Assembly: GCA_964437185.1 (NCBI GenBank) | Contig: CAYTFU010000001.1 | Location: 26,304 to 90,303 of the forward strand | Direction of reading: 5' to 3' | Source: an uncultured Candidatus Saccharibacteria bacterium | Lineage (GTDB): Bacteria; Patescibacteriota; Minisyncoccia; Phycocordibacterales; UBA2100 | DNA: 64,000 nucleotides | Shown here: piece after piece, positions 1 to 64,000 of the stretch | Position numbering within the stretch: the stretch's first letter is position 1 | Layout: each line of letters begins with the position of its first letter | The notes under the pieces: generated by a model | Databases searched by the model: none | What the model was told of the DNA's origin: nothing | The model's input: the letters and a program-made list of their open reading frames with translations, nothing else | Program-made: the position numbers and the translations under genes

Positions 1-72
1 GCAGGTGTCGGTCATGGCAGCCTTCACCACAACGCCATCGAGAATTTTTCCTTGCTTGTTTTCTTGTTCCAT
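1..72 (-). CDS. rpsQ: 30S ribosomal protein S17, N-terminal part (gene runs off window)
   Basis: Reverse-strand translation from the ATG at 72 gives MEQENKQGKILDGVVVKAAMTDTC, which has the GxVVs opening of S17. It sits immediately after rpmC in the canonical order. Confidence 0.6.
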   Translation of the reverse strand, partial: MEQENKQGKILDGVVVKAAMTDTC

Positions 73-90
73 ATCAAATGTTTGAGGATA

Positions 91-315
91 CTACGCGTTC
101 TTTGCCTTCGAAGCAACCTTTGAACTTTTTGCCGAAATCTCGCGCGCCCGGAGTTCGGTCAGAATCTGCGCAATCTCGCGGCGAAGATTGCGACCCTCAC
201 GCACGTTGCGCGTGCGCGAACCCGCGCCTCCAAAGCGAAACGCGCGAAGCGCCTCCCGCTTTTCGGCAATGAGTTTCTGCAACTCTGCAACGTCTTGTGT
301 AGATAAATCGGACAT
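91..315 (-). CDS. rpmC: 50S ribosomal protein L29
   Basis: 74-aa ORF; the LSTQDVAELQKLIAEKREALRAFRF region fits the L29 helical consensus. Located between rplP and rpsQ. Confidence 0.8.
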   Translation of the reverse strand: MSDLSTQDVAELQKLIAEKREALRAFRFGGAGSRTRNVREGRNLRREIAQILTELRAREISAKSSKVASKAKNA

Positions 316-329
316 ATCAATGTATATAC

Positions 330-752
330 TTACTCGCGAGCGATCACGCGGGCACTTACCGGCAGCTTGGTCCCCGCCTTGCGAAGGGCTTCGCGCGCAA
401 TAGCTTCCGGAGCACCATCAATTTCAAAAATGACGCGACCAGGCCGAACATCGCACACGTAGCCCGCAACATCGCCCTTTCCGCTACCCATGCCCACTTC
501 CGCCGCCTTGCGTGTAAACGGTCGGTCAGGAAAGATGCGAATCCAGATTTTGGCGCTCTTCCCACCTGCGCGAGAGAGCGCGCGACGCGCCGCTTCCAGC
601 TGATTGGAGGTAATGCGAGCCTGCGTCAAAGATTTGAGACCAAACGAACCAAACGCCACGGTGATGCCGCGCGTCTCGGGAGCATTCAGGCGGCGCTCAT
701 GGCGACGGCCCATTTGCCACTTTCGATATTTTGCTTTCTTTGGTGCCAACAT
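330..752 (-). CDS. rplP: 50S ribosomal protein L16
   Basis: 140-aa ORF starting MLAPKKAKYRKWQMGRRHERRL, typical of L16; sits in canonical order after rpsC. Confidence 0.9.
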   Translation of the reverse strand: MLAPKKAKYRKWQMGRRHERRLNAPETRGITVAFGSFGLKSLTQARITSNQLEAARRALSRAGGKSAKIWIRIFPDRPFTRKAAEVGMGSGKGDVAGYVCDVRPGRVIFEIDGAPEAIAREALRKAGTKLPVSARVIARE

Positions 753-775
753 AAATAAAAATGAATCTCGAAAAA

Positions 776-1447
776 TTATTTCTTCGCCTCCTTCTCGAAT
801 ATCTCTCCGCGGTAAATCCAGACCTTAATCCCAATCACGCCGTATGGAAGGTATGCCTGCTCGCGCGCGAAATCGATGTCTGCGCGAATCGTCTGGAGTG
901 GAACGCGGCCACGCTTGATTTCCTCGCTACGAGACATTTCCGCGCCGCCGAGACGACCAGCAATCGCAATGCGAACGCCTTGCACGTCGCGGTTGGCCAT
1001 CACCTTTTCGACCGTCTGCTTGAGCACACGACGGAAGGTTTGACGCTTCTCCAACCCTTCAGCGATCATGTACGCAACAACCGGCGATTGCGATTCAGGC
1101 GAGCGAACCTCCTCAATGTCGAGTCGAACGGCCTTCTTTTCTGCGCGCGGAACGGTGCCGATCACGCGCTCAATCTCTTTCGTGAGCTTCACCGAACCCT
1201 CTCCCCCGCGCCCAATGACGAGACCTGGGCGCGACGTCTTAATGATCACGCGCACCGCTTTCTCATTGCGCTCAATTTCTACGGATGTGACATAGCTTCC
1301 GCGCAATCGCTTCTTGAGAAAGCGGCGAATCGCTGCGTCGACGCAGACATTTTCGCGATATTTGGCGGGCGATTTCGAAAACCAGCGCGACTTCCAGTCG
1401 CGGATGACCCCGAGTCGATGTGCGTATGGATGTACGGTGTGTGTCAT
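776..1447 (-). CDS. rpsC: 30S ribosomal protein S3
   Basis: 223-aa ORF with KH-domain and S3 C-terminal motifs (GVIRDWKSRWF, RPGLVIGRGGE). The plus-strand ORF 761..1828 on the opposite strand is antisense. Confidence 0.9.
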   Translation of the reverse strand: MTHTVHPYAHRLGVIRDWKSRWFSKSPAKYRENVCVDAAIRRFLKKRLRGSYVTSVEIERNEKAVRVIIKTSRPGLVIGRGGEGSVKLTKEIERVIGTVPRAEKKAVRLDIEEVRSPESQSPVVAYMIAEGLEKRQTFRRVLKQTVEKVMANRDVQGVRIAIAGRLGGAEMSRSEEIKRGRVPLQTIRADIDFAREQAYLPYGVIGIKVWIYRGEIFEKEAKK

Positions 1448-1455
1448 ATATATGT

Positions 1456-1854
1456 TTATTCTGCTTTTGCCGCAACTTTCTTATCACGCGCCTTCGTTTC
1501 TTTCACCTTCTTGGCTCGCGGCGCCTTAGCTACCTCGCGCAAACCAAGCTCGATCGCAACGATGCTGAGCTCCTTGCGAATTGAGCCGGAGCGCCCTCGC
1601 GCAAACGGTCGAGCGCGACGCATGACAAGCCCCTTGTTTACGGTAATCGTTTTGACAAAAAGATTCTCTGCAGACACCTTTGGCCCTGCATTTGAAACTG
1701 CGGAATCGAGGAGCTTGCCAATTGCAGGAGAAGATTTCTTCGGAAGAAACATGAGTGCTCTGCGAGCTGCAGGCACGCTTTTACCACGCACAAGATCAGC
1801 GACAAGGCGTACCTTGCGTGGAGCCTGATGGTAATTGGTGAGAAGCGCTTTCAT
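1456..1854 (-). CDS. rplV: 50S ribosomal protein L22
   Basis: 132-aa ORF; the APRKVRLVADLVRGKSV and RARPFARGRSGSIRK regions match L22. Confidence 0.85.
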   Translation of the reverse strand: MKALLTNYHQAPRKVRLVADLVRGKSVPAARRALMFLPKKSSPAIGKLLDSAVSNAGPKVSAENLFVKTITVNKGLVMRRARPFARGRSGSIRKELSIVAIELGLREVAKAPRAKKVKETKARDKKVAAKAE

Positions 1855-1884
1855 AGTATTTATTATTTATTGTGAGCGTCCGAA

Positions 1885-2223
1885 CTACTTCTTCGCTGTT
1901 GCCGTAGCCTTCGCCGCCGTTGCTGCGGCGACTTCCGCAGCCTTTGCTGCCATTTCGTTTTCCTTCTGCATCTTACCGCCGTGCTTGATGAACTTGGTGG
2001 TCGGAGCAAATTCGCCCAATCGGTGGCCCACCATGTCTTCCGTCACAAACACCTCATCAAAATTCTTCCCCGTGTGTACTGAAAACGTGTAGCCCACAAA
2101 CTCCGGTGCGATCTGACTTGCGCGCGCCCACGTCTTGATAGCGCCCTGCCCGCTCTTGCGGGTAGAGACCTTCTTCATGAGTTTGACGTCCACGTACGGA
2201 CCTTTTTTGAGTGAGCGTGTCAT
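1885..2223 (-). CDS. rpsS: 30S ribosomal protein S19 with Ala/Lys-rich C-terminal extension
   Basis: Contains [12 protein letters not shown] and [10 protein letters not shown], both S19 signatures. It is 112 aa against about 92 typical, with a tail [18 protein letters not shown]. Confidence 0.85.
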
Positions 2224-2328
2224 GTGTTCAATTTAAAACCCGCATGCGCGGGAGTCCGCACAATGTATAGGAAAGAGGACCTGCTGTCAACAAAAATCCG
2301 GTTTGTGCCGGATTGTTTGTTTGATTTT

Positions 2329-3177
2329 CTATTTTCTCTTCCCCACTCTTCGTCGAGAGACGAGAAACACATTTGAATACTTCTTTGGTCGGCGCGTCTT
2401 TTGGCCCTTACCTGCAGGTTTGCCCCAGAGCGTCTTCTGACGACGAGAGCCGCGACCTTGCTTACCTTCACCACCACCGTGTGGGTGATCCACGGGGTTC
2501 ATAGCGGACCCACGGACGGTCGGACGAATACCGAGCCATCGATTTCTTCCAGCCTTACCGATCCGAACGAGACGGTGTTCTTCGTTGGAAACTTCGCCGA
2601 CAGAGGCCCATGCGGTCGAGATCACGCGACGCACTTCGGTCGAGGGCATCTTAATGTGTGTGTACCCGGCGTCTTGAGCCACTACTTCGCAGAAATTGCC
2701 CGCTGAACGCGCGAGGACTGCTCCACCGTTGGGCTTCAGCTCTATGTTGTACACAAACGTACCGACAGGCATGTTGCCGAGCGGCAAGCGATTTGCGCGC
2801 GTTACGGGAGCTGTCTCGGATACGATGAACGTATCGCCAACTTTCGCGAGCTTCGGAAGAAGGACGTAGCGCTTCTCGCCGTCGGCATACACCGCGACAC
2901 CGATGAATGCGCTGCGGAACGGGTCATACTCAACCGTCGTGATCTTCGCAGGGATATTTTTCTTATCAAACCGAAAATCAACCATGCGGTGACTCTTCTT
3001 ATGACCTCCACCTTGATGACGCACCGTGATGCGACCGAAGGAATTGCGGCCGGCGTAGCTCCTCCCGCCCTTCATGAGCGACTTTTCCGGCTTGTGACCA
3101 GAGAGCACCTCGCGGTAGTTGATCGAAATTCGTCCGCGCTGGGATGGTGACGTTGGTTTGTATTCTTTCATTGCCAT
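2329..3177 (-). CDS. rplB: 50S ribosomal protein L2
   Basis: 282-aa ORF with L2 motifs (GGGHKKSHRMVDF, GRNRWLGIRPTVRG). Confidence 0.9.
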   Translation of the reverse strand: MAMKEYKPTSPSQRGRISINYREVLSGHKPEKSLMKGGRSYAGRNSFGRITVRHQGGGHKKSHRMVDFRFDKKNIPAKITTVEYDPFRSAFIGVAVYADGEKRYVLLPKLAKVGDTFIVSETAPVTRANRLPLGNMPVGTFVYNIELKPNGGAVLARSAGNFCEVVAQDAGYTHIKMPSTEVRRVISTAWASVGEVSNEEHRLVRIGKAGRNRWLGIRPTVRGSAMNPVDHPHGGGEGKQGRGSRRQKTLWGKPAGKGQKTRRPKKYSNVFLVSRRRVGKRK

Positions 3178-3190
3178 ACGTTATAAAAAA

Positions 3191-3550
3191 TTATCCGATA
3201 GTGATCGTCTCGCCTTTCTTCAGATACACGTAGGCCTTTTTGCCTCCGTGCGTGATACCCACCTTGCCAGTGCGAGGATTGCGGCGCTTCTTCGTCGGGA
3301 TACTCACGACACGCACCTTGCGTGGCATGACTTTGTAGTGCGCCTGGACCGCTTGCATCACGTCGCGCTTCGTCGCATTGTCGGCAATATCGAATGTGTA
3401 AACCCCATCGGCAGAGTGCATGGTCGCCTTTTCGGTGATGCGCGCATGCTTCAAGATGTGCGATAGATCGCGCACAGAGCTCACCGAAGACGCCTCAGGG
3501 GCGACAGGCTTCGCCGCAGATTTCTTTTCTTTTTTGCTAAAGAGTGCCAT
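3191..3550 (-). CDS. rplW: 50S ribosomal protein L23 with Lys/Ala-rich N-terminal extension
   Basis: The core DLSHILKHARITEKATMHSADGVYTFDIADNATKRDV aligns with L23. About 25 extra N-terminal residues precede it. Confidence 0.8.
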   Translation of the reverse strand: MALFSKKEKKSAAKPVAPEASSVSSVRDLSHILKHARITEKATMHSADGVYTFDIADNATKRDVMQAVQAHYKVMPRKVRVVSIPTKKRRNPRTGKVGITHGGKKAYVYLKKGETITIG

Positions 3551-3568
3551 ATATAAGGGGTCGTGTTT

Positions 3569-4261
3569 TTAGTTTTTAGTTTTTTTCGAGCTGGTCTTCT
3601 TGGTGGCGCGGCTCTCGACAATCGCGACCGACGCCTCAGGATTCTCAATCACGAGGAACGAGCTCTTGAGTACAGAAACCGGGTTGAGATTGCGCGTTGC
3701 CACGCATTCGACATTACCGATATTGCGGAAACTCTTTTGCACTGCTTCGGTCGGCTCCGCGAACGCAATGAGCGCGGCATTCTTCTTTTTTGTCGAAAGC
3801 TTCTCGAATCCCGAAACCCCGGAGAGCATGACGAGCGCCCTGCGCGCGACTGCTGTCTTGGGCGCATCGATACCAAAGGAATCGACAAACATGATTTCGC
3901 CATCCTTGAACTTCCGTGAAAGTGCCATGAACAGCGCCTTCGCACGCATCTTTTTTGGAATTACTTTGCTGTAATTTTTCTCAGCGCGAGGGCCATGCGT
4001 CACTCCTCCCCCTCTCCAGATGGGAGATCGGCTCGAACCATGACGTGCGCGGCCCGTGCCCTTCTGTGCCCACGGCTTCTTTCCGCCTCCACGTACCTCA
4101 CCGCGCGTCTTTGTGTGCGCAACGCTCGTTCGCGCGTTTGATTGCATGCCGGTCACGACCTGGTGCATCAGACCGTCGTTCCATGCGACGTTGAAAACGC
4201 TCTCGGGCAACGTGACCGATCCTTTCTTCTTTCCCTGTGCGTTGTAAATAGTAGATTCCAT
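3569..4261 (-). CDS. rplD: 50S ribosomal protein L4
   Basis: L4 motifs are present (KKPWAQKGTGRARHGSSRSPIWRGGGV). The ORF track starts at 4318, which overlaps rplC by 47 nt; the internal start MESTIYNAQ (4261) matches the L4 N-terminus and removes the overlap. Confidence 0.85.
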   Translation of the reverse strand: MESTIYNAQGKKKGSVTLPESVFNVAWNDGLMHQVVTGMQSNARTSVAHTKTRGEVRGGGKKPWAQKGTGRARHGSSRSPIWRGGGVTHGPRAEKNYSKVIPKKMRAKALFMALSRKFKDGEIMFVDSFGIDAPKTAVARRALVMLSGVSGFEKLSTKKKNAALIAFAEPTEAVQKSFRNIGNVECVATRNLNPVSVLKSSFLVIENPEASVAIVESRATKKTSSKKTKN

Positions 4262-4271
4262 ATGTAAATGA

Positions 4272-4904
4272 TTAGCCTCGGATTTCAACGAGCGTACCGG
4301 GTTTCCCTGGAATTGCACCTGAGATCAGGAGCGTACTCGTCGTTGCGTCGACTTGGAGGACTTTCAAATTTTTGACCGTCACCCGGTCGCCGCCCATTCG
4401 GCCCGCCATGCGCATACCGGGGACGACTCTGCCGCCCGCGCGACCACCGCCGCCGATTGAGCCCGGACTGCGTTCTCTATTTTTCTGACCGTGCGATCGA
4501 GGACCGCCGCTAAAACCATGACGCTTCACAACGCCCTGAAAACCCTTTCCCTTTGAAATAGCTGAGACGGCGACTACATCGCCAGGCACAAACACCGACA
4601 CATCAATCACATCGCCCCGCTTCGCCTCACCTGAAAGCGGAAATTCCCTTAGGTGTCGAAACATTGAAAGATCTTTGAGGTGGCCCTTTTGTGCGGCATT
4701 CACATTTTTCTCCTTGCGCGACCCAAATCCAATCTGGGCGGCGTCGTACCCATCCTTTTCCTTCCCCTTCACTTGCGTGACTGTGATCGGACCTGCGGTA
4801 ATGATCGTCGCGGCAGAAACGACACCCTTCTCATCGAAGATTTGTGTCATCCGACCCTTTGTTCCGAGCATGAATTTCACCCCGTTAGAAGTTTTGTCTG
4901 TCAT
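4272..4904 (-). CDS. rplC: 50S ribosomal protein L3
   Basis: 210-aa ORF with the L3 N-terminus (MLGTKGRMTQIFDEKGVVSAATII) and a Gly-rich C-terminal loop. It is not preceded by rpsJ as in the canonical order. Confidence 0.9.
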   Translation of the reverse strand: MTDKTSNGVKFMLGTKGRMTQIFDEKGVVSAATIITAGPITVTQVKGKEKDGYDAAQIGFGSRKEKNVNAAQKGHLKDLSMFRHLREFPLSGEAKRGDVIDVSVFVPGDVVAVSAISKGKGFQGVVKRHGFSGGPRSHGQKNRERSPGSIGGGGRAGGRVVPGMRMAGRMGGDRVTVKNLKVLQVDATTSTLLISGAIPGKPGTLVEIRG

Positions 4905-5012
4905 AGTTGTTGTTCACGTGTTCTTCGTATCTTTCCGGCCTGCCCCATTACTTCTAACGGGGTTAATTCGGCATTGTCGTATTTGTTTCGCTGTGCTCAC
5001 AAATACTCTGTG

Positions 5013-5041
5013 CCTCATTAAAAATCCGCGCAACAGCGCGG
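5013..5041 (-). terminator. Rho-independent terminator (minus strand) separating the accessory island from rplC
   Basis: Minus-strand RNA folds a hairpin ccgcgc-uguu-gcgcgg and is followed immediately by AUUUUUAAU. It lies downstream of the gene at 5160..5621 and upstream of rplC. Confidence 0.6.
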
Positions 5042-5159
5042 CCTTAGCCTACACCATTGGTCCCGTATGGGGACGTAGCTTGTCCTTCCATAGTCCGCGC
5101 GAAGCGGACGGAGGAGGACGTGCAGAGCAGTATACGCAGGACAAGAGAAAATGCAATAC

Positions 5160-5621
5160 CTACCCCTGCGGAGCGACATTACTTCTACGAGAGCGGATAT
5201 GAAGCACTTCCGCGAGAATCCATACCATGCCAATCGAGGTCACGCCAAAAAGTATTGGCGCAGGACTATTTGGATCATCGAAACCAAAGGCGGTGTTGAA
5301 TGTGCAAAGTGGCGGCCACGAATCGCACACCTCTTCCTCCGCGACCTCCCCCAACGATGCCGAGGGCGAGGCCTCCCTCTCGGGGCGCCACGTAATCGCC
5401 TCCGCGGTTAGACCACTGCTGTTTGCCTCGGCCGCGAGCGCCTCGACCATAGAATCAATTTGTGCGGTAGAGAGTGTAGATGTGCGCGGGTCATTCAAAA
5501 TCGAGCTTCGGATCACCGCGCGAATGTCTGAGTCGCTCTCTGCGAGCGCAAGGACGGGCACCAAAAAAAGCGCTACGAGTACTACGAAAAATATTTTCGG
5601 AGCCAGAGTCGATTGATTCAT
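5160..5621 (-). CDS. hypothetical secreted protein (signal peptide plus C-terminal hydrophobic segment)
   Basis: Likely start MNQSTLAPKIFFVVLVALFLVPVLALAES, a signal peptide. Acidic mature region, then a C-terminal hydrophobic stretch ILFGVTSIGMVWILAEVL. No recognisable domain. Confidence 0.45.
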   Translation of the reverse strand: MNQSTLAPKIFFVVLVALFLVPVLALAESDSDIRAVIRSSILNDPRTSTLSTAQIDSMVEALAAEANSSGLTAEAITWRPEREASPSASLGEVAEEEVCDSWPPLCTFNTAFGFDDPNSPAPILFGVTSIGMVWILAEVLHIRSRRSNVAPQG

Positions 5622-5687
5622 TGTGTGCATTGTATCACCGTGTTGTGAGGCAGGGCGGCAGTACGCGTAATACATGTGGATCAAACG

Positions 5688-8540
5688 TTATATCGGCACA
5701 CACGTGCCATTCACCTTCACAAATCCTGCAGCACAGTTTTCTTCAAACGTTGGTAGCACATTGACCGTGGACGATCGCGAGACACTCGAAGGAGTCGAGC
5801 CTGGAAGGCCCTGACAGACGATGGTGAAGACTGTCTGAGACGCGATGGGCGAGCTCGTCTTTGCTCCCGTCGGAGTGCTCCACACACCCGTGGCATTGCT
5901 GCCCGTTCCATCGCCGTTGGTCGCCGTCACGCTGCATGACGAAACATTGCTTGCGGTCCAGAAAACATTTACGGACGTGCCGACGCGTACGAGGAGCGGG
6001 ATAACGCTCCACGAAGTGATGGCGGGAGCGGCGGTACCTATGCATCCACCGACAGAACAACCATTCGTACACATCTGAACGAGCGCACCCGTACAACTAT
6101 TGACGACATTGTTGCCCGAACATACGTTCGTGCATGATAGCGGCGGCACGCAGAGACTCGTACTCGGGTCGAGAGTCCATAGAGTGGGGCAACCGATGAA
6201 CGTGCACACGCCGGGTGATGTTTCAGTATATCCGGAGGGGCATCCCATAAACTGACATGAATTTCCGACAAATATGGATCCGATTGGGCAGTCGATTATC
6301 GGCACACAGACGCCGCCCACAAGGGTGTACCCAGGAAAACACGACGTCGGTACACACTGACCATTCACGTCGCGTGACTCACCTACTGGACATTGTGGAA
6401 CACACCCAGAAAGCGTGCTACCCGGGGTGCAGCCATTGGGAAGACATTCGCCATTGGTCATAAGTGTGGTTCCAGACGGGCATGATCCCTGACACTCTGG
6501 AAGTGTGCTGCCGGGAGAGCAGAATGTGATGCTAGAGGCCACAACGTCTATCCACGCGGAACAGTTATTGTCCTCGTTTGAACCCTCATTGATCGCCCCG
6601 AGGTCGGTCGCCGAACTTTTGTCAGCACATGCGCGCACAGAGTACGAGCCAGCCGTCAAAAAAGTGTGTGTCGCAGTAATCGGACTACTTGCGCCTGCTG
6701 CGAGCGCGGAGAAATGAATCGCTGGCGTAAGATCCACAATGGTACCGGTTCCTCCAGCGCCACCCGCAACCTGGAAGAAGTTGTTGAAGCCAACACCTAT
6801 GGATACAGGACCCCTATTCATTATAGTGGCAGACAAGGTAAACGGAGCATTGATAGTGGCACTGCCGGGACTTGTATTTACCGCGGTAAGATCGGGCAGA
6901 TTGTCGACACAAGAGCCACTCTGAAGCACTTGTCCTGCCGGACAAGCCGTGGGCACACACACACCGTCCAGCAAGACCTGACCGGTCGGACACGACACCA
7001 CAGGCACATTAACATTCACCCACTCACTGCAGTTGTTGTTTTCATACGCACCCTCGTTGATGGTACCGGCGTCTGTGGAGGAGCTCTTGTCGGCGCACGC
7101 TCGCGTGGAGTATGTGCCGCCTGCGGTAAAGGTGTGTGGAAGAGATATATCGTTGCTCGTGCCTCCTCTCAGGGATGAGAGAGAAACAGCGGGAGTGAGA
7201 TCGGTGATGGTACCTCCGCCGTTTGCTTCTGATGCGACCTGGAAGAAGTTGTAGAAGCTGATCCAACTCCCCGTTGAGCCAACGCCCGCGTTGGTAATGA
7301 TGGCGGAGAGCGTGGTCGCAACGTCGACCGTGGCGGACGTCGGGCTCGTGTTGAGTGCGGTGAGGTCGGGGCCGAGGGTGCCGCCAGTGTTGTAGAACGT
7401 GCAGGAGACGATGTTGTCTTGGTTCAACTTCACGCCGCCGATGATGCCGTCGACGATGGTGCCGGTGAGCGTTCCGTTGTCGGTTGCGCCCGTGCAGGAA
7501 GCGCCGAGGATGGTGTGGCCGCTCTGCTGGATTTCTTCAACAGACCATGGGCCGAAACCGCTGACTCTGAAAGGCTCCGTGTAGCCTAGGAAGTCGGTGG
7601 TTTTCGAGACGCCGGCGACCGTGAAATCCCACCCAGAGGCTGGAGCCTGATCGTTGGTTGTGCCCAAGTTGCCATCGACGTCGTAGATCTTCTTGACGGT
7701 GATGGTGCCTCCGCATTGCTCACGTGCGATGCTCGCCAAGTCAGTAGCGAGCGTGCTGAAGTTTGAGGAGAATACGCTGTTGGGACTTGCGATTGCCTGG
7801 AGGTTCGCCGCATCGAGACCGCTGCCGATGCCGATGGCGAGGATGCGTGTTCCCGATGACTTGATGGAGTTGGCGACCGTCACTGCTGCTGAGACTGCGG
7901 TGCTCTCGCTCACGCTCGTGTACCCACCGGTCCCATTATTAATCGTGTTTGGGTTGCCGTCGGAGGCGAATATGACGAGGTTGTTGGCTGAGGGACGGGG
8001 GTCGAAGGTGCTCTGCGAAGCGAGGAGTGCGCCCTGCCAGTTGGTGCTCCCTGATCCGTCGATGGCATCGATCTCGGAATTTACCCGCGAAAGATCATTT
8101 CCGTAGGGTAGGAACTGGAGACGGACTGTTGCTGTGTTATCGAACTTCACGAGCGAAAAGAGCGTGGGGGTTTCTGGGAGGAGTGCGCTTGTGAATCCCT
8201 TCAACGCAGACTTCATCTGAGAGAGTTCCGTGTTATCGATTGATCCCGAGACGTCCATCACGAGCGAGACGTCGAGACCGCAGGTGCCCTCGACAGGCAA
8301 GCTACACTGCCCCGCGTAGTCGGCATCGGATGGGCATGATGCGGGGACGATCTGGAGGCCGGAGTGCGAGGCGTCGGTGAATTGGACTTCGGAGGATGTA
8401 AAAGGCTTCGATGAAACTTGTGTAAAAGCTCCACTCAATATAAGTGCGGCCGCAAGCAAAGCGCCGACCACAAATACACCCTGCCATAGGTCTGCAGGAG
8501 CTACCGAGTCATCCTCACGTCGCCTCTTAGGAGCTACCAT
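5688..8540 (-). CDS. giant membrane-anchored surface protein: vWA domain, CnaB-like segment, two CARDB-like repeats and a Cys-rich C-terminal module
   Basis: 950 aa with an N-terminal transmembrane anchor. vWA MIDAS residues are present (DVSGS...T...ASDGNPN). TITVKKIYDVDGN...GWDFTV resembles a CnaB-type fold. Two tandem CARDB-like domains of about 120 aa (NTSP[TG]SAT...ACADKSS). Then a series of C.PG.TL..G.CVP repeats. Confidence 0.7.
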   Translation of the reverse strand: MVAPKRRREDDSVAPADLWQGVFVVGALLAAALILSGAFTQVSSKPFTSSEVQFTDASHSGLQIVPASCPSDADYAGQCSLPVEGTCGLDVSLVMDVSGSIDNTELSQMKSALKGFTSALLPETPTLFSLVKFDNTATVRLQFLPYGNDLSRVNSEIDAIDGSGSTNWQGALLASQSTFDPRPSANNLVIFASDGNPNTINNGTGGYTSVSESTAVSAAVTVANSIKSSGTRILAIGIGSGLDAANLQAIASPNSVFSSNFSTLATDLASIAREQCGGTITVKKIYDVDGNLGTTNDQAPASGWDFTVAGVSKTTDFLGYTEPFRVSGFGPWSVEEIQQSGHTILGASCTGATDNGTLTGTIVDGIIGGVKLNQDNIVSCTFYNTGGTLGPDLTALNTSPTSATVDVATTLSAIITNAGVGSTGSWISFYNFFQVASEANGGGTITDLTPAVSLSSLRGGTSNDISLPHTFTAGGTYSTRACADKSSSTDAGTINEGAYENNNCSEWVNVNVPVVSCPTGQVLLDGVCVPTACPAGQVLQSGSCVDNLPDLTAVNTSPGSATINAPFTLSATIMNRGPVSIGVGFNNFFQVAGGAGGTGTIVDLTPAIHFSALAAGASSPITATHTFLTAGSYSVRACADKSSATDLGAINEGSNEDNNCSAWIDVVASSITFCSPGSTLPECQGSCPSGTTLMTNGECLPNGCTPGSTLSGCVPQCPVGESRDVNGQCVPTSCFPGYTLVGGVCVPIIDCPIGSIFVGNSCQFMGCPSGYTETSPGVCTFIGCPTLWTLDPSTSLCVPPLSCTNVCSGNNVVNSCTGALVQMCTNGCSVGGCIGTAAPAITSWSVIPLLVRVGTSVNVFWTASNVSSCSVTATNGDGTGSNATGVWSTPTGAKTSSPIASQTVFTIVCQGLPGSTPSSVSRSSTVNVLPTFEENCAAGFVKVNGTCVPI
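6545..7367. repeat. intragenic tandem duplication (two CARDB-like domain copies) inside the 950-aa gene
   Basis: Protein segments aa ~392-513 and ~550-665 are about 60% identical. Off-frame ORFs at 6505..6717 and 7033..7254 share SVAELLSAHAR.EY, which shows the similarity holds at nucleotide level. Confidence 0.6.
7002..8396. repeat. copy A of a ~1.39 kb direct repeat (5' coding region of the vWA adhesin paralogues)
   Basis: aa 49-513 of the 950-aa protein are near-identical to aa 46-509 of the 1186-aa protein. Off-frame ORFs at 7693..8106 vs 27332..27757 and 7033..7254 vs 26621..27034 are almost identical, so nucleotide identity is high. Confidence 0.8.
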
Positions 8541-8647
8541 ATATATTTATATAATACCGCGCTTTAAGAGACTAATGCTCCGGGGGTGTGTATACCATGC
8601 TCAGGCAAACACCTCCTAGCGCAGGTCGTCAAAAAATCCACATACAA

Positions 8648-9502
8648 TCATAGCCTATCGGAATCTACTTTCATCTGAATAGTGTGCCGGTTGTCGCTCA
8701 CTGCGTTTTTAAACGCCATAACCCCTAGGCCCGCAACTTGAGGATCATTGCCGGGATATGCCACGAGCCATTGCTGCTGCGAAAGATCTGAAACCGCAGC
8801 GTGCGCTTTCTCTACCTGCGCCAACGCCTCCTCGTAGCGGCCGAGCTCAAACAATGCGGTTGCGCTCGAATTGAGCAGCCAAGGATTTGAGGGAAAATAG
8901 ATAAGCCCTTTTTGAGTGACTTGCTCTGCATATGCATATTGATTGCCCTTTAAGAGCACCCAAGCCAGATCATTGAGAGCTGCCCAGTTGCGAGGATCTG
9001 ATTCTAAATAGCGTTCGTAATCCTTCACTGAGTCGTCGTACCTACCCATATACCCCTCGATCAAACCCCGAATATAGTACGAGGATGCCGACACGGGACC
9101 ATTCGGAAGATTGATCTCCGCGTTTATTCGCACCATTGCTCTATTGAAATTACCCCTCAGAAACGACACGCGAGCGAGCTGGTGGTATACGCCGGGGAAG
9201 GTGGAGTCGAGTTTGAGCGCTTCTTCATACCAATACTCGGCACGTTTAATATCGTACTGGTCGACGTTGCTCGCATTAAAGTGCACGTTGCCATACTCGT
9301 ACGCGAGCTCGGCCGACGGATAAAACGCGAAGGTGATATTCTCTCTCGTCTGACTTTCGGAACCGCTTACGTGCAATACGACACCGACAAAAATGATAGT
9401 AGCTGCAAACAAAAGAAACACGAACTTTCTCACGGACATGCGGACAGCATGATGAATTAACCAACGCATACCGATTAGTATAGCGCGCGAGCCTTTAAGC
9501 AA
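8648..9502 (-). CDS. membrane-anchored TPR-repeat protein
   Basis: One hydrophobic helix (FVFLLFAATIIFVGVVL; possible internal start MSVRKF at 9439), followed by TPR-like helices (AEYWYEEALKLD, YERYLESDPRNWAALNDLAWVL, LGRYEEALAQVEKA). Confidence 0.55.
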   Translation of the reverse strand: MLKGSRAILIGMRWLIHHAVRMSVRKFVFLLFAATIIFVGVVLHVSGSESQTRENITFAFYPSAELAYEYGNVHFNASNVDQYDIKRAEYWYEEALKLDSTFPGVYHQLARVSFLRGNFNRAMVRINAEINLPNGPVSASSYYIRGLIEGYMGRYDDSVKDYERYLESDPRNWAALNDLAWVLLKGNQYAYAEQVTQKGLIYFPSNPWLLNSSATALFELGRYEEALAQVEKAHAAVSDLSQQQWLVAYPGNDPQVAGLGVMAFKNAVSDNRHTIQMKVDSDRL

Positions 9503-9532
9503 TCAATCCGATCATCGCTAACAATGATCGCG

Positions 9533-10630
9533 CTACGACCTCCACCCAATGTGTTTCAGATAATCCGAAAACTCTGGAGACATTTCGGCAAGCACAGAGA
9601 TTTGCCGCCTCATGAAATTCGTAGCGGGTCGCTCTTGCATATCGAGCACATCTTGACCAACACTCGGCAACCCAGATGCACTGTCGACAAAGTCCTGCAG
9701 TATTGATTTTATTCTCTCATCGCCTGCCGAACCTGCTCGAGCAGAACGGACCGCGGCGTAATGCAATAGAAACCTCAACCTCTGCTCTTGCGTGAAATTA
9801 CTCTCCGCATCAAGAGCCTCCATCAGCGCAATTGTGCGCTCATACGATTCGTCGATAATTCTGTGTTCCGTTTCTGGAAAATATAGTGAGATCGTCCCAA
9901 AGGCGATTGAGCGATTTCTATACAAATGCACCTCCCTTATTTTCGGCATTGTTGAAGTCCCGGTAGCGTCTAGCAAGCTATCGCCAGCAGCTACTAGTTC
10001 GCGTATAACTGCCGCAACCTTGAGTTGCTCTGAGCTCTCTACGTTCACGCCTTGCTCATGAAGCTTCTCAGCCAGAATGACTGCCGTTCTAAAGTTCGCG
10101 AAGGGCGTCGGGTTGAGCGCGTTTGAATCCTTAAGAAGGAGTAGTGTCGCTTCTCTTACATCCCCCCCGGCTTGGGTCAAGTACGCATTATAGGGAGGAG
10201 TATCAAACACGAGTTGCGTGAGATTTTCATTGTCCCCTGCAATACGATACAGACCACCGAATCCGTTATACACCCTCGCTTTAAGCTGATCATCGATGCG
10301 AGGACTTGCGGTTATGTCCTTCAAAATGGCAACACCATTCTGGGTATCATCTCCCTCAGATCGACTGAGCAGCGATCGAGCGAGAAAGCTGTTGGCAGCA
10401 CGCGATTCTCGGTCTGTCGAAGATACCGCCACGGCTTGAGAGCTGTACGCGACGGCCTCTGCGAAATCTCCCTTTCGATAAGACGCGTCTGCAGATCTCA
10501 TCAATGATAGAAACCTCTGCGCATGATACTGCGTGTACCCTACATACCCCCCTATACCAACGACTAGAAACACAGCCACCACAACGAGCGGAGAAATGGG
10601 CCTTTTAGCTTGTGGTGATAAATCGCTCAT
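9533..10630 (-). CDS. hypothetical membrane-anchored protein
   Basis: Long ORF 9533..10867; the likely true start is MSDLSPQAKRPISPLVVVAVFLVVGIGGY (single TM helix). The rest is a soluble domain with no recognised motif. Confidence 0.45.
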   Translation of the reverse strand: MSDLSPQAKRPISPLVVVAVFLVVGIGGYVGYTQYHAQRFLSLMRSADASYRKGDFAEAVAYSSQAVAVSSTDRESRAANSFLARSLLSRSEGDDTQNGVAILKDITASPRIDDQLKARVYNGFGGLYRIAGDNENLTQLVFDTPPYNAYLTQAGGDVREATLLLLKDSNALNPTPFANFRTAVILAEKLHEQGVNVESSEQLKVAAVIRELVAAGDSLLDATGTSTMPKIREVHLYRNRSIAFGTISLYFPETEHRIIDESYERTIALMEALDAESNFTQEQRLRFLLHYAAVRSARAGSAGDERIKSILQDFVDSASGLPSVGQDVLDMQERPATNFMRRQISVLAEMSPEFSDYLKHIGWRS

Positions 10631-10664
10631 TCGTCCTTTAATGCACGATTCCGTATTGCATATG

Positions 10665-10952
10665 TTACAGAGCGCCATCGCTGCCGGCGCCGTCGGTACC
10701 GTCGCCACCACCACCACCGGCGCCGTCGCCGGTGATAGCGCTATCCGCGGCAGCACTGTCGGCAGCACTGTCAGCCGGCGCATCTGCGTGGACCACGGAA
10801 AGACCGGCCTCTCCTCCACCATCCAGTGAAAGCTGCTTTTTCGACGGGAAGAGAACAAGTAACACAAGGAATCCTAGAAAAACCGCAGATGCGGCCACCG
10901 CACCTCTCGCCATGCGCCCCATCCGACCATACGTATTCTGTATTACGATCAT
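10665..10952 (-). CDS. small membrane protein with Gly/Asp/Ser/Ala-rich C-terminus, divergent from ycaO
   Basis: 95 aa with a TM helix AVAASAVFLGFLVLLVLF, then ADSAADSAAADSAITGDGAGGGGGDGTDGAGSDGAL. The gene contains a 12-nt tandem repeat. It overlaps the antisense ORF 10732..11037, so coding status is uncertain. Confidence 0.3.
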   Translation of the reverse strand: MIVIQNTYGRMGRMARGAVAASAVFLGFLVLLVLFPSKKQLSLDGGGEAGLSVVHADAPADSAADSAAADSAITGDGAGGGGGDGTDGAGSDGAL

Positions 10953-11039
10953 GCAGGATTATTCTCTCATAAAATTGACATCCGAGACGCAAATCCTGTG
11001 GACAAGTAACGAGAACCGGGTCCGTCTGCAGCCCTAGGG

Positions 11040-11045
11040 TATAAT
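11040..11045 (+). promoter_or_regulatory. candidate -10 hexamer (TATAAT) 6 nt upstream of the ycaO ATG, implying a leaderless transcript
   Basis: A perfect tataat at 11040-11045 with the ATG at 11052 and no Shine-Dalgarno in between. The -35 is poor (cgggtc). Confidence 0.35.
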
Positions 11046-11051
11046 GCCCTC

Positions 11052-12491
11052 ATGATTTTTGACGGCATCCCCTTTTCCCACCTCTACCAACACAAAAAAG
11101 ATGGGCTCCACCGACGGGTCGTCCCCTTCATTCGATTCCTTGAACAGCGGCTCAATGTCTCGGTATTGGCAGATCGAAAAGATTTTCCGTACGAGCGTCC
11201 TGACCTCGCAGAGCAATTCTCCCTCGCGCATATCCTGAAACAAAAGGGGATCATTAAGTCATTTAGACCTCAACAAGCGCTGTGCGACGAGCCTCCCATA
11301 AAATCTTGGATGTGCGAGTACACATCCCCCATTCGGTCTGTTACTGCTGGCGCATCCATAGACAGCGATGAGGACGCGCTAACTGCGGCTCTTGCTGAAG
11401 GGCTTGAGCGATACATCTGGATTACGCAGGATGACTATTTCAAGCGCCCGATCCGAGCATCGGTACAAAAAATCGCCTCTTATGGAAAATATATAGATCC
11501 GCGACAATTTGTGTCATTCTCAGAAGCACAACGAAAGGCTGATTCCAAACTGACGATAAAGGAAGACTCGACCTACATGTGGATTCGGGCACGTTCTCAT
11601 ACCGACAACAAAACTGTGTACGTTCCAGCGCAAACGATAAGCTCTGCATGGCGCCCATTACAACAAACCCCCGCAGAGCCCTTGATACGTCAACAATCAA
11701 CCATAGGACTGGCTACCTGGCCGACACACAAAGGGGCCATCCTCGCGGGTGCCCTCGAAGTGATCGAGCGCGAGGCATACGCCATTATGTGGTTTAATCA
11801 ACTCACCGTACCGCGAATATTGCTTCTCCCACTTCAGGAGGAAAATGCCCCCCTCAACGCGCTGGTAAAAAAATGCGAGCAATATCAGCTGCGCGTACAC
11901 GCCCTTCAAATGCCCACCGACGCGCCCGCTCACGCCATCGCAGCCATACTCGAGGATATCTCTGGGCACGCGCCTCGTTTTGCTATAGGCCTCAAGGCGC
12001 ACCGCTCATTGCCACAGGCTATAGAAGGAGCGATCTTGGAAGCACTGCGTGCTCGGCGCGGAGCGCGAAAATTCGTCGCCACTGGTCCATGGGACGGAAC
12101 CACGCCCATTGAAAAAATCGGCCATCGCGAACGTCTACACTATTGGGCAGATCCCAAAAACTCCGAGCGTCTCTCTTTCTTAATTGGGGGTGCTGAATTT
12201 GATTACACAAAAACACCCTGGGAAAATGATACTGAGACAGAGCACCTCAATCGAGTACTCGATTGGTGTAGGGCCAATGATTTCACCTGCGCCTCTGTGT
12301 CGCTCGGAGACTCAAAGGCCAACCCAACGCCTTGGTATATTGAAATGGTCGTGATACCAGAATTGCACCCAATACATTTGACTGAGCCCATGAGACACCT
12401 CGGTGGCATGAGGTTGAAAAACGTACCTAGACAATTGGGATTCACTCCTCGTGATACCCCCTTTATTGACGCTCCGCACCCCTATACATAA
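11052..12491 (+). CDS. ycaO: YcaO-domain protein (ATP-dependent cyclodehydratase / amide-activating enzyme)
   Basis: SPIRSVTAGASIDSDEDALTAALAEGLERY closely matches the E. coli YcaO ATP-binding region (KGATK..ALASALGEYFERL). The second motif IGLATWPTHKGAILAGALEVIEREAY matches SNGLA.GNT..EA...GL.EVIERD. The C-terminus is Pro-rich (DAPHPYT). Confidence 0.8.
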   Translation: MIFDGIPFSHLYQHKKDGLHRRVVPFIRFLEQRLNVSVLADRKDFPYERPDLAEQFSLAHILKQKGIIKSFRPQQALCDEPPIKSWMCEYTSPIRSVTAGASIDSDEDALTAALAEGLERYIWITQDDYFKRPIRASVQKIASYGKYIDPRQFVSFSEAQRKADSKLTIKEDSTYMWIRARSHTDNKTVYVPAQTISSAWRPLQQTPAEPLIRQQSTIGLATWPTHKGAILAGALEVIEREAYAIMWFNQLTVPRILLLPLQEENAPLNALVKKCEQYQLRVHALQMPTDAPAHAIAAILEDISGHAPRFAIGLKAHRSLPQAIEGAILEALRARRGARKFVATGPWDGTTPIEKIGHRERLHYWADPKNSERLSFLIGGAEFDYTKTPWENDTETEHLNRVLDWCRANDFTCASVSLGDSKANPTPWYIEMVVIPELHPIHLTEPMRHLGGMRLKNVPRQLGFTPRDTPFIDAPHPYT

Positions 12492-12496
12492 AAACC

Positions 12497-13213
12497 ATGA
12501 CTTTATTTATCTCACACATCCATTCCGAGATACGGCGAGCGCGCACTACGAAGCGGGGTGCTACGCATAGCGCGAGAGATGTTCCGAGGGGTACGCACAA
12601 GGAATACGCACGCATGCAGAAGGTTGCCCTTCCTCCACCGAACCCAATACTTGCTCCATTCGGCGAGGTGATACATACAAGGACTTCCTACCGCAATTGC
12701 ACGCACGGCCAGGACGCTGCCATACCCATCGAGACATTAAGTACACTTTTGGGATCAGCACTCAAAAAGCGAGCCGAAGCTTCGAATAGAAACTACCCTT
12801 CGGGAGGAGCACTATATCCGGTCGAGACCTATTTGATCACCGAGGCACTCGACGGATTCGGACCAACCGTATTTCACTACAATCCCACGCACCACGAGCT
12901 TGAAACATTGTGGCCGCTCTCCTCCCGTCTCACCCTCAAAGACCTGGCTCGAAAACCGGATGATCTTCATTTTTCATCGCTCATAGTTTTTACAAGCGTG
13001 TGGAAGCGCTCTTCGGCAAAGTATGGAGACCTTGCCTACACGCACGCACTTCTTGAAGCCGGACATATGTCTGAGAACATACTTCTCACGGCAACTGCCC
13101 TCAACCTTCTCACACGACCAATGGCTGGCTTTTCTGATGAAAAGATAATTGAGATTTTAGATCTGGACCCCGAGGAAGAGCAGCCGATACATACCATCGT
13201 ACTGTGCCGATGA
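12497..13213 (+). CDS. SagB-type (nitroreductase-fold, FMN) dehydrogenase
   Basis: Shows RTSYRNC...PIETLSTLLGSAL and the diagnostic PSGGALYPVETYL, as in the PSAGGLYP motif of TOMM dehydrogenases. The likely start is the internal MQKVALPP at 12614. It lies 6 nt downstream of ycaO and its end overlaps the next gene. Confidence 0.65.
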   Translation: MTLFISHIHSEIRRARTTKRGATHSARDVPRGTHKEYARMQKVALPPPNPILAPFGEVIHTRTSYRNCTHGQDAAIPIETLSTLLGSALKKRAEASNRNYPSGGALYPVETYLITEALDGFGPTVFHYNPTHHELETLWPLSSRLTLKDLARKPDDLHFSSLIVFTSVWKRSSAKYGDLAYTHALLEAGHMSENILLTATALNLLTRPMAGFSDEKIIEILDLDPEEEQPIHTIVLCR

Positions 13214-14862
13214 CTACCACTATGGACTTACGTGCAGAATTACGCGATGCCATAGCCGCCCAAGCATTCGTGCGCGCCTCCGCCCATACGCGCATAATTG
13301 GCGGGGACGAAAAATCCTTGGACTCTTGGATTTTTGACTTCCGAGCGCTCCTCTTGCAGCCCCGATGGCTCAATACCTACGCGGAGATCTTCTGGGATAC
13401 GCATAAAAACCTGTACCCATTCCAGGTCTGTGGAATGGAGAGTGCTGCAATATCTCTGGTCGCCGCCATCGTTATGAAAGGCACAGAACGCGGGACGCCC
13501 GTAAATGGTATCTACATACGCAAATCACGGAAGAGAACGGGCCTTTTACGACAAATTGAAGGTACCCCAAACGACAAGAAGGTTATTTTGGTCGACGACC
13601 TCATCAATTCGGGAAGCACCTTCAAAAAACAAATCGACATCCTATCGCGAAGCCATCTCTCCGTTGCGCATATTTTTGCCCTCCTCGCATTTCGTCCAAT
13701 AGAGGAGTACGGCGCTCTCACATCTCAAGGCATTTCCATCACACACCTATTCACCTTGCAGGATTTCAATCTGCCCCCCGTCAAAAACAAGAAAAACACG
13801 CCGATACAAAACACCTTCGAGACCTTGTGGCACTTCGAAGCTCCCAACCCAAGCTACAGCCTGGTGGTACAAAAGTCCGCACCCGCGATCGACGAGGATA
13901 CCGTCTATTTCGGAAGCGATGCTGGCATTTTCTATGCGCTGGACCAAAAAACCGGAGATATTCGCTGGTCGTTTCGCATCGGAAAATTCCCCGAAAACAA
14001 AGGCATACTTTCGTCCCCAGCACTCCATAATGACCGAGTGTTTTTTGGCGCATATGACGGCACTGTATACGCACTCAAATCCGACACGGGTGCCGTGGCG
14101 TGGAAATATAGCGATGCCGATTGGGTCGGCTCGTCGCCCTGCATTGCGTCAAATCTTAACCTTCTATTTGTCGGACTGGAATTTGGCCTCTGGAACAAGC
14201 GTGGCGGAATCGTGGCCCTCAACATTGAAACCGGCAGTGAGGTTTGGCGACAAAAAATGCCGACACTTACACACTGCTCTCCACTGTATATACCGGAAGA
14301 GAATATGGTGGTCGTGGGGAGCAATAATGCAACAATCTACGCGTACGAGGCTAACACCGGTACGCCGCTATGGCATTGTTATGTCGTCGGTGACGCGAAA
14401 GCTTCATTTGTGTACGATAAATCACGGCGGTGTATTTTATTTGGGACAGTGAACGGACAATTTTACGCAATCTCCGCTCAGAACGGCAACCCACTGTTTA
14501 GTAAAGAAATAACGGGGGGTATGTACTCGACCCCGACTATTGACGGCGACACGACTTACGTCGCGTCCCTCGATAAGTGCATATACGCCATCGACATGAA
14601 CACGTGGACCGATCGCTGGACGTTTGAGACAGGCGGGCGGATCTTTGCCTCGCCCATAGTACTAAATGGACATGTGTGGATCGGCTCAAACGACGGAAAA
14701 CTATATGAGATTAACGCGGCGAGCGGCAAGCTAAAAAGTTTTTTCCAAGCAACCGAGAGGATAGTTAACAGAATTGCCCATAATGAAAAGACGGGGGTAT
14801 ACTTCGTGCCAACGCAGGCAAATGAGATGTATTGCCTTCGCAAGATTCCTACGGTGGTATAA
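13204..14862 (+). CDS. fusion protein: type I phosphoribosyltransferase (OPRTase-like) domain plus PQQ-type beta-propeller
   Basis: The N-terminal ~200 aa carry KKVILVDDLINSGSTF, the PRPP-binding loop, and an OPRT-like F.F..L.. element. The C-terminal ~350 aa carry about 7 PQQ/BamB-like blades (TVYFGSDAGIFYALDQKTGDIRWSF, GTVYALKSDTGAVAWKY ...). Its start overlaps the SagB stop, suggesting translational coupling. Confidence 0.6.
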   Translation: MPMTTTMDLRAELRDAIAAQAFVRASAHTRIIGGDEKSLDSWIFDFRALLLQPRWLNTYAEIFWDTHKNLYPFQVCGMESAAISLVAAIVMKGTERGTPVNGIYIRKSRKRTGLLRQIEGTPNDKKVILVDDLINSGSTFKKQIDILSRSHLSVAHIFALLAFRPIEEYGALTSQGISITHLFTLQDFNLPPVKNKKNTPIQNTFETLWHFEAPNPSYSLVVQKSAPAIDEDTVYFGSDAGIFYALDQKTGDIRWSFRIGKFPENKGILSSPALHNDRVFFGAYDGTVYALKSDTGAVAWKYSDADWVGSSPCIASNLNLLFVGLEFGLWNKRGGIVALNIETGSEVWRQKMPTLTHCSPLYIPEENMVVVGSNNATIYAYEANTGTPLWHCYVVGDAKASFVYDKSRRCILFGTVNGQFYAISAQNGNPLFSKEITGGMYSTPTIDGDTTYVASLDKCIYAIDMNTWTDRWTFETGGRIFASPIVLNGHVWIGSNDGKLYEINAASGKLKSFFQATERIVNRIAHNEKTGVYFVPTQANEMYCLRKIPTVV

Positions 14863-14870
14863 TTTGTACG

Positions 14871-16280
14871 ATGCTGCTGCAGCTACAAAGTCTCCTGCGC
14901 AAGACACAAATTGCTTTAGCTCCTACACTCAAAGCATACAAGCGAATCTTCAGACTCCACGAGATCGAGGAGTCGCTCGTGCTTAAGTCATCGCTCGGAG
15001 CGATTCTCTTTTTCTTTTTCCTCACGTTCCAAATGTGGATGCGCTCTAGCTCCACGACATTAAGCACGGCAGCGGCAGGAAAAGCTGTGTGCTGGCCCTA
15101 TTTTCAAAATTGTTCAGATCTCTACTTCCTAGAAACATTCCCGAGCAGCTATTCTCAGTCTCTATGGTACATGGTTCTGTTTGGAATAATGCTCTCGGTC
15201 GCTTACGCCATGTGGCGGAAACACTGGACCGTCGCACACCTTCTACTGGTACCGCTCCTCCTGTGGAAGGTGTTTTCGATATTTGTGCTGAGTTATACGA
15301 TGAACGGCCCATACGATTACTACCACGTCGTCTTTACGGTCATTTTCCTATTTCTACCCTACAAAGAATATTTTTTGAAGCTCGCGGTAGTCATTCTCTA
15401 TTTCTTGTCGGCAACGATCAAACTTCATTCGACATGGGTTCTTGGTACGTATTTCTCGGCCCTACAAACCGGCCTCCCCCTCTTCCCCGATTCACTCATC
15501 CCTCTTGCTACTAATCTCGTTATATTTGAACAAATTGTCGGTGCATGGTTTCTACTTTCCAGAAATCTGCTCTGGCAGCGAATATCGCTTGCGTTCTTGA
15601 TATTCTTTCATCTCTATTCCGGAATTTTTGTCTACTATCACTATCCATCGGTTATTCTTCCGCTTCTTATCATCCTTTTTGGTCCTCTTTATACATACAC
15701 GTCGCCACCCACGGACCGGAAATCAATTCCGAGTTGGATATTTGTGCTGATGGTTATGCTCTTCCAGGTCCCTGGACTTATCATCCCCTCACCTGGTGAT
15801 CGACGGATGACACTCGAAGGCAACCGCTACGGAATGTTTATGTTCGAGGCAAATCATCAATGCATTGCAACTATTACGACCGTACGCAATGATCGCGCTG
15901 TCGCTGGGACCATCGATAAGCCGATTACCGAATCACCCTTCTCTTGCGGAAGATTTTATTGTGTCACCCGAAAAACTCAGTACCAAAACGGCGCAAATGC
16001 CGTCACGACGACACGGCATGAGGCGGCAAGTGCCTGGAATCGGTGCGACCCACACACATTTTGGTCCCAGTACCACACTCAGTGCGATAGGGACGCCGGG
16101 ATTGTTCGCATTGGAATGACCTTCGACCATTCGATCAATGGTGGTCCATTCTATCGAATCGTCGATACCTCGAACATATGCGATTTGTCATACTCCGCTG
16201 CTTCACACAATGAATGGATAGCCGTCCCACCCGCGGCGAAAATCGTGGGATACCCTGTTAAAAATTTCTATCAATTTTGA
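14871..16280 (+). CDS. polytopic membrane protein, paralogue 1 (possibly HTTM / vitamin-K-carboxylase-like fold) with Cys-containing C-terminal domain
   Basis: About 8-9 predicted TM helices. It is a paralogue of the gene at 19326..20732 (shared RLHEIE, LEGNxYGM/LFMFEANHQCI, RCDP, FDHSINGG). The track start 14832 overlaps the upstream gene; MLLQLQ at 14871 is the likely start. Confidence 0.4.
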   Translation: MLLQLQSLLRKTQIALAPTLKAYKRIFRLHEIEESLVLKSSLGAILFFFFLTFQMWMRSSSTTLSTAAAGKAVCWPYFQNCSDLYFLETFPSSYSQSLWYMVLFGIMLSVAYAMWRKHWTVAHLLLVPLLLWKVFSIFVLSYTMNGPYDYYHVVFTVIFLFLPYKEYFLKLAVVILYFLSATIKLHSTWVLGTYFSALQTGLPLFPDSLIPLATNLVIFEQIVGAWFLLSRNLLWQRISLAFLIFFHLYSGIFVYYHYPSVILPLLIILFGPLYTYTSPPTDRKSIPSWIFVLMVMLFQVPGLIIPSPGDRRMTLEGNRYGMFMFEANHQCIATITTVRNDRAVAGTIDKPITESPFSCGRFYCVTRKTQYQNGANAVTTTRHEAASAWNRCDPHTFWSQYHTQCDRDAGIVRIGMTFDHSINGGPFYRIVDTSNICDLSYSAASHNEWIAVPPAAKIVGYPVKNFYQF

Positions 16281-16558
16281 TATGGAACCAGCAACGACCA
16301 CAAACCTCATCGTGCTCAAACAGCTCGCAGGCAACGACCCTGTGACGCTCTACCCAATACAGATCATGATGGAACCGCATGTCGATCTAATCATCGCTGC
16401 CTGGACCGCCCTGTGGTTTACCACACTGACTATAGTGCTCTACAAACTCTTTCGAGAGTGGCGAAAGCGGCATTCGTAGGGCTCTCGCGCAGCTGCGATC
16501 CGCATCGTTTTCAGCACCCCCATCCATGGGTGCCAAAATGCCCAAAAGCGTTGATTAG

Positions 16559-17602
16559 TTAACAACGGGTTCGCGCTAAAGCGATTTTCATTCGTATATT
16601 TTGTAAAAATGTTGCGGGCAAAACTAAGAAACCGCCATCGGGACGCTCGACAGTCCTTGTAGGAAAGATTCGAGCTGACCTGACGACGTGTTTGCAGCAT
16701 TGCAGGACAGCTATCCCGCCACCCCCGATTTGGACGGCGTCGTAAAGCCGCGAACTCTTATGCACTATTGATGAGATTGCGGGATCGTACAAAAATGGCC
16801 CGAGACCGTGGAATACAAAAGCATTGTGTATCTTGCCAAAGGATTGCAATCTGTGAGGATGGTGCCCGAAGACTACATCGGCACCTGCGTCACGCGCTAC
16901 TGCCGCAAGCCGCTCTTGATGTGCGTCCGGCGTGAACTGAGCCGGAGCTAAAAAATTAGCCATTATGTGGAGAGATACGAATACTAAGTCTGCGCTTTTT
17001 CGTGCGTACTCAATCGCATTATGTATATTTTCTTCGGTAGCCCTTGAAACACACGGCGCACCGCTTGCTGAATAAAACCTTTCCGGCAACATGTCGGTAA
17101 ATGCCGCGAATGCTATCGTCGCGTTTTTTACGCGAACAAAACGTACCGCCGATTCTATATCGCCTACTCCCGCGTGTTGGATGTGATGTTCATCTAAGTA
17201 TTTAGTCGTTTCCTGTATTCCTTCGTGTCCGTAGTCGGCAATATGATTATTACTTAACGAAAGAACGAGATTAGGATGTAGATCCGAAAGAAAGGCAGCC
17301 TGTGTGCGGGTAAATCCTAAAGTAAAATGCTCGGTCAATCCCTTATCCCGCGGGCGAGAGCGCTCGTACACGCATCCCTCAAAGTTGGCAAACACCGCGT
17401 CAGCCTCCTGCAACCGAGTCAGAAACTTACCGAAATATCGCAGCGCGACACCTTTATTTGCCCCGAATCGAGACCGCATCAATCGGCTGCCCAACACAAG
17501 ATCCCCGATCAAAGCAATATCAAAGGTCTCGTTACACTGCGAGCAATCCCACCCCGTCATCGTCGGTCCCGAAAATAGCATGCGTAAAAGATGGTAGCAC
17601 AC
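16559..17602 (-). CDS. CapA/PgsA-family metallophosphoesterase (poly-gamma-glutamate capsule synthesis-like)
   Basis: Family motifs in order: IALIGDLVLGSR, FANFEG, SLSNNHIADYG, VVFGHHPHRLQ, FHGLGPF. Confidence 0.65.
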   Translation of the reverse strand: MCYHLLRMLFSGPTMTGWDCSQCNETFDIALIGDLVLGSRLMRSRFGANKGVALRYFGKFLTRLQEADAVFANFEGCVYERSRPRDKGLTEHFTLGFTRTQAAFLSDLHPNLVLSLSNNHIADYGHEGIQETTKYLDEHHIQHAGVGDIESAVRFVRVKNATIAFAAFTDMLPERFYSASGAPCVSRATEENIHNAIEYARKSADLVFVSLHIMANFLAPAQFTPDAHQERLAAVARDAGADVVFGHHPHRLQSFGKIHNAFVFHGLGPFLYDPAISSIVHKSSRLYDAVQIGGGGIAVLQCCKHVVRSARIFPTRTVERPDGGFLVLPATFLQNIRMKIALARTRC

Positions 17603-17651
17603 GTGACAGACTAACTTCCAATGCCATTAGCGATACGAGCACGCAGGGTCA

Positions 17652-18719
17652 CTAGTAAATCTGCAAATATTCCGGATCACAACGACGCTGTTGGTCGCTC
17701 TCGACGAGGGCGCAGATTTTTGCGGCTTCGGTACGTTTGCGAGCATATACAAACCGATTTGCCGCGAACTGAATGCATCGCTTCTGATAAAGCGGCACGT
17801 CGCTCGCGCTCTCACAAAGAGATACGACAGACTCAGGCCGGAGATTAGCATTTAGACCGACGCTCAGTCCTATCCCTCCATAGCAGGTCTCACGTAAATC
17901 TAGCTGTTTTAACGTGTCACACGTAGAACCAAGACTCGCGAGAACGGAGGGACGCGAAAAAGACTGAAACAGATCGCTATGAATTCGTAGGGGCGATATT
18001 AAAATGCAAACTTTCTTGTGCGCCGTATCTTGCATGGAATCGCATACATCAAATGGATTGTCGCGATTCACTGACCGTCGGTTGCTTCCCATGTCCCCTC
18101 CCAACAAGAACCGCTCATTATACTCCATCATCGCACCTCCGTGACAACTCAAAGTCCAGGGAATCGGCCGCTCTGGCGAGAACTTGTCGCACACTTTCAT
18201 AACCTCATTAATTTTTCCAAGCTCATAGCCAGTCTCGTACACAAGCCCATGGCCAAGCCCGTGGATACACTGTCCAACTCGCCTTTTGCCATTGAGTGAT
18301 CGGCACTGCTCTGCAGCTTGGTCTAGACTATCTGGACCCAACGCTTCTTGCATAAAGCCGACGACTTCGTGCAAACATCCCCAGTCGAAAGCATCGCCGC
18401 ACGATTCTATAGCAAGAGCCCCCTCACGTTCAAAAAGCAGTTTTCCCACAGCGTGACCGATTGCGTGATAGCGCGTGCGAGCTTCATAAACACCCTCCGC
18501 CTTAGCCCATTCCACGAGCGAATCTCCTCCGTGAACCGCGTAGTAACTTTCCAAAACTTTGGAGTTCACTTCGGTGTGCCCATTTACATTCGAACTGAGT
18601 GGATAGAAGAGGTAGGGCCGGTTGACCACAAGATACGCCAGGAAGAGGGCGCAGGTTATGCAAGCGATTAAGAGTATTTTCCAACCGTACCGAAGCAAGC
18701 GCATGAACGCATTATACAA
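17652..18719 (-). CDS. membrane-anchored Cys/His-rich extracytoplasmic protein (possible metal-binding)
   Basis: N-terminal TM helix (ILLIACITCALFLAYLVV). Repeated motifs HAIGHAVG, CIHGLGHGL, SCHGGAMM and about 14 Cys. No recognised family. Confidence 0.4.
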   Translation of the reverse strand: MYNAFMRLLRYGWKILLIACITCALFLAYLVVNRPYLFYPLSSNVNGHTEVNSKVLESYYAVHGGDSLVEWAKAEGVYEARTRYHAIGHAVGKLLFEREGALAIESCGDAFDWGCLHEVVGFMQEALGPDSLDQAAEQCRSLNGKRRVGQCIHGLGHGLVYETGYELGKINEVMKVCDKFSPERPIPWTLSCHGGAMMEYNERFLLGGDMGSNRRSVNRDNPFDVCDSMQDTAHKKVCILISPLRIHSDLFQSFSRPSVLASLGSTCDTLKQLDLRETCYGGIGLSVGLNANLRPESVVSLCESASDVPLYQKRCIQFAANRFVYARKRTEAAKICALVESDQQRRCDPEYLQIY

Positions 18720-18852
18720 ACTTCTCGCCTCAAATAAATCGTCGCGTCATTCGGCCGAGTACAGCGTAGGGGTGCGGAAACGCCAAACAACGGAGCTTTT
18801 TTTGGAAAAAAGCCGCGTGAATTCTGAATCCTGCGAAGCGGGATTACAGAAT

Positions 18853-19233
18853 TTACATCATCTTTACATCGATGGAGACGCCAGATGGGAGATCGATATT
18901 GGTGAGCGCTTCGATGACCTTGGGCTCGGGATTCATGATATCGATCATGCGCTTGTGGATGCGCATCTCAAACTGCTCTCGGGAGTCTTTGTCGATGAAA
19001 GCTGCACGGTTGACCGTGTATTTCTTGATATCGATGGGGAGCGGAACGGGACCAATAACCTCGGCATTGTGACGGGCGGCGACGTCGATGATTTGCTTCG
19101 TCGCTCCGTCGAGCACTCCGTGCTCATAGGCGCGCACGCGAATGCGCAAACGACTCGGCCCTGCCGATTTCTTTGCCCCACGAGAAGCTCGCGCCTTCGC
19201 AGGGGCCTTGGTAACCTTCGATTCCGCTGTCAT
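18853..19233 (-). CDS. rpsJ: 30S ribosomal protein S10, displaced from rplC, with N-terminal extension
   Basis: RLRIRVRAYEHGVLDGATKQIIDVAARHNAEVIGPVPLPIDIKKYTVNRAAFIDKDSREQFEMRIHKRMIDIMNPEPKVIEALTNIDLPSGVSIDVK aligns along the whole of E. coli S10. The ORF extends to 19290 with about 45 extra residues; the start at 19233 (MTAESK) is more likely. Confidence 0.85.
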   Translation of the reverse strand: MTAESKVTKAPAKARASRGAKKSAGPSRLRIRVRAYEHGVLDGATKQIIDVAARHNAEVIGPVPLPIDIKKYTVNRAAFIDKDSREQFEMRIHKRMIDIMNPEPKVIEALTNIDLPSGVSIDVKMM

Positions 19234-19325
19234 AGAACCCAAAGAGTATGCACCAGAGGAGGGGGAAAAGCAAATTTTTGTATCGGTCATTGGATAGCGC
19301 GAAACGGACGTGTAATACTGGGCGA

Positions 19326-20732
19326 ATGCAAAAGAGCTTATTAAGGGGGTACCACCGCCTCTTTGCTCTCCACGAGATCGAGACGAGCGAGATCCTACAG
19401 CTACTCTATTATGTAGTTAGTTTCTCATTCTTTGTCACCTTTTTTCTCTGGATTGAAAGAAGCGTCATTAGTATCTCAACATTCCAAAGTGGCGGGCACG
19501 TCTGCCCCCCATACCTTCCATCGTGCGGTGAATATTACTTCCTGCAAGCCCTCCCATACGGATACACGCAGAGCGCATTTTACGTATTTCTCTTTCTAGT
19601 CTTGGGGTATGGAGTGTACTCCGCATACCGTAAAAACTGGGTGGCCGCTCACGGCGCACTCTTAGTCTGCCTCGTATGGAAAGTGGTTTTGGGATTTTTT
19701 CTCACCTATGGCGTACTAGGAAATTTCGACTATTACGACATGATCCTCGCCAGCGTATGGCTCTTTATGCGAGAAAAAGAATACTTCGCAAAAATCACTT
19801 TTGTATTTCTGTACGTACTCGCATCTTCTATCAAAATCGACGGAGGGTGGATTTTTGCCAACTACTTCAACTCCCTTTTCACAGGAGCCCCAATCTTTGC
19901 GGCCCCGTATTTGCCTTTCTTTACAAACATTCTCATTGCGATGCAAATGATCGGAAGCTGGTTCTTGCTTTCGAGTAACAGCAAACTGCAGAAGGCAGCA
20001 TTCTTTTATTTTTTACTCTTCCACGCGTATTCAGGGATTATCGTCAACTACCGCTATATTGCTATCTCAATACCCGCGTTATTCGTCCTGTTCTCACAAC
20101 CCGGCCACTTTCAAATACAAAAGGTCTCCAAAACCACCCTTCTCGGGTACGGTTTTCTATTCTTACTCATCTGCGGACAACTTATCGGAATTCTCACGCC
20201 AGGTGATCAGAAAAAAACCCTCGAGGGCAATTACTATGGCCTGTATATGTTTGAAGCAAACCATCAGTGCATCTCGGAAACCACTACCTATCGCAAAGAC
20301 GCAGAGCCTGTCGTAACAAGCCGTGAAAATCATGTCGCCAACAATCGCTGCGATCCGTACCGCTACTGGTTCCCGCTTAAGACCCTCTGCACTCGCGATA
20401 GCATCATCGAGAGAATCGCATGGACGTTTGACCACTCAATCAACGGTGGCGCGTACGAACGCATCGTAGACGTGGAAGACGCGTGCGCGCTTACCTATCG
20501 GGCAATCGGCCACAATGACTGGATACAAATCGACAAGCCTGAGTTTTTGGGTACCCCTGTGTATAAAACGGGCTTCGGATACAACCTCAACTCTCAGATA
20601 AAAGTCCCTCCCGAGATAATTATTGACGATCCGTTGCTCGAAAAGATCAAGCTGGCCTATTGGATTCTCTGGTCGGCGTCCCTGGCTTTTGCGTGCGGCG
20701 CACTAATATACGTACACCTGAGAAAACGTTGA
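19326..20732 (+). CDS. polytopic membrane protein, paralogue 2 of 14871..16280
   Basis: Same architecture and motifs (ALHEIETSE, LEGNYYGLYMFEANHQCI, RCDPYRYW, FDHSINGG) plus an extra C-terminal TM helix. The ORF track starts at 19248; it is divergent from rpsJ. Confidence 0.4.
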   Translation: MQKSLLRGYHRLFALHEIETSEILQLLYYVVSFSFFVTFFLWIERSVISISTFQSGGHVCPPYLPSCGEYYFLQALPYGYTQSAFYVFLFLVLGYGVYSAYRKNWVAAHGALLVCLVWKVVLGFFLTYGVLGNFDYYDMILASVWLFMREKEYFAKITFVFLYVLASSIKIDGGWIFANYFNSLFTGAPIFAAPYLPFFTNILIAMQMIGSWFLLSSNSKLQKAAFFYFLLFHAYSGIIVNYRYIAISIPALFVLFSQPGHFQIQKVSKTTLLGYGFLFLLICGQLIGILTPGDQKKTLEGNYYGLYMFEANHQCISETTTYRKDAEPVVTSRENHVANNRCDPYRYWFPLKTLCTRDSIIERIAWTFDHSINGGAYERIVDVEDACALTYRAIGHNDWIQIDKPEFLGTPVYKTGFGYNLNSQIKVPPEIIIDDPLLEKIKLAYWILWSASLAFACGALIYVHLRKR

Positions 20733-20821
20733 CGAATGCGCGGTTGCGTCCCGTAAACGCAATCTTTTGGGGATGGCATAGCCATTTAGGACGTGTTTGA
20801 AACTAACGGCATACGGCGAAA

Positions 20822-21364
20822 CTAGTACCCCTTGTGCGTCTTGAGGAACTTTTTCTCTGCCGCCGTATTCTTTCTTCCCAATATCGCGTTGCGATGTGGG
20901 AATCGACCAAACCGATCGACTATTCTCTTATGATCAATCGCGTATTTCATCATGTCCTTCCCCCAAATCTGCTTGAAGAGGCGCACCGACTCACGCTGGA
21001 TGACCTTCGATTCGCTGTGCTCAAATGGGAGGTACATAAACATCCGTTCGTCCTTTGAGAGCGACTTTTCCGCGCCCTGCGCGATCGCTTCTTGCGCGAG
21101 GGCGAGAGCGAGGGCGTCGTACTGATACATTGCTGGCGTACCACGAAACATATTGCGAGAGAATTGATCGAGTACGATTATCTCAGCGAGTCGTCCACGA
21201 GGCGCTTTTCTCCAGTGCGCTGTTTCCCCTCTCACTACCTGCCAATATGTTGTAAGAAATTTGAGGCGGACCTGCGCATCAAACTTCTTGTCCTTTGTAA
21301 ACCACTGCTTCGGCGAGGAATCTTTGAACCAAAACTTGATTACGGTATCCCAGTGCATATGCAC
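20822..21364 (-). CDS. DUF924-family protein
   Basis: WF..W, LAEIIVLDQFSRNMFRG, MFMYLPFEHSES and RFGRFPHRNAILGR match the DUF924 consensus. Confidence 0.6.
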   Translation of the reverse strand: MHMHWDTVIKFWFKDSSPKQWFTKDKKFDAQVRLKFLTTYWQVVRGETAHWRKAPRGRLAEIIVLDQFSRNMFRGTPAMYQYDALALALAQEAIAQGAEKSLSKDERMFMYLPFEHSESKVIQRESVRLFKQIWGKDMMKYAIDHKRIVDRFGRFPHRNAILGRKNTAAEKKFLKTHKGY

Positions 21365-21403
21365 ACTGTATCACCTACTCCTCTCAATTGCTTCAACGAC
21401 ACT

Positions 21404-21811
21404 CTACGGCACATCAACCCAATATCGCGCCTTGTCGATACCAGTCTCCTGATTGTGTATGACACTCTCACGCACACCACCATTACTCTCGATCACTCGT
21501 CGCGATGGTTCGTTGGTGATATCGCACGTGAGGAGCACACGCGAAATACCCAATTCCTTTGCCTCTTGTAAGCCAAGTGCCAAGAGTTTCTTTCCATACC
21601 CTTGCCTTCGCCTACTCGGTCGGATGTTGTAACCAATATGGCCTCCTACTTTTTCCAAATTGTCGTTGAGTCGATGGCGGATTCTTACGCTCCCAATATA
21701 CTCTCCGTCGATGAGCCAATACACTGATTGCGGTACGTACCCTTCGGGCAGATTTTCACCCTTGGAATGACTGCGCTGTCGCTCTACAAACGAATCAAAA
21801 TCATTTTCCAA
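21404..21811 (-). CDS. GNAT-family N-acetyltransferase
   Basis: Acetyl-CoA binding motif RRQGYGKKLLALGLQEAKELGISRVLLTCDITNEPSRRVIESNGG. Confidence 0.65.
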   Translation of the reverse strand: MENDFDSFVERQRSHSKGENLPEGYVPQSVYWLIDGEYIGSVRIRHRLNDNLEKVGGHIGYNIRPSRRRQGYGKKLLALGLQEAKELGISRVLLTCDITNEPSRRVIESNGGVRESVIHNQETGIDKARYWVDVP

Positions 21812-21976
21812 CTCCGTGATCGAAATCGCCCTGTACGACGTACTCGTCGAGGGACTTTCCCCATCTGCCTGATACTCTTTACCGCCTCAATAAACGAGTC
21901 TTTGTACTCTGTAGAGGGCAACTCAAGCTGCATGGCTCCACAATATCACCAAACAGCGAAGCGAACGTATGACTCC

Positions 21977-22315
21977 TTACATCCCCGGCATCGACATAAT
22001 CTCCATCACGTCAGTCGTCGTACCTGGCATTGCGACATGCGGACTGCTTTTGAGAAGCTCCACGACTGCCTCCACTGACTCCGCTTGAACGATGGAGTAG
22101 CCTCCGATGTCGTTGGACACCGCAGAAGAAGCACTTCCGATAACTTGGGTATTCTTCCCGACTGGCGCGCCCATGTCAGCAAAACTGGCGGCGTTTTTCT
22201 TCAGCCACTCTCCCCACTTCCCCATACTCTCCTTCTGCTGCTCCGGTGTCATACTCGCCATCATTGTCTTCATTACTTCCATGTCCATCCTATACAAGAC
22301 TAAGAATTTTTTCAT
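21977..22315 (-). CDS. small cytoplasmic protein, YciI-like / dimeric alpha+beta-barrel family (tentative)
   Basis: 112 aa; the pattern MKKFLVLYRMD....GGYSIVQAESVEAVVELLKSSPHV fits the fold family loosely. Confidence 0.35.
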   Translation of the reverse strand: MKKFLVLYRMDMEVMKTMMASMTPEQQKESMGKWGEWLKKNAASFADMGAPVGKNTQVIGSASSAVSNDIGGYSIVQAESVEAVVELLKSSPHVAMPGTTTDVMEIMSMPGM

Positions 22316-22411
22316 GCAAAACTAAATTAGAAACTGTTAGTCTTGTCATGGTACCACATAAGAATCTGCGACTGTGATTGCACTGCAACACATACGTGTT
22401 ACAATAGTCCC

Positions 22412-22690
22412 ATGGCTAAGACGGGGTACGTAAATGTACGGATGGAGAAGAGGCTCAAGGCAGAAGCCGAGAAGGTTCTTCGAGAAGTCGGTGTGAATGC
22501 GTCGGACGCCCTCACTATGTTTTATAAGCAGGTCGTTATTCAGCAGGGTCTGCCCTTCGAAGTATGCACTCGATCGCACATACCCAACGCGACAACTCGT
22601 CGAGCACTTGCCGCGCTCGAACGCGGTGCGGGCCGCACCTACAAGGGAACCACCACAGATATTTTCGACGCGATACTCAAGGATAAGTAG
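22412..22690 (+). CDS. dinJ: DinJ/RelB-family antitoxin
   Basis: MAKTGYVNVRMEKRLKAEAEKVLREVGVNASDALTMFYKQVVIQQGLPFEV matches the DinJ N-terminal ribbon-helix-helix. The ORF track starts upstream at 22343. Confidence 0.7.
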   Translation: MAKTGYVNVRMEKRLKAEAEKVLREVGVNASDALTMFYKQVVIQQGLPFEVCTRSHIPNATTRRALAALERGAGRTYKGTTTDIFDAILKDK

Positions 22691-22705
22691 AATTATTTTT
22701 CCGTC

Positions 22706-22974
22706 ATGAAGGATCTCCGCTTTGACGGGTCATTTAAGCGAGATCTGAAAAGAATCGCAAGGCGAGGCTGGAGCATCGAAAAATTAGACAATATCGTTAC
22801 CCTCTTGCGCACAGCGAGCCCTCTCCCTTCAGCCGCTCGCACGCACAAACTCGGTGGCATGTACGCTGGAAAATGGAGTGCCACGTCGAGTCTGATTGGG
22901 TGCTTATCTACGATTTCACGGAGACGGTACTTCGGCTTGCTCGTACTGGCACGCACGCCGATCTATTTGAATAA
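22706..22974 (+). pseudogene. yafQ: YafQ/RelE-family toxin gene disrupted by a -1 frameshift near 22855
   Basis: Frame 1 gives MKDLRFDGSFKRDLKRI...THKLGGMYAGKW, the YafQ N-terminus. From about 22860 the alternative frame reads ECHVESDWVLIYDFTETVLRLARTGTHADLFE*, the canonical YafQ C-terminus, ending at the TAA at 22972-22974. The annotated ORF instead runs on to 23104 in the wrong frame. Confidence 0.65.
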
Positions 22975-23110
22975 AGTGTACCGTCTCAGCAACAAAGAAA
23001 ACCCGCATCCGTCTATAAGCGGAGCGGGTTTTCTTTGTTATTTCTTAGAGAAGAAATTACGCAACTACCTTGGTGACTACTCCTCAGGATGTTTTATGCG
23101 GTAATCCGCA

Positions 23111-23148
23111 GAAAACTTCGGATGCCGCATTCGCAAAGCGAATGCGGC
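23111..23148 (-). terminator. hairpin downstream of tuf (11-bp perfect stem gccgcattcgc/aaa/gcgaatgcggc) with a weak U-run
   Basis: Seen directly; the U-tract (guuuucu) is 8 nt beyond the stem, so a Rho-independent function is plausible but not canonical. Confidence 0.4.
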
Positions 23149-23158
23149 GAGCACCGAC

Positions 23159-24358
23159 CTATGCAACAACCTTTGTTACAACTCCTGCTCCGACCGTCTT
23201 ACCACCCTCGCGAATAGCAAAACGCATCTGGTCTTCGAGAGCAATCGGTGCCACGAGCTTCACCTTGAACGTAACGGTGTCGCCCGGCATCACCATCTCG
23301 ACTCCCTCTTTGAGAGTCACTTCGCCCGTCACGTCCGTGGTGCGGACGTAGAACTGTGGCTTGTACCCAGTGAAGAATGGCGTGTGACGGCCACCCTCCT
23401 CCTTGGTCAAGATGTAGACCTCAGACTCAAATTCGGTGTGAGGCTTCACGCTCGCTGGCTTGCAGAGCACTTGGCCGCGGTGCACGTCTTCTTTCTTCGT
23501 ACCTCGCAAAAGCACACCGGCGTTGTCGCCTGCCTGACCTTGGCTTAGGGATTTGTTGAACATTTCCACGCCGGTGACTGTCGTCTTCGCCGTATCCTTG
23601 ATACCGACGATTTCGATTTCTTCACCCACCTTTACAACACCGCGTTCGATGCGGCCCGTGACGACGGTGCCTCGACCTTCGATCGAGAACACGTCTTCAA
23701 TTGGCATGAGGAACGGCTTGTCGAGATCACGTACCGGCTGTGGGATGTACTCATCGAGCGCCTTTACGAGCTCCATGACCTTGTCGCTCCATTCATTTCC
23801 CGGAGCTGGATTCTCAAGTGCCTTCAAGCCCGAACCGCGAATGATCGGTGTGTTCTTGCCGTCGAAGCCCTGCTTCTCAAGCAATTCACGAACCTCTTCT
23901 TCGACGAGATCGATGAGATCCTTGTCGTCTACCTGGTCGACTTTGTTGAGAAAGACGATCAACTTCTTCACGCCCACCTGATTGGCAAGGAGTACGTGTT
24001 CACGTGTCTGAGGCATCACACCATCGGACGCTGCGACCACGAGGATAGCGCCGTCCATCTGCGCTGCGCCCGTGATCATGTTTTTGATGTAATCGGCGTG
24101 ACCAGGGGCGTCGACGTGTGCGTAGTGACGAGCTGGTGTCTCGTACTCAGAGTGCGAGAGTGAGATCGTAATACCGCGCGCCTTCTCTTCTGGTGCCTTG
24201 TCGATGTCATCGACTCCCTTCACTGTCGCGGTGTATCCATTGCCGGCCTTTGAGAGGACGGTGAGGATGGCCGCGGTGAGCGTGGTCTTGCCGTGATCAA
24301 CGTGACCAATGGTCCCGACGTTGACGTGCGGCTTGCTTCGATTAAATTCTTCTGCCAT
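23159..24358 (-). CDS. tuf: elongation factor Tu
   Basis: 399 aa with [21 protein letters not shown] and the full EF-Tu domain II/III sequence. Confidence 0.95.
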
Positions 24359-24609
24359 ACCATTTTTCTTTTACTCTTATGTCGCTAGGGACTAGCTAAC
24401 AACACTACTAATATGTGTGTAACGCCAACGCGAGGTGGAGCGAATGCTCCGGTGTCCAGCTGTGATTTTCTGCCTCACGTGCATCTACTTCCGTTCCCTG
24501 AGGAGACGGGCGGGTCGCTACGCCGCGATACAAAATGGAGCAAAAGAATACGCACTGGACGTGCGTTGCACCATAGTATCAAAGTCGTTCGGAGCGTCAA
24601 GTTTTTTGC

Positions 24610-27600
24610 CTATCGCGCTTCTTGGAAAGTCGGCACGATTGACACGGTTGCACTGCCTGTGAATGTTGAGCCGTCCAGTCCTACACATGAAAGATTGAAC
24701 ACCGTTCGCTGATTGATCGCGGGCGTCGCTTGGCCGCCCGCGACGTTTGTCGCTCCCACCCACGATCCAATATCTGGCGAGCTCGTGACGGAACACGATG
24801 AGACGTTTGCCATATTCCAATAGAGTTTTGTGGACACCCCCGGACGCACGATGGAGGGGAACACCTGCAAATTGCCGGTGAGTGTGCTCGATGGAGTGGG
24901 CGTCGGCGGCGGATACAGACACACTGACGATCCAGGAGAGCAAAATCCGGGAGAAACACACGTCGTTACGTTTGAAATGATACAGGACGCGTTCTTATAC
25001 TGAATCGTATTTCCACTACAACTGTAAACTGGCGCGCATGTGACATCGAGAGTCGCTGGGCTAAACGAGCCGATACCAGAGGGGCCGGTAATGCTACCCG
25101 TGTAGGTCGTTGAGTAAGAAGGCGTGACAACTACTGACCCATCGGCGCTGGAGCCTGTAAGAAATAGAGTGGGTCCTGTCGTTGCGGTGCTTGCGTAGAT
25201 TGTCCAGCTTGCGCCCCCAATATTTGTCCACGAAAGTGTGGCGCTGCCTCCTTGAGATATTGTGGACGGGGTAAGGGTGAATGTGCCTGATGGAGGGTTC
25301 ACGGTGAGTATCGCGGGGCAGCTCGTACTAAGAGGCAAAGATGGACTATAGGTAACTACGATAATACCTTGTGCACCTGTACCAGGACTTGTACCCGCGG
25401 CGCCTCCACCTCCCCCATATAAACCTCCGTCCCCAGTACCACCACCGCCGGAGCCACCTCCCGGACCGGCAGTCGCGCCGCCAGCGGTTTGGGTCCAAAT
25501 AGTACCAGCACCTCCATATCCCCCCGCAGCATAACTGCCACTATTGAAACCCCCGCCCCCACCACCACCCACAGTACCATTGGTCGCCACCGACGATCCG
25601 GTCGCTCCGGTACCAGCACCAGCGCCCGATCCGTTTGCACCACCATTCCCTCCATCGGTATCTCCCGCTGCACCTGCATTCCCAGGGCCAGCAAGTGTAG
25701 ATGCGCCACCCCCGCCGCCTTTCGCGTAATCGGTGGTCGCCGAACCATTTCCGCCTACACCACCCACACCACCGGGCCCGGCTGCGCCGCCGCCTCCAGC
25801 GCGCCGCTGCGTACCGCCACCATCCGCTCCACCTTTACCACCTGAATATTTCACCGAACCTATTCCTTGAGCCGACGCGCCTCCGGGGCCGCCACCCGTC
25901 GTGCCCGCTTCACCTCCCTTCGCTAACACACCGTTTGTCGTGCTCGTAGGGGGCGCGCTTACATCTTTGTTGATCCACGAATCGCCGCCTCCGATACCTG
26001 ACGCACCTCCTGACCCAACCTTCACATAAATAGTCTGACCGGGCGAGAGAGATAGATCTGAGTGGGTGATCTTCGAATACGCGCCTCCGCCTCCACCATC
26101 GCTTCCGAATTCACCTCCTCCTCCCCCGCCTATAACCTCAATCTTCCATGGAGGGAAAAAGTCGGCGGGTGCTATCCACGATGTAGCAGTTGTATCGGTG
26201 AGAAAAATAACTTTCTGAGCTCCGCTTGCGGCGGCCTCAACTGTACCAGTGTAGTCGGTGGTCGATACCGGTGACACTGCTACGGATCCTGGAGAGGCGA
26301 CCGATACGTTTCCATGATTCGCGATTGTAAAAGAGGAAGCCCCGGAAGATGTGTAATTAAGGTTGGTCGTCTGTGTTGGATTAATGGGATTCGAATCAAA
26401 AGATATCGAACACGAAAGCACATTGAGGGTCACTGTGCACGTACTATCTCCTCCCGGTCCGCTGACCGATCCAATATATGTCGTGCTCACGCCGGGAACA
26501 ACTGAAGTGGATCCCGAAAGGGACACCGCACCGACACCGCTAATACTCATTGCGGTCGCGTTGGTCGAGGACCACGTCAGCGTGCTCGATTGAGAGCCTA
26601 CTACGGAATCTGGGCTGAGATTGACAGAGCACGAGGGTGGAGGAAAAGGAACATTCACATTCACCCACTCACTACAATTGTTGCCCTCATTCGCGCCCTC
26701 GTTGATGATCCCGGCATCTGTGGAGGAACTCTTGTCGGCACACGCTCGAGTTGAGTATGTGCCCCCTGCGGTAAAGGTGTGTGGGAGCGATATGGTATTG
26801 CTCGTGCCTCCTCTCAGGGATGAGAGAGAAACAGCGGGAGTGAGATCAGTAATGGTACCTCCGCCGTTTGCTGCGGACGCGACTTGGAAGAAGTTGGGGA
26901 AGCTGATCCCCGTTGAGCCAACGCCCGCGTTGGTAATGATGGCGGTGAGCGTGGTCGCAACGTCGATCGTGGCGGACGTCGGGCTCGTATTGAGCGCGGT
27001 GAGGTCGGGGCCGAGGGTGCCGCCGGTGTTGTAGAACACGCAGGAGACGATGTTGTCTTGGTTCAACTGAATGCCACCGATAATGCCATTGACGATACTA
27101 CCGGAGAGCGTGCCGTTGTCGGTTGCGCCCGTACATGAGGCGCCGAGGATGGTGTGGCCGCTCTGCTGAATTTCTTCAACGGACCATGGGCCGAAGCCGC
27201 TCACCTTGAAAGGCTCGGTGTAGCCCAGGAAGTCGGTGGTTTGCGAGACGCCCGCGACCGTGAAGTCCCATCCAGAGGCTGGAGCTTGGTCGTTGGTTGT
27301 GCCTAGATTGCCATCGACGTCGTAGATCTTCTTGACGGTGATGGTGCCTCCACACTGCTCGCGTGCGATGCTCGCTAAGTCAGTAGCGAGCGTGCTGAAG
27401 TTCGACAAGAACACGCTGTTGGGACTCGCGATTGCTTGGAGGTTCGCCGCATCGAGACCGTTGCCGATGCCGATGGCGAGGATGCGTGTTCCCGATGACT
27501 TGATGGAGTTGGCGACCGTCACGGCTGCTGAGACTGCGGTGCTTTCGCTCACGCTCGTGTATCCACCGGTCGCATTATTAATCGTGTTTGGGTTGCCGTC

Positions 27601-28170
27601 GGAGGCGAATATCACGAGGTTGTTGGCAGCGGGGCGAGGGTCGAAGGTGCTCTGTGAAGCGAGGAGTGCGCCCTGCCAGTTGGTGCTCCCTGATCCGTCG
27701 ATGGATGAAATGGTCGAATTTACCGATGTGAGATTGTTTCCATTGGGAAAGAACTGAGAACGCACGACCGCGAGATTGTCAAAGCTAACGACCGAAAACA
27801 GCGTGGGGGTTTCTGGGAGGAGTGCGCTTACAAATGATTGCAGAGCAGTCTTCATCTGAGAGAGTTCCGTGTTATCGATTGATCCCGAGACGTCCATCAC
27901 GAGCGAGACGTCGAGACCACAGGTGCCATCGACAGGGAGGCTGCACTGTCCGGCGTAGTCTGGAGACGAAGGGCACGACGCGGGGATGATCTGGAGGCCG
28001 GAGTGCGAGGCGTCGGTAAATTTCACCTCCGAAGAAACAAATCCCTGTTGGCCTGAATAATTCGCCAGTACAGAAAGTATGCCGAGCACACAAACGAATA
28101 CGATAAGCGCGGCTCGAAATCCATCGAGGTCATACGAACGACAGAGGGCCATGAGGCGTTTTATATTCAT
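24610..28170 (-). CDS. giant surface protein paralogue (vWA, CnaB-like and CARDB-like domains), with a ~330-aa glycine-rich low-complexity region and Ig-like C-terminal domains
   Basis: 1186 aa. aa 46-509 are near-identical to the 950-aa protein. A unique middle region (aa ~690-1020) is about 50% Gly (GGGGGGEFGSDGGGGGAYSKI ... GIIVVTYSP) without G-X-Y periodicity. Its start lies 10 nt after the stop of the upstream gene 28181..28657. Confidence 0.7.
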   Translation of the reverse strand: MNIKRLMALCRSYDLDGFRAALIVFVCVLGILSVLANYSGQQGFVSSEVKFTDASHSGLQIIPASCPSSPDYAGQCSLPVDGTCGLDVSLVMDVSGSIDNTELSQMKTALQSFVSALLPETPTLFSVVSFDNLAVVRSQFFPNGNNLTSVNSTISSIDGSGSTNWQGALLASQSTFDPRPAANNLVIFASDGNPNTINNATGGYTSVSESTAVSAAVTVANSIKSSGTRILAIGIGNGLDAANLQAIASPNSVFLSNFSTLATDLASIAREQCGGTITVKKIYDVDGNLGTTNDQAPASGWDFTVAGVSQTTDFLGYTEPFKVSGFGPWSVEEIQQSGHTILGASCTGATDNGTLSGSIVNGIIGGIQLNQDNIVSCVFYNTGGTLGPDLTALNTSPTSATIDVATTLTAIITNAGVGSTGISFPNFFQVASAANGGGTITDLTPAVSLSSLRGGTSNTISLPHTFTAGGTYSTRACADKSSSTDAGIINEGANEGNNCSEWVNVNVPFPPPSCSVNLSPDSVVGSQSSTLTWSSTNATAMSISGVGAVSLSGSTSVVPGVSTTYIGSVSGPGGDSTCTVTLNVLSCSISFDSNPINPTQTTNLNYTSSGASSFTIANHGNVSVASPGSVAVSPVSTTDYTGTVEAAASGAQKVIFLTDTTATSWIAPADFFPPWKIEVIGGGGGGEFGSDGGGGGAYSKITHSDLSLSPGQTIYVKVGSGGASGIGGGDSWINKDVSAPPTSTTNGVLAKGGEAGTTGGGPGGASAQGIGSVKYSGGKGGADGGGTQRRAGGGGAAGPGGVGGVGGNGSATTDYAKGGGGGASTLAGPGNAGAAGDTDGGNGGANGSGAGAGTGATGSSVATNGTVGGGGGGGFNSGSYAAGGYGGAGTIWTQTAGGATAGPGGGSGGGGTGDGGLYGGGGGAAGTSPGTGAQGIIVVTYSPSLPLSTSCPAILTVNPPSGTFTLTPSTISQGGSATLSWTNIGGASWTIYASTATTGPTLFLTGSSADGSVVVTPSYSTTYTGSITGPSGIGSFSPATLDVTCAPVYSCSGNTIQYKNASCIISNVTTCVSPGFCSPGSSVCLYPPPTPTPSSTLTGNLQVFPSIVRPGVSTKLYWNMANVSSCSVTSSPDIGSWVGATNVAGGQATPAINQRTVFNLSCVGLDGSTFTGSATVSIVPTFQEAR
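26644..28035. repeat. copy B of the ~1.39 kb direct repeat (see 7002..8396)
   Basis: Same evidence as copy A. The copies are about 19.6 kb apart in direct orientation and bracket rpsJ, tuf and about 15 other genes. Confidence 0.8.
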
Positions 28171-28180
28171 GCGCGTCTCT

Positions 28181-28657
28181 TCAATTTTTAGTGACAGTCA
28201 CCGTACCTGATTTACCCGCATCAAGCTTGTTAGAAAATCCCCATGTACCGGGTAGATCAAAAGTGAATTCATAATACTCACCGGGAAACAAAGCCTCGCA
28301 GGAATCAAACGCACTTGATCCGCACCCCGTAATTGACCCTGGGTAGATGGGGCCTGCTGTGGGATCCGAGGCGACCCACAAATCGCCGGAAGACCCATTG
28401 TAAAATCGCACATTGTCACCCTTTTTTATCGTAAACGTGCGCGGATCAAACCCCCCATCCGAATACGAAATAAGCATTTGAAATCCTTTTGGATTTTGCG
28501 ATGCGGTCGCCTCTTCAGGAGTCATTGAACGCCGTACGGCTGGCTTATCTGCCGTGACCGACGTACGTGACATAGCAAAAAACGCTGCGACCGCCGAAAG
28601 CACGAAAAGTGCGGCGACCGCAAGGACGAGCCAGAGGATTGGTTTCCCAATATTCAC
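28181..28657 (-). CDS. small membrane-anchored exported protein, co-transcribed upstream of the 1186-aa adhesin gene
   Basis: N-terminal TM/signal (ILWLVLAVAALFVLSAVAAFFA). The beta-rich domain (TFTIKKGDNVRFYNGSSGDLWVASDP ... TVTVTK) is cupredoxin/Ig-like in pattern but lacks clear metal ligands. Confidence 0.4.
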   Translation of the reverse strand: MNIGKPILWLVLAVAALFVLSAVAAFFAMSRTSVTADKPAVRRSMTPEEATASQNPKGFQMLISYSDGGFDPRTFTIKKGDNVRFYNGSSGDLWVASDPTAGPIYPGSITGCGSSAFDSCEALFPGEYYEFTFDLPGTWGFSNKLDAGKSGTVTVTKN

Positions 28658-28741
28658 ACATTCAGTATACGCTGTATATATTCACACTCGTGCCCTATCC
28701 ACAGTCAGTTCTTCTACCAACCCATATGGTACTCTTTCGAC

Positions 28742-29272
28742 ATGAACGAAGGAGGCAAAAAAACAACGAACAATATCATTGACCTGAATGACGCGCGCCG
28801 AAACCGCGGACTCCCCCCCCTTCTCAAGGTGGCTGTGGCGAACGAAGCGCCACTACCACCTGATCCAATTGAACATCTCCTCAACGGAGATTTTGTTGCA
28901 GCACGCGAACAGATTGAGCGCGGGGCACAAGGTCACGAAAACTCATTATTCAACTATTACTTCGGCCTTTGGCACGATTATAAAAGATTCCAAGAAATGG
29001 ATATTGAGCTTCCGAGTATTGAGAGAGCAAACCCGCATGTCAAACTCTTTTTACAGTCAGTGCCTGGATCTCTCGAATTTTTCAATCAAATTTTTGCAAT
29101 AATGCGAGAATCGGGATACACGACTGAAGACCGCGTACGAATCGAGGCGTACTTCGGACGCATCTCGGCAGCCGAGAAAGCTCAGAATCCTTCATGGTAC
29201 GATCCTGTCTTTAACGAGCGCATGGGTAACATGCGCCTCGCGCTTCAAAATATCTTCCCTACGCAGCCTTAG
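28742..29272 (+). CDS. hypothetical protein
   Basis: 176-aa ORF with no recognisable motif; the composition looks like a real protein. Confidence 0.35.
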   Translation: MNEGGKKTTNNIIDLNDARRNRGLPPLLKVAVANEAPLPPDPIEHLLNGDFVAAREQIERGAQGHENSLFNYYFGLWHDYKRFQEMDIELPSIERANPHVKLFLQSVPGSLEFFNQIFAIMRESGYTTEDRVRIEAYFGRISAAEKAQNPSWYDPVFNERMGNMRLALQNIFPTQP

Positions 29273-29287
29273 AATCTGACCACGATT

Positions 29288-29812
29288 TCATTGCCGGTCC
29301 GCGAACGTCGTTGAAGGCTTCCGTCGCCTTTTTATATATTCAAGCGCCATATATTTTAGACTCATGTTGAGACTCTCTGCGTCGTTAGGATCGTAGCCAC
29401 GCAACTTTCGCAATATATCCATCGTACTCATTCTCGCATACGGATTTTCTTGGGGTTCAGCGACTCCACCAGCGATAGCTTTCGCAAGTGGATCGATCTG
29501 CTTTTCAAGGTACAACTCCGCGAGAGCGAGGAGTCGTGGCGCATCTTCTGGATTCGCAGAGGGAGCGACTTCCTTATTGGCCATGCCAGCAAGTGACTCA
29601 CGCACTTCGTCGGGCTGCTCCTGTAGCTTCAATCGCTCCGCCCGCACCGCCCGAAAACCTTCATCGGTATCGAGTAGGTGATGGTGCGTCGCAAGAAGGT
29701 TGCCGGCCAAATCATCCATCTGAAACTCAAGCCGCCCGACACCGCTACCTCCAACGTTTTCATGGCCGGCGAGCCGCACCGTTGGTCTCAAGTTCTCGGG
29801 ACCTTGTCTCAT
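29288..29812 (-). CDS. hypothetical protein
   Basis: 174-aa ORF with no recognisable motif. Confidence 0.3.
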   Translation of the reverse strand: MRQGPENLRPTVRLAGHENVGGSGVGRLEFQMDDLAGNLLATHHHLLDTDEGFRAVRAERLKLQEQPDEVRESLAGMANKEVAPSANPEDAPRLLALAELYLEKQIDPLAKAIAGGVAEPQENPYARMSTMDILRKLRGYDPNDAESLNMSLKYMALEYIKRRRKPSTTFADRQ

Positions 29813-29848
29813 ATCATTGACAACGACTTGTACTCAAATGGGGCGCTA

Positions 29849-30652
29849 TTAGCGTGTGAAAACAAACGTGGCGCTTGAAGCGGTAAGCGATGTGACAGCG
29901 ATGGTGAGTTGGCGCGAGTGGTCAGTGGTTACCTTGCTCCCCTTCTGAATCGTCACAACCTGCGATTGGAGGCCGCCGCTTACTTTGCCTGTAACGCGCA
30001 GCTTCGCGCCGCCCGAAACAGACATCAGCTCAATCCGATACGCACCGTTGGCGATCGTACTCTGCGCTTCGATGAGACCTTGGCGGATGTAGAGCGATTC
30101 GGTGACGGTGCTCGTCGCGAGCGAGAAGCCCTTGAGGGGATACTCCACTCCGTTGGCAATGAGCCCCTTCACACACGGACGCAACATTTGATCTTGCGTC
30201 GCGGTGTCGAGCACGCCTGTCTGCGCAAGCCCCATCTCGCGTTGATATCGTTTGAGGTTTGCTTCAGTGGTTGCATCAAACGTGCCTGTGATAGACGACG
30301 CGGGAAGGCTGTAGGTTCCCATAAAGAATTTTTGCAGTGTGGCGACACCGCCAACAAAACCCGATGCGGTATCACTATCTCCGAGTTTTGCGGTCGCGGT
30401 AAATTGCGGACAAAAGACACTGCTCGATGTGACAGGTCCTGCCGGCGCTTTCGGAGCAGCAGGCTTAGAGGATGATTTCGCGGGAGTTGGAGCAGGCGCG
30501 GGTTCGCCCGTGGCCGGTATGGTGGTGCTCGCATTTTCTCCCACATCAATGCCGACATCAGCAGGGAGTAAACGGCTAGAAGATGAAAAATACCACACTG
30601 TTAAGGCGATGCTCGCGGCAAGGGCGAGCCCGAGAATAGATTGCGTACTCAT
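29849..30652 (-). CDS. membrane-anchored protein with peptidoglycan-binding (PG_binding_1-like) domain
   Basis: N-terminal TM helix (ILGLALAASIALTVWYF), a Pro/Ala linker, then GFVGGVATLQKFFMGTYSLPASSITGTFDATTEANLKRYQREMGLAQTGVLDTATQDQM, which fits a PGBD fold. Confidence 0.5.
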   Translation of the reverse strand: MSTQSILGLALAASIALTVWYFSSSSRLLPADVGIDVGENASTTIPATGEPAPAPTPAKSSSKPAAPKAPAGPVTSSSVFCPQFTATAKLGDSDTASGFVGGVATLQKFFMGTYSLPASSITGTFDATTEANLKRYQREMGLAQTGVLDTATQDQMLRPCVKGLIANGVEYPLKGFSLATSTVTESLYIRQGLIEAQSTIANGAYRIELMSVSGGAKLRVTGKVSGGLQSQVVTIQKGSKVTTDHSRQLTIAVTSLTASSATFVFTR

Positions 30653-30666
30653 GCCGCAAGTGTAGC

Positions 30667-30726
30667 CTACTTTCGAGCGGCAATCACGGTGTCAGCCACT
30701 GCTTTGGGTACAATCGCCCCGTAGCA
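30667..30726 (-). other. diverged duplicate of the fusA 3' end (orphan fragment encoding ..YGAIVPKAVADTVIAARK*)
   Basis: The reverse-strand frame reads ICYGAIVPKAVADTVIAARK-stop. The real fusA ends FSHYAIVPKAVADTVIASRK-stop about 95 nt upstream on the same strand. Nucleotide identity is about 70% with near-identical protein. Confidence 0.7.
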
Positions 30727-30761
30727 GATGCTGCGCATCGCTACGGGGTAAACTCTGTGAC

Positions 30762-32903
30762 TTACTTACGAGAGGCGATTACAGTATCAGCCACGGCTTT
30801 TGGAACGATGGCGTAATGACTGAATTCGAGGTTGGGAACGCCCCGGCCTTCGGTGGCGGATCGGAGCTGGGTCGTAAAGCCGAAGAGTTCTGAAAGGGGC
30901 ACCTTGGCGGTAATGACGCGCGCCTGCCCGCGCTCCCCCATCGCTTCGATAGAACCACGCTTTGAATTGACCATACCTGTCACATCGCCCATGAATTTTT
31001 CTGGCACGACCACTTCGAGCTTCATGATCGGCTCAAGAATGACGGGCTTTGCTTTCGCCATTGCTTCTTGCATAGCATTGATCGCGGCGAGCTTGAAAGC
31101 GATTTCGGATGAGTCGACGTCGTGAGCAGAGCCATCGTAGAGCTCGACGGAAATGTCGACCACCGGAAATCCTGCCTGAATGCCGCGCTCCATTGCTTCG
31201 ATGAGACCCTTTTTGACCGGCTGGATGTACTCCTGCGGAATTACGCCTCCCTTGATGTTATTGATGAACTCGAAGTGATCTTCGCGTTCGACATTATTCT
31301 TGATTTTCTTCCCTTCTTCCACTGGCTCAAGTGGCTTCACGCGGATTTTTACGTGGCCGTATTGGCCGCGACCACCCGTCTGCTTGATGTGTTTGTACTC
31401 AACATCGGCAGTGCCCTGAATCGTCTCGCGATATGCGACTTGCGGCTTACCTGTCGTCGCCTGCACGCCAAATTCTCGCTTCATACGATCAACGATGATT
31501 TCGAGGTGGAGCTCGCCCATGCCGGATACGATGGTCTCCATCGTCTCGGGATCAGACTTGATGCGGAAGGTTGGGTCCTCGTCCGAGAGCTTGGAGAGTG
31601 CCATACCCATCTTCTCTTGGTCTGCCTTGGTGTTCGGCTCAATGCGCATCGAAACGACCGGCTCCGGAAAGACGATGGACTCGAGCGCGATCGGATGATC
31701 GGCGTCGCAGAGAGTGTGGCCGATTTTCACTTCTTTCATACCCACAGCAGCAGCAATCTCACCCGCGTACACTGTCTTCACGTCTTCGCGCTTGTCGGCC
31801 TGAAGGCGCACGATTCGGCCTACACGTTCTTTCTTGTTGTTGGCAGAATCGTACACAGTCTCACCCGCAGTAAAAGAACCCGAGTACACGCGGAAGAATG
31901 AGAGCTGCCCGACGAACGGATCCGTTTGGATTTTGAAAACGAGTGCCGAAAACGGCGCTTCGTCCGAAGCGGGGCGCGTATCTTCAGCCCCCGTGTCTGT
32001 GTTCGTCCCCTTGGCAGCTGGCATGTCGAGCGGCGATGGAAGATAATCGACAACAGCGTCGAGGACGAGTTGCACTCCCTTATTCTTGAGCGATGAGCCC
32101 GTAAGGACGGGGAAGATTTTGTTGGCAATAACGCCCTTGCGGAGGGTCTTCTGGAGCACCTCAACAGAAATCTCTTTACCATCGAGAAATTCGGCCATTA
32201 CTTCGTCATCGAGCTCAACAATTCGCTCTACGAGCTCTGTGTGATACTTTTTGGCTTCAGCCATCATGTTTTCGGGAATGTCGAACGAAGAGACATTTTT
32301 GCCCATCTCTCCTTCAAACTTGTATGCCTTCATGTGCAGGAGGTCGATGATTCCAGAGAATTGATCTTCGAGACCGATTGGTATCTGGAGACGCACGGCC
32401 TTCGTAGACAAACGATCGAGGATGGACGCGTAGGACTTTTCAAACGACGCACCGGTGCGATCGAGCTTGTTGATGTAGCAGATACGTGGCACGTTGGCCT
32501 CTTCAGCGTAGCGCCAGTTGGTCTCAGACTGTGGTTCGACGCCCGCAACGCCGTCAAAGACGACGACCGCGCCATCGAGCACACGCATGGAGCGCTTCAC
32601 TTCGGAGGTGAAGTCGATGTGTCCGGGGGTGTCGATAATATTGAAACGAATTTTCTGTGACGTATCAGCGCCCATGTAGGTAGGGTTCCAGAAACACGTG
32701 ATCGCCGCAGCGGTGATGGTGATGCCGCGTTCGCGCTCCTGTTCCATCCAGTCGGTCACCGTGTTGCCCTCGTGCACTTCGCCGATTTTGTGCGATTCGC
32801 CGGTGTAGTAGAGGATGCGCTCAGACGTGGTGGTCTTCCCCGCGTCGACGTGGGCCACAATCCCGAAATTGCGAACTTTCTCCAGAGGGTAATCTCGACT
32901 CAT
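30762..32903 (-). CDS. fusA: elongation factor G
   Basis: 713 aa; AHVDAGKTTTSERILYYTG, DTPGHIDF and the complete EF-G domain series. Confidence 0.95.
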   Translation of the reverse strand: MSRDYPLEKVRNFGIVAHVDAGKTTTSERILYYTGESHKIGEVHEGNTVTDWMEQERERGITITAAAITCFWNPTYMGADTSQKIRFNIIDTPGHIDFTSEVKRSMRVLDGAVVVFDGVAGVEPQSETNWRYAEEANVPRICYINKLDRTGASFEKSYASILDRLSTKAVRLQIPIGLEDQFSGIIDLLHMKAYKFEGEMGKNVSSFDIPENMMAEAKKYHTELVERIVELDDEVMAEFLDGKEISVEVLQKTLRKGVIANKIFPVLTGSSLKNKGVQLVLDAVVDYLPSPLDMPAAKGTNTDTGAEDTRPASDEAPFSALVFKIQTDPFVGQLSFFRVYSGSFTAGETVYDSANNKKERVGRIVRLQADKREDVKTVYAGEIAAAVGMKEVKIGHTLCDADHPIALESIVFPEPVVSMRIEPNTKADQEKMGMALSKLSDEDPTFRIKSDPETMETIVSGMGELHLEIIVDRMKREFGVQATTGKPQVAYRETIQGTADVEYKHIKQTGGRGQYGHVKIRVKPLEPVEEGKKIKNNVEREDHFEFINNIKGGVIPQEYIQPVKKGLIEAMERGIQAGFPVVDISVELYDGSAHDVDSSEIAFKLAAINAMQEAMAKAKPVILEPIMKLEVVVPEKFMGDVTGMVNSKRGSIEAMGERGQARVITAKVPLSELFGFTTQLRSATEGRGVPNLEFSHYAIVPKAVADTVIASRK

Positions 32904-32909
32904 AGGTGA

Positions 32910-32925
32910 CAGCTGTCAGCTTATA
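32910..32925. promoter_or_regulatory. perfect 12-nt palindrome TGACAGCTGTCA between divergent fusA and hicB starts (candidate operator)
   Basis: gtgacagctgtcagc lies 7 nt upstream of the fusA ATG and about 20 nt upstream of hicB. Its function is inferred only. Confidence 0.3.
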
Positions 32926-32943
32926 GCTTTTAGTTAATACAAA

Positions 32944-33276
32944 ATGAAAACGCCCGAAGGCGTGCTGGTAATGTACCTTGGATTTCCAGAAATGCCAAGC
33001 GGTTGCGCCAAGGAGTCAACCATATATACTGACACTATGAAGCGGCGGCAATATACAATCAAAACTCGATTCGGCGCTCACGTCTGTGTGTTTGAAAAGG
33101 ACACGAAAGGATACCTCGTGGTCGCCAAAGATATTAAGGGCGTCGTTACCTGGGGCAAGAACATCGCTCACGCGAAAGCAATGGCCAAAGAAGCACTCGA
33201 GCTGATGATCGAAACAACCGCCATCGAATCCCCGTTATCTGTTGCAGTGAAGAACAACAAATATCAGATGGCATGA
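32944..33276 (+). CDS. hicB: HicB-family antitoxin
   Basis: YTIKTRFGAHVCVFEKDTKGYLVVAKDIKGVVTWGKNIAHAKAMAKEALELMIE matches the HicB (UPF0150) fold pattern. A possible start is MKRRQY at 33036. It overlaps hicA by ATGA. Confidence 0.65.
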   Translation: MKTPEGVLVMYLGFPEMPSGCAKESTIYTDTMKRRQYTIKTRFGAHVCVFEKDTKGYLVVAKDIKGVVTWGKNIAHAKAMAKEALELMIETTAIESPLSVAVKNNKYQMA

Positions 33277-33503
33277 GTGTCATTCCGATAATCGGAGTTC
33301 GAGTAATGCTCCGTGTCCTCCAGAAATCTGGCTTTTATGTGGTGCGACAAACTGGGAGTCATTTGAGGCTCGTAAATCCGTCAATCAATAGATCCGTCAC
33401 CCTTCCCATGCACGCGGGCGACTTGTCGCGAAAGATGACTGCAGCCATCCTGAAGCAGGCCGGGATATCGACTCTTAACTTTCTTGAGTTACTCGGCAAG
33501 TAG
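33273..33503 (+). CDS. hicA: HicA-family mRNA interferase toxin
   Basis: VLQKSGFYVVRQTGSHLRLVNPSINRSVTLPMHAGDLSRKMTAAILKQAGI matches the HicA/YcfA consensus (K.GF...RQ.GSH....H...). Confidence 0.7.
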   Translation: MSVIPIIGVRVMLRVLQKSGFYVVRQTGSHLRLVNPSINRSVTLPMHAGDLSRKMTAAILKQAGISTLNFLELLGK

Positions 33504-33605
33504 GTAAAGCTAGTGTTCAGATTTTTAATGGACGCGTGGAAGACACGGCACGTATGCGCCTTTCATACCGTAACAAGAGGTACCAGCGATTAAGCAAGAC
33601 ATGAC

Positions 33606-33633
33606 CTCCCGAGGTTAAACCTCGGGAGGTACC
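33606..33633. terminator. strong hairpin (cctcccgaggtt/aa/acctcgggagg) between convergent hicA and gene 33652..34152
   Basis: A perfect 11-12 bp inverted repeat with no clear U-tract on either side; possibly a bidirectional terminator or structural element. Confidence 0.4.
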
Positions 33634-33651
33634 ACATGCGCCTTGTTGGTC

Positions 33652-34152
33652 TTACTGTAATTTTGTGATGCTCACGACTGTCTCCTCTACGCAACCGCCG
33701 GCCGGATAGCTCCCAGCTATATACTCATCGAGTACTATTCGCACTGTATCTCCATAAGAAACATCAGCATCTTTAACTTCCGAATTGCCGATACAAATTC
33801 CATTTACCACCCATTGAGGATCCGAATGCGGGAGCCGCGTGCTGCTTTTGGCTATTTCGAGCATAGGTCCACTTATTTCTCCACTAAGAAACTTTCCCTC
33901 AAGCGCCGCGTGACCCTTGAAGGTAATTTTGAAGTTTTCTTCACGCGGAAGATCTACCTTCGGTTCGAAAGGTTCGACTTTTACTACCTCAAATTCCCCC
34001 ACCAAATCCCCCACTTGAATTTTTTCGACATCGATATAAGAGAAGTATTGCGGTGAATGAGGTGGAGATTGGTTTATCCTGTTCTGAAAAACGAAGTATC
34101 CACCTACCGCAGCGAGAACAATCACGCCAGCAAAGATGATCCGCCTATTCAT
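33652..34152 (-). CDS. hypothetical membrane-anchored protein
   Basis: 166 aa with an N-terminal TM helix (IIFAGVIVLAAVGGYFVF) and a soluble domain with no known motif. It is inserted between rpsG and fusA together with hicBA. Confidence 0.4.
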   Translation of the reverse strand: MNRRIIFAGVIVLAAVGGYFVFQNRINQSPPHSPQYFSYIDVEKIQVGDLVGEFEVVKVEPFEPKVDLPREENFKITFKGHAALEGKFLSGEISGPMLEIAKSSTRLPHSDPQWVVNGICIGNSEVKDADVSYGDTVRIVLDEYIAGSYPAGGCVEETVVSITKLQ

Positions 34153-34233
34153 ACAAAAATATTACCACGCGAAGTGGGCGAAGGCTTTGTTGGCTCCCCC
34201 CTTGCTAAAGCTTCGGAGGGCAAGTCGGCCTAG

Positions 34234-34695
34234 CTACCAGGCGAAGTGCGCAAACGCTTTATTCGCTTCCGCCATTCTGTGAGTGGTTTCTTTCTTGGTC
34301 GCAGCAGCACCTTCGCCCTTGTGAGCAGCTCGGAGTTCTGCAAGAAGACTCTCATGCATTGGCTTGCCCTTCGTACCCTCAGCAGCCTCTACGATCCAGC
34401 GCATGCCGAGCGAGAGCTTGCGATTTGGATTGACCTCGCGGGGAACCTGGTAGTTGGCTCCACCGACGCGGCGAGAACGGACCTCCACAGATGGAGACGC
34501 CTTCTCAAGCGCTTCTTCGAGGAACATGACGGGGTCGCCATCTTTCTTGAGCTCTTCCATCACCTTGTACACGATCTTGCGTGCAGTGTCTTTCTTACCA
34601 CGCTCCATCACGTAGTTGATGAGCTTTGCAACCTTAAAAGATCCGTACACTTCGTCCGGCTGAGGCTGCATTCTGTTTTTTACTGGGCGGCGCAT
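34234..34695 (-). CDS. rpsG: 30S ribosomal protein S7
   Basis: 153 aa; PDEVYGSFKVAKLINYVMERGKK ... VEVRSRRVGGANYQVP, classic S7. Confidence 0.9.
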   Translation of the reverse strand: MRRPVKNRMQPQPDEVYGSFKVAKLINYVMERGKKDTARKIVYKVMEELKKDGDPVMFLEEALEKASPSVEVRSRRVGGANYQVPREVNPNRKLSLGMRWIVEAAEGTKGKPMHESLLAELRAAHKGEGAAATKKETTHRMAEANKAFAHFAW

Positions 34696-34812
34696 AGCTA
34701 AAGAAATTAGATAGTAGAGGTTAGAGATGAGAAGCGCAAGTCAAAACTACCGAAATATTCAATATTCTTATTTGTCATTCTAATTTTTGATTTCTCAATT
34801 CTCATATCGAAG

Positions 34813-35229
34813 TTACTTCGCCGCTTTTGGCTTCTTCGCACCGTAAAGTGATCGGCCGCGGCGACGCTTCTCGATTCCCGAAGTATCGAGCTTGCCACGC
34901 ACAATCGTATAGCGCACGCCGATGTCCTTCACGCGACCTCCGCGGATAAGTACTACTGAGTGCTCCTGGAGGTTGTGACCCTCTCCTGGGATGTAGGCAG
35001 TCACTTCCATGCCGTTGGTCAAGCGTACACGAGCGATTTTACGGATAGCGGAGTTTGGCTTACGAGGAGTCTTCGTGGTCACACGAGTGCACACGCCGCG
35101 CTTGAAGGGGGCAGCGTAGAAAGATGGACGATTTTTGAGCGTATTAAAACCGCGCGAAAGAGCGATGGTCTTGGTGCGCCAGGTCTTCTTGACCCGCGCT
35201 TTGCGCGTAAGCTGATTTATTGTTGACAT
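34813..35229 (-). CDS. rpsL: 30S ribosomal protein S12
   Basis: [15 protein letters not shown] ... [53 protein letters not shown]. The ORF track starts 14 codons upstream at 35271; the MSTINQ start matches the S12 consensus. Confidence 0.9.
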
Positions 35230-35397
35230 TGAATAGAAACTCTTACGAGCGAAGCGAGTTAGAGGCTTCATTCATCCCGTGCATAGACACGGGAGGCTCA
35301 ATTAAAAATCCCCGAAGGGAGTGCGAGGAGTATAGCCGCTAATTCGCCTATGCGCAAGACTACCTTGTAGCTAGAAATAAAAGGTACCGAAATCCCT

Positions 35398-36650
35398 CGG
35401 GTAGATAGTAATTAAGGGTACCGTAATCGCCATATGAATATGGCGCACAAACAGGGGGTGTTTGAGGAGAAGTTGGAAGCGTACCTGAAGGGACCAAAGA
35501 AGCGCAGAAGCGAGATCCTAGACGCGGTGGTGGAGGTCTCGGGACTCACCAGAAAAGGAGCGATCAGGCGGTTCCGCGCGATGCAGATGCGTGATCCACG
35601 TGCCGCAGAGAGGCGGGGACGGCCTCGGACGTACACGTTCGATGTCATTGCTGCACTGAAAGAGGTCTGGGAGATCGGGAGTGAGTCCTGCGGAGAGAAT
35701 CTTCATCCACAAATCGCTGAATACGTCGATATCCAGATACAGGAGAATCAGTGGAAACATGGTGAGGTGGCCACGCACAAACTGCGGAAGATGAGTGTTG
35801 GGTCAGTGAAGACATATGTCGGCCAGTTCGCCCGCACGCGCCGGAACTTCGGCGGCAAGAGCACGACACAGAAAAGCAGCGTCATTTCGATGGTGCCGAT
35901 CCGTATGGACGGGTGGGACAAGGCGGAGACTGGTGTGACACAAGTCGACACAGTCGCGCACTGTGGAGCTGCGAACGCCGGAGACTTCGACTTCACCACG
36001 AACGGCACTGATGTAGCCACACTGTGGGGATCCCGCCGCGCACAGTGGGACAAGGGGCAAGAGACGACAAAGATCAGTCTTGAGGCCATGCGGAGGGACT
36101 CCCCGTTTCCATGGACAGAGATGCACCCCGATTCCGGAACCGAGTTCATCAACCACCATGTACTCGCGTACGCGAAGGATACGAAGCTGCGCGTGACCCG
36201 CTCGCGTCCATACCACAAGAACGACAACTGTTTCGTGGAGGAGCGTAACGGTCACGTGGTCCGCGCGTACGTGGGATATGAACGATTCGACGTACGGGCA
36301 ACAGTCGACGCACTCAACGATCTATATGACGTACTAACTCCATACCTGAACCACTTCATTGCGTCGAGACGCATTGTTTCCAAGGAACGCATTGGTGCGC
36401 GATGGAAAGTGAAGCGCGAGAAGGTCGCGAAAACTCCGTACCAACGAGTGCTTAACCGCAGTGACGTGACCGACGAAGTGAAAAACAAGCTCCGCGGTGA
36501 ACATTCAAAGTTGAATCCGGCGACGATGAAAAAGGAAATTGACCGTTTGACGAAACGCGTCCATGATATCCAGCGGCGATACGGGAACCCGCAGAAATTA
36601 TCAAAAGCTGCCTGAAATTCTTGGTACCCTTTTATTACTATCTACTACGG
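35398..36650 (+). mobile_element. IS element (~1.25 kb) with ~25-bp imperfect terminal inverted repeats, inserted between rpsL and a Tat-secreted protein gene
   Basis: Left end gggtagatagtaattaagggtacc (35398-35422). Right end ggtacccttttattactatctactacgg (36623-36650), whose reverse complement is ccgtagtagatagtaataaaagggtacc. The ends bracket a single transposase ORF. Confidence 0.6.
35434..36615 (+). CDS. DDE transposase (integrase-core/rve-like)
   Basis: 393 aa. The N-terminal region is HTH-like with RRGRPRTY. The catalytic core reads HPDSGTEFINHHV ... RSRPYHKNDNCFVEERNGHV (D..D....E spacing). Confidence 0.65.
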   Translation: MNMAHKQGVFEEKLEAYLKGPKKRRSEILDAVVEVSGLTRKGAIRRFRAMQMRDPRAAERRGRPRTYTFDVIAALKEVWEIGSESCGENLHPQIAEYVDIQIQENQWKHGEVATHKLRKMSVGSVKTYVGQFARTRRNFGGKSTTQKSSVISMVPIRMDGWDKAETGVTQVDTVAHCGAANAGDFDFTTNGTDVATLWGSRRAQWDKGQETTKISLEAMRRDSPFPWTEMHPDSGTEFINHHVLAYAKDTKLRVTRSRPYHKNDNCFVEERNGHVVRAYVGYERFDVRATVDALNDLYDVLTPYLNHFIASRRIVSKERIGARWKVKREKVAKTPYQRVLNRSDVTDEVKNKLRGEHSKLNPATMKKEIDRLTKRVHDIQRRYGNPQKLSKAA

Positions 36651-36654
36651 ACTA

Positions 36655-37122
36655 TCACTTACGCTCTCCCCGCCGCGGAGGAGCCACGTAATGAAACTGC
36701 TCAACGCGCACCCGGCCGTTTCTTTCCACACGTATAACCGCAATATCATTTGCCCCGCTCTTCTTCAATGTGCGGATCATGATCTTCTGGTCGTGCGTTA
36801 GTGAAATCGTTATATATGAATCCAACTTCTCATCAAATTCATTTGCATACGCGAAACCCTGAATCACCCGATCATAGGCTCGCACCCAGCCGGCCTTTAG
36901 GTCGTACTGGTACGTTCCTCCGAGACCGGCGATGTGCGCTGCCGCACGCTTATCGATACTCATAATGTCACTCGCACCTTCAACGACTCCGCCAACAATG
37001 TCCTGATCAGATGCCGTGCGCGCAGCATCGGCACCATGGGCTCCCATCGCCCCGAGCGCAGCGGTACCCGCAAGAAAGCGTCTTCGATTTATTTCACTCC
37101 CTTTTTCTCTTCCTTCGCGCAT
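36655..37122 (-). CDS. Tat-signal secreted protein (hypothetical)
   Basis: The real start MREGREKGSEINRRRFLAGTAALGAMGAHGA is a twin-arginine signal. The track ORF 36655..37551 extends upstream through the M50 gene in another frame. The stop lies 4 nt from the IS right end. Confidence 0.5.
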   Translation of the reverse strand: MREGREKGSEINRRRFLAGTAALGAMGAHGADAARTASDQDIVGGVVEGASDIMSIDKRAAAHIAGLGGTYQYDLKAGWVRAYDRVIQGFAYANEFDEKLDSYITISLTHDQKIMIRTLKKSGANDIAVIRVERNGRVRVEQFHYVAPPRRGERK

Positions 37123-37142
37123 ACGAAGAATGTCACGAACAA

Positions 37143-37769
37143 TTACACCCCCGCAACAGCATTGGCGATGCCGTAGATGAAGCGGCCGAAGGTGTTGCCC
37201 ATGAGGAGAATTACGATCACGATGAGACCCATCCCAAGAAAAGGATTTTGCTCCATACGCGTCCTCCATTCCTCGTACCCCCTTCCAAGGGGCCCGGGCA
37301 AAAATGGCTGTAGCACCTTCGAGCCGTCGAGCGGCGGGATAGGGATGAGGTTGAAGAAGAAAAGCATTACATTGACTATCACGATGATGAGGAGAATGTC
37401 GTTGATTTGTGCGAGAGCACCAGAGCGGATGAGGAGCGCCGAGATGAGTGCGATCACCGCATTTGAAAGCGGTCCTGCAAACGCGACCATCGCCTCGGAG
37501 AAGCGCCCTGCGCGTAGATTGAAGGGGTTGTACGGGACAGGCTTTGCCCAAGCGAAGAAAAGCGGCGAGTGCGAAAGCGCGAGCATGGCGGGTAAAAGGA
37601 TCGAGCCAAACAAATCAATATGCGGAAATGGGTTGAGGGTTAGACGGCCTGCGTATCGCGCCGTCGGATCACCGAGCTTATCCGCAGCAACACCGTGCAT
37701 CACTTCGTGAATGATCGCCGAGAATACAATGACGGCGATAAGGAAGAGGGTGTCGGCAAGTTGCATAAC
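37143..37769 (-). CDS. site-2 protease family (peptidase M50) membrane metalloprotease
   Basis: HEVMHG (HExxH) in the first TM helix. There are 4-5 TM helices and a second motif region NLIPIPPLDGSKV (LDG). Confidence 0.65.
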   Translation of the reverse strand, partial: VMQLADTLFLIAVIVFSAIIHEVMHGVAADKLGDPTARYAGRLTLNPFPHIDLFGSILLPAMLALSHSPLFFAWAKPVPYNPFNLRAGRFSEAMVAFAGPLSNAVIALISALLIRSGALAQINDILLIIVIVNVMLFFFNLIPIPPLDGSKVLQPFLPGPLGRGYEEWRTRMEQNPFLGMGLIVIVILLMGNTFGRFIYGIANAVAGV

Positions 37770-37824
37770 AAGAAATGAGAAATTGAGTAAGTAGAAGTGA
37801 GAATGACAGATAATAATGAAGAAA

Positions 37825-38232
37825 TCAACGCTTGCCTTTGAGTGTAAGGACGCTCGCGCCGAGAACGTTGTTAATCTCAACCGCCTCCTTCAATAATACA
37901 TCAACGTCGCCCGCATACTTTGCGTCATAGGTCTTGGCAAGTAAAAGCCAATATCGAGTCTCGTTCGACGATTTGAGTGCAATCTCAAAGAATTTTATAT
38001 AGTCCCTCTTCGAGCTCGCAGACTGAGCCTCAACGACGTTGGCTCCGACCGAACTTGAGCAACGAACTAACTGGTCCGACAACGCCCAAAGAGTTCTGTT
38101 CTCGCGAAAATGGTCGCAAAGCCGAAAAATAGAGACAGAAAACTTGATGAGGCGACTCACAAAATCTTTCTTCCATTTTGCTTTGTCATTCTCCATTCTA
38201 CCTTCGACTTTTTGATTTCCCATGCTAGGCAT
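37825..38232 (-). CDS. four-helix-bundle protein of the 23S-rRNA-intervening-sequence family
   Basis: FVSRLIKFSVSIFRLCDHF...ALSDQLVRCSSSVGANVVEAQSASSKRDYIKFFEIALKSSNETRYWLLLA matches the TIGR02436-type consensus (GDQL.RS..SIGANI.EA......DF..K...A..E..ET.YWL.L). Confidence 0.6.
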   Translation of the reverse strand: MPSMGNQKVEGRMENDKAKWKKDFVSRLIKFSVSIFRLCDHFRENRTLWALSDQLVRCSSSVGANVVEAQSASSKRDYIKFFEIALKSSNETRYWLLLAKTYDAKYAGDVDVLLKEAVEINNVLGASVLTLKGKR

Positions 38233-38248
38233 GCTAGCATGTGGACCT

Positions 38249-38273
38249 TATGGCAAAAATTTGTGAAATAACC
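38249..38273 (+). repeat. duplicated copy of the rpmB start (24/25 nt identical to 38337..38361), giving a truncated 11-codon pseudo-start
   Basis: ttatggcaaaaatttgtgaaataac occurs twice, 88 nt apart. The first copy reads MAKICEITPLV-stop. Confidence 0.7.
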
Positions 38274-38338
38274 CCGCTCGTATAAACCTCCGGTTTATCG
38301 AGGGGGCAAGCAGGTAAAGGAAAGACGGTACAAAAAAT

Positions 38339-38581
38339 ATGGCAAAAATTTGTGAAATAACAGGTAAAAAGAGTCAGGTGGGTGGAGGATACTCCAACCG
38401 CGTTCGCGCTACCAAGTTCAACCCTACGGGCAAGCGTCGCCGCTTCGTCAACCTCCAGAAGAAAACCCTTTTCATTCCTGAACTCGGCAAGAAGGTCACG
38501 ATTACGGTATCGGCCAAAGGCCTCAAGACAATGAAGAAGCGCGGGGCATTTCTCACCCTCAAGAAGGCCGGAATGATCTAG
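38339..38581 (+). CDS. rpmB: 50S ribosomal protein L28
   Basis: MAKICEITGKKSQVGGGYSNRVRATKFNPTGKRRRFVNLQKKTLFIPELGKKVTITVSAKGLKT matches L28 (MAKVCE.CGKK...G...SH...KT.RRF.PNLQ). Confidence 0.85.
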   Translation: MAKICEITGKKSQVGGGYSNRVRATKFNPTGKRRRFVNLQKKTLFIPELGKKVTITVSAKGLKTMKKRGAFLTLKKAGMI

Positions 38582-39432
38582 CGTTTTGAGACATTCACTC
38601 CATCGGACACAAAAGTAACGGTCCCCTCTGCGCACGTGTCGCTCAGGGGGATTTTTAGTTGAGCAAACGTGTCGAGCGTCTGCTGATGCGGATGCCCATA
38701 CGAGTTGTCGCACCCGCGCGAGATCACTGCGTACTCGGAGCCAACGAAACCGACAAACACGAGTGCGGATGAGGTCTTTGATCCATGGTGCCCTGCTTTT
38801 AAAACATTGGCCTTAAGTGAGGCGGGATCAAGAGCCACGAGGTACTTTTCAATCGCCTGCGGCGAATCGCACGAAAGCATAAAAGCAGTCTCGCCATACA
38901 CGAGCCGAGCGACGGTGCATCCCGTGTTGGTCTCTATGTGGGGCACGGGGCGATCAGGAAAGAGGATCTCGAGATACGCACCATCTCCCAAATCAACAAC
39001 GTGCCCGCGCTCAGCGATGACCGAAGGGGCTTCTTCCTGCTCTATGCGATCGAGGAGTACGCGCCACATCTGCGTATCTCCTTCGACACTTGATCGCACA
39101 ATCATGCTCACTTCGTAACGATCGAGCACGTCGATAAGGCCTCCGATATGATCGGCATCGGGGTGTGTAGCGACCACCACATCAATTGAGCGATCGTACC
39201 AGGGCATTACTTCGGCTAACTTTCTGAGCACCGAGCTCCCCTTCCCACCGTCGATGAGCATCTGTCGTCCGGAAGGCGCGCGAATAAAGATCGCATCACC
39301 TTGGCCCACATCGAGGAAGGAGACGGTGAGTCGCTCCCCGCGCGCACTGCTGAGAAGCACGTACCAGATCGAGGCACATACAACAACGAGGACGGCGATG
39401 GCAACCCCCTTGACCGCGCTGCTGCGACGCAT
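38578..39432 (-). CDS. membrane-anchored metallo-beta-lactamase-fold protein (ComEC C-terminal-domain-like)
   Basis: TM helix, then DVGQGDAIFI, ATHPDADHIGGL and AGHHGSK, the MBL/ComEC nuclease-domain motifs. Confidence 0.65.
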   Translation of the reverse strand: MRRSSAVKGVAIAVLVVVCASIWYVLLSSARGERLTVSFLDVGQGDAIFIRAPSGRQMLIDGGKGSSVLRKLAEVMPWYDRSIDVVVATHPDADHIGGLIDVLDRYEVSMIVRSSVEGDTQMWRVLLDRIEQEEAPSVIAERGHVVDLGDGAYLEILFPDRPVPHIETNTGCTVARLVYGETAFMLSCDSPQAIEKYLVALDPASLKANVLKAGHHGSKTSSALVFVGFVGSEYAVISRGCDNSYGHPHQQTLDTFAQLKIPLSDTCAEGTVTFVSDGVNVSKR

Positions 39433-39439
39433 AGCGCGA

Positions 39440-40054
39440 ATGATATACTCCTTTTATATGCACACATATACACCAAAGACATTTACTATTCCTACGCTCG
39501 ACGGCATCTCGGCGAAATCTATCGAAGAACACCTTGGGCTTTATCAAGGGTATGTGAAGAATTTCAATGACATTTCCGTGCAAATTGCGGATCTCGCTAC
39601 CACCGATTCAGGAAAGTACGCGCACGCGATTTCGGAGCTCGTACGCCGCCGCTCATTTGAATTCGATGGGATGCGCCTCCACGAGCTTTACTTCGCGCAA
39701 TTCGAAGGTGGTTCAACTCCCATTACAGCAGGCAGCCCGCTTGAAAAAGCGCTCACGGCTGCATACGCCCCATTTACTCTCGAAAAGGTCATGAAGATGA
39801 TCGGTAGCATGCGCGGCCCCGGCTGGGCGATGTTGTATTTCGATCCAGAGGCAAAAGAACTCCTCACCGGATTCTCAGGCGAACAACACCAGGGCCATTT
39901 CGCTACCCTCCCCATCATCCTCGCGCTTGATGTGTGGGAACACGCCTACCTGCTCGACTACGGCGCACTCGGCAAAGGTAAATACCTCGACGCATTCTTC
40001 AAAAACTTGAATTGGAGTGTCATTGAGAAGAGGTTTGCGACGGTACAGAGCTAG
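39440..40054 (+). CDS. Fe/Mn-family superoxide dismutase
   Basis: C-terminal signature DVWEHAYLLDY, plus FDGMRLHELYF and GGS...W. The ORF track extends upstream to 39254 where it overlaps the MBL gene; the start was chosen at MIYSF/MHTYT. Confidence 0.65.
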   Translation: MIYSFYMHTYTPKTFTIPTLDGISAKSIEEHLGLYQGYVKNFNDISVQIADLATTDSGKYAHAISELVRRRSFEFDGMRLHELYFAQFEGGSTPITAGSPLEKALTAAYAPFTLEKVMKMIGSMRGPGWAMLYFDPEAKELLTGFSGEQHQGHFATLPIILALDVWEHAYLLDYGALGKGKYLDAFFKNLNWSVIEKRFATVQS

Positions 40055-40165
40055 CGCGAAGCTTGCACCAGCCTCTTGCCCGCTGTAACCTCTCCCCACG
40101 CTCCACCCACGGAGCAACCCTCGTGCGCGTGCCGAGGGCAAATCTGAACATTGAGGTAAGAGAAA

Positions 40166-40609
40166 ATGCTGATCCGCGACATACCAATGACGGATTCTCA
40201 ACGGCCGATTACCATTCGCAAGAATGAGACGGTGCGGGAGGCGGCATGGAAGATGATTGATTTTAACGTCGGGGTCCTTGTGATCGTGGACGATGAGGGC
40301 CATTATGCTGGGACGGTGACAGACCGCGCAATGGCACGGAAAGTCACGAATCCGAAATTTTCGATCGAGCTCGATGTATGGGCAATTCGGACACCTGCCC
40401 TCAGCGGCTCACCCGATCAGACGGTCGCTGATTTGCGAACACGCGTGGAAATCGAGGGTACCCACTTCTTCACCCTCATCTGCGATGCGGACAACAAACC
40501 CACCCGCATCATCTCGTACGCGGACGCGTTGAAAGCAGAAAACGCCTTCCTATCGTCGGGATCATACGACCGGCACACGGGCCAGCGTCTGCCGGAGAAG
40601 GCAAGGTGA
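40166..40609 (+). CDS. CBS-domain pair protein
   Basis: Two CBS-like motifs (VREAAWKMIDFNVGVLVIVDDEGHYAGTVTDRAM and a second at 100-140). Confidence 0.55.
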   Translation: MLIRDIPMTDSQRPITIRKNETVREAAWKMIDFNVGVLVIVDDEGHYAGTVTDRAMARKVTNPKFSIELDVWAIRTPALSGSPDQTVADLRTRVEIEGTHFFTLICDADNKPTRIISYADALKAENAFLSSGSYDRHTGQRLPEKAR

Positions 40610-40672
40610 TGATTGCATTCTGTCATCAAGCACGCGGGCCGCCTTTCGTAGATTGGCGGCCCGTTTCGTTTT

Positions 40673-41257
40673 GTGGCTCAAGTGAGCCATATAAATATCC
40701 ACACATTTGACGATTTGCATAACATGTTTCATTCGGTTAGTATCTTCACTTCCACGATAGTGGAGAAGTCCTCGCCACAGAGGCGAGGCAAACCCCTGAA
40801 CAATTCTGTTAGGAGACAAAGGTTGAATATCGCCGATATACGTACGCTGGAGTGGTTCAAACCGCTCCCTACCACGCCTGGACGCACGCCGATCCAGCAA
40901 GCTGCACGCCTGATACACAAACATAAGCTGACTGGCGTCGCCCTCACAAGCGACGTGGGAAAGATTGTTGCCGTTCTGCCTGCATGCGGACTGGTGAACG
41001 AGCTCGGTAACAACTGGCCGAATTCGTGGATCGCCATCGCTGGACAACCGCGGGAAAACTATGAATGCTCCGGCAACACCAACCTGATTGACGCCTGGCG
41101 ACACATGTGGACGCATCAGTGTCAGCACGTGATCGTCCGCTACGGCGACGAGGACTTCGTGGCGACTATGGGCGATATCGCCAAGGCGATCATCGAACTC
41201 CAAGCAGCTGCATTGGCGCACCTCGGCGAATATGCGCAGAGGCAACGCGCCGCCTAA
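40673..41257 (+). CDS. CBS-domain-containing protein
   Basis: IQQAARLIHKHKLTGVALTSDVGKIVAVL and VIVRYGDEDFVATMGDIAKA fit CBS motifs. The antisense ORF 40562..41359 is judged spurious. Confidence 0.45.
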   Translation: MAQVSHINIHTFDDLHNMFHSVSIFTSTIVEKSSPQRRGKPLNNSVRRQRLNIADIRTLEWFKPLPTTPGRTPIQQAARLIHKHKLTGVALTSDVGKIVAVLPACGLVNELGNNWPNSWIAIAGQPRENYECSGNTNLIDAWRHMWTHQCQHVIVRYGDEDFVATMGDIAKAIIELQAAALAHLGEYAQRQRAA

Positions 41258-41433
41258 CAGCAGACCCGCAGGACGTGGATGCCTGTGGAAATTCAGGGAA
41301 AGGCCGCCGACATGAAATAGTCGGCGGCCTTTTCTCTTGATCCACGTTTCCACAGCCACCGCGGCTCACGGGCACCACGCCTTAAATATGTGATACGCTA
41401 TATCCGTTACACCTTATTTATAATTATTATCCT

Positions 41434-41877
41434 ATGAACCTCGAACGCTCATTTCTCGTCGTTTTCCTTGGCAATTATTTGATCAACACTATCGTAGCGG
41501 CGATCGTCGCGCTTGCGCCTCGATCCCCTGATGGCGGCATTGTGACCCTTCAGTATGTACTCTTTGTCTCCCTTTCGGCGCTCGTCGTCGCAGGGCTCGC
41601 CAAGTGGTATATGAATGACGCGCCTCGGACGATCAAGGGCGGCGTACTCTTCGGCGTTATGGGCGTCGTCGTCGCCGTCGTGACCGCATTTGTGACGGGT
41701 GTGGCTGGCGTCTTGGCTCAGACGGGCACTTTCTCGGCAGTTGTCGGAGTTCTTCCCAACTTCTGGCCGTTTATCTACAACTGGTCTACTCTCCTTCTCA
41801 TAGGATACTGGATTATCCCCGCAGCACTTATCGGATGGTACTTGCAGCCAAAGGAGGTGGCGCAGCCAGCGATGTAA
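41434..41877 (+). CDS. small integral membrane protein (4 TM)
   Basis: Hydrophobic profile only. Confidence 0.4.
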   Translation: MNLERSFLVVFLGNYLINTIVAAIVALAPRSPDGGIVTLQYVLFVSLSALVVAGLAKWYMNDAPRTIKGGVLFGVMGVVVAVVTAFVTGVAGVLAQTGTFSAVVGVLPNFWPFIYNWSTLLLIGYWIIPAALIGWYLQPKEVAQPAM

Positions 41878-41893
41878 AGTTTAGTACGACGTT

Positions 41894-43417
41894 TCAAACG
41901 GCCCCGCTTCGCGGGGCCGTTTTCGTTTGTCCCACCCTCCACCCCACGATGCCGAGCGCCGCGTACGCGGCGGCGAGCCACCACGCGCTAAACGCGGGAA
42001 TCGAGACATCAGAAAACGGGAGCGATGCGAAGAATTGCGCGATCGCAATGATGTACCACAAAAGCGCGTAGGCAGGTGCGGCGAGCGGGAGCGCAAACGA
42101 GCCGAGCGTCATGCCACCGAGCGCGGCAATGCCCGAAGCAGCCATGGCGTACGGGACGACAATCAGCGCAAAAAGGTTGGCCGGAATGGAGACGAGTGAG
42201 AGGAGTCCACCTTGGTAGAGGAGAAACGGCAAGACGGTGATTTGCGTCGCGATTGTAGAAGCGAAAATTTCACGAAGTCCGAAACGCTCCGTCATCCACC
42301 CGCATCGCGCCGCTATTGGCTCAGTAAAAACAATCAGTCCGAGCGTGGCGAGAATCGATAGCTGGAATCCCGGATCAAACGCGAGGTAGAGCGGATTCCA
42401 CACGACCATGCCGAGCGCAACCACGCCCAAGATGCGCAGTGCAATGAATACGCGCGCTGTGGCGCGCGCGTAGACGGCAATGAGCGACATCGCACCCGCG
42501 CGCACGGCGCTCGGCGCAGCGCCTGTCATGAGGACGACGAGCAAAACGGAAAATGCGATTCCTAAGTATTGAACTATTCTCGGAAAGAAAACGAGGCCGC
42601 GACGCAAGGCGTTGATCACGATTGTAATGTTGTAGCCCGAGAGCACGACGATGTGGATGAGCGAAACGGTCTTAAAGACTTCGGTGAGCTCGGCGCCAAT
42701 TGAGCGTTTGTCGCCAACCATGATTCCGCCTGCAAGTCCCGCCTCGGGCTCCGGCAATACCGCCTGCAGGCCGGCGAGAAATTGTTGTTTCACCCCTATC
42801 GCCGCCGCTTGCAACACGTTGCCGCTATTCTCTCCCTGCGATTCGACGCTCGCTTGAGCAAGGATATGCGTGATGCCGTCTTTTGCGAGATACATCGGGT
42901 AATCGAATTGACGCGTGTATGCGGGATCGTCGACGGAGCTGCTCGTGTCAAAACGCTGCGGGAGTTTGAGTGTGCCCTCCACCCGCACGCGATCTCCGTA
43001 TGCAACTTCTGTGTGCAAAGGAGCGACGGCAAGTATTCGCAGCTTCGTATTCTCAGGCACCTCGCCTGCGAGGCGGTCAACATTGATCGAAATCCGAACG
43101 CTCGCTTCGCGAACGTCCGGCTCAGATGTGACCACGCCCTCCAACTGGACAGTGGTGTCGAGGAGCGACTCGAGTGATGAATCAGTGATGGGCACTGCAA
43201 TACCGACACGCAATGATCCCAAGACAAACGCGATACTAGCGATGAGAAAAAACACCGGAGCGCGAATTCGCACTCCCTCGAGCCATTGCACTGCGAAAAC
43301 TGCGCACGCGATAACAAGGACAAAGCCTATTGTCTGCAGGTCGATGCGGACAAACGACGCAACAAACACTCCCGCGAGGAAACCGACGATCACGGCCCAC
43401 AGAATGCCCGCCTTCAT
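41894..43417 (-). CDS. comEC: ComEC/Rec2 DNA-uptake channel (DUF4131 plus competence transmembrane domain, lacking the MBL domain)
   Basis: 507-aa polytopic membrane protein. The architecture is an N-terminal OB-like segment (ISINVDRLAGE ... VRVEGTLKLP), followed by about 10 TM helices with GDKRSIGAELTEVFKTVSLIHIVVLSGYNIT, which is the ComEC competence domain. Confidence 0.7.
   Translation of the reverse strand: MKAGILWAVIVGFLAGVFVASFVRIDLQTIGFVLVIACAVFAVQWLEGVRIRAPVFFLIASIAFVLGSLRVGIAVPITDSSLESLLDTTVQLEGVVTSEPDVREASVRISINVDRLAGEVPENTKLRILAVAPLHTEVAYGDRVRVEGTLKLPQRFDTSSSVDDPAYTRQFDYPMYLAKDGITHILAQASVESQGENSGNVLQAAAIGVKQQFLAGLQAVLPEPEAGLAGGIMVGDKRSIGAELTEVFKTVSLIHIVVLSGYNITIVINALRRGLVFFPRIVQYLGIAFSVLLVVLMTGAAPSAVRAGAMSLIAVYARATARVFIALRILGVVALGMVVWNPLYLAFDPGFQLSILATLGLIVFTEPIAARCGWMTERFGLREIFASTIATQITVLPFLLYQGGLLSLVSIPANLFALIVVPYAMAASGIAALGGMTLGSFALPLAAPAYALLWYIIAIAQFFASLPFSDVSIPAFSAWWLAAAYAALGIVGWRVGQTKTAPRSGAV
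41899..41930 (+). terminator. Rho-independent terminator (cggccccgc-ttc-gcggggccg followed by ttttcgtttgt)
   Basis: A 9-bp GC stem with a T-run directly after it. It overlaps the last codons of convergent comEC. Confidence 0.75.
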
Positions 43418-43491
43418 GCAGACAGCGTAGCAAGGAAGCGCGTAGCGTGCTCGCGCCGCTCACAAACAACTAAGGAAAAACTACGGAACAA

Positions 43492-43809
43492 CTACAACTT
43501 CTTGATATCGAGTTTCTCAAGCTTCAGCGCTTTGAAGAGCGCATACACAATCGCGGCAATGATGAGGAAATCTATCGTGGCGGTGAGAAACGCGCCGAAC
43601 TTTACCGTGCCCATTGCCCAATTCGCGAGCGAATCGGTGGAGCCGACGAGGATGCCGATGATGGGATTGAGCACGTCTTGCACAAACGACGTCACAACCT
43701 TCGTGACAGCCGTACCGAGAATGAAGCCGATGGCGAGACCCATCACGCCCTGCTCGCGCACGAAGTTGAGAAAACCCTGAAATGATCCGACGACAGCATC
43801 TTGCATAGA
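43492..43809 (-). CDS. mscL: large-conductance mechanosensitive channel
   Basis: GFLNFVREQGVMGLAIGFILGTAVTKVVTSFVQDVLNPIIG ... FLIIAAIVYALFK aligns with MscL. Start MQDAVVG at 43809. Confidence 0.8.
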   Translation of the reverse strand, partial: SMQDAVVGSFQGFLNFVREQGVMGLAIGFILGTAVTKVVTSFVQDVLNPIIGILVGSTDSLANWAMGTVKFGAFLTATIDFLIIAAIVYALFKALKLEKLDIKKL

Positions 43810-43896
43810 ATCTATTTGTACTACGATCCGAGCGCTTCGTCTATCTGCGAGCGAAATCGATGTGCCCCAAACGCAATGGCGAGTGGGGCACATTTG

Positions 43897-44367
43897 TCAG
43901 CGGATCGGTGACGCATTACAAAGCACCAGAAGAGCTTCTTGGTACCACGGCGTGATACTGTCGAGCGCCGTAGGGTAACGACGCCATCCCCACACGCGAA
44001 GACCCACGTTCATGGCGACAACGCCGCTGTGCTCGACGAGAATGAGATTGGCGTACGCATCGGTCCGCAGTCCGAGATCGCTGCCACCATCCTGTCGGCG
44101 ATAGAACTTGTCCTGCATCTCGATCATGCGATCCAGTTGCGAAATTGAGAGAAGGTGCCGCCTCTCCTTGAGGAGCGTGGCAACTTCTCCGATCGTCAGT
44201 TCCGTCGGAAGGCGCAGTGACGCGCCTAGCATCGCTCGGGCAGTCAGCCTTTTGTTGAATGCGAAAACGGTAAGCGAGACGTCCTCGAACGTCACCTCCT
44301 TGTAGGCGACGTGGGGTGGCTTTTGCGGTATCACGATAACCTCCGTTGTGTTTGTGGCAGTTTTCAA
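43897..44367 (-). CDS. hypothetical protein
   Basis: 156-aa ORF with no motif recognised. Confidence 0.3.
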   Translation of the reverse strand: MKTATNTTEVIVIPQKPPHVAYKEVTFEDVSLTVFAFNKRLTARAMLGASLRLPTELTIGEVATLLKERRHLLSISQLDRMIEMQDKFYRRQDGGSDLGLRTDAYANLILVEHSGVVAMNVGLRVWGWRRYPTALDSITPWYQEALLVLCNASPIR

Positions 44368-44386
44368 TGAGCCGAGCTTTTGTATA

Positions 44387-44803
44387 CTACAATTTTGTTG
44401 CGAAGTCGATAGCCTCGTTCACAAGTCGATCGGCGATTTTGTTTTGCTCGCGCGGGACGTATACGAAACGGATACGCGGAAAATCAGCCGCAATCAACGC
44501 GCGCACCTTTGCACACTGCACTTTGAGCGCCGGCTCTTTGATTTTCCAGTTGCCCGAAATTTGCTCAACGATGAGTTTGCTGTCAGAGCGGACCTCAATT
44601 TCTCGATTCCCCAGCCCGAGCCGTTTCGCCTCCGTAAGTGCGAGTACTACGGCTTCATACTCGGCCCAATTGTTGGTCTGCTCGCCGAGATACTCTTTGA
44701 TCTCTGCGAGCGTTTTCGCTCCGTCGAGAATCACGGCACCGGCACCCGCAGGGCCGGGATTGTTTCTCGCCCCACCATCCGTGTAAATAATTATCTTTGA
44801 CAC
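44387..44803 (-). CDS. rnhA: ribonuclease HI
   Basis: YTDGGARNNPGPAGAG, NNWAEYEAVVLAL and the D..E..D..D spacing. Confidence 0.85.
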   Translation of the reverse strand: MSKIIIYTDGGARNNPGPAGAGAVILDGAKTLAEIKEYLGEQTNNWAEYEAVVLALTEAKRLGLGNREIEVRSDSKLIVEQISGNWKIKEPALKVQCAKVRALIAADFPRIRFVYVPREQNKIADRLVNEAIDFATKL

Positions 44804-44806
44804 ACG

Positions 44807-45559
44807 CTATACAGTCGGAGCTTCGGCGGGCGGAGGTGGCATAGAAACTGCCGGAGAGGGCGCCGCCACAACGGCTCCACTCAGCGTGCGATATAGATGC
44901 GCCATCGCGAGCATTGAAACGGGCACCGACACGAGTAAGCCCACGAGAAGCACGAGCGCTCCCGCGAGATTAATCAGTCCGAGAACCAGCAAGAGAAGAA
45001 TGATCTTCCACACTGCCCACTGCGTCGACTGAAAGCTCGTCTTGATCGCTTCGAGCGGGCCCTTACCCCCATCGAGCACTAGGTATTCGACGAGCGCGAG
45101 TCGAGCGCTCGCATACAGCATCCATGATGCAGCGAGGCAGATAAGTACGACGAGTGCCACGAAAAAATTCAGAGACATGTCGGTCCATTGATCGGCCGAA
45201 AACATCGTGCCAGAAATTACCAATGCTGCCACGCCCGCTACGATCGGCCCGGCAATGATAAATCCTTTGAGGAGAGTGGCTCCGAAATAGCGCCAAAATC
45301 CGACGGGGTTCCACAGGGCGGAGACGGTCACATCTGACGCCGAATCATGCCCGCGCAAAAAGAATCGGATCATACCCATACCGACAAACAGTCCGATCAC
45401 TGTAGAAGGTATGACACCAAGAAGTGGGATCGCGCCAATTGCCTGCGAAATAATCTGTGCGATACCTATTACTGCCGCCGCTCCCACGAACACCCCCTTG
45501 TTCTTGTTAAACGTCTCCCAGCCAAACCGCACCATCGCTTCGATTGAAAATGTGTTCAT
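44807..45559 (-). CDS. integral membrane protein (6 TM), hypothetical
   Basis: Hydrophobic profile; Pro-rich C-terminal tail. Confidence 0.4.
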   Translation of the reverse strand: MNTFSIEAMVRFGWETFNKNKGVFVGAAAVIGIAQIISQAIGAIPLLGVIPSTVIGLFVGMGMIRFFLRGHDSASDVTVSALWNPVGFWRYFGATLLKGFIIAGPIVAGVAALVISGTMFSADQWTDMSLNFFVALVVLICLAASWMLYASARLALVEYLVLDGGKGPLEAIKTSFQSTQWAVWKIILLLLVLGLINLAGALVLLVGLLVSVPVSMLAMAHLYRTLSGAVVAAPSPAVSMPPPPAEAPTV

Positions 45560-45625
45560 ATCGATAAGGCTAGCATGTGCACTAAAAAACTCTAGGAGGG
45601 GCTGTGCCCTTTCTCGCTATTGCCC

Positions 45626-47299
45626 CTATGCCGAGATTACATCGACGATGCGGAGCGCGAGGCCGCCGCGGAAGGTGTCGCGCTCGATGGTGGCAAGGAC
45701 GCCGGCGGCGACACCGGGCGCCGGAACGACAGAGAAGTTCTCCGGTGATTTAAAAAAATCGAACGCGCGCATTCCCCGCCCCGTCGTCCGACATTCGAGC
45801 AGCACCTCCACGTGATTCGCTTCTTTTCCAAAACGCTTCACGCCGATCACGCGCGATCCGCTCATGAGAAACACGGGTTTTGGATTTCCGATTCCAAAAG
45901 GCGCGAGCTGCGAAACGTCTTTTAGGAGCACGCTCGATACCTCCGACAGAGTAAGGATAAAATCGTGAGTGAGCACAGGGACTTTCGCATCGCCCTTCGA
46001 CGATCTCGCAGCCGCGGCACAAAGCGCTTCGGGAAGCGAATGCACCTTCTCATGTGAAACAGAAAATCCTCCCGATGCACTGTGTCCGCCGAATTCTATA
46101 AACGCGTCGCCCGCGTTTTCGAAAAGCTCGACGACCGAAACTTCGCCATCCGATCTACACGATCCTTTGAGATTACCGAGTGCATCTCTCCCCCACAAAC
46201 ACACGACCCCGCCGCGCTCATTCATGATGGAATTTGCCGCAAGCCCCAAGAGCGCCGGCTTCCACTCCGGATTGCCGACGACCACAACGCGATCTTCTTT
46301 TTGATAACGAGCCTCGACGCTCTTGCGCGCCTGCTTCACTACGCTCGCGACGATACTTTTTCTTTTTGTATTTAATTTTTCCAATTGCGCCGCGATTTCA
46401 CTCGCGCGATCTCGACTTGCCGTGATGAGGAGTTCGAGCGCGAGCGCGGGCTCATCCATGCGCGAGGCCGCATTGATGCGCGGAGCTATCGAGAAGCCGA
46501 TGTCATTCTCCGTAAGCTCTCGCTGGCGAAGACGCAACTTTTCGCACAGCGCGATGATTCCCGGTCGCGGAGATTTTCGCAACACTTCGAGACCCCAGTA
46601 CGCGAGCGCGCGATTTTCTCCGAGTAGCGGCACCATGTCGGCGATGGTCGCAATCGCGACCATGTCGAGCAGCCATTTCTCCCAGCCTTCTGGAATATTC
46701 GTGTAACGAGCGTCGTCACGCTTGCGGCCATCAAGAAGCAGCGCCTGCACGAGCTTGAAGGCGACCGCCGCTCCGCACAAATCGGGATATGGATATGGTT
46801 CCAGCTTTGGATTAAGAATCGCAAACGCACTCGGCAACTCGTCCGAAACTTCATGGTGGTCGGTAACGATCACATCAATCCCCTTTTCTTTTGCATGCGC
46901 GACCGCGCTCGTCGCTTTCGTACCGACGTCGATCGTGATGATGAGCGCGACATCGCGCGCGGCAAGCGCGTCTATGGCCGCAATGTGAAACCCATACCCT
47001 TCTCGATCGCGATGCGGGAGATACACTTCAAAATTTTCATATCCTACTTTGCGAAAAAAATCTCCGAGCAACGCCGCCCCCGGTATCCCATCGCAATCAA
47101 AATCCGCGTAGATCGCGATTCGCTCGTTATCTCGCATGGCCGAGTTGATACGCACCACCGCCCGATCCATACCGTTCATGAGAAACGGATCGTGCGTATC
47201 GCGCACATAATCCGGCGCAAGAAACGCGGCCATATCGTCTCCGTGTGTGAGTCCGCGGCGAGCGAGCAGCGTGCGAAGTAATTCGGAGTAATCTGCCAT
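45626..47299 (-). CDS. recJ: single-stranded-DNA-specific exonuclease RecJ
   Basis: DHH motifs (IAIYADFDCDGIPGAALL, ITIDVG, VIVTDHH) and a DHHA1 region (GGHSASGGFS). Confidence 0.85.
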   Translation of the reverse strand: MADYSELLRTLLARRGLTHGDDMAAFLAPDYVRDTHDPFLMNGMDRAVVRINSAMRDNERIAIYADFDCDGIPGAALLGDFFRKVGYENFEVYLPHRDREGYGFHIAAIDALAARDVALIITIDVGTKATSAVAHAKEKGIDVIVTDHHEVSDELPSAFAILNPKLEPYPYPDLCGAAVAFKLVQALLLDGRKRDDARYTNIPEGWEKWLLDMVAIATIADMVPLLGENRALAYWGLEVLRKSPRPGIIALCEKLRLRQRELTENDIGFSIAPRINAASRMDEPALALELLITASRDRASEIAAQLEKLNTKRKSIVASVVKQARKSVEARYQKEDRVVVVGNPEWKPALLGLAANSIMNERGGVVCLWGRDALGNLKGSCRSDGEVSVVELFENAGDAFIEFGGHSASGGFSVSHEKVHSLPEALCAAAARSSKGDAKVPVLTHDFILTLSEVSSVLLKDVSQLAPFGIGNPKPVFLMSGSRVIGVKRFGKEANHVEVLLECRTTGRGMRAFDFFKSPENFSVVPAPGVAAGVLATIERDTFRGGLALRIVDVISA

Positions 47300-47363
47300 G
47301 CGCGTGATTGTACATGAAACAATGTACCGTTGCGCGACAAAAGAGAACCCTTATACTGCCGAC

Positions 47364-47777
47364 ATGGAGACATGCATATTTTGCAAAATCGTGCGCGGAG
47401 AGTTGCCTTCCTACAAGGTGTACGAAGATGATCACGTGCTCGCCTTTCTCGACATTCATCCCGTAAATCCCGGCCACACACTCGTGGTACCAAAAGTGCA
47501 CGCGCAAAATATTTTTGAGATTGAGCCAGAGTCTTGGGCTCACGTAACAGAAGCGGTACGCGCACTTTCGGGAATCATCGAACGCGCAGTTGATGCGAAA
47601 GGAATCAATATCTCAATGAACAACCGCGAGCACGCGGGCCAAGTCGTGGATCATGCACACGTGCACATCATCCCGCGATTCACGGGCGACGCACACCGAC
47701 AGTGGTCACACGCGACATACAAAGACGGCGAGGCAGACGCGATAGTGGAAAAAATCTCTAACGGCGTAATGAAATAA
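47364..47777 (+). CDS. HIT-family (histidine triad) hydrolase
   Basis: CIFCKIV ... HAHVHIIPR histidine-triad motif. The ORF track starts at 47298. Confidence 0.75.
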   Translation: METCIFCKIVRGELPSYKVYEDDHVLAFLDIHPVNPGHTLVVPKVHAQNIFEIEPESWAHVTEAVRALSGIIERAVDAKGINISMNNREHAGQVVDHAHVHIIPRFTGDAHRQWSHATYKDGEADAIVEKISNGVMK

Positions 47778-47796
47778 TCTTTGCGGTTGGCGAGCA

Positions 47797-48105
47797 TTAG
47801 TACGCCCCGGCGAACGCATCCCCTCCCCCTTCATCAACCTCTCTTCCCTCAGCTTCAGATTTTCGCTGTCGTCTCTTCATGAGCCACACGCGAATGGTCC
47901 AGGTAGGAATCATGCTTAAACCGGGAACAAACTCAATGAGGAGGGTAACTAAAGTTCCCAGAATGTAATTTTGAGAAAAAATATTGTACTTAGTATCCGC
48001 TCCCGCCATCCAAAGCGCCGCAGCGGTGATTGGGTTTGTCACTATGTTGAGAAGCGGGATGAAACTAAAAAGATCGCCTATGATCGCTATCAGATACATG
48101 CGCAC
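47797..48105 (-). CDS. small membrane protein, hypothetical
   Basis: Three hydrophobic helices; acidic tail. Confidence 0.3.
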   Translation of the reverse strand: MRMYLIAIIGDLFSFIPLLNIVTNPITAAALWMAGADTKYNIFSQNYILGTLVTLLIEFVPGLSMIPTWTIRVWLMKRRQRKSEAEGREVDEGGGDAFAGAY

Positions 48106-48212
48106 ATTGTGCCATGAATTCCGAGATCGGTAACGAGCGCACTCAATTTCACAATATTCCTCAATGAAAAAGCGGGCGGCAGCGAAGCTGCCGCCCGCTT
48201 TTCATTCAACGA

Positions 48213-49832
48213 TTAATTGACTGGCGTGGGCAAGGCCCCCACCTGCACCGTCGCCGAAGTTGTAGCCGTCTTGCCGGCAGAATCACGCACGACGATCCTC
48301 ACCGTATACGTGCCCGCGCTCGCATACGAGTGCGTGAAGGTGGTCGTCTGAACGACCGCAGAGCCCGGATAAATTCCTTCAAGCAAACTGCTGCGCGCAT
48401 ACCACTCGTCTCCCCATTGAATCGAATATGTGAGCGTCCCATTTTCCGGATCAGATGCATTGATGCTCCACGTCCCCGAAGAGTTCACGGCGAGCGCCGT
48501 AGGGCCGGAGAATGAGGAGATGGTCGGTGGGAGATTGCCTTCGTTCTCGCTAAAGTACGCGGTGCAGTATGCGCGTACACCCGTGTCATTGAGGCAGGCG
48601 CGGAGCGTACACATTGCGGAGCTACTCGCAGATGCGCGGCTGCATGTATTGCATCCGTCGTACCACGCTTTGCAACGCGGATCGGACGAAGGGTCATTGG
48701 TCGTCGGACGGCACTCGCCCGCGTAGAGGAAGGTCGCGCCATCAGCCTCCATGCCGCAACGATTACTGTATGTCTGCTGCACAGGATTGCACGGAGTCGT
48801 TATGCATTGCACCTGCTTCGAACCGCACACTGGATTGTAATCCATCGTACAAATTTGAGGACCAACACGGATTTGCGCGCTGCCGACTACGCGCGATCCA
48901 GAATCACCCGGCGGAGCGAAGTAACCGTAATGGACGAGTGAAGCGGTGTACGCTCCATTCGCCGTGTACGTGTGCGAAATCACGTGAGGGCCAGCACATT
49001 GCGGCGCGGCGCCCGTGCACGAGAGTACCTGCTCAGCTCCGTCCCCGAAAGTAACCTTGTAGCTGCCCGCATCCGCAACCATTTGCGGATTCATGATGGA
49101 CACATTTGCCCTGAATGAAACTACGAGCGGGGCAGCGCCAGACATCGGAATCGCATTGAGTACAGCCGGCGGCGGCACGACGCCACCACACAATCTCACG
49201 AGACGCTCGCGAGAGACGGGGCCAAAGATTCCTGCGGGGGTAACGCCTTGCTCCGTCTGCCATCTACGTACCGCTTCAGAAGTAACCATGCCGAAGTAAC
49301 CGGTCGGATCTGTCGGAAGCATTCCTCGGTCGCGCAAGAACTCTTGCAACGCGCGTACGTCATCGCCCTGCGCGCCGACTGAGAGACTGCGAGCGAGGAG
49401 GCTGCAGACGCGGTGTGTCAACGTGGCTTGCGGAAGTGGCGTGGGTCGTGATGATGTTGCTGTTGGAGGAACTGGCGGCACAACGCCACCACACAATCTC
49501 ACGAGACGCTCGCGAGAGACGGGGCCAAAGATTCCTGCTGGCGTAACGCCTTGCTCCGTCTGCCATCTGCGTACGGCCTCAGAAGTAACCGCGCCGAAGT
49601 AGCCTGTTGGATCTGTCGGAAGCATTCCTCGGTCGCGCAGGAATTCCTGAAGTGCGCGTACGTCATCACCCTGCGCGCCGACTGAGAGACTGCGGGCGAG
49701 GAGGCCGCAAACGCGAGGTATAGAAATGGGAGGACTTGAGGTGCTGGACGATTGTGCTGACGCGAGCGATGGGAATACTCCTCCTACGACGAGCACGGCG
49801 ACCACGATGCCAGTAAATGTATATTTTTTCAT
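48213..49832 (-). CDS. secreted protein with two tandem near-identical peptidoglycan-binding domains, a Kazal-like Cys module and C-terminal Ig-like domain
   Basis: Signal peptide. Two ~80-aa repeats (RVC.LLARSLSVGAQGDDVRALQEFLRDRGML...VRLCGGVVPP) differ at 2 residues. The Kazal-like pattern is CTMDYNPVCGSKQV...TYSNRCGMEADGATFLYAGEC. Confidence 0.6.
   Translation of the reverse strand: MKKYTFTGIVVAVLVVGGVFPSLASAQSSSTSSPPISIPRVCGLLARSLSVGAQGDDVRALQEFLRDRGMLPTDPTGYFGAVTSEAVRRWQTEQGVTPAGIFGPVSRERLVRLCGGVVPPVPPTATSSRPTPLPQATLTHRVCSLLARSLSVGAQGDDVRALQEFLRDRGMLPTDPTGYFGMVTSEAVRRWQTEQGVTPAGIFGPVSRERLVRLCGGVVPPPAVLNAIPMSGAAPLVVSFRANVSIMNPQMVADAGSYKVTFGDGAEQVLSCTGAAPQCAGPHVISHTYTANGAYTASLVHYGYFAPPGDSGSRVVGSAQIRVGPQICTMDYNPVCGSKQVQCITTPCNPVQQTYSNRCGMEADGATFLYAGECRPTTNDPSSDPRCKAWYDGCNTCSRASASSSAMCTLRACLNDTGVRAYCTAYFSENEGNLPPTISSFSGPTALAVNSSGTWSINASDPENGTLTYSIQWGDEWYARSSLLEGIYPGSAVVQTTTFTHSYASAGTYTVRIVVRDSAGKTATTSATVQVGALPTPVN
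49167..49715. repeat. tandem direct repeat, 2 x ~243 bp at 306-bp period (PGBD units) inside gene 48213..49832
   Basis: 49195-49260 is nearly identical to 49497-49562 at nucleotide level. Off-frame ORFs at 49033..49263 and 49360..49566 share MADGARRY..RNLWPRLSRASREIVWWR. Confidence 0.7.
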
Positions 49833-50037
49833 GAAAAATAATAAGAGCTTCTAATTGCTTTCATCTTACCACTCCATGAGACGGCGCCATGGGCAAAGCC
49901 TTACCGTGTGGGTATTGAAAATAAGGAGAATTATTGCCTTTTCGCTCTTTCGAGCTCATCAGTATAGATACACATCTATAAAAGGCAGGGGTTTTAGTGT
50001 GGGTACCCCTGAACCATTAGTCATTGTCGACCCAGCG

Positions 50038-50709
50038 TCACCCCTCAAAGCGGGTGCGAATATCCGCGAGTCGCGCAGCGGCTGCTGCGATACTTTCCAT
50101 CCCCTCAGGAATGTCGCCGTCGCCGGAGAATGCGTCGACCCACCCCGGACCCTTCCTCCCGGTATACGCGCAGTCGGCGATGCGCAAGACATCATCCCCG
50201 GTCAGATTCGGCCGACAACCCCTCTCCTCAAGTCCCAGAATCTGAAGGATGCCAATCGTGACGGCTCCCGAGGCAGAATCGACCTTAACGAAGGGATATT
50301 CGACGCGCCGAGCGGGGATGCCAATCGCCGCAACCAGCTTGCGAGCCGCCTCCATGTTGTTCGTCCACCGCTCCTTGGTTTCGGTGGGCCGATCGAACCG
50401 CGGTACGAGCCTGACGATCCTTCGTGGCCGAAGCGTAGTATGTTCTGGCTGCGGAACGACACCATGAAACGACGCGCGCGACCACGGATTCTGCTCGGTA
50501 CCCCCCGTAAGAAGGTGCGTGCCCGCCGGTGCCCGAAGATCGAAGTAATATCCGAGGTCATTGGCCGTTACAGCTGCCTTGGAACTCTTGACAGTGTGAA
50601 CCAACGAGAGATCTTCCCGACGAAACTCGAACTCGACGAATGCGACTGGCTTTTCGCCACCCGCAGTGTTGATGGGGTACAGAGGGAGTGGCACGAAAGT
50701 GTTCGGCAT
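50038..50709 (-). CDS. hypothetical protein (coding strand uncertain; GC-rich segment with long ORFs on both strands)
   Basis: The 223-aa minus-strand ORF has a more protein-like composition than the overlapping plus ORF 49855..50841, which is Arg/Pro/Ser-rich. Confidence 0.25.
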   Translation of the reverse strand: MPNTFVPLPLYPINTAGGEKPVAFVEFEFRREDLSLVHTVKSSKAAVTANDLGYYFDLRAPAGTHLLTGGTEQNPWSRASFHGVVPQPEHTTLRPRRIVRLVPRFDRPTETKERWTNNMEAARKLVAAIGIPARRVEYPFVKVDSASGAVTIGILQILGLEERGCRPNLTGDDVLRIADCAYTGRKGPGWVDAFSGDGDIPEGMESIAAAAARLADIRTRFEG

Positions 50710-50967
50710 GTTTTGCTCCTGCCTCGGGCGCTATGCCCCAAGGCCAATGGTGTGCCCGCCGCCTCGGACTCATGTAGGAATATTGGGTGGCGAACTCCCA
50801 ATACTAGGAACTACGCGGCTCCCCGTTTCGGCACTATCTGAGTACTGCCGACACGGGAAACAACATAGCTCCTCTGTGAGGAGCCTGTATCAAAGATCGA
50901 TCCAACGTGTATGAGAGCACGAGGCAGGAGGTGCGTCAAATATCGGTGCGCCGAGCGTTGCACATTA

Positions 50968-52098
50968 CTACCCCAATACCTCAACCGCAGGGAGCGTGCC
51001 TTTCAATAAATATTCGAGCATCGCGCCGCCGCCAGTCGAGAGGAATCCGAGACGACCTTGCGACATCCCCGTTTTTTCTATCGCCGCGATCGTGTCGCCG
51101 CCGCCGATGAGTTTGTGACCATCATTTTGCGATACCATTTCGCCAATTTGCTGCATATAGTGTATGTATCCATTTTCATACATACCCGTCGTCCCATTCC
51201 AAAGAATAAATTTTGCACCTGCGATGTGCGGGGCGAGCATAGCTACAGAATCCGGCCCGGTGTCGACGATTTTGTCTCCTTCAGCCACGTCCTCGGGCTT
51301 TTTCACCTTCACATGACCATCGGCATCCTCCACCGTCACATCAAGCGGTGCGAGAAAGTGCGGATGATTCAAGAGCGAAACATCGGGCAATTCTTTCGAT
51401 ATGAGAGAGCGGCCGACTTCATATCCCTTGGCTTTCAAAACGTCGTTTGCGAGTGCGCCCGTCACGAAAACGTGATCGTATTTTTCGAGGAGGAGCTTAA
51501 TGAGCGGCGCTTTCGTTTCAAACTTCGAGCCGCCGAGAATCGCGACGGAGGGGTGCGCAGGCGCGCCCGCTTCTTTCAGATTTTTCACCTCATCGCGCAT
51601 GAGAAACCCCGCATACGACGGGAGGAGTTGCGCAATCCCGACATTTGAAGCGTACGGGCGATGCGCATCGGGAAGCGAATCACTCACAAACATCTCTGCC
51701 GTACTCGCAAGGAGCTGAGCAAACACAGGATCGTTTGCCTCTTCGCGCGGATCGCGACGCGTATTTTCAAGCACCAAGCACTCACCTTCTTTGAGCGCAG
51801 CCGCCTCCGCAGGCGCGTGTTCAAACGACGTACCAAAAAATCGAATCGGGACCTGTGGCGCTAAGTGTTGCAAGGCTTCTGCCACCGGCCGCATTGATTC
51901 TCCTTTTCTGCCAAAAAATCCTGCAATCACCACCTTCGCACCCGCTTTTACGAGATACTCGAGGGTCGGGAGCCCGCGTTCGAGGCGGAAGATGTCGGTC
52001 ACTTTGCCATCGGCATCCGTCGGAAGGTTGAGAATGGTGCGGAGAAAGACGCGCTTTCCCTTTAGTTCACTCGCGGGCAATTCGTCAATGCATTTCAT
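50968..52098 (-). CDS. pgk: phosphoglycerate kinase
   Basis: 376 aa; RVFLRTILNLP, ILGGSKFETKAPLI, GGGD and the hinge motifs. Confidence 0.9.
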   Translation of the reverse strand: MKCIDELPASELKGKRVFLRTILNLPTDADGKVTDIFRLERGLPTLEYLVKAGAKVVIAGFFGRKGESMRPVAEALQHLAPQVPIRFFGTSFEHAPAEAAALKEGECLVLENTRRDPREEANDPVFAQLLASTAEMFVSDSLPDAHRPYASNVGIAQLLPSYAGFLMRDEVKNLKEAGAPAHPSVAILGGSKFETKAPLIKLLLEKYDHVFVTGALANDVLKAKGYEVGRSLISKELPDVSLLNHPHFLAPLDVTVEDADGHVKVKKPEDVAEGDKIVDTGPDSVAMLAPHIAGAKFILWNGTTGMYENGYIHYMQQIGEMVSQNDGHKLIGGGDTIAAIEKTGMSQGRLGFLSTGGGAMLEYLLKGTLPAVEVLG

Positions 52099-52104
52099 AC
52101 ATTT

Positions 52105-52851
52105 CTATACCAATGACTTCATAAGCGCTCCGAGCTTCGCGGAATCCACGCTCGCGCGCCCCACTAGAAGCCCGTGCACATCGCCCTCGCGCAGCATCGT
52201 CGCGGCGTTCGTCTCGTCTACAGAACCGCCGTAGAGGATTTTTGCATTCATGCCACCTTCGCCGCGCAACCCGACAATCGTTTTGCGAATAAAAATCGCC
52301 ATCTCGTGCATGTCGCGCGGACTCATGGCGCGTTCGGCTCCTATCGCCCAGACAGGCTCATAGGCGATGATCACGCGTCCGAGTTTGGCCGGTGCGACAT
52401 CTGCGAGCCCCACACGAAGCTGCTCTTTCACGACTCCAAAGTATGCACCGTCCGAAGCGCGCTTTGCTTCTCCGACACAGAGTATCGGCACAACATCAGA
52501 GGCAAGCGCGGCTGCGACCTTCTTCCTCGTATCTTCGTTGGTCTCGCCCATCGCGCGACGCTCGGCGTGTCCGACGAGCACATAAGAAACTTTCGCATCT
52601 TTCGCCTCTGCACACGAGATTTCGCCCGTGAACGCGCCGCTCGGTTCAAAATGCACATTTTGCAGTGCAAAGCTAATTCGCTTACCTTTATATGTTGCGC
52701 GCAGTTCGCGAACGTAGAGCGAAGGCGGAGCGACGATGAGCGTTATCTGAGGGGCCTTGTCGAGCGCTTTTTTCACGCCGTCAAAGAGCGCCTTCCCCTC
52801 GCGCCACGAGGGCGGATTCATCTTCCAATTCGCAACGACAATTGGTTTCAT
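52105..52851 (-). CDS. tpiA: triosephosphate isomerase
   Basis: VANWKMN, VGHAERR, AYEPVWAIG and GGSV motifs. The ORF track starts 7 codons upstream at 52872. Confidence 0.9.
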   Translation of the reverse strand: MKPIVVANWKMNPPSWREGKALFDGVKKALDKAPQITLIVAPPSLYVRELRATYKGKRISFALQNVHFEPSGAFTGEISCAEAKDAKVSYVLVGHAERRAMGETNEDTRKKVAAALASDVVPILCVGEAKRASDGAYFGVVKEQLRVGLADVAPAKLGRVIIAYEPVWAIGAERAMSPRDMHEMAIFIRKTIVGLRGEGGMNAKILYGGSVDETNAATMLREGDVHGLLVGRASVDSAKLGALMKSLV

Positions 52852-52920
52852 TGCGGCGATTGTACCATGCACCGCTGGGCACCGAAATTTCCTGCATTCT
52901 ACTTGCTATACTTGGTGAAC

Positions 52921-53400
52921 ATGAGCTCTCTGAAGCGGTCGCTCGCCGCCGGTATTACGCTTGTAGAACTTTTGATCGTAATCGCCATTTTTTTGGTGCT
53001 TCTCGTCCTCACCACGCGCACCTTTAGCAGCGCAAATGCAAACAAAGCGCTCGATACGGAGACCCAGCACGTCGTGGCAGAACTCAATCGCGCGCGTTCA
53101 CTCACCCTCGCTTCGAAAAACAAGCGCGCCTACGGCGTGCACTTCGCCACAACGAGCCTCACCACCTACGTGGGACCGACGTACGAAGTCGGGAGTTCAA
53201 CCAATGACGTCATATTATTGAATGGTTCGGTGCAAATCGCCTCCACGAGCTTCGCGGGAGGTGGATCGAAAGTGCTCTTTGAGCGACTCACCGGAGAAAC
53301 GGCCAATGTCGGCACCATCATCATTTCACTTGTATCAAACGCATCGAGCACGAGAACTGTTACCATATACGGGACGGGACTCGTCGAGACACCACAATAA
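52921..53400 (+). CDS. type IV pilin/pseudopilin (class III signal peptide)
   Basis: MSSLKRSLAAG|ITLVELLIVIAIF shows G-1 and E+5 of the prepilin cleavage/methylation motif. The upstream part of track ORF 52174..53400 is antisense to tpiA. Confidence 0.7.
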   Translation: MSSLKRSLAAGITLVELLIVIAIFLVLLVLTTRTFSSANANKALDTETQHVVAELNRARSLTLASKNKRAYGVHFATTSLTTYVGPTYEVGSSTNDVILLNGSVQIASTSFAGGGSKVLFERLTGETANVGTIIISLVSNASSTRTVTIYGTGLVETPQ

Positions 53401-53402
53401 TT

Positions 53403-53897
53403 ATGCACAGACGCAAACGCAGACAAAAAAATTCTCTCGAGCGCGGCACGATGCTCATCGAAGCGGTGATCGGAATCGGCATCGCGCTCCTCACACTCGT
53501 CGGAAGTCTGAGCGCGTTTTCGTACCTCTATCGAGCGGCAACGGCAAACACCGCGCATATTCAAGCAGCGTTTCTTGCAGAAGAAGGATTGGAGGCGGCG
53601 CGCATCATCCGCGACAACGGATGGAGCACGATCGCCGCACAAACATCGGGCGCGACCACATACCTGTATTTCAACGGCACGACCTGGATCTCTACGAGTA
53701 CCGACTACTACATCGGCGCATTTGAGCGCAGCGTCGTTTTCACCAATGTGTATCGCGACGGGAGCCTAAACATCGCGCAGGCCGGCACGCTCGATTCAAA
53801 TACCAAAAAGGTGGAGGTGTTCGTCTCGTGGTCAAACCGAGGCGTCACGACCACCCGATCGATCGCCACGTACCTAGCGAATGTCTTTGACGAATAA
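53403..53897 (+). CDS. pseudopilin
   Basis: MHRRKRRQKNSLERG|TMLIEAVIGIGIALL, a prepilin motif with E+5. Confidence 0.65.
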   Translation: MHRRKRRQKNSLERGTMLIEAVIGIGIALLTLVGSLSAFSYLYRAATANTAHIQAAFLAEEGLEAARIIRDNGWSTIAAQTSGATTYLYFNGTTWISTSTDYYIGAFERSVVFTNVYRDGSLNIAQAGTLDSNTKKVEVFVSWSNRGVTTTRSIATYLANVFDE

Positions 53898-53899
53898 AT

Positions 53900-54430
53900 A
53901 TGAACACCAGCCGAACCACACATACGCGCGGAGCAACCATGATCGAATTGTTGGTATATACGTTTATTCTCGTGCTCCTCCTCTCGGCGATTATGTACGC
54001 ACTCATTGCGATCAGCGGCCTGTATCGCTCTATCAAATCGGCAACCGTTATCAAGGCGGCCGCGCAGGTAACGCTTGAGCGGATGGTACGCGACATCCGC
54101 GCCGCATCGAGCGTCGATATTCCAAACAGCGTCTTCAATGCGTCTCCGGGCCAACTTACACTCAACGCGTTTGACGACGCAGACGCGACCACGACCACAC
54201 GATTCAATCTCGTCGGTGATATTCCACATGTCGCCGAGGATGGCGTCGATCAGGGGCCTCTGGCTTCAGACGCGGTGCGCGTGACGAGCCTGATATTTCG
54301 CCCCATCGCAAGCGCGAAGTCGTCGGGTATTAAAATTGAGATGCAAATCGAGAGCGGGAGCGGAAAGGATTACCGAGCAGAAACATTCTATTCGACAGCC
54401 GTACTACGCGGCTCCTACCCCGTACAATAG
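53900..54430 (+). CDS. pseudopilin
   Basis: MNTSRTTHTRG|ATMIELLVYTFILVLLL, a prepilin motif with E+5. Confidence 0.65.
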   Translation: MNTSRTTHTRGATMIELLVYTFILVLLLSAIMYALIAISGLYRSIKSATVIKAAAQVTLERMVRDIRAASSVDIPNSVFNASPGQLTLNAFDDADATTTTRFNLVGDIPHVAEDGVDQGPLASDAVRVTSLIFRPIASAKSSGIKIEMQIESGSGKDYRAETFYSTAVLRGSYPVQ

Positions 54431-54432
54431 AT

Positions 54433-55785
54433 ATGATGCCTCCTTCCCCTTCAGTGCGTCCACGCAATGCGCGACAGCGCGGCCAAGTGCTCGTCGTCGC
54501 GCTCGTCTTTTTTACACTCATTGTCGTCACAACGATCACCGGCGTGACCGCTCCCATCGTTCGAGAAATTCGCGCGGGCAAAGATCTCCATCTTTCGAAG
54601 CAAAGCTACTTTACGGCCGAGGCGGGAAGTGAGGATGCCTACTACCGCGTTCATACAAATCAGAGCATCTCATTCCCCACAACGCTCGTACTCAACAACG
54701 CGACCGCGACGACCGAACGCACTTTGCTTGATCCGCTGAATCAAGAAATTGTTACCGAGGGCAACGCACACGATATGATCCGCACAGTCGTGAAAAATGT
54801 GACGGTCACCAACGGCTTCGGTTTTGTCTTTGCCCTCCTCACCGGGATCGGCGGCATTTCTCTTAGCAACAACGCGTCGGTCCGCGGCGACGTGTACTCA
54901 AACGGCCCGATCATCGGCACCAACGCAAGCGCAAATTCCTACAACATTATCAAGGGAAGTGTCGTCTCAGCCGGGCCTTCGGGATTTGTCGAAAGAGTGC
55001 GGTCAACGAGTACCGCGTACTCGCACGTGATGAAAAACATCACGGTCGACAAAGATGCATACTATCAGCACTTTGCTGGCGCCACTTCGAGCGTCACCGT
55101 TACGGGCACCAAGTATCCCAACAGCGTTGATCTGCCGGTACTTCCGCTCCCCATTACCGACCCATTGATCGAGGAATGGGAAGCAGACGCTTCGACAGGC
55201 GGAACGGCAACGTGTGTGAATGGCGCGTACGCAATCACCGCGAGCGTGACGATCGGCCCGCGCAAAATTCCCTGCGACCTTTCGATCACCGGCAACGGCA
55301 CGGTCGTCACGCTCGCGGGCACACTGTGGGTGACGGGAAATATCACGATTGACGGATCCGGCGGAAGCGGCGTGCAGATCCGTGTCGCCGATTCTGTGGG
55401 CAACAAGAGCGTTCCCATTCTTGCGGATAACCCAGGGAGCAATGTCACGAGTGCGAAAATCACGATCAACGGAAATTCCAACTTTTACGGCTCGACGGGA
55501 AATGCCGGCTCCTACGTCATACTCGTCTCGCAAAACAGCAGCGCCGAAACGGGCGGGGCGGAACTTGCAATCGACGTCATCAATGGCGCGACGGGCAACG
55601 TACTCACCTACGCCGCGCACGGCAACATCAGGCTTCAAAACAACGTCTACCTCCGCCAGGTAACAGCACACAAAATCACGCTCATCAACAACGCTATCGT
55701 CGACTACTCAGTCGCGCTCTCGCAGACCATCCTCACGTACGGCGCCGGCGGCGCGTGGAAAGTGCAGAAGTGGAAAGAACGCTAG
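54433..55785 (+). CDS. large pilus-associated protein (PilX-like N-terminus, no E+5)
   Basis: MMPPSPSVRPRNARQRG|QVLVVALVFFTLIV, then a 420-aa Thr/Asn/Gly-rich beta-type domain. The four genes are tightly spaced (3-nt gaps). Confidence 0.5.
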   Translation: MMPPSPSVRPRNARQRGQVLVVALVFFTLIVVTTITGVTAPIVREIRAGKDLHLSKQSYFTAEAGSEDAYYRVHTNQSISFPTTLVLNNATATTERTLLDPLNQEIVTEGNAHDMIRTVVKNVTVTNGFGFVFALLTGIGGISLSNNASVRGDVYSNGPIIGTNASANSYNIIKGSVVSAGPSGFVERVRSTSTAYSHVMKNITVDKDAYYQHFAGATSSVTVTGTKYPNSVDLPVLPLPITDPLIEEWEADASTGGTATCVNGAYAITASVTIGPRKIPCDLSITGNGTVVTLAGTLWVTGNITIDGSGGSGVQIRVADSVGNKSVPILADNPGSNVTSAKITINGNSNFYGSTGNAGSYVILVSQNSSAETGGAELAIDVINGATGNVLTYAAHGNIRLQNNVYLRQVTAHKITLINNAIVDYSVALSQTILTYGAGGAWKVQKWKER

Positions 55786-55848
55786 CTCCTAGGCCCCGTT
55801 CATAAGTGGCTGCCACAAATAACGTACTCGTTATTTGTAGACGAGCCT

Positions 55849-57066
55849 TTAGATGTTTTCTGAGAGGCCATAGATCGGCGCGATCATGGCAACGGCGAAG
55901 AAACCTACGCCGCCGCCAATGAAGAGCATGAGGAAGGGTTCGATGATGGTTGACATGTCTTTTGTGCTTCGATCCACTTCGTCTTCATAAAAGGTCGCGA
56001 TGCGTTTCATCATTTCGCCCACATCTCCCGTCTCCTCGCCGACCGCCATCATCTCGCCTACAAATGGCGGGTACAAATCAGAGCGACGGATAAATGACGA
56101 CGAGAGCGGTTGTCCCGAAGCGACGGCGCGCGACGCGTCTTCGATAACTTCTCGAAAATAAGAATTTTGGACGACGTCCTTCACGATGTCGAGCGCGCTC
56201 ACCACATCGACCCCCGAGGAGAGGAGCGAGGAGAGCGTGCGTGCGGTGCGTGCAGCATTCACTTCTCGCACCATGTTGCCAATAACGGGAATATGCAAAA
56301 AGGCGAAATCGAGACCGCGCTTGCCCCACTTCGTATGCACCGCAGAATAGATGATCGCGAGAGAGCCGAATATGCTACCAAATGCGAGAATCGTATGCTG
56401 CGTGAGGAAATTGCTCACGCCGATAATAAATTGCGTTGTCGCCGGCAACTCTCCGCCCATCTCTGCAAACGTCGCGGCCAAGGTCGGCACCACCTGTGTC
56501 ATCATGAGGTATCCGATGCCCACCATCGCGACCATAATCACCGCTGGGTACACGAGCGCTCCGCGAATCTTTTTCTTCAACACGTAGATGCGCTCGGTCT
56601 GATCGGCAATGAGAAGGAGCGATTGCGAAAGTCCGCCGCTCTCTTCTCCGGCACGCACCATAGCGGTAAAGAGACGCGTAAACACGCGGGGATTTTTCGA
56701 AAGCGCGCTGAAGAGCGTGTCCCCTCTGCGCACGTCGCTCGCGACCTGCGAGAGCGTGATTGCCATCCGCGCATTTTTGGATTGCTTCTCCATGAGCGCA
56801 AGCGCTCGGGAAAGTGAGAGCCCTGCAGAGAGCATCGCGCCGAGATTGCGAGCAAAGAGAATCTTTTCGTACTCACTAATGTGCGAGAGAAGCGCGTTCC
56901 AATACGCGATGCTCCAGAAACTTCTATTTCCTACTTCGTGGAGAAACAGGAGATGTGCGCCTTCGCGCCGGATGACGTTGTACACCTCGAAACGATCCGA
57001 CGCTTCCGCTACGCCTTTATAGATTTCACCGTCGGCTTTTTCTGCCGTGTACGTATACCGCGTCAT
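55849..57066 (-). CDS. pilC: type IV pilus/T2SS platform protein PilC/GspF
   Basis: 405 aa with two GspF repeats (LSRALALME, LSSLLSSGVDVVSALDIV) and 3 TM segments. Confidence 0.8.
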   Translation of the reverse strand: MTRYTYTAEKADGEIYKGVAEASDRFEVYNVIRREGAHLLFLHEVGNRSFWSIAYWNALLSHISEYEKILFARNLGAMLSAGLSLSRALALMEKQSKNARMAITLSQVASDVRRGDTLFSALSKNPRVFTRLFTAMVRAGEESGGLSQSLLLIADQTERIYVLKKKIRGALVYPAVIMVAMVGIGYLMMTQVVPTLAATFAEMGGELPATTQFIIGVSNFLTQHTILAFGSIFGSLAIIYSAVHTKWGKRGLDFAFLHIPVIGNMVREVNAARTARTLSSLLSSGVDVVSALDIVKDVVQNSYFREVIEDASRAVASGQPLSSSFIRRSDLYPPFVGEMMAVGEETGDVGEMMKRIATFYEDEVDRSTKDMSTIIEPFLMLFIGGGVGFFAVAMIAPIYGLSENI

Positions 57067-57230
57067 TTATAAGAAGTATACCCCGTGCGATTCACCCAAT
57101 GTGGTTGTTATTCACTTTCTGCGACACACTCCTGCTCCTTTTATAACCTTCTCAGGCAGAACTTACCTCAGCAATCGTCGCATCGCCTGCCTTGCATCAA
57201 GTCGCTCTTTAGGACAATGTACAGTCTGAC

Positions 57231-57989
57231 TTGGTCTTAATGCTTCACATATCGGAGGGGGAACCCATGGGTAACGGGACACAATCGCAAGTACTGGCAA
57301 TCGGCTTGTTGCCAGACACGCTCATGGACTTGCGAGACAAAAACTGGGAATTTCGGTCAGAGACCCTGACTGCTCCGGACGAATTAAGTGCGTTTGTGGA
57401 ACACCATGAGTATCACTGCGTGGTCGTCGACACGGGCCGCTGCGGCTTCGATCTCCAGTACGCACTTCAAATATGCGGGCAGGCGGCCCTGCTCGCAACG
57501 CCAGTGCTCGCAATCCAGAGCCACTCATCCAAAAACGCAAGCAAATGCCACGTAGATTTCCTCAATGCCGGCGGCACCTACATGTTCAACGATCCGATTG
57601 ACGTTGACCTCGTGAGAGCCGCAATTGGGGCTATGATCAGAATGACGCGAAGGGCTCTTCCATCCGTTATCGAACACAGACGCGAGGGGTTCTCGCTGAA
57701 AATGGAGTTGGAATGTTGGAAATGCGTCATAAACGGTGAGGTCGTTTCGTTCACCAACACGGAATATCGACTTTTTGCACTCCTCGCGGCTAGCCCCGAG
57801 AAGACATTGTCGAGGGAGTTTCTCATGGAGCACCTATACTTCGGGAGGATTCAGCCGGGACCCAAAACTCTTGACGTCTTCAAGTACTATATTCGCAAAA
57901 AGCTGGAGCAGGCACCGGGGAACCGCTGCTCAATCGATGGGCGGCGTGGTCATGGATATACGTTCAAGCTACCCACGGCATCAGGATAA
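57231..57989 (+). CDS. OmpR/PhoB-type winged-helix transcriptional regulator with degenerate receiver-like N-domain
   Basis: The C-terminal FTNTEYRLFALLAASPEKTLSREFLMEHLY...LDVFKYYIRKKLE...RGHGYTF is a Trans_reg_C domain. The N-terminal 120 aa are receiver-sized but lack an obvious phospho-Asp pocket. Confidence 0.55.
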   Translation: MVLMLHISEGEPMGNGTQSQVLAIGLLPDTLMDLRDKNWEFRSETLTAPDELSAFVEHHEYHCVVVDTGRCGFDLQYALQICGQAALLATPVLAIQSHSSKNASKCHVDFLNAGGTYMFNDPIDVDLVRAAIGAMIRMTRRALPSVIEHRREGFSLKMELECWKCVINGEVVSFTNTEYRLFALLAASPEKTLSREFLMEHLYFGRIQPGPKTLDVFKYYIRKKLEQAPGNRCSIDGRRGHGYTFKLPTASG

Positions 57990-58083
57990 ACGCCGATGAT
58001 CGCTGCCACCGCCCAAAAGAGCCGGACCCACTGCTGTGGGCCGGCTCTTCGTCTTTTATCAAAAATGGCTGTACGGGGTTGCG

Positions 58084-59835
58084 CTACTCTGTAATCACAC
58101 GCAGCACTTCTTCTATTGTCGTCATACCCTGTGCGGCTTTAAACATTCCGTCTTCACTCATACTGAGCATCCCCTCTTTGCGCGCTTGCGCATCAATATC
58201 ATCTCCCGTTGCCCCTTTCATTACGAGCTCCTTGATTGTCGAGGCCATCGGAAGCACTTCGTAAATTCCCACACGACCGGAAAAACCACTCGCCGAAACC
58301 CCATTCTCCGTCGGTTTGTAAAACGGCACGTCTTTCCAGAGAGCATCCTGCGCAACGACTTTTTCTTCTTTCAGCGCCTTCAGTAGTACGGCCGGATTGA
58401 TCACGTGTTCGAGCGTTTCACGTTCTTCGCGCGAGAGTTCATATTTTTCTTTATCGCCATTGAGGCGACGCACGAGTCGTTGACCGATCACCACGCGCAA
58501 CGTCGAAACGAGAAGAAATGGTTCGACACCCATGTCGAGAAGGCGCGCGACCGCGCCCGCAGCGGAATTGGTGTGCAGTGTCGAGAGCACGAGGTGTCCG
58601 GTGAGCGCCGCGTTGATCGCGAGCGAAGCAGTTTCTTTGTCGCGAATCTCACCGACCATGATGATGTCCGGATCTTGACGCACGAGACTGCGAAGACCAT
58701 TGGCAAAGGTGAAACCAATATCGGGTCGCACCTGCGTCTGATTCACGCGCGACATCTGATACTCGATCGGATCTTCAATAGTAGAAATATTTACATCCGG
58801 CGTGTTTACGATGTCGAGGAGCGTATAGAGCGTGGTCGACTTTCCCGCGCCCGTCGGCCCCGTCGTGAGAATCATGCCCGTCGTCTGCCGCATCGCATCG
58901 TGCATGCGCTCAAGCCCCGTACCATGAAACCCGATAGATTCGAGCGTGAAGCCCGAGATGTTGTCGCGCAAGAGTCGCATCACGATCTTCTCTCCGTAAT
59001 AAATTGGCAAAATCGAAACACGGAATGAAATCTTTTCTCCCGAACTTTCGGCCGTGAAGCGGCCATCTTGCGGCAGCCGGTGCTCGTCGAGTTTCATGCT
59101 GGCCAAAACCTTGATGCGCGCCGTGATCGCGGCGGCGGCGTGTTTGGGAATCTCCATCGCATCGTGGAGAAGGCCATCGATGCGATAGCGGATAAGGAGT
59201 GTACTCTCCAGAGGTTCGATATGAATATCGGATGCGCCCTGTGCATTCGCGTGGCGGATGAGCGTATCTACGAGACGAACGGCCGACACGCCCTCAGCCA
59301 TCTGCTTCAAGTCCTCGTCCTTCACCTCCGCAGCAGAGGTCTTTTCGAGAGCGACAGTCTCGCGCCGAATCACGTCGCCCAAATTATCTTTGAGCTCTTT
59401 TTGGTACAGCTTCAGCGCCACCTTAATCGACGCGACATCGGTGAGGCGCGGCAAAATTTTCAGTTGTGTCTTTTTCTTGATGAAGTCGATCGCTGCCAAA
59501 TCGTCGGTATCGAGCATCGCCACTTCGAGATCCTGTCCGCGATGATTGTACGCGATAATGTTGTTGCGACGCGCGACTGGCTCCGGAATCATCGAGAGCG
59601 TCTCATACTTGATCACCGTATTTATGAGCGAGACGAAAGGGATGCCGAGGATGTACGCATAGGTACGGCGCAATTCGTCCTCGCCGATGACACTCTTCGC
59701 TTTCAATATATCGCCGACAGTCTTCCCTGCCTCGCGCGCTTCCGCTTCCGCAACATCAAAATCTTTTTGCGAAACAAGCCCCGCGTCGGCGAGAAATGAT
59801 TTGAGATGTGAATCACTTATATACATGCAGTACAA
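58084..59835 (-). CDS. pilB: type IV pilus assembly ATPase PilB/GspE
   Basis: Walker A GPTGAGKSTTLY, the Asp box, Walker B (IMVGEIRD), His box and an N-terminal GSPII-like domain. Confidence 0.9.
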   Translation of the reverse strand: MYCMYISDSHLKSFLADAGLVSQKDFDVAEAEAREAGKTVGDILKAKSVIGEDELRRTYAYILGIPFVSLINTVIKYETLSMIPEPVARRNNIIAYNHRGQDLEVAMLDTDDLAAIDFIKKKTQLKILPRLTDVASIKVALKLYQKELKDNLGDVIRRETVALEKTSAAEVKDEDLKQMAEGVSAVRLVDTLIRHANAQGASDIHIEPLESTLLIRYRIDGLLHDAMEIPKHAAAAITARIKVLASMKLDEHRLPQDGRFTAESSGEKISFRVSILPIYYGEKIVMRLLRDNISGFTLESIGFHGTGLERMHDAMRQTTGMILTTGPTGAGKSTTLYTLLDIVNTPDVNISTIEDPIEYQMSRVNQTQVRPDIGFTFANGLRSLVRQDPDIIMVGEIRDKETASLAINAALTGHLVLSTLHTNSAAGAVARLLDMGVEPFLLVSTLRVVIGQRLVRRLNGDKEKYELSREERETLEHVINPAVLLKALKEEKVVAQDALWKDVPFYKPTENGVSASGFSGRVGIYEVLPMASTIKELVMKGATGDDIDAQARKEGMLSMSEDGMFKAAQGMTTIEEVLRVITE

Positions 59836-59903
59836 ATTATATCACCGCTGTACTTCAAAATTTTCGTATGTTACAAAGGGTGCGGAAAACAGCGGAGGAA
59901 TCC

Positions 59904-60341
59904 ATGCGAGAGATAACATCCGCGGAGGTCACGCATCTCATGCGGTACGCCTATGTACTGATAAAACCGCCCGAGCGATGGGCACAGGGGTTTCTTGCGT
60001 ACGACCGGTTTGGACGGCACGTGCTGCCAAACTCGCCCGTCGCGTTAAAATTTAGCGTGCGTGGCTCCATCAACTACGCGCTCTCGAGATGCGGATGGAG
60101 AGGTATGCCTGGAGACCCCGAAGAAGGGATGGTCGTGCGGCACCTGCTCACGGCGGGCAATCCCGATATGCCACGATCTTTTCTCGACATTGTGTGGGGT
60201 GGCAGTTCAGCCCAGCTGTGCGCACTGTTTGATACGTACAACGACAAACACACGCACCCCGTCATCTGCGCGTGGATGAAGGCCGCGGTCGAGAGGCGAC
60301 GAAGCTTCGAACAACCTCTCCCCATGCGAGGCGCCCGGTAA
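59904..60341 (+). CDS. hypothetical protein
   Basis: ORF track 59808..60341; start MREITSAE chosen. No motif recognised. Confidence 0.3.
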   Translation: MREITSAEVTHLMRYAYVLIKPPERWAQGFLAYDRFGRHVLPNSPVALKFSVRGSINYALSRCGWRGMPGDPEEGMVVRHLLTAGNPDMPRSFLDIVWGGSSAQLCALFDTYNDKHTHPVICAWMKAAVERRRSFEQPLPMRGAR

Positions 60342-60426
60342 CTCCCGGGCGCCATTTTTTTATCGATACGTAGTTTCGCCCTGCTTCCCTTCATCAGCTG
60401 ACACATAATGCACATATGCAAGTTAA

Positions 60427-63336
60427 TCACATTCCCGGACTATAGGTCGTGACCACGTTGGCCAAAAACGATCCGTATGCCTCCGGAGTAATAGCGTCCA
60501 CTTTCAATTTCGCCTCTTCAAGCGCCGCAAAAGCCGCTTCCTTATCGTCCGCAGCAGTATAGTTGTATCCAGCCCCCACGTACGCCACTACCGCATCAAG
60601 CATAACTTTATTCCGACCAAAATTTTCCTGAAATAATTTCGTCCGGTCGCTCGTAAATGTATCGTCGAGTAGTTCACGCATGCCCGGAACCGTGAGCGTT
60701 GCAAACTTCTGTTTCTTCTCTGGATCAAGGTCAGCAAAATTAACCCCTTCAGGACTCTCCTGTCGCCACATTTCCTCCTGTATTAGAGGGCGTAGGCGAA
60801 CGAGTTTTTTCCACTCTTCCTCGAGCCAATCTGCATCATCTCCCATGCCGTGAGCACGTAACATTCCAAATATGTCGTCCGCTATCGTGCCATATATCTT
60901 CATGTGCCGTAGGAGCTCCTTTGCATCAATCTGTTGATTACCCATCACGTCGTTCAACGTACCTGCCTGTGCCGCCGATTCAAGCATGCTTCCCTTTCCG
61001 ACTAGATACAGTGGAAAAAGGAAGTTGCTTGTTGAATTTGCCGAAATTGCCCGCACGTTCACGTAGGGCTTACGCAAATCTGCAAATAATTTTTCCAGCG
61101 CCGGCGTCTCACGAGCATTCGCACGATCGCGCAGCTGCGGCGCGCCCATATGACCCGCAAAGAATTCGAGAAGCCCGCCAAACTTCGTTTTCGTATTGCC
61201 CTCCCCTTTCTTTCCAAACATCGTCTGATAAAAAGCTTGCTCGTTCTGAGCCGCCGCTTTGAGGGCCTCCGGCACAAGTGGTAATCCTCCCTCTTTCAGA
61301 GCTTGCACATTTCTATCGTGCTGCTCCACAGCCTCTTGCCGCATTCGCCGAAGACGCTCGGTATTAATACCGACAAGGGTTAGTTCCTTTGAACGACTCT
61401 GATTAGTGAAAGAATTTACCCATTTCAGTACGCGCAGTAAGCGGTTGAATCCTCGCGGATTTCGTAGCAACTTCTTCTGCCAGTCATCGCCAACTGCTTC
61501 CTGCAAGAATGCTCTAGCTTCCTCCACCGCTTTATTTTCCGCTTCGCGCTGCGCCTCCCAGTCCTTGCCCCACAACGCTTCCGCTTCCACGTCGCTGAGA
61601 GGTCGGTGATCAAGGACTCTCCCTCTGATCATCGGCAAATAGCCTTCAGGATCCCAGAGACCACCCTGCCGAAATGCTGCCTCGCCGGTACCCCACTTCA
61701 CCCGCACGTTGGTCGTATATTTTTTATTAAATTCATGCACCGCGATGGCGGTTTCCCATGTTCGCACGAGCGCTGATGTCTGCCCCACCTCTCTCGAAAG
61801 GTCCGATCCCGCTATGAATACTTCGTTGATATGTTTTTCAAACTCTTTTTGGCCGTCCCCGCCCTTGTACTTAGAAAAATAATCCCACATTTTCTCCAGG
61901 TACCCCGTGATTTTATCTGGATCCACCGTTTCCTCCGACTCAAAGAGAGGAACAAAAGAGATCTCCGCAGCGTAGTTGAACTGTTCCTCGACAGCGGTCG
62001 ATTCCGATTTCTCGCGCCGCAAGTCATCAAGTTCTGCTATGAGTGTACTGACGTCTTTTGGACCGTCCGCCATCGCAATCATGACCTGGGGTATGACCAC
62101 TTCGGTAGGACCGACGACAGTCTTGTCATTATCCAACCCCCGATTTTCTTGCGCAAGTTGATTGATTTCCAGGACCTGATTGAGAATATTTTTTAGCAAA
62201 GAGTACTGCGCCTCGTCGAAGGCTTTCAATTTATCGTGAGGTTGTTTTTGTTTATTGAACCGAGCAGCTATAGCAGCTTCGATGGTCTTGTGGTCAAGGC
62301 GCGGGATAAACTTCACCCTATCCGACAGATACTTCACATGCTCCCTACCCTTCGCGCTGTTTTTTGATTTGATCTCGTTCTTCCAACGTACGAGCTGGCT
62401 GAGTTGCCCGTATCTCTCTTTTTTCAGTAGGTGGAGTGTCCTCTCGAGCTCAATTACCACCTCGGGTGGTAAGCCCGTTGGATCTTGCAGTCGTGAAGAA
62501 ACCGTATGGTTTAGTGAGGCATTACGCCGGAATTTAGAATATAAATCACCAACTCCGTTGAACTGGTCGATCGTCAACCCAGCAGCATCAGCACTAAACT
62601 TGATGTCTTCATAAACGAGCGCCGCATACTTGGAGTATGTGTGACCGGCGGCCCTCTTCGCCCCGTCGAAATCTATCCACACATAATGTTCTTCGGCTAC
62701 ACCTCCAAGGAGGATAGTCTTTGCCTCCAGCACCGTCTCATCGCTCTCATCAAACTCTCCTGTCGGTTCGGGGAGACCGATCGCATACTTATCGATAATA
62801 TCCTCGATGTCCTTGTCCGATACCTCCTGTGCGTCGCCCACTAACTTCCCCTTTGCGACTAACAATGCGGTGATATCACCCACAATGTCTACCTGAAGTT
62901 TTTCAATGTCTAATTGCTTGAGATTCGCATTTGACGAGATTGCAGCGTCCGAGAGATCTGCCATAAGATGGCCCGTCCTGTTGATGAGGCGTTGAGTTCT
63001 TTCCTTCGCTAGCGCATCAATCCGTGCTGGATCCGTCGGTAAATTTCCCACAGCACGCATCTTTAAGAGATCCCCGACCTCTCTCATGAGCTCTCTATAA
63101 TAGAGTGGAGGTAGGTTTTGAGAGGGGTGATATGTCGATTCCGTTATTCGATCCCAAAAATTGTTCCGGTCTTGCGGTGAATCTTGCGCACTACTCTGGT
63201 CAGAAGTCTCAGTAGAATCGGTTAGTTGTGTTATGTAACGAAACAGAGTTCTGTGTATTTCACGGAAAATCACCGGATCAACGCGAGTCATTGGCTCGAT
63301 TCGTTCACTCCTCCTCCGATCAAGGGCCTCACTCAT
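60427..63336 (-). CDS. large (969 aa) cytoplasmic protein of unknown function; weak motif-level resemblance to phosphoenolpyruvate carboxylase
   Basis: No TM or signal peptide. Some segments are reminiscent of PEPC: TYHPSQ (TAHPTE), AGSDLSREVG (GYSDSGKDAG), VRAISANSTSNFLFPLYLVGKG ([24 protein letters not shown]). However the C-terminal spacing is wrong and the GRGG loop is not conserved. Confidence 0.3.
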   Translation of the reverse strand: MSEALDRRRSERIEPMTRVDPVIFREIHRTLFRYITQLTDSTETSDQSSAQDSPQDRNNFWDRITESTYHPSQNLPPLYYRELMREVGDLLKMRAVGNLPTDPARIDALAKERTQRLINRTGHLMADLSDAAISSNANLKQLDIEKLQVDIVGDITALLVAKGKLVGDAQEVSDKDIEDIIDKYAIGLPEPTGEFDESDETVLEAKTILLGGVAEEHYVWIDFDGAKRAAGHTYSKYAALVYEDIKFSADAAGLTIDQFNGVGDLYSKFRRNASLNHTVSSRLQDPTGLPPEVVIELERTLHLLKKERYGQLSQLVRWKNEIKSKNSAKGREHVKYLSDRVKFIPRLDHKTIEAAIAARFNKQKQPHDKLKAFDEAQYSLLKNILNQVLEINQLAQENRGLDNDKTVVGPTEVVIPQVMIAMADGPKDVSTLIAELDDLRREKSESTAVEEQFNYAAEISFVPLFESEETVDPDKITGYLEKMWDYFSKYKGGDGQKEFEKHINEVFIAGSDLSREVGQTSALVRTWETAIAVHEFNKKYTTNVRVKWGTGEAAFRQGGLWDPEGYLPMIRGRVLDHRPLSDVEAEALWGKDWEAQREAENKAVEEARAFLQEAVGDDWQKKLLRNPRGFNRLLRVLKWVNSFTNQSRSKELTLVGINTERLRRMRQEAVEQHDRNVQALKEGGLPLVPEALKAAAQNEQAFYQTMFGKKGEGNTKTKFGGLLEFFAGHMGAPQLRDRANARETPALEKLFADLRKPYVNVRAISANSTSNFLFPLYLVGKGSMLESAAQAGTLNDVMGNQQIDAKELLRHMKIYGTIADDIFGMLRAHGMGDDADWLEEEWKKLVRLRPLIQEEMWRQESPEGVNFADLDPEKKQKFATLTVPGMRELLDDTFTSDRTKLFQENFGRNKVMLDAVVAYVGAGYNYTAADDKEAAFAALEEAKLKVDAITPEAYGSFLANVVTTYSPGM

Positions 63337-63410
63337 CCTAGGAGTTTACAACAAACCGAGATGCAGTGCTTGCGAGTCGTTATGTATATACTGTGCGGCA
63401 GCCACTTTTC

Positions 63411-63438
63411 TTGACACCGTCATTCATTCATATATACT
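63411..63438 (+). promoter_or_regulatory. sigma70-like promoter upstream of nusA (TTGACA, 16-nt spacer, TATACT)
   Basis: ttgaca at 63411-63416 and tatact at 63433-63438, about 150 nt upstream of the nusA ATG. Confidence 0.5.
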
Positions 63439-63591
63439 GCGTCTATTCGTTCCGCCTCTGGCGGGACTTTTGTTAAAAAATGCTTATGAGCGAAGCGAAT
63501 TAGCAGCTTTTTAACCCCCCGATTGGCCCAAAGGGCCTTTCGAAGGGGGTCAAGGCACGCCAAATCGCGACAAAATTAACCAAACTATCGT

Positions 63592-64000
63592 ATGGCTCTA
63601 TTCGACCTCAAATCACTCAATTCCGCTCTCGACGAGCTCCAGCAGGAGCGCGGTATTTCGCGCGAAAGCGTCACAGAAGCGCTTTCGACTGCGCTTGCTG
63701 CCGCATACCGCCGTGAGTACGGAAAGCGCGGGCAGATCATTCGCGCGACGTTTAATCCAGCTACAGGCGACATGGAATTCCGCCAGGCGAAAATCGTGGT
63801 GGATAAATCTTTGGTACGAACAGCCGACGAGGCCGATGACCTGCCCTCCGAAGCCTCGGCGAAGGAGGGTGACCATCGATCACGCTTCAATCCCGAACAG
63901 CACATCATGATTGAAGATGCGCGCCGCATTAAGCGCGACGCAGCACTCGATGAAGAAATCTCCTTCCCTCTTGAACCACAAGACGATTTCGGCCGTATCG
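63592..64000 (+). CDS. nusA: transcription termination/antitermination factor NusA, N-terminal part (runs off window)
   Basis: Translating from the ATG at 63592 gives MALFDLKSLNSALDELQQERGISRESVTEALSTALAAAYRREYGKRGQIIRATFNPATGDMEFRQAKIVV, which matches the NusA N-terminal domain (LP.E.I.EALE.AL..AY.K). It is absent from the ORF track because there is no stop codon in the window. Confidence 0.75.
   Translation, partial: MALFDLKSLNSALDELQQERGISRESVTEALSTALAAAYRREYGKRGQIIRATFNPATGDMEFRQAKIVVDKSLVRTADEADDLPSEASAKEGDHRSRFNPEQHIMIEDARRIKRDAALDEEISFPLEPQDDFGRI

Follow-up and report, generated by a model that had tools for sequence, protein, structure and literature searches.

Breaks in the Ribosomal Supercluster

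The genes of the bacterial str-S10 string are usually contiguous, lying at most a few hundred bp apart, a spacing from which the locus described here departs. Naturally split lineages are known: in Mycobacterium tuberculosis about a dozen genes lie between tuf (Rv0685) and rpsJ (Rv0700), and in cyanobacteria and plastids rpsJ goes with the str genes, away from rplC. The present locus resembles these lineages in that the tuf|rpsJ or rpsJ|rplC joint can be broken harmlessly, with rpsJ uncoupled from rplC. Unlike their single fixed breaks, however, four breaks occur here together and their contents vary among close relatives.

Multigene insertions between the operons of the supercluster, for example tusDCB, bfd-bfr, ilv-leu and nrdHEF, have been described, and some insertions were followed by full disconnection in descendants (Brandis, 2021, PMC8046335). 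The locus is a variant of these known insertions from the candidate phyla radiation (CPR): unrelated genes are found between the units, order and orientation are retained, no mobile element is evident, and disconnection is seen in some relatives (here the loci L164 and L166), with duplication suggested as one route. Most published cases, however, are inter-operonic (e.g., str|S10), whereas the rpsG|fusA, fusA|tuf and rpsJ|rplC breaks fall within single operons of Escherichia coli and Bacillus, and such breaks are frequent across a phylum-level radiation of very small genomes, with up to 14-16 kb per spacer. A literature search, incomplete in coverage and hence not proof of absence, retrieved no description of this fragmentation in CPR/Patescibacteria.

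Terminator-promoter overlaps are known at operon joints (Brandis, Cao and Hughes, 2019, PMC6735719). A similar layout, with the downstream promoter upstream of a hairpin and U-tract, is predicted here at fusA (32998-32950), tuf (24600-24550) and rplC (5156-5026), and at the compact fusA-tuf joint of the related locus L173 the overlap-like architecture fills the entire spacer. For Salmonella, contiguity has been argued to be under selection through the overlap (PMC6735719); here, by contrast, this layout coexists with frequent loss of contiguity.

Gene Order and Content of the Four Junctions

The window, that is, the whole 64-kb stretch of DNA that was analyzed, comes from a Kaiserbacteria-like member of the Patescibacteria (CPR) with a tiny genome. 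Pfam scans identified 13 genes in the canonical order rpsL-rpsG-fusA-tuf-rpsJ-rplC-rplD-rplW-rplB-rpsS-rplV-rpsC-rplP, all on the minus strand, with four interruptions within rpsL-rpsG-fusA-tuf-rpsJ-rplC that total 25.6 kb of other genes. The initial annotation had reported these four interruptions with order and orientation kept, and its sizes and gene calls proved essentially right when compared with the Pfam matches and coordinates.

The separated genes are rpsL (S12; 34813-35271, start probably 35229; PF00164, E=7.6e-34; gene call of 138 aa on the independent contig L171), rpsG (S7; 34234-34695; PF00177, E=1e-47), fusA (EF-G; 30762-32903; five EF-G domains, 86% identity to the homolog in CP066682.1), tuf (EF-Tu; 23159-24358; three EF-Tu domains, 92-97% identity to the best relatives) and rpsJ (S10; 18853-19233, ORF to 19290; PF00338, E=1e-29). 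The latter has an N-terminal extension, and its start at 19233 was chosen from conservation and from the gene call in the locus L001. From rplC (4272-4904, start possibly GTG at 4880) onward, the S10 operon is intact (rplC, rplD, rplW, rplB, rpsS, rplV, rpsC, rplP; 330-4904, Pfam); rpmC follows rplP and the ribosomal run reaches down to position 91.

Junction 1 (rpsG|fusA; 32904-34233, 1330 bp) holds three genes: h166 (33652-34152, minus), which encodes 166 aa including an N-terminal membrane anchor, hicA (33273-33503, plus; PF07927, E=1.4e-15, 57.6 bits against a cut-off of 27) and hicB (32944-33276, plus; HicB_lk, E=3.7e-5, 24.3 bits, under the curated cut-off of 27). Junction 3 (tuf|rpsJ; 19234-23158, about 3.9 kb, gap 3868-3925 bp) encompasses, by Pfam, yafQ (22706-23104, plus; 38.3 bits, cut-off 30), relB (22343-22690, plus; 41.3 bits, cut-off 22.4), the gene for the 112-aa YciI-like protein h112 (21977-22315, minus), a GNAT gene (21404-21811, minus), a DUF924 gene (20822-21364, minus) and the gene for h494, a protein with five transmembrane segments (19326-20732, plus). 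In both HicAB and RelB/YafQ, adjacent small genes match type II toxin and antitoxin families.

Junction 2 (fusA|tuf; 24359-30761, 6403 bp) encodes, according to the Pfam scans, a PG_binding_1 protein (PGBD; 29849-30652, minus), the three hypothetical proteins h174a (29288-29812, minus), h176 (28742-29272, plus) and h158 (28181-28657, minus), and VWA1186, a VWA protein of 1186 aa (24610-28170, minus). The largest block, junction 4 (rpsJ|rplC; 4905-18852, 13948 bp), comprises eleven genes in the Pfam scans. Beginning at rpsJ, these encode the 355-aa protein h355 (17652-18719, minus), CapA (16559-17602, minus), the 65-aa ORF h65 (16282-16479, plus), h482, a 5-TM paralog that forms a pair with h494 (14832-16280, plus), a PQQ-propeller/PRTase protein (13204-14862, plus), a nitroreductase (12497-13213, plus), YcaO (11052-12491, plus), the 444-aa protein h444 (9533-10867, minus), a TPR protein (8648-9502, minus), VWA950, a VWA/CARDB protein of 950 aa (5688-8540, minus), and the 174-aa protein h174b (5160-5684, minus). 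An NCBIfam search with ten unannotated junction proteins yielded nothing beyond a sub-threshold cupredoxin-like match to h158. We also considered h158, encoded before tuf, and h174b, encoded before rplC, as a single family; this candidate was rejected, the hhalign probability of 0.2% showing the two proteins to be unrelated.

The two VWA genes share a direct repeat of 1.4 kb, with one copy inside VWA950 (7002-8376, minus) and the other inside VWA1186 (26647-28015), at 81-91% DNA identity. At the protein level, residues ~46-513 are ~90% identical and the remainder 20-50%, with sharp boundaries. The two genes, annotated initially as adhesins, have indeed exchanged a 1.4-kb segment, and this mosaic is the one sign of recombination in the locus.

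Predicted Promoters, Leaders and Hairpins

Conservation and agreement with the consensus predict a sigma-70-type promoter for each of fusA, tuf, rpsJ and rplC (all on the minus strand). Upstream of fusA, a promoter-like site (-35 TTGGCA, 32998-32993; -10 TACATT, 32975-32970) is followed on its 3′ side by the hairpin ACGCCTTCGGGCGT and a U-tract (32963-32950); CP066682.1 (locus L172), where fusA likewise lacks rpsG upstream, shares the -10 element and the hairpin. The putative tuf promoter (-35 TTGACG, 24600-24595; -10 TACTAT, 24578-24573) precedes a leader hairpin with a U-tract (24566-24550) and two further conserved hairpins (24526-24510 and 24452-24424), and the promoter and leader region (24359-24600) is conserved in alignments of the window with L174, L166, L172 and L173. 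In front of rpsJ (start codon at 19233), 17 nt, the last two of them TG, separate the predicted -35 TTGCTT (19273-19268) from the -10 CATACT (19250-19245), and conservation of the block GTGCATACTC..GGGTTCTATGACAGC extends over the window, L174, L162, L172 and L173. The rplC promoter (-35 TTGCAT, 5156-5151; -10 TATACT, 5134-5129) is followed by the conserved leader motif GACCAATGG (5062-5054) and by the hairpin CCGCGCTGTTGCGCGG with a U-tract (5041-5026; -12.7 kcal/mol), which was picked up by the terminator scan; promoter and leader are conserved in the window, L174, L175 and L176. Thus, judging by -35/-10 pairs conserved across relatives, the inserted genes sit between putatively self-promoted units, and at fusA, tuf and rplC the gene's own promoter comes first and the hairpin/U-tract element after it.

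The tuf promoter is also present in L173, where the upstream gene is fusA itself. Because the promoter is kept in this compact fusA-tuf arrangement, the separate promoters appear to have existed before the fusA|tuf insertion at least. The initial annotation had held that tuf, rpsJ and the rplC operon must now use separate promoters: putative promoters of their own are found for all three, and for fusA as well, whereas the notion that the insertions imposed them is not supported, the promoters more plausibly being a precondition than a consequence. It had further described each block as bounded by terminators or divergent genes. Stem-loops are present 3′ of rpsG, fusA, tuf and rpsJ, in line with that description; canonical terminator motifs, however, are not enriched, the counts of both these motifs and consensus promoters being equal to those in shuffled sequence and informative only for single conserved sites. 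An Rfam search of the whole window gave no match, and for the tuf leader none even at E<=1, which makes the tuf and rplC leaders candidates for regulatory RNAs outside Rfam.

The Junctions in Related Genomes

We surveyed about 130 related Patescibacteria-like loci anchored on tuf or fusA, scoring a junction as open when the gap was at least 600 bp; the flanks were limited to 10 kb, and several relatives' junctions are therefore censored. The fusA|tuf junction is open in 75-78% of these loci, rpsG|fusA in 42-47%, rpsJ|rplC in 28-34%, tuf|rpsJ in 0-10% and rpsL|rpsG in 0%, and at rplC|rplD no exactly measured gap reaches 600 bp (maximum 588 bp). The same search in other phyla gave median gaps of 50-90 bp at rpsG|fusA, fusA|tuf and rpsJ|rplC; the estimate for tuf|rpsJ in those phyla is unreliable, with a negative median after correction for the N-terminal extension of rpsJ. 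Large apparent insertions or inteins in fusA (2.6-3.2 kb ‘matches’ in several metagenome loci) were discarded as EF-G/EF-Tu GTPase cross-matches that joined fusA and tuf.

The fragmentation is accordingly not special to this genome: it is widespread in Patescibacteria and every close relative sampled (tuf 91-97% identical) has open junctions. The tuf|rpsJ gap measures 8.6 kb in L162; in L164 and L166, the 10 kb around tuf contain no rpsJ, and in L164 no fusA either; in CP066682.1, fusA|tuf spans 6.6 kb and rpsJ|rplC 16 kb. The closest relative, L174 (tuf 97%), is open by 4.4 kb between tuf and rpsJ and by 2.3 kb between rpsJ and rplC.

Several resident genes are common to the same junctions in the window and in L173, CP066682.1, L166, L164, L175 and L082. 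At tuf|rpsJ, L173 has the genes for h112, GNAT and DUF924 in the same order and orientation (67%, 54% and 67% identity, respectively), and h112 homologs are encoded 3′ of tuf also in L166 and L164. The 16-kb rpsJ|rplC gap of CP066682.1 contains homologs of the PQQ/PRTase protein (42%), the h482 family (45%) and the TPR protein (52%), along with two h174b-family genes and a gene for a protein with the VWA N- and C-terminal regions, and in L173 rpsJ is followed by homologs of YcaO (26%), the nitroreductase (33%) and TPR (43%). The 2.3 kb of L174 at this junction comprise only a surface protein gene and an h174b homolog. Homologs of the PG-binding protein, the h158 family and the C-terminal domain of the big VWA protein recur at fusA|tuf or just before tuf in L172, L166 and L082. 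Altogether, the YciI-like, GNAT, DUF924, PQQ/PRTase, h482-family, TPR, h174b-family, h158 and PGBD genes are found at the same junctions in at least one relative.

Other content differs strongly between relatives. Junction 1 is closed to 9 bp and junction 2 to 198 bp in L173; none of the close relatives compared has hicBA, relB-yafQ, CapA, h355 or h444 at the corresponding site, and relB-yafQ is missing from tuf|rpsJ in all relatives compared. A hicBA pair is present at rpsG|fusA in L084, there co-directional with the ribosomal genes. When the accessory proteins of the window were compared with 80 GTDB species loci, none matched at E<1e-3 except for one weak PRTase match; these proteins are common to much closer relatives only. 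Comparison of syntenic loci, proposed initially as a check on the insertion scenario, therefore cuts both ways: junction content is highly variable, while L173 and CP066682.1 have a number of junction genes in common with the window. The same interrupted order with the same genes, which the initial annotation had named as evidence of an ancient stable arrangement, is found in part, at tuf|rpsJ, rpsJ|rplC and fusA|tuf. Because relatives keep several of the same genes at the same junctions, the blocks are best regarded as old residents rather than fresh islands.

Origin of the Spacers

The explanation that we consider probable is an old, lineage-wide loosening of the cluster into separately promoted units, with gene gain and loss in the spacers, rather than a recent island. 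Under this scenario, the str-S10 string, instead of forming two long operons, would be divided into five transcription units that operate autonomously (rpsL-rpsG; fusA; tuf; rpsJ; rplC onward), with the hairpin and U-tract just 3′ of the promoter in the fusA, tuf and rplC units acting in the manner of a terminator-promoter overlap or an attenuator. Because the units would be transcribed independently, DNA set between them would leave expression intact, and the four spacers would therefore behave as ordinary inter-operon space, a lost constraint on contiguity being the putative cause of their expansion. The spacers would then have gathered genes, mostly for envelope or surface proteins and small enzymes. 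Some of these would have been kept for a long time (YciI-like-GNAT-DUF924, the pair of PQQ/PRTase and 5-TM genes, TPR, and the surface-protein gene with h174b before rplC), some probably arose by local duplication or conversion (the VWA segment and the h482/h494 pair), the toxin-antitoxin pairs hicBA and relB-yafQ would be recent selfish arrivals, and other parts of the spacers would have been lost or replaced in relatives.

Two alternatives, both unlikely, deserve closer consideration. The first, advanced in the initial annotation, is that the locus is a recombination hot spot, where foreign DNA preferentially and repeatedly enters the four sites via an integrase encoded elsewhere or via the adhesin repeats. 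Like genomic islands, the accessory blocks contain toxin-antitoxin pairs and surface proteins, deviate somewhat in composition and vary between relatives. Junction content is almost wholly different between genomes with 92-97% identical EF-Tu, and turnover is fast enough that it could need an active mechanism because L174 has almost none of the window's genes at tuf|rpsJ. Toxin-antitoxin pairs, which are typical mobile cargo, occur in two junctions of the window and in the spc operon of L175. The blocks are also lower in GC (0.48-0.52 vs. 0.54) and atypical in tetranucleotide usage (correlations of 0.39-0.87 for junctions 1-4, under the 5th percentile of background segments of equal size, with the junction 1 block lowest in both GC, 0.477, and tetranucleotide correlation among the blocks), although the background amounts to only 29 kb and tuf and rpsL-rpsG likewise score low. 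Such composition leaves room for a foreign origin of some of the genes.

Against a hot spot, and unlike in genomic islands, no integrase, recombinase or transposase is encoded by the Pfam-scanned ORFs of the 64 kb (a few very short ORFs were left out), no tRNA or tmRNA gene is present in the window, and no att-like direct repeats flank the blocks, the only long direct repeats being the VWA segments inside genes. The exchange of the 1.4-kb segment between VWA1186 (junction 2) and VWA950 (junction 4), although it fits with recombination through adhesin repeats, accounts for the homogenization of two genes and not for the arrival of blocks. As described above, relatives have orthologs of several of the block genes in syntenic positions. 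Across 40 other loci, the gaps contain a mixture of genes, among them the housekeeping genes for CTP synthase and alanine racemase, and no mobile-element gene recurs among the families listed. Indels are also found outside the cluster, in the recJ-to-rpsL region compared between the window and L173, so that any excess at the four sites is hypothetical. Repeated recent insertion at a hot spot is thus supported only in part, by the variable content and the VWA exchange, and opposed by the shared resident genes and the lack of integrase and att marks in the 64 kb.

The second alternative, which we rate as no more credible than the first, is functional placement, namely that genes near tuf and rplC are retained there for strong growth-linked transcription or joint regulation. 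The clearest case is the variable surface-protein and small-protein gene pairs directly before tuf and rplC. In the window, L174, L175 and L176, the gene directly before rplC belongs to the h174b family and comes after a co-directional gene for a surface protein with a conserved C-terminal region of ~130 aa; a big surface protein is encoded before tuf in the window, L166 and L174, and is accompanied by an h158-family gene in the window, L166 and L082 (where tuf is past the end of the locus). The YciI-like gene follows tuf in the window, L173, L166 and L164, and the scan found no canonical terminator between rpsG and h166, fusA and PGBD, or rpsJ and h355. However, strong stem-loops are located 3′ of fusA, tuf and rpsJ, the downstream translation genes appear to have their own promoter and a terminator-like hairpin that parts them from the surface-protein gene, many of the genes in the junctions are encoded on the other strand, and the content is conserved neither in L162 nor at tuf|rpsJ of L174.

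A more elaborate proposal, to which we give marginally less credence still, is that in Kaiserbacteria-like CPR bacteria the spacers before tuf and rplC serve variable surface-protein cassettes as conserved ‘expression sites’. Such a cassette would combine a conserved N-terminal anchor and the C-terminal ~130 aa with a swappable middle part (VWA/CARDB, PKD, fn3, Gly-rich) and would come together with a small h158- or h174b-family membrane protein, and the two sites would trade segments by gene conversion, as the VWA mosaic suggests. If so, these episymbionts would vary their host-contact proteins while keeping them tied to a translation-gene neighborhood.

Independent assemblies cover three of the four junctions at 99.8-100% identity. 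The 22-kb contig k141_2551212 of ERZ27247837 matches window positions 3546-25580 without gaps at 99.8-100% identity, extending from rplD past tuf into VWA1186 and covering the entire repeat copy of VWA950; contig k141_90563 of ERZ27247820 corresponds to 29819-37399 (PGBD to past rpsL), and two Logan assemblies agree with the window up to 7182. A chimera joined via the VWA repeat or between strains is very improbable: although contig ends fall at or near the 1.4-kb repeat (25580 and 7182), and 25580-29819 is the sole stretch without a second contig among those retrieved, the two ERZ contigs cross the remaining joints, the repeat copies are just 81-91% identical, and relatives have the same neighborhoods, in which fusA is followed by PG-binding proteins and tuf preceded by a big protein plus h158. 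Chimeric assembly, named initially as a possible refutation, is therefore contradicted by matching contigs across the locus except over 25580-29819.

Implications

Returning to the loosening of the cluster, a gene order that ranks among the best conserved in bacteria has fixed joints at which it is routinely open across a whole radiation of tiny genomes, and these joints correspond to pre-existing, putative promoters. This provides a natural test of whether it is operon concatenation, rather than gene content, that protects the supercluster. Marker pipelines that assume 16 syntenic ribosomal proteins on one short stretch are affected in these lineages, where S10 (rpsJ) is often 2-16 kb away from L3 or on another contig. 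The spacers hold fast-changing envelope and surface genes together with the YcaO cluster, and are good places to seek host-interaction genes.

Organization of the interrupted gene string

Listing of open reading frames (ORFs) and Pfam scans place rpsL (34813-35271), rpsG (34234-34695), fusA (30762-32903), tuf (23159-24358), rpsJ (18853-19290, with the true start at 19233) and rplC (4272-4904) on the reverse strand, where an unbroken series, rplD-rplW-rplB-rpsS-rplV-rpsC-rplP-rpmC, extends down to position 91. The four interruptions of this order described in the initial annotation are correct as written, and the gaps, 25.6 kb in sum, hold the genes named there. Junction 1 (rpsG|fusA, 1330 bp) contains hicBA and a membrane-anchored 166-aa protein; junction 2 (fusA|tuf, 6403 bp), a PG_binding_1 (PGBD) protein, three hypothetical proteins and a 1186-aa VWA protein; junction 3 (tuf|rpsJ, ~3900 bp), relB-yafQ, YciI-like, GNAT and DUF924 genes and a 5-TM protein; and junction 4 (rpsJ|rplC, 13948 bp), a 355-aa protein (h355), CapA, a plus-strand cluster, a 444-aa protein (h444), a TPR protein, a 950-aa VWA/CARDB protein and a 174-aa protein. 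Most junction proteins contain an N-terminal anchor or multiple membrane segments according to a crude hydropathy scan.

The plus-strand cluster of junction 4 (11052-16479) encodes YcaO, a nitroreductase-fold protein, a PQQ-propeller/PRTase protein, a 5-TM protein and a 65-aa ORF, and looks like a RiPP-type biosynthetic cluster, which is unusual in a CPR genome. The S10 protein (18853-19233) has an N-terminal extension of about 30 residues, rich in Lys and Ala, that is also present, with a variable sequence, in the relatives' loci L162, L172, L173 and L174.

Misassembly does not explain the split arrangement. Independently assembled contigs, retrieved by exact-protein look-ups and compared with the window by megablast, match the interrupted locus throughout except at 25580-29819, where relatives carry the same kinds of neighbours. 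A 22 kb contig corresponds to 3546-25580 at 99.8-100% with zero gaps, extending from rplD to within the big VWA gene and thereby spanning junction 4, junction 3 and tuf; a second contig covers 29819-37399 (the end of the PGBD gene, fusA, junction 1, rpsG and rpsL), and two Logan contigs agree with the window up to 7182. The contig ends cluster at or near the 1.4 kb repeat common to both VWA genes.

Open junctions across Patescibacteria

The top EF-Tu matches among species-representative genomes come from Patescibacteria (Kaiser-, Zambryskii- and Adlerbacteria, Minisyncoccia) and do not exceed 83%; in a large protein database, matches of 92-93% are labelled Kaiserbacteria. The core proteins of the window were mapped on 80 genome loci anchored on tuf and 80 metagenome loci anchored on fusA, and a junction was considered open when the gap was at least 600 bp. 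Among Patescibacteria-like loci, fusA|tuf is open in 75-78%, rpsG|fusA in 42-47%, rpsJ|rplC in 28-34%, tuf|rpsJ in 0-10% and rpsL|rpsG in 0%; no exactly measured rplC|rplD gap reaches 600 bp (maximum 588 bp). For the small number of loci from other phyla in which the genes are neighbours, the median gap at rpsG|fusA, fusA|tuf and rpsJ|rplC is 50-90 bp; second tuf copies and rplW genes that escaped detection make the censored counts for these phyla unreliable.

The gap-filling ORFs of 40 other Patescibacteria loci are a miscellany that includes CTP synthase, alanine racemase, CofD, pilin-like proteins, response regulators, NUDIX proteins and Phd/YefM antitoxins. No recurring cargo was detected among these ORFs, and the 25 families listed, out of 46 matched, include no mobile-element genes.

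Shared residents and rapid turnover in close relatives

The junctions of close relatives were read from context look-ups, with a reach of 10 kb for the absences in L164, L166 and L082. L173 (tuf 92%, fusA 83%), whose recJ-rpsL region is collinear with that of the window, has compact rpsG|fusA and fusA|tuf (198 bp) junctions and a tuf|rpsJ junction of ~3.1 kb containing YciI-like (67%), GNAT (54%) and DUF924 (67%) genes in the same order and orientation as in the window; 3' of rpsJ, where rplC was not reached, are YcaO (26%), nitroreductase (33%) and TPR (43%) homologues. Parts of the YcaO cluster recur at this position, and also in CP066682.1 (L172 and L176), a complete Kaiserbacteria genome of 859 kb (fusA 86%, rplC 83%). 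In the latter, rpsG is absent from the 1.3 kb upstream of fusA; the products of the 6.6 kb fusA|tuf junction include two PG-binding proteins plus one protein that carries the C-terminal domain of the VWA proteins, tuf|rpsJ measures 1.3 kb, and the 16 kb rpsJ|rplC junction includes PQQ/PRTase (42%), 5-TM family (45%) and TPR (52%) proteins along with two genes of the family of the window junction protein h174b.

L174 (tuf 97%, rplC 90%) encodes a 1447-aa PKD protein upstream of tuf, has unrelated genes in a 4.4 kb tuf|rpsJ junction, and in its 2.3 kb rpsJ|rplC junction holds only a surface protein with the C-terminal domain of the VWA proteins and an h174b homologue. In L162 (tuf 93%), tuf|rpsJ spans 8.6 kb with 14 unrelated genes. 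Within 10 kb of tuf, rpsJ is absent in L164 (tuf 92%) and L166 (tuf 93%), as is fusA in L164; both retain YciI-like homologues 3' of tuf, and upstream of tuf a TPR homologue is found in L164 and an h158 homologue in L166. This last family member adjoins a big surface-protein gene; h158 itself (28181-28657) resembles cupredoxin/plastocyanin-like proteins (TIGR02656) weakly, with a score below threshold (E=4e-4). In L082 (fusA 84%), fusA|tuf exceeds 10 kb and contains PGBD, VWA-C-terminal and h158 homologues, and the 2.8 kb rpsG|fusA spacer contains a partial second rpsG copy (L082:8592-8816). Two full-length rpsG copies lie in tandem in L127 (L127:1636-2679), and the duplicates in both loci reflect local duplication events at this joint. 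In L084 (fusA 72%), hicBA is likewise located between rpsG and fusA, in a relative orientation opposite to that in the window.

Relatives with the same interrupted order and the same genes, which the initial annotation took as a mark of an ancient stable arrangement rather than an island, are therefore found in part: at junctions 3 and 4, and less clearly at junction 2. In these comparisons junction 1 looks specific to the lineage, as do the toxin-antitoxin pairs and CapA, h355 and h444.

Between rpsL and rpmB (L28), at 35272-38338, the window carries three genes, for proteins of 393 and 298 aa and for a homologue of the 23S rRNA intervening-sequence protein (37825-38232), whereas L173 has a single 211-aa gene at this position, so gene turnover is not restricted to the four junctions. 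In L175 (rplC 89%), relB-yafQ and a response regulator lie within the spc operon (L175:7386-8412), where rplE and rpsH flank them, the position usually occupied by rpsN (S14); in L174 this position is a 530 bp gap in which S14 was not called.

Promoters, hairpins and leaders

Alignments of upstream regions among relatives reveal conserved sigma-70-like promoters, all on the reverse strand, for tuf (-35 TTGACG 24600-24595, -10 TACTAT 24578-24573; common to L174, L166, L172 and L173), rpsJ (-35 TTGCTT 19273-19268, TG-extended -10 CATACT 19250-19245, 11 nt upstream of the ATG; L174, L162, L172 and L173), rplC (-35 TTGCAT 5156-5151, -10 TATACT 5134-5129; L174, L175 and L176) and fusA (-35 TTGGCA 32998-32993, -10 TACATT 32975-32970; L172). 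These sites are in line with the proposal that tuf, rpsJ and the rplC operon must now use separate promoters, except that in L173 the tuf promoter lies within the 198 bp fusA-tuf spacer and accordingly tuf appears to have been independently promoted before any insertion there.

Three canonical terminator-like elements adjoin core genes, all on the reverse strand and downstream of the respective promoters: fusA (32963-32950), tuf (hairpin/U-tract, 24566-24550) and rplC (GC hairpin with U-tract, 5041-5026, -12.7 kcal/mol). Strong stem-loops without clear U-tracts are located 3' of fusA, tuf, rpsJ and rpsG, and genome-wide counts of consensus promoters and terminators show no excess over shuffles; terminators at the block borders, as suggested in the initial annotation, are accordingly plausible but putative. 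The promoter-then-hairpin geometry matches that of the terminator-promoter overlaps described at Salmonella operon joints (PMC6735719), and at rplC it also resembles a leader attenuator.

The conserved tuf 5' leader of ~200 nt (24359-24600, reverse strand), in which the promoter is followed by the hairpin/U-tract, is a candidate regulatory RNA with no Rfam match at E<=1. Relatives differ by C-G to U-A exchanges in its hairpin at 24526-24510, and the stem CCGGAGCA...GCGTTGGC (24452-24424) is kept in six relatives with changes only from G-U to A-U. The rplC leader (5026-5156, reverse strand), conserved in four genomes, consists of the promoter, the motif GACCAATGG (5062-5054) and the GC hairpin with U-tract, with ~130 extra nt in the window between hairpin and start codon. 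By analogy, it could be an attenuator like the L4-controlled S10 leader of E. coli, which would now precede rplC because rpsJ has been detached.

Origin of the interruptions

The best reading of the locus is that the core cluster in this lineage would be a chain of autonomous units, the joints between which have probably been freed from selection for contiguity and may act like ordinary spacers where genes accumulate, stay, duplicate and get lost. At operon joints of Gammaproteobacteria and Bacilli, insertions seem to weaken the selection that maintains operon synteny, and in some species the operon pair is subsequently disconnected altogether (PMC8046335). The process would be the same here, but three of the joints fall inside classical operons, the openings are frequent across a radiation of very small genomes, and the spacers reach 14-16 kb. 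No description of a split core cluster in CPR was found in the searchable literature, the coverage of which is incomplete.

Both VWA proteins (genes at 24610-28170 and 5688-8540) are mosaics. They share ~90% identity over residues ~46-513 but 20-50% elsewhere, with sharp boundaries, and proteins of relatives combine the same N- and C-terminal ends with other middles (PKD, fn3, Gly-rich) or none, as in a 328-aa protein from the rpsJ|rplC junction of CP066682.1. At the DNA level the shared segment (7002-8376 and 26647-28015) is 81-91% identical, with 87 of 465 codons differing synonymously and 43 non-synonymously. Together with the paralogous 5-TM genes h482 (junction 4) and h494 (junction 3), which are 38% identical, this segment shows signs of local duplication and conversion.

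The remaining claim of the initial annotation, a mechanism-driven recombination hot spot that might involve the adhesin (VWA) repeats or an integrase outside the window, is a less likely reading, no positive evidence for it having been found, and the interpretation given in that annotation is only partly supported. Pfam scans of ORFs chosen throughout the 64 kb identified no integrase or transposase, no tRNA or Rfam elements were detected in the window, and a repeat search found no direct repeats flanking the inserted blocks; moreover, indels between the window and L173 also occur in the recJ-rpsL region. The blocks do differ in composition, with GC content 2-6 points under the rest of the window and tetranucleotide correlations below the percentiles of same-size segments from a small background, a pattern that some foreign genes, or else weakly expressed accessory genes, could produce. 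A functional reason for retaining surface-protein pairs directly upstream of tuf and rplC is likewise a less likely reading.

Elsewhere in the window, the region 52174-63336 encodes a type IV pilus or type II secretion-like set (T2SSE ATPase, T2SSF platform, N-methyl pilin-like proteins and an unannotated protein of 969 aa), and ComEC and RecJ are encoded further upstream, at 41894-47299; such a pilus-like set with ComEC and RecJ is typical CPR content.

Follow-up and report, generated by a model that had tools for sequence, protein, structure and literature searches.

The analysed window is a 64,000-nt stretch of DNA whose source is, judged from its sequence, a Candidatus Kaiserbacteria (CPR/Patescibacteria) bacterium; the 90% clusters of its EF-Tu and EF-G carry Kaiserbacteria names. 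Here the str-S10 ribosomal gene string is split by two accessory-gene gaps, and each gap contains a gene for a giant surface protein of adhesin type. Adhesin B lies between fusA and tuf, and adhesin A between rpsJ and rplC. After rplC follow rplD-rplW-rplB-rpsS-rplV-rpsC-rplP-rpmC. The genes that define the region are:

4272..4904, minus strand: rplC, downstream boundary of the rpsJ–rplC gap
5160..5675, minus strand: 171-aa small membrane protein, downstream of adhesin A, 54% to a 154-aa protein in the same place in the related genome L015
5688..8540, minus strand: adhesin A gene, 950 aa (ORF list and translation)
8648..9439, minus strand: TPR protein upstream of adhesin A, 59% conserved upstream of the L015 ortholog
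11052..16479, plus strand: YcaO (SagD-type), SagB-type dehydrogenase, PRTase/beta-propeller fusion, 469-aa membrane protein and 65-aa membrane ORF
18853-19233/19290, minus strand: rpsJ (S10), Pfam Ribosomal_S10 E 1e-29, 126 aa in the L002 gene call
22343..23104, plus strand: RelB/YafQ toxin-antitoxin pair in the tuf–rpsJ gap
23159..24358, minus strand: tuf (EF-Tu, 399 aa), Pfam GTP_EFTU plus D2 and D3, inside the interval bracketed by the repeats described below
24610..28170, minus strand: adhesin B gene, 1186 aa (ORF list and translation)
28181..28657, minus strand: 158-aa membrane protein, cupredoxin-like, whose stop codon precedes the start of adhesin B by 10 nt
30762..32903, minus strand: fusA, upstream boundary of the fusA–tuf gap

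The YcaO/SagB gene set is the cargo of the rpsJ–rplC gap, and no precursor peptide was recognised for the YcaO/SagB pair. Promoter and terminator scans around both adhesin genes gave counts no higher than expected from shuffled sequence, and Rfam and tRNA scans of the window returned no matches. Two sites were recorded and given no weight: a TG-extended promoter-like site (24600-24573) between adhesin B and tuf and, at 5041-5026 between rplC and the adhesin A unit, a GC-rich hairpin carrying a T-run. Our search of the literature on ribosomal operon structure in Kaiserbacteria found nothing relevant.

Each adhesin gene is a full-length ORF that has its own ATG, encodes its own N-terminal anchor and differs from the other in its upstream region. 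Adhesin A consists of a transmembrane anchor, a head shared with adhesin B, a Cys-rich linker, a second CARDB domain, Cys-rich repeats and a C-terminal domain of ~95 aa ending in PTFEE. In adhesin B, a different transmembrane anchor is followed by the shared head, Ig-like repeats, a Gly-rich domain, further Ig-like repeats and a C-terminal domain ending in PTFQE. The C-termini read ...LPTFEENCAAGFVKVNGTCVPI and ...VPTFQEAR, each directly before the stop. The head opens with a conserved, Cys-containing motif (SSEVxFTD...PASCPSxxDYAGQC; the SSEV motif). The VWA domain (Pfam PF00092) is matched in adhesin A with E 6e-15 and in adhesin B with E 7e-14 (56 and 53 bits, cut-off 23.8). CARDB (PF07705) is present in two copies in adhesin A (E 6e-14, 52.6 bits versus a cut-off of 22.7); the corresponding match in adhesin B, at 19 bits, falls below the cut-off, yet the domain is 93% identical to the first CARDB of adhesin A. 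SpaA_4 gives a weak Pfam match in the head block (E 9.5e-4). In the AlphaFold model, pLDDT exceeds 85 over most of residues 41-340, across the VWA domain, and drops to about 30 in the CARDB part, where confidence is low. The best Foldseek matches are MIDAS-type VWA domains, including those of the adhesins Mfa5, SpaC and LapA, with VWA matches up to E 2e-13, so that profile and structure agree on the VWA assignment. The MIDAS pattern (D-x-S-x-S ... T ... D) is represented in both copies by DVSGS, GSGSTNW and FASDGNPN, with T and D assigned by position rather than by structural superposition.

The arrangement is comparable to that of the Gram-positive pilus tip adhesin SpaC (PDB 6m48), Mfa5 of P. 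gingivalis (6tnj) and the vWFA ligand-binding domains of RTX adhesins (LapA, 9no5, and one from Aeromonas, 9das), which likewise are extracellular and modular and have a VWA/MIDAS domain followed by beta-sandwich domains (Foldseek E 2e-10 to 6e-10, at sequence identities of only 15-22%). Unlike SpaC, Mfa5 and the RTX adhesins, the proteins described here have an N-terminal transmembrane anchor, contain no LPXTG, RTX/T1SS signal or pilin motif and end in a P-x-F-x-E domain without a Pfam match. Neither C-terminus has an LPXTG sortase signal or a hydrophobic tail. Searched against Pfam and NCBIfam, neither the Ig-like repeats nor the Gly-rich domain nor the C-terminal domain of the tails gave a match, although Gly_rich_2 is recorded for the proteins of relatives. 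The single N-terminal hydrophobic helix after basic residues suggests that both proteins are extracellular and helix-anchored. The likely role of the head, presented on two different stalks, would be to bind a ligand of a host cell or substrate in a manner that depends on a metal ion; both genes are presumed to be expressed and their products to be adhesive.

The shared head corresponds to a long repeat in the 5' part of both ORFs, in which the following segments can be distinguished:

7002..8383, minus strand: repeat copy 1, head block of adhesin A, codons ~52-513 (repeat search and blastn), comprising the SSEV/Cys-rich motif after the anchor, VWA, a prealbumin-like sandwich and the first CARDB
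26647..28022, minus strand: repeat copy 2, head block of adhesin B, codons ~49-508 (repeat search and blastn)
7806..7958, minus strand: low-divergence tract within the repeat, adhesin A codons 195-245, partner in adhesin B at about 27445-27597 (windowed NG86 dS)
6534..6796, minus strand: part of the second CARDB of adhesin A (repeat family D1), an internal copy with 60% nucleotide identity to the shared CARDB

The two copies are directly oriented, with a start-to-start spacing of 19,639-19,645 (19.64 kb), and tuf, rpsJ and the YcaO/SagB cluster (11052-16280) are all located between them. In the blastn alignment they are 88.5% identical over 1387 columns (1666 bits, E = 0), so the repeat is real and far beyond chance. 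A preliminary description of this DNA had placed 1.39-kb direct repeats 19.6 kb apart around tuf, rpsJ and the YcaO cluster, within two giant, paralogous surface-protein genes of 950 and 1186 aa, and the coordinates and ORFs bear this out. It had also called the first ~465 codons after the anchor almost identical at the nucleotide level, which proved wrong. The codon alignment of the head block (467 codons) has 87.9% nucleotide identity, differing at 170 of 1401 aligned sites, 23% of third codon positions among them, and no perfect run is longer than 69 nt (overall, 90% amino acid and 88% nucleotide identity). With dS of ~0.39 and dN/dS of ~0.16, the copies have been under purifying selection since their divergence. 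Many synonymous differences had been named beforehand as the observation that would speak against a recombination substrate. The outcome is intermediate: there are 106 synonymous differences, but also twelve perfect runs of 29-69 nt.

The edges of the block are sharp, lie at domain borders and are the same in both copies, identity falling from 80-90% to 40% within a few codons. Upstream, identity begins at codon ~45-52; the anchors (about aa 1-44) are non-alignable and nothing is common upstream of the start codons. Differing anchors and unshared start codons had been described before; the identity then reported to extend upstream of the shared coding region is found within the ORFs and not upstream of the start codons. 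Downstream, the tails are 10-47% identical in 30-codon windows. The C-terminal halves do not differ completely, as had been stated: the final ~90-100 aa are homologous between adhesins A and B, at 42% identity, and the second CARDB of adhesin A is 61% identical to the shared one at the amino acid level (blastp). GC content across both adhesin genes is 0.56-0.58. Within the block, the tract at 7806..7958 has dS of 0.08 versus 0.17-1.16 in the other windows (3 synonymous differences, ~12 expected) and is possibly a later short conversion tract, on modest evidence. Positive selection on a divergent stretch of adhesin A (codons 125-165) was also considered and rejected, dN/dS there being only ~0.25.

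An assembly artefact had been raised at the outset as a possible source of the repeat; whether as duplication of one gene or as the collapse of two strains, this is already effectively refuted. Five independently assembled MEGAHIT contigs reproduce every repeat junction, and four short Logan contigs give further support for the junction entering the adhesin B gene. These nine contigs come from other samples (about ten sample accessions), match the window at 99.8-100% identity and have a single arrangement; no hybrid A/B junction is found among them, these being consensus assemblies in which rare recombinant subpopulations are invisible. One unbroken 22-kb contig leads from the tail of adhesin B across tuf, rpsJ and the whole adhesin A copy to rplC and into rplD, and three MEGAHIT contigs span the whole B copy, from the upstream 158-aa gene into B-specific sequence. 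Breaks of MEGAHIT contigs in the Gly-rich region of adhesin B and Logan contigs ending within the repeat could be taken as signs of an artefact. However, the Logan contigs enter the 69-nt perfect run by exactly 30 nt before they end, which is where a graph built with k = 31 should branch if the repeat is genuine, and the differences between the copies follow the codon-position pattern typical of selection. The exact adhesin A protein is present on 4 contigs in public assemblies. Adhesin B is not on record in an exact look-up, other assemblies breaking in its Gly-rich region, and its junctions were confirmed via the neighbouring 158-aa gene and tuf.

Comparison with related genomes separates the history of the tails from that of the heads. 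The rpsJ–rplC gap and its flanking TPR and small-protein genes are also found in one related genome (L015). The fusA–tuf gap is present in some relatives; others have fusA adjoining tuf. The adhesin A tail is orthologous to a 2027-aa protein of L015 (L015_2027), located in the same slot between the TPR gene and rplC (alignment E 1e-96), and its C-terminal domain is 57% identical to that protein versus 42% to adhesin B. The adhesin B tail matches L012_630, L021_531p and L024_850, with 52% identity to L021_531p in the Ig-like/Gly-rich part and 50% to L024_850 in the C-terminal domain. In L012 an ortholog of the 158-aa cupredoxin-like protein, with 42% identity, occupies the same position, and the pair of a cupredoxin-like gene and a B-type surface protein also occurs in L021 and, twice, in L024; by this conserved gene order it is a partner of B-type surface proteins. 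The counterparts in L012 (adjoining tuf), L021 and L015 (adjoining rplC) have the same neighbours and no VWA head. Among 5.8 billion proteins, the best outside match to the head block has at most 54% identity over about 65% of the query; GTDB genomes contain nothing closer, one 38% CARDB-only match in a Saccharibacteria MAG being recorded, and the JGI metagenomes gave nothing. In the databases searched, the head block is therefore common to both loci only inside this genome.

The heads are thus 90% identical to each other and at most 54% to any other protein, and each adhesin tail resembles proteins of other genomes more than it does the other tail, which argues that the block moved between the paralogs. 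As in other cases of module transfer, the block is far more similar than its flanks and has sharp edges, and the flanks are closer to the counterparts in other genomes. This evidence shows past recombination between the two loci. Most probably, in our judgement, the repeat is an old module copy, the diverged shared head of two intact paralogs that form a stable pair and not a phase-variation device. The two tails would be old paralogs, each with a closer counterpart elsewhere. The head block would have been copied between the loci, in one or more events, by non-reciprocal recombination, by gene conversion or by duplication of the module, after which the copies would have diverged by 12% under purifying selection, perhaps with one later short conversion tract, leaving a poor recombination substrate. 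The CARDB arrays native to the A lineage (L015) suggest transfer from A to B, and the SSEV motif, otherwise found only in B-type proteins (L012, L021), suggests the reverse.

Two other origins of the shared head were weighed against this module copy. An ancestral VWA adhesin gene may have been duplicated as a whole, the tail of one or both copies being replaced later. This would account for the post-anchor motif, head and homologous C-terminal domain common to both proteins, and domain replacement is frequent in this adhesin family. We nevertheless regard it as unlikely: the anchors are non-alignable, the C-terminal domains are each closer to another genome's protein than to one another, the positional counterparts in relatives are entirely without the VWA head and the edges of the repeat are sharp. 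Independent gain of the block by each gene from an external donor through horizontal transfer is very improbable. CPR surface proteins with VWA plus SpaA-like domains are widespread, and the gaps hold mobile-type cargo (HicAB and RelB/YafQ, with an IS element in relatives); against a donor are the low identity of every outside protein, the identical block boundaries in both copies and the uniform GC content of the two genes.

The preliminary description had gone further and read the repeats as a cassette-like architecture for antigenic or phase variation, with deletion or inversion of the interval as possible outcomes. A recombination switch around essential translation genes would be notable if true; it is not supported. 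Past recombination between the loci stands, and a reciprocal crossover would excise tuf and rpsJ, but inversion is impossible between direct repeats, and the data do not support the proposed function. In favour of an active substrate, swapping C-termini or deleting the interval at a biologically relevant rate, one may cite the direct orientation, the perfect runs, the mosaic of dS, in which the low-divergence tract could be a more recent conversion, and a modular family whose domains have been shuffled over evolutionary time. The reciprocal deletion product, lacking tuf and rpsJ, should be lethal, so that only conversion or duplication products would be viable. A silent cassette is absent, both genes being complete and anchored; the junctions are the same in all independent contigs; and the divergence and dS of the copies imply no ongoing homogenisation. 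We therefore hold active switching to be improbable. RecA-type recombination in E. coli has a minimum of ~25 nt, which the twelve perfect runs exceed, leaving room for rare exchange between the copies.

Cassette antigenic variation by gene conversion is known from Neisseria pilE/pilS, the Borrelia vlsE/vls cassettes and Mycoplasma genitalium mgpB/C-MgPar. As in those systems, segments of surface genes are repeated at separate chromosomal sites and a mosaic gene has been made at least once. Those systems combine one expression site with promoterless or truncated silent donors, exchange continuously and use homogeneous tracts as efficient substrate. By contrast, here both copies are full-length genes, the head is conserved and the tail variable, the copies are 12% diverged, the contigs (consensus only) show no heterogeneity in the population and the reciprocal product would be lethal. 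Conversion between tufA and tufB of Salmonella and E. coli, and rearrangements via direct repeats mediated by rrn operons and Rhs elements, offer a second comparison. There, too, dispersed paralogs lie in one chromosome, orientation sets the possible products and intervening essential genes limit viable outcomes to conversion or duplication. The tufA/tufB and rrn copies are held >99% identical by frequent conversion, unlike the adhesin copies at only 88%, which indicates that conversion between the latter is rare or has stopped.

What is unusual about this otherwise ordinary paralog pair is its neighbourhood. More tentatively, the str-S10 string, contiguous as a rule, may be interrupted at recurring points in a Kaiserbacteria clade, and its gaps may be long-lived landing sites, with module exchange between gaps and a lethal-deletion lock on the paralogs. 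Their cargo would consist of modular surface-protein cassettes, each a giant adhesin with its small partner protein, together with toxin-antitoxin pairs and a YcaO/SagB cluster of RiPP type, and head and stalk modules would travel between the gaps by intragenomic recombination. With essential tuf and rpsJ between direct repeats, deletion would be lethal and both paralogs would be locked in place, so that new adhesin chimeras could arise only via conversion or transient duplication.

In Southlakia epibionticum, a CPR bacterium studied by Tn-seq (PMC10633639), extracellular proteins of adhesin type are the expected means of host attachment. Those proteins have VCBS, dockerin and FN3 domains, as opposed to the VWA/CARDB proteins described here, which are candidates for host or substrate attachment. 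In this lineage up to 14 kb of accessory DNA interrupts the 'universal' ribosomal block, which serves CPR phylogenomics as a syntenic marker; this matters for binning, for marker extraction and for views of expression context. The adhesin pair would be a useful example of CPR surface proteins evolving by module exchange between paralogs.

Two giant surface-protein genes, encoding adhesins A and B, carry in their 5′ parts a genuine direct repeat, far beyond chance:

7002-8383, minus strand: repeat copy of adhesin A, 5′ part of ORF 5688-8540 (950 aa)
26647-28022, minus strand: repeat copy of adhesin B, 5′ part of ORF 24610-28170 (1186 aa)

In blastn, the copies form a single alignment of 1387 columns with 88.5% identity (1666 bits, 143 mismatches, 11 gap openings), and a repeat search of the window recovered direct copies at 81-91% identity (7002-7264/26647-26909, 7268-7567/26907-27206 and 8077-8376/27716-28015). 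The preliminary description had considered them almost identical at the nucleotide level. However, codon alignment (467 codons, one 2-codon indel) yields 87.9% nucleotide identity, with 8%, 5% and 23% differences at codon positions 1, 2 and 3, respectively, and dS = 0.39, dN = 0.064 and dN/dS = 0.16 by the Nei-Gojobori method. The repeat is a diverged paralogous block. Inside it, identity in 30-codon windows varies between 80 and 98%, and perfect identity extends over at most 69 nt, followed by runs of 61, 50, 49 and 47 nt. The block ends sharply: identity is ~40% just past codon 514/509 and ~60% before codon ~60, and the anchors cannot be aligned (aa 1-44), as previously described. In one 50-codon window (A codons 195-245) dS is 0.08, versus 0.17-1.16 in the others, which lends modest support to the notion of a possible short conversion here at a later time. 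The most divergent stretch (A codons 125-165), with 13 amino-acid changes, belongs to the VWA domain and immediately precedes the conserved GSGSTNW loop; with a dN/dS of only ~0.25, it gives no evidence of positive selection.

At their N-termini, both proteins have basic residues and a single hydrophobic helix. These are followed by a conserved post-anchor motif (SSEVxFTDASHSGLQIxPASCPSxxDYAGQC), a VWA domain (Pfam E 6e-15 in A and 7e-14 in B) with the complete MIDAS pattern (DVSGS, GSGSTNW, FASDGNPN), a beta-sandwich with a weak match to the prealbumin-like SpaA_4 (E 9.5e-4), and a CARDB domain, which closes the shared head. The AlphaFold model of the head, for which 33 sequences were aligned, is confident for the VWA and sandwich (pLDDT >85 over most of residues 41-340) and poor in the CARDB part. 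Foldseek searches of the PDB with this model retrieved MIDAS-type VWA domains of PTMP1, TRAP, vWF-A3 and integrin I domains, and, among bacterial adhesins, Mfa5, SpaC, LapA-vWFA and an Aeromonas adhesin vWFA. Beyond the head, A contains Cys-rich repeats of the CPxGQxLxxGxC type and its second CARDB, and B contains Ig-like repeats and a long Gly-rich domain. Contrary to the initial view, the C-terminal halves do not differ completely: identity is 61% between the second CARDB of A and the shared one, and 42% between A and B over their last ~90-100 residues. This ~95-aa domain, ending in P-T-F-E/Q-E in A and B, is common to all six giant surface proteins examined (W-N-x-x-N-V-S-S-C-[ST]-V-T ... 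V-x-P-x-F-x-E, at or near the C-terminus), has no match in Pfam and may represent a sorting or attachment signal:

window 5688-5990 and 24610-24900; related loci L012 9210-9512, L015 7390-7690, and L024: C-terminal P-x-F-x-E domain

Two of the four gaps in a split str-S10 string are occupied by the adhesin genes, which are oriented like the ribosomal genes. The source contig measures 226 kb, and the 90% clusters of the window's EF-Tu and EF-G bear the names Candidatus Kaiserbacteria / Paceibacterota.

91-35271, minus strand: split str-S10 string with gaps rpsG–fusA, fusA–tuf (6.4 kb), tuf–rpsJ (3.9 kb) and rpsJ–rplC (14 kb)
32944-33503, + strand: HicB/HicA type II toxin-antitoxin pair in a gap of the string, opposite in strand to the ribosomal genes
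22343-23104, + strand: RelB/YafQ type II toxin-antitoxin pair, likewise in a gap and opposite in strand
11052-16479, + strand: RiPP-like gene set (YcaO, SagB, PRTase/beta-propeller fusion, 469-aa polytopic membrane protein, 65-aa membrane ORF)
14871-16280 and 19326-20732, + strand: ~469-aa membrane paralogs flanking rpsJ, one per side

On the minus strand, the order starts with rpsL and rpsG, followed by a gap with a 166-aa gene and the opposite-strand HicB/HicA, and then fusA. The fusA–tuf gap encodes a PG-binding protein, 174-aa and 176-aa (+ strand) proteins, a cupredoxin-like 158-aa protein and adhesin B; the tuf–rpsJ gap contains YafQ and RelB (+ strand), YCII-like, GNAT and DUF924 genes and a 468-aa membrane protein gene (+ strand). 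The rpsJ–rplC gap contains, from the rpsJ side, a 355-aa gene, PGA_cap, the + strand RiPP-like block, a 365-aa gene, TPR, adhesin A and a 171-aa gene; rplC, rplD, rplW, rplB, rpsS, rplV, rpsC, rplP and rpmC follow. In the RiPP-like set, the SagD-type YcaO scores below cut-off (TIGR03604, 180 bits) and the SagB-family peptide dehydrogenase above it (TIGR03605, 108 bits versus 78); neither a precursor peptide nor an E1-like partner was recognised within 11052-16479. The polytopic membrane proteins, a second paralog pair in the bracketed interval, are 38% identical over 444 aa and have no match in Pfam or NCBIfam. Elsewhere, a PG_binding/PKD-domain protein gene (48213-49832, minus) contains a 303-nt tandem repeat with 91% identity (49171-49715).

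As previously noted, a reciprocal crossover between the direct repeats would delete the interval between them; inversion, also considered initially, cannot result from direct repeats. The direct orientation speaks for active phase or antigenic variation of the suggested cassette-like kind. However, the deletion should be lethal because the interval holds tuf and rpsJ: S10 is essential and single-copy, one tuf is the norm in CPR genomes, and neither gene has a second copy within the 64-kb window. Furthermore, 12% divergence makes for a poor, though not impossible, substrate; in E. coli and Bacillus, recombination requires ~25 nt of perfect identity and drops roughly log-linearly with divergence. 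There is also no expression-site/silent-cassette logic, since both copies are complete genes. Finally, the available assemblies are all mutually consistent. Given these considerations, active phase or antigenic variation is unlikely and a stable pair is preferred.

Independent public assemblies of the same strain were located by exact-protein look-up. The 22-kb MEGAHIT contig ERZ27247837:k141_2551212 (99.8-100% identity to the window) covers tuf, rpsJ, the YcaO cluster, the TPR gene and adhesin A in one unbroken stretch, with the Gly-rich part of adhesin B at one end and rplC and rplD at the other. Contigs of ERZ27247828, ERZ27247830 and ERZ27247820 (99.98-100%) start in upstream genes and cross both the 158-aa gene and the entire B copy before reaching B-specific sequence. 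Both copies are thus reproduced with their own flanks, and the repeat is not an assembly artefact. All four Logan contigs (ERR3094293-96) end at 27889, having entered the 69-nt perfect run 27850-27918 by exactly 30 nt; a k = 31 graph would be expected to stop there if the repeat is genuine. None of the MEGAHIT or Logan contigs examined contains a hybrid or deletion junction. Contig k141_2551212, otherwise the same as the window over 12 kb, shows four clustered synonymous changes within 22 nt of tuf (23681-23702). Either a related tuf allele has contributed a short recombined segment here, or the assembler has merged in sequence of a co-occurring relative. Several independent assemblies break or diverge where the adhesin B gene encodes its Gly-rich region (25504-25580), including L002, a locus from another assembly of this region, with 20 mismatches in its first 77 nt; it is this region, not the 1.39-kb repeat, that is hard to assemble.

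Other Kaiserbacteria with EF-Tu at least 90% identical to that of the window carry ~5 kb of variable genes (GNAT, DUF924, YCII and others) between tuf and rpsJ, and rplC does not come after rpsJ. The tuf–rpsJ and rpsJ–rplC splits are shared; some of these relatives have fusA adjacent to tuf, and two have an IS element downstream of tuf. A cupredoxin-like membrane protein gene recurs directly upstream of genes for giant surface proteins, and the pair occurs twice in tandem in L024, suggesting a conserved two-gene cassette; some homologs carry the JGI annotation 'plastocyanin'.

window 28181-28657; L012 7151-7615; L021 10001-10348; L024 7240-7719 and 10001-10474: cupredoxin-like small membrane protein

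The fusA–tuf gap of L012/L014 encodes a 154-aa cupredoxin-like protein, with 42% identity to the 158-aa one of the window, and a 630-aa surface protein with the post-anchor motif, Ig-like repeat and C-terminal domain of adhesin B, lacking VWA and CARDB. In L021, from a co-occurring relative, the cupredoxin-like gene precedes that of a protein with an anchor, SSEV motif, FN3-like module, Ig-like repeats (52% identical to adhesin B 511-751) and Gly-rich domain, again lacking VWA. L015 (GCA_964424265.1) has the order TPR (59%), 2027-aa protein, 154-aa protein (54%) and rplC; the 2027-aa protein combines two Gly-rich heads, several CARDB repeats, Cys-rich repeats and the C-terminal domain, and has no VWA. 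In this protein (1607-7690, adhesin A slot), the Gly-rich head is duplicated and CARDB repeat pairs are 91-92% identical, indicating recent internal module amplification in the family.

The C-terminal domain of adhesin A is 57% identical to that of L015 versus 42% to that of B, and the closest to that of B is L024_850, the 850-aa protein of L024 (50%). By contrast, the head has no relative above 54% identity among 5.8 billion proteins, and none in GTDB genomes or JGI metagenomes either. The tails and neighbouring partner genes are old, and the shared head is younger than both and confined to this genome. In the simplest account, a module-sized block would have passed non-reciprocally between two older paralogs, by gene conversion or segmental copy, and the copies would then have evolved independently under purifying selection for ~0.39 synonymous substitutions per site. 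The first A CARDB has its closest counterpart in the first one of L015 (66%), and the CARDB of B is a 93% copy of that of A, pointing to transfer from A to B; the SSEV motif, otherwise present only in B-type proteins, points the opposite way. The best explanation, and a likely one, is a stable paralog pair made by an old block transfer.

Paralogous modular adhesins with one binding head on differing stalks are already familiar, as is partial gene conversion between paralogs. Less ordinary is the neighbourhood, a str-S10 string cut by accessory islands, whose cargo includes cassettes for surface proteins as well as two toxin-antitoxin pairs and a SagD/SagB-type pair. No paper on this arrangement was found in the literature on Kaiserbacteria ribosomal operon structure; the surprise is moderate, since rpsJ is known to lie apart from rplC in other lineages, e.g. 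cyanobacteria. All relatives examined likewise have the splits downstream of tuf.

What the first reader, a model, noticed from the sequence alone, without database searches (positions are those of the whole stretch)
10665..20732. YcaO-SagB azoline/azole-type maturation pair with non-canonical partners (PRTase-PQQ fusion, CapA, paralogous polytopic membrane proteins) embedded between rplC and rpsJ
The YcaO at 11052-12491 carries both ATP-binding motifs of the family. The next gene (12497-13213) has the PSGGALYP signature of SagB/McbC-type FMN dehydrogenases. This pairing is the catalytic core of thiazole/oxazole-modified RiPP (TOMM) systems. The surrounding genes are not the usual ones. There is no E1-like/RRE partner, no ABC exporter, and no obvious Cys/Ser/Thr-rich precursor. 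Instead the downstream gene is translationally coupled and encodes an OPRTase-like phosphoribosyltransferase fused to a 7-bladed PQQ propeller. It is followed by a large polytopic membrane protein whose paralogue reappears on the other side of rpsJ, a CapA-type metallophosphoesterase, and a Cys/His-rich extracytoplasmic membrane protein. The only nearby small ORF (10665-10952, divergent from ycaO) ends in a Gly/Asp/Ser-rich tail rather than a classic core peptide. E. coli YcaO assists beta-methylthiolation of ribosomal protein S12, and this cluster sits inside the ribosomal-protein locus. A ribosomal protein or other large substrate, rather than a small RiPP, is therefore a real possibility. 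Either way the gene combination does not match described YcaO systems.
Basis: partly seen in the sequence, partly recalled or inferred. Interest (0 to 1): 0.85.

Follow-up and report, generated by a model that had tools for sequence, protein, structure and literature searches.

The report
Conserved CPR azole-peptide maturation cluster
This is a gene cluster conserved in tiny Parcubacteria (CPR) bacteria that most likely makes a membrane-anchored, chemically modified, acidic small peptide, using a known ring-forming enzyme pair plus two unexpected helpers: a nucleotide-enzyme/propeller fusion and a relative of the human vitamin-K carboxylase.

Summary
The pairing of a TOMM-type YcaO (11052-12491) with a SagB-type dehydrogenase (12497-13213) is confirmed by HMMs. 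The small divergent ORF 10665-10952 belongs to a precursor family found in 25 of 28 related Parcubacteria loci, almost always divergent from the YcaO gene. Members have a basic N-terminus, one transmembrane helix, a conserved V-A-H-A-D-(A/T)-P junction and a ~40-residue Gly/Ser/Asp/Cys-rich tail of net charge about -5, resembling microcin B17. The window's copy lacks Cys. The OPRTase-like/beta-propeller fusion is conserved in 22 of 28 loci and keeps its PRPP-site residues. The "polytopic membrane protein" folds like human vitamin-K-dependent gamma-carboxylase and keeps the catalytic lysine. In one relative its gene directly follows the precursor gene. No E1-like/RRE partner, protease or ABC exporter was found. 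CapA occurs only in the window. The position between rplC and rpsJ recurs in several relatives, but a ribosomal-protein substrate is unlikely. CPR "LAP" clusters were flagged by antiSMASH in 2020. This architecture was not found described. Verdict: a new variant of a known kind, of high interest.

The parts
10665..10952 (-). Candidate precursor peptide. It is 95 aa, or 82 aa from the alternative ATG at 10913. It has a basic N-terminus, one TM helix (residues ~17-35), a VVHADAP junction, and a 38-residue Gly/Asp/Ser/Ala/Thr core with no Cys.
   Evidence: Sequence. Family of 31 such ORFs in 25 of 28 loci, nearly all divergent from a YcaO gene. No Pfam or NCBIfam hit.
11052..12491 (+). YcaO, the ATP-dependent amide-activating enzyme (TOMM/SagD-like cyclodehydratase). 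It has a family-specific 100-residue N-terminal extension.
12497..13213 (+). SagB-type FMN-dependent azoline dehydrogenase.
   Evidence: TIGR03605 108 bits, above the 78-bit cut-off. Conserved RxYPSxG and K-Y-G motifs. Adjacent to the YcaO gene in 25 of 28 loci.
13210..14862 (+). Fusion of an OPRTase-like PRPP-binding domain (~residues 1-200) with a seven-repeat PQQ/ACSF4-type beta-propeller. Its start overlaps the SagB stop (ATGA).
   Evidence: More than 120 homologues at 49-61% identity, almost all about 545 aa. Invariant R106 K107 S108 R109 E119 G120 D131 N135 G137. Present in 22 of 28 loci.
14871..16280 (+). Polytopic membrane protein with a Cys-containing extracytoplasmic beta-rich domain. 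Its fold is that of vitamin-K-dependent gamma-carboxylase (HTTM-like).
16282..16479 (+). Small single-TM protein (65 aa) that always follows the GGCX-like gene. Probably its subunit.
   Evidence: Conserved after the memA gene in 8 loci. The C-terminal tail of the paralogue at 19326-20732 resembles it weakly, consistent with a fusion.
19326..20732 (+). Second GGCX-like paralogue, with a fused C-terminal TM tail, on the other side of rpsJ.
   Evidence: 38% identity to 14871-16280. Alignment A2/A3.
9533..10630 (-). N-terminally membrane-anchored TPR-like protein (365 aa), immediately downstream of the precursor gene.
   Evidence: The family is present next to the precursor in 23 of 28 loci. An orthologue gives TPR hits. 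One TM helix.
8648..9502 (-). Membrane-anchored TPR protein. Gene callers start it at 9469, giving 273 aa.
   Evidence: Pfam TPR families. Present in 19 of 28 loci. Flanking charges fit N-in topology in 13 of 14 informative cases.
5688..8540 (-). Large VWA-CARDB surface-type protein. It is a conserved neighbour whose role in the system is uncertain.
   Evidence: Pfam. A C-terminal-related family occurs in 15 of 28 loci.
17652..18719 (-). Membrane-anchored Cys/His-rich protein with 16 Cys. An occasional neighbour.
   Evidence: The family occurs in only 5 of 28 loci.
16559..17602 (-). CapA/PGA_cap-family metallophosphoesterase. Specific to the window, so probably not part of the conserved system.
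   Evidence: PF09587 E 8e-41. No homologue in any of the 27 related loci. Weak similarity to the lasso-peptide epimerase MslH: 51 bits against a 700-bit cut-off.

Best explanation
The region is a lineage-wide Parcubacteria system that matures a small membrane-anchored peptide. It is a variant of the thiazole/oxazole-modified-microcin (TOMM/LAP) pathway.

Shown: the substrate candidate is the divergently transcribed ORF 10665-10952. It has a leader with a basic N-terminus and one TM helix, a conserved VAHAD(A/T)P junction, and a strongly acidic Gly/Ser/Asp(/Cys) core.

Inferred, step 1: in the cytoplasm, YcaO activates backbone amides with ATP. Cys, Ser and Thr then cyclise to azolines, which the SagB-type FMN dehydrogenase oxidises to azoles. 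In the window's Cys-free copy only Ser and Thr are available.

Inferred, step 2: the OPRTase-like/beta-propeller fusion is the third cytoplasmic subunit. It takes the place of the missing E1-like/RRE docking protein, with the propeller acting as the peptide-binding platform. Because its PRPP-site residues are invariant, it probably also binds or uses PRPP, possibly to add a ribose-phosphate-derived group.

Inferred, step 3: the leader helix inserts with its N-terminus inside and its C-terminus outside. No ABC exporter is needed, and the acidic modified core is displayed outside the cell.

Inferred, step 4: outside, the core meets the vitamin-K-carboxylase-like membrane enzyme with its small TM subunit, and the membrane-anchored TPR proteins. 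In relatives it also meets DsbA-like, rhodanese-like and CxxC membrane proteins. These process, further modify or hold the core, possibly cutting at the A-H-A|D junction.

The deep conservation and fixed chromosomal position suggest a cell-envelope or host-interaction function rather than a strain-specific antibiotic.
For: Enzyme identities:
- YcaO and SagB.
- The nearest solved YcaO relatives are azoline-forming cyanobactin heterocyclases.

Precursor family:
- 31 ORFs in 25 of 28 loci.
- Core composition is G 31%, S 19%, D 12%, C 11.5%.
- Gly is the commonest residue before Cys/Ser/Thr.
- Mean net charge is -5.
- K+R in the flank N-terminal to the helix exceeds the C-terminal flank in 30 of 31 ORFs, fitting N-in/C-out.
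- The motif lies 10-22 residues after the helix.

Operon structure and synteny:
- Gaps between the five forward genes are 5, -4, 8 and 1 nt.
- Across 28 loci: SagB 25, TPR-like h365 23, PRT-propeller 22, TPR 19, GGCX-like 10.
- The GGCX-like gene sits between SagB and the PRT-propeller gene in L011, L016, L019 and L023.
- It is directly downstream of a precursor gene in L028.

GGCX-like protein:
- GGCX fold.
- The catalytic Lys equivalent is invariant (role of K218 from PMC12589487).

PRT-propeller fusion:
- PRPP-site residues are invariant.
- In other organisms the same PRT-propeller module is fused to peptide- or protein-modifying domains: HlyC acyltransferase, Asp/Asn beta-hydroxylase, Stf0 sulfotransferase and formyltransferase.
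- One such fusion sits beside a C39-peptidase ABC exporter, an HlyD-type protein and oxygenases.

Literature precedent: HTTM proteins occur in linaridin RiPP clusters (PMC9927463).
Against: - No product chemistry is known.
- The YcaO scores below the TIGR03604 trusted cut-off. No E1-like/RRE partner was found, although one is normally required for azoline-forming YcaOs of this type.
- The window's own core has no Cys, and most of its Ser residues follow Asp rather than Gly.
- The PRT-propeller is missing within 10 kb in 6 of 28 loci, and the GGCX-like gene in 18 of 28.
- Topology rests on the positive-inside rule only.
- An N-in/C-out leader would have to be held back from membrane insertion until the cytoplasmic enzymes have acted.
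- CPR bacteria are not known to make quinones, which a true vitamin-K-type reaction needs (own knowledge).
- The K185/K218 alignment is short: 20 columns, hhalign probability 5%, pairwise E 0.007.
- No Pfam HTTM hit was obtained.
Confidence: 0.6

Rival explanations
1. A conventional secreted LAP bacteriocin. YcaO and SagB make a diffusible azole antibiotic. The hydrophobic leader is an unusual Sec-type signal peptide cut at A-H-A|D. The other genes are immunity or bystander genes.
For: The core composition resembles microcin B17. The junction has the A-x-A form of signal-peptidase sites. antiSMASH calls such CPR clusters LAP (PMC7298704). Core sequences are hypervariable between genomes, as in bacteriocins.
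Against: The cluster is vertically conserved across several Parcubacteria families, and in several of them at the same site inside the ribosomal-protein locus. That is atypical for accessory antibiotic clusters, especially in ~1 Mb genomes. The A-H-A site lies 10-22 residues beyond the helix, further than normal signal-peptidase sites (own knowledge). No immunity or exporter genes were seen.
Confidence: 0.2
2. YcaO and its partners act on the same precursor, but the chemistry is not azole formation. Possibilities are thioamide, amidine or azoline only. The PRT-propeller would then be unrelated to the peptide, for example serving nucleotide salvage or regulation.
For: The YcaO is below the SagD-family cut-off and lacks the usual partner. 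Rhodanese-like genes, possible sulfur carriers, neighbour the cluster in 9 loci. CPR bacteria depend on nucleotide salvage (own knowledge).
Against: The SagB-type dehydrogenase passes its family cut-off, keeps the K-Y motif and is adjacent in 25 of 28 loci. No TfuA was found. The rhodanese proteins carry an N-terminal TM helix. The PRT-propeller start overlaps the SagB stop. The protein is more conserved than the YcaO, at 49-61% against 42-54% identity. It scores far below the PyrE cut-off.
Confidence: 0.12
3. One reading: the YcaO pair modifies a ribosomal protein or another large protein, as suggested by the position between rplC and rpsJ.
For: The cluster lies inside the str-S10 gene array here and in at least 13 related loci. 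E. coli YcaO has been linked to ribosomal-protein modifications (PMC7550191).
Against: A dedicated, co-located precursor family exists. The YcaO is TOMM-like, not E. coli-like: TIGR00702 scores 41 bits against a 76-bit cut-off. The enzyme operon is on the strand opposite to the ribosomal genes. Five loci with full 10-kb flanks have no ribosomal gene nearby. In L030 and L033 the cluster lies next to tuf instead.
Confidence: 0.04
4. The small ORF is an ordinary low-complexity membrane or surface protein that the YcaO does not modify. Its adjacency would reflect shared regulation only.
For: The window's core lacks Cys. Two relatives also lack Cys. No binding domain for the leader was identified.
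Against: 28 of 31 cores contain Cys, 34% of core residues are Cys/Ser/Thr, and Gly is the commonest residue before them. The divergent pairing with the YcaO gene is kept in 25 of 28 loci, including duplicated clusters that each have their own ORF: L012, L017, L032.
Confidence: 0.08

Closest known systems
Microcin B17 / linear azol(in)e-containing peptide (LAP, TOMM) synthetases (McbBCD, SagBCD)
   Same: A YcaO cyclodehydratase is paired with a SagB/McbC-type FMN dehydrogenase. The precursor has a Gly/Ser/Cys-rich core, with Gly favoured before the cyclisable residue.
   Different: There is no E1-like/RRE (McbB/SagC) subunit, no TldD/E-type or other protease, and no ABC exporter. The leader contains a transmembrane helix. 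The cores are strongly acidic. Two extra conserved partners are present: the PRT-propeller and the GGCX-like enzyme.
CPR 'LAP' clusters reported from antiSMASH (Sharrar et al. 2020, PMC7298704)
   Same: That paper reports YcaO next to nitroreductase in 89 of 110 CPR clusters, 51 of the genomes being Parcubacteria, with an ~84-aa precursor beside the YcaO gene. The present cluster is very probably one of that class.
   Different: The paper illustrates a Microgenomates cluster with a peptidase. It does not describe the TM leader, the VAHAD motif, the PRT-propeller, the GGCX-like enzyme or the ribosomal-locus position. No other paper found mentions them.
Cyanobactin heterocyclases LynD/TruD/MusD
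   Same: These are the closest solved YcaO domains, with E 1e-10 to 1e-11.
   Different: They carry fused N-terminal E1-like and RRE domains and are ~780 aa long. This YcaO is 479 aa, and its 100-residue N-terminus has no detectable RRE fold.
Vitamin-K-dependent gamma-glutamyl carboxylase (GGCX) and bacterial HTTM proteins (linaridin clusters, SdpB)
   Different: Sequence identity is only 14-16%. There is no Pfam HTTM hit. It is ~200 residues shorter than GGCX and has a separate small TM subunit. Candidate substrates are Asp-rich rather than Glu-rich. The quinone source in a CPR cell is unknown.
Orotate phosphoribosyltransferase (PyrE / UMPS OPRT domain)
   Same: The best sequence match spans residues 43-185. 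The PRPP loop VILVDDLINSGST and the R-K-x-R loop are conserved.
   Different: It scores well below the PyrE cut-off, 46 against 107 bits. The N-terminal substrate-hood motif differs from that of OPRTases (comparison from own knowledge). It is always fused to a beta-propeller and is genetically tied to peptide-modifying enzymes.
E. coli-type YcaO (proposed RimO / uL16 thioamidation helper)
   Same: It belongs to the YcaO superfamily, and here it lies near ribosomal genes.
   Different: TIGR00702 scores 41 bits against a 76-bit cut-off. A dehydrogenase partner and a dedicated precursor are present.

Membership tests
TOMM / LAP azole synthetase system | YcaO-domain cyclodehydratase with ATP/Mg-binding acidic motifs | tested here: met
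   PF02624 scores 143.7 bits. E116/E119/R120 and E236/E239/R240 are invariant. However, TIGR03604 scores 180 bits, below its 219-bit cut-off.
TOMM / LAP azole synthetase system | E1-like / Ocin-ThiF-like partner carrying an RRE that binds the leader | tested here: not met
TOMM / LAP azole synthetase system | SagB/McbC-type FMN dehydrogenase adjacent to YcaO | tested here: met
   TIGR03605 scores 108 bits, above its 78-bit cut-off. The K-Y-G and RxYPSxG motifs are conserved. Adjacent in 25 of 28 loci.
TOMM / LAP azole synthetase system | Precursor with a leader and a Cys/Ser/Thr-rich core next to the enzymes | tested here: met
   A family of 31 precursors was found. Cores are 34% Cys+Ser+Thr and 31% Gly. 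The window's copy has Ser and Thr only.
TOMM / LAP azole synthetase system | Azol(in)e heterocycles in the product | not testable with these tools
   This needs mass spectrometry of the expressed peptide.
Vitamin-K-dependent carboxylase / HTTM family | HTTM transmembrane fold plus a lumenal beta-rich domain | tested here: met
Vitamin-K-dependent carboxylase / HTTM family | Catalytic base equivalent to GGCX Lys218 | tested here: met
   memA residues 176-195 align with GGCX 209-228, and K185 matches K218. K185 is invariant in 40 sequences. The alignment is short (pairwise E 0.007, probability 5%), so this is supportive rather than conclusive.
Vitamin-K-dependent carboxylase / HTTM family | Sequence-profile membership (Pfam HTTM PF05090 / VKGC lumenal PF22777) | tested here: not met
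   There was no PF05090 hit. PF22777 scored E 0.32 in 1 of 12 members. A PDB sequence search found no GGCX.
Vitamin-K-dependent carboxylase / HTTM family | Quinol/O2/CO2-dependent carboxylation of acidic residues | not testable with these tools
   This needs a biochemical assay.
Orotate phosphoribosyltransferase (PyrE) | Equivalog-level HMM score | tested here: not met
   TIGR00336 scores 46.3 bits against a 106.8-bit cut-off. NF001729 scores 30 against 245.
Type I phosphoribosyltransferase fold | PRPP-binding loop (hydrophobic x4, D-D, then S/T-G-x-T) and basic flexible loop | tested here: met
   VILVDDLINSGST and R106-K107-S108-R109 are present. D131, N135, G137, E119 and G120 are invariant in 30 sequences. 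Aligns to human OPRT over residues 43-185.
E. coli-type YcaO (TIGR00702) | Family HMM above cut-off; stand-alone, without a dehydrogenase | tested here: not met
   Scores 41.2 bits against a 75.65-bit cut-off. A dehydrogenase is adjacent.
MslH-type RiPP epimerase (for the CapA gene) | Equivalog HMM score | tested here: not met
   NF038314 scores 50.7 bits against a 700-bit cut-off. The gene is absent from related loci.

The most novel reading that the evidence does not exclude
The OPRTase-like/beta-propeller fusion would be a new, widely distributed class of peptide-substrate docking and tailoring module. It would be a functional replacement for the RRE/E1-like partner and would use PRPP, for example to phosphoribosylate the peptide. 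The GGCX-like membrane enzyme would be a genuine bacterial carboxylase-type enzyme acting on Asp/Glu of an exported, azole-containing RiPP. Together they would give Parcubacteria a cell-surface, metal- or calcium-binding modified peptide that is important for their episymbiotic life.
Probability: 0.15. Interest if true: 0.9.

Novelty: new variant of a known kind. Interest (0 to 1): 0.72.

Why it matters
- CPR/Parcubacteria genomes are about 1 Mb and carry little biosynthesis. A multi-gene peptide-maturation system kept across several of their families, in several at the same site in the ribosomal-protein locus, is probably important for their envelope or host contact.
- For RiPP enzymology it offers a YcaO/dehydrogenase pair that works without the canonical E1-like/RRE partner.
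- It provides a precursor whose leader is a membrane anchor, which would make a dedicated exporter unnecessary.
- It provides a candidate new recognition or tailoring module, the PRT-propeller, which is also fused to HlyC, Asp-hydroxylase, sulfotransferase and formyltransferase domains elsewhere.
- It pairs a bacterial homologue of the vitamin-K carboxylase with a concrete candidate substrate. That makes the long-open question of what bacterial HTTM/VKGC-like proteins do directly testable.

Tried and rejected
- Sequence-level detection of HTTM/GGCX for the membrane protein. Pfam, a profile-versus-PDB search and a fragment search all found nothing. Only fold comparison and a targeted hhalign against a verified GGCX segment worked.
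- The afdb50 fold library was unavailable.
- The promoter and terminator scan gave fewer or no more sites than shuffled controls, so it was uninformative.
- tRNA and Rfam scans of the window found nothing.
- Tandem-repeat and other repeat tools were not needed.
- CapA as a conserved partner is rejected. There is no homologue in any of the 27 related loci.
- The Cys/His-rich protein as a core partner is weak, at 5 of 28 loci.
- The DsbA-like, rhodanese-like and CxxC membrane proteins seen in relatives are absent from the whole 64-kb window.
- The ORF 18622-19344(+) is antisense to rpsJ, has no family hit and is treated as spurious.
- A ribosomal-protein substrate was considered and judged unlikely (see rival explanations).
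- Literature searches for YcaO with phosphoribosyltransferase or beta-propeller, and for a vitamin-K carboxylase in CPR, found nothing relevant.

Full report
**Source and setting.** The window comes from a Parcubacteria (Paceibacterota/Kaiserbacteria-like, CPR) genome.
- The YcaO protein is found identically on metagenomic contigs.
- Its homologues, and the genomes that carry them, are all labelled Parcubacteria, Paceibacterota, Kaiserbacteria, Nomurabacteria or Adlerbacteria. Some are mislabelled 'Saccharibacteria'.
- The 90%-identity EF-Tu cluster is Kaiserbacteria/Paceibacterota.
- On the minus strand the window carries the str-S10 gene array in this order: rpsG, fusA, tuf (23159-24358), rpsJ (18853-19290), rplC (4272-4904), rplD, rplW, rplB.
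- The array is interrupted three times. The finding fills the 14-kb gap between rpsJ and rplC and spills past rpsJ.

**Checking the observation.**
- YcaO (11052-12491): PF02624 E 1e-41. Its best NCBIfam model is the SagD-type TOMM cyclodehydratase TIGR03604 at 180 bits, under the 219-bit cut-off. The E. coli-type model TIGR00702 scores only 41 bits. The two E-x-x-E-R motifs are invariant.
- Dehydrogenase (12497-13213): it passes the SagB model TIGR03605, 108 against 78 bits. It keeps R-x-Y-P-S-x-G and the Lys-Tyr-Gly motif in 25 homologues.
- Third gene: it starts at the ATG at 13210, overlapping the SagB stop as ATGA. It encodes an OPRTase-like domain. The best solved match is the human OPRT domain 2wns, E 7e-9, over residues 43-185. 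This is followed by a beta-propeller with seven repeat motifs.
- Downstream genes: a polytopic membrane protein (14871-16280), a 65-aa single-TM protein (16282-16479) and, beyond rpsJ, a 38%-identical paralogue (19326-20732).
- Spacing: the five forward genes are separated by 5, -4, 8 and 1 nt, so they form one operon.
- CapA (PF09587) and a 16-Cys membrane-anchored protein lie between the operon and rpsJ on the other strand.

**The precursor.** I fetched 27 loci from species-level genomes that encode a close YcaO relative at 38-54% identity. I then mapped the window's proteins onto them.
- Immediately upstream of the YcaO gene and divergent from it, nearly every locus has a small ORF of the same design.
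- A motif-plus-composition search over 494 kb in six frames found 31 such ORFs in 25 of 28 loci.
- Almost all of them sit next to a YcaO gene. Duplicated clusters have one each (L012, L017, L032).
- Each ORF has a Lys/Arg-rich N-terminus and a 17-20-residue hydrophobic helix, often containing G-F-F.
- A conserved junction, usually V-A-H-A-D-(A/T)-P, follows 10-22 residues later.
- The tail runs to the stop codon, with a median of 41 residues. It is 31% Gly, 19% Ser, 12% Asp, 11.5% Cys and 10% Ala, with a mean net charge of -5. Gly is the commonest residue before Cys/Ser/Thr.
- These are microcin-B17-like cores. The leader and junction are conserved while the core is hypervariable, which is the usual RiPP pattern.
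- The window's member is 10665-10952. Its sequence runs ...AVFLGFLVLLVLF...VVHAD-APADSAADSAAADSAITGDGAGGGGGDGTDGAGSDGAL.
- It is one of three cores without Cys.
- Lys+Arg in the flank N-terminal to the helix exceeds that in the C-terminal flank in 30 of 31 ORFs (3.2 against 1.4). By the positive-inside rule, the leader should insert N-in/C-out and place the acidic core outside the cell. This topology is inferred.

**Conserved partners.** I clustered all ORFs of the 28 loci.

| Family | Loci (of 28) |
|---|---|
| YcaO | 28 |
| SagB | 25 |
| Membrane-anchored TPR-like protein just downstream of the precursor (window 9533-10630) | 23 |
| PRT-propeller | 22 |
| Second TPR protein (8648-9502) | 19 |
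| VWA-type surface protein family | 15 |
| GGCX-like membrane protein | 10 |
| Four-TM protein with a GCxxCG motif | 10 |
| TM-anchored rhodanese-like protein | 9 |
| TM-anchored DsbA-like protein | 8 |
| Cys/His-rich protein | 5 |
| CapA | window only |

- The last three membrane or redox families (CxxC, rhodanese-like, DsbA-like) are absent from the whole window.
- No E1-like/ThiF, TfuA, protease or ABC exporter family appears.

**The PRT-propeller.** More than 120 homologues at 49-61% identity were found. Most are 530-570 aa and all named ones are from Parcubacteria. They are more conserved than the YcaO.
- PRPP-site residues are invariant: R106 K107 S108 R109, E119 G120, D131(D132), N135, G137. 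The domain therefore probably still binds PRPP or a nucleotide.
- It is not a PyrE. TIGR00336 scores 46 bits against a 107-bit cut-off.
- An exhaustive search with the PRTase domain alone found 1058 relatives. Most of the best 150 are full-length fusions of the same kind.
- Longer representatives carry an extra domain. The domains seen are HlyC-type protein acyltransferase (2), Asp/Asn beta-hydroxylase (2), Stf0 sulfotransferase (1) and formyltransferase (1).
- One HlyC fusion lies beside a C39-peptidase ABC exporter, an HlyD-type protein, an Asp hydroxylase, a 2OG oxygenase and a GNAT.
- Another fusion lies beside an Asp hydroxylase and a 6080-residue protein.
- A third fusion (P0472) showed no recognisable peptide-maturation neighbours.
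- The module thus repeatedly accompanies enzymes that modify secreted peptides or proteins. I infer that it is a substrate-docking and/or PRPP-using tailoring module, and that here it replaces the missing E1-like/RRE subunit. This is inference, not demonstration.

**The membrane protein.** The family has 575 homologues, all unannotated and with no Pfam domain.
- The AF2 model has pLDDT 89.
- I verified a GGCX segment against the PDB and aligned it to the family profile. memA 176-195 (ILYFLSATIKLHSTWVLGTY) pairs with GGCX 209-228 ([20 protein letters not shown]).
- This puts the family-invariant K185 on K218, the catalytic base of GGCX (PMC12589487).
- Conserved Cys in the loops and in the C-terminal domain (C75, C82, C332, C393, C406, C438) fit an extracytoplasmic domain.
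- Genetic linkage to the peptide is direct. The gene sits between SagB and the PRT-propeller gene in L011, L016, L019 and L023. In L028 it lies immediately downstream of a precursor gene on the same strand. In L021 a leader-only ORF plus the TPR-like gene are divergent from it.
- HTTM-domain proteins already have a precedent in RiPP clusters, namely linaridins (PMC9927463). SdpB is another precedent from my own knowledge.

**Mechanism proposed.**
- Shown: the enzyme families, the precursor family, the operon structure, the synteny and the GGCX fold.
- Inferred: cytoplasmic azoline formation by YcaO and oxidation by SagB.
- Inferred: docking and/or PRPP chemistry by the PRT-propeller.
- Inferred: membrane insertion through the leader, so that no exporter is needed, followed by action of the GGCX-like enzyme, the TPR proteins and the thiol-redox proteins outside the cell.
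- Inferred: possible cleavage at A-H-A|D.
- What the GGCX-like enzyme does is open. Options are carboxylation of Asp/Glu, another quinol-dependent oxidation, or processing. One relative has a Glu-Gly-repeat core (L018).

**Role of the ribosomal locus.** The cluster lies within 10 kb of rplC, rpsJ or tuf in at least 14 of the 28 loci.
- The insertion point varies. In L030 and L033 it lies next to tuf.
- Five loci with full flanks have no ribosomal gene nearby.
- The enzyme operon is antisense to the ribosomal genes. The precursor, the TPR genes and the VWA gene are co-directional with rplC.
- Together with the dedicated precursor and the TOMM-type YcaO, this makes a ribosomal-protein substrate unlikely. 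The position is best read as an old insertion inherited vertically.

**Comparison with the known.**
- In function it resembles LAP/TOMM biosynthesis. As a member it fails one defining feature, the E1-like/RRE partner, and its YcaO is sub-threshold for TIGR03604.
- Sharrar et al. 2020 recorded 110 'LAP' clusters in 93 CPR genomes, 51 of them Parcubacteria, and 89 clusters had a nitroreductase next to YcaO. The existence of such clusters is therefore known.
- The TM-anchored leader family, the PRT-propeller, the GGCX-like enzyme and the conserved chromosomal context were not found in any searchable paper.
- I therefore rate it a new variant of a known kind, with interest 0.72.

Noticed in passing
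window 5688-8540 (-) and 24610-28170 (-): Two large VWA-CARDB proteins share 90% amino-acid identity over their first ~467 residues and then diverge (61% and 42% in later segments). This looks like a recent partial duplication or gene conversion of a surface protein, on either side of tuf/rpsJ.
   Followed up: partly
window ~2300-34700 (-): The str-S10 ribosomal gene array (rpsG, fusA, tuf, rpsJ, rplC, rplD, rplW, rplB) is broken by three insertions of about 6.4 kb, 3.9 kb and 13.9 kb. The last one holds the cluster. Several relatives show the same rplC...cluster...rpsJ order.
   Followed up: partly
window 11040-11054: A perfect TATAAT lies at 11040-11045, ending 6 nt before the YcaO ATG (11052). 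This would give a leaderless or near-leaderless transcript. The consensus scan did not list it, because no good -35 hexamer is present.
   Followed up: no
window 22343-23104 (+): A RelB antitoxin / YafQ-type toxin pair sits between the GNAT/DUF924 genes and tuf, inside the ribosomal gene array.
   Followed up: no
window 20520-20732 versus 16282-16479: The extra C-terminal TM tail of the second GGCX-like paralogue weakly resembles the separate 65-aa protein that follows the first paralogue (28% over 47 residues, pairwise E 0.013). This suggests a gene fusion or fission and therefore a two-subunit enzyme.
   Followed up: partly
L008 12787-13311, L018 14410-14937, L033 6284-6796 and seven other loci: A ~175-aa four-TM protein has an invariant G-F-G-C-A-(A/S)-C-G motif and, in most members, a conserved Cys near the C-terminus (V-C-P in six of ten). 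It has no meaningful Pfam family hit. It recurs downstream of the cluster in 10 loci, often with TM-anchored DsbA-like and rhodanese-like genes upstream. It may be a thiol-oxidation module for the Cys-rich cores. It is absent from this window.
   Followed up: partly
L018 2275-2730 (-): A precursor-like ORF has the TAHADAP junction, but its core is made of Glu-Gly/Gln-Gly repeats. It lies near a second, divergent YcaO (22% identity). Such second YcaO/SagB pairs also occur in L020 and L030.
   Followed up: no
proteins P0388, P0445, P0466, P0470, P0472, P0505 (not in the window): In other organisms the same PRTase-propeller module is fused to formyltransferase, Stf0 sulfotransferase, HlyC acyltransferase or Asp/Asn beta-hydroxylase domains. 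In one case it lies beside a C39-ABC exporter. This hints at a general role in peptide or protein modification.
   Followed up: partly
window 18853-19290 (-) and 18622-19344 (+): The uS10 ORF is 145 aa, with the Pfam domain only at residues 49-143. Relatives also have a basic N-terminal extension of about 20-25 residues. The 240-aa ORF on the opposite strand has no family hit and is probably spurious.
   Followed up: no
window 41894-43417 and 55849-59835 (-): ComEC and type IV pilus genes (PilC-like T2SSF, PilB-like T2SSE) are present, as is usual for CPR bacteria. No link to the cluster is evident.
   Followed up: no
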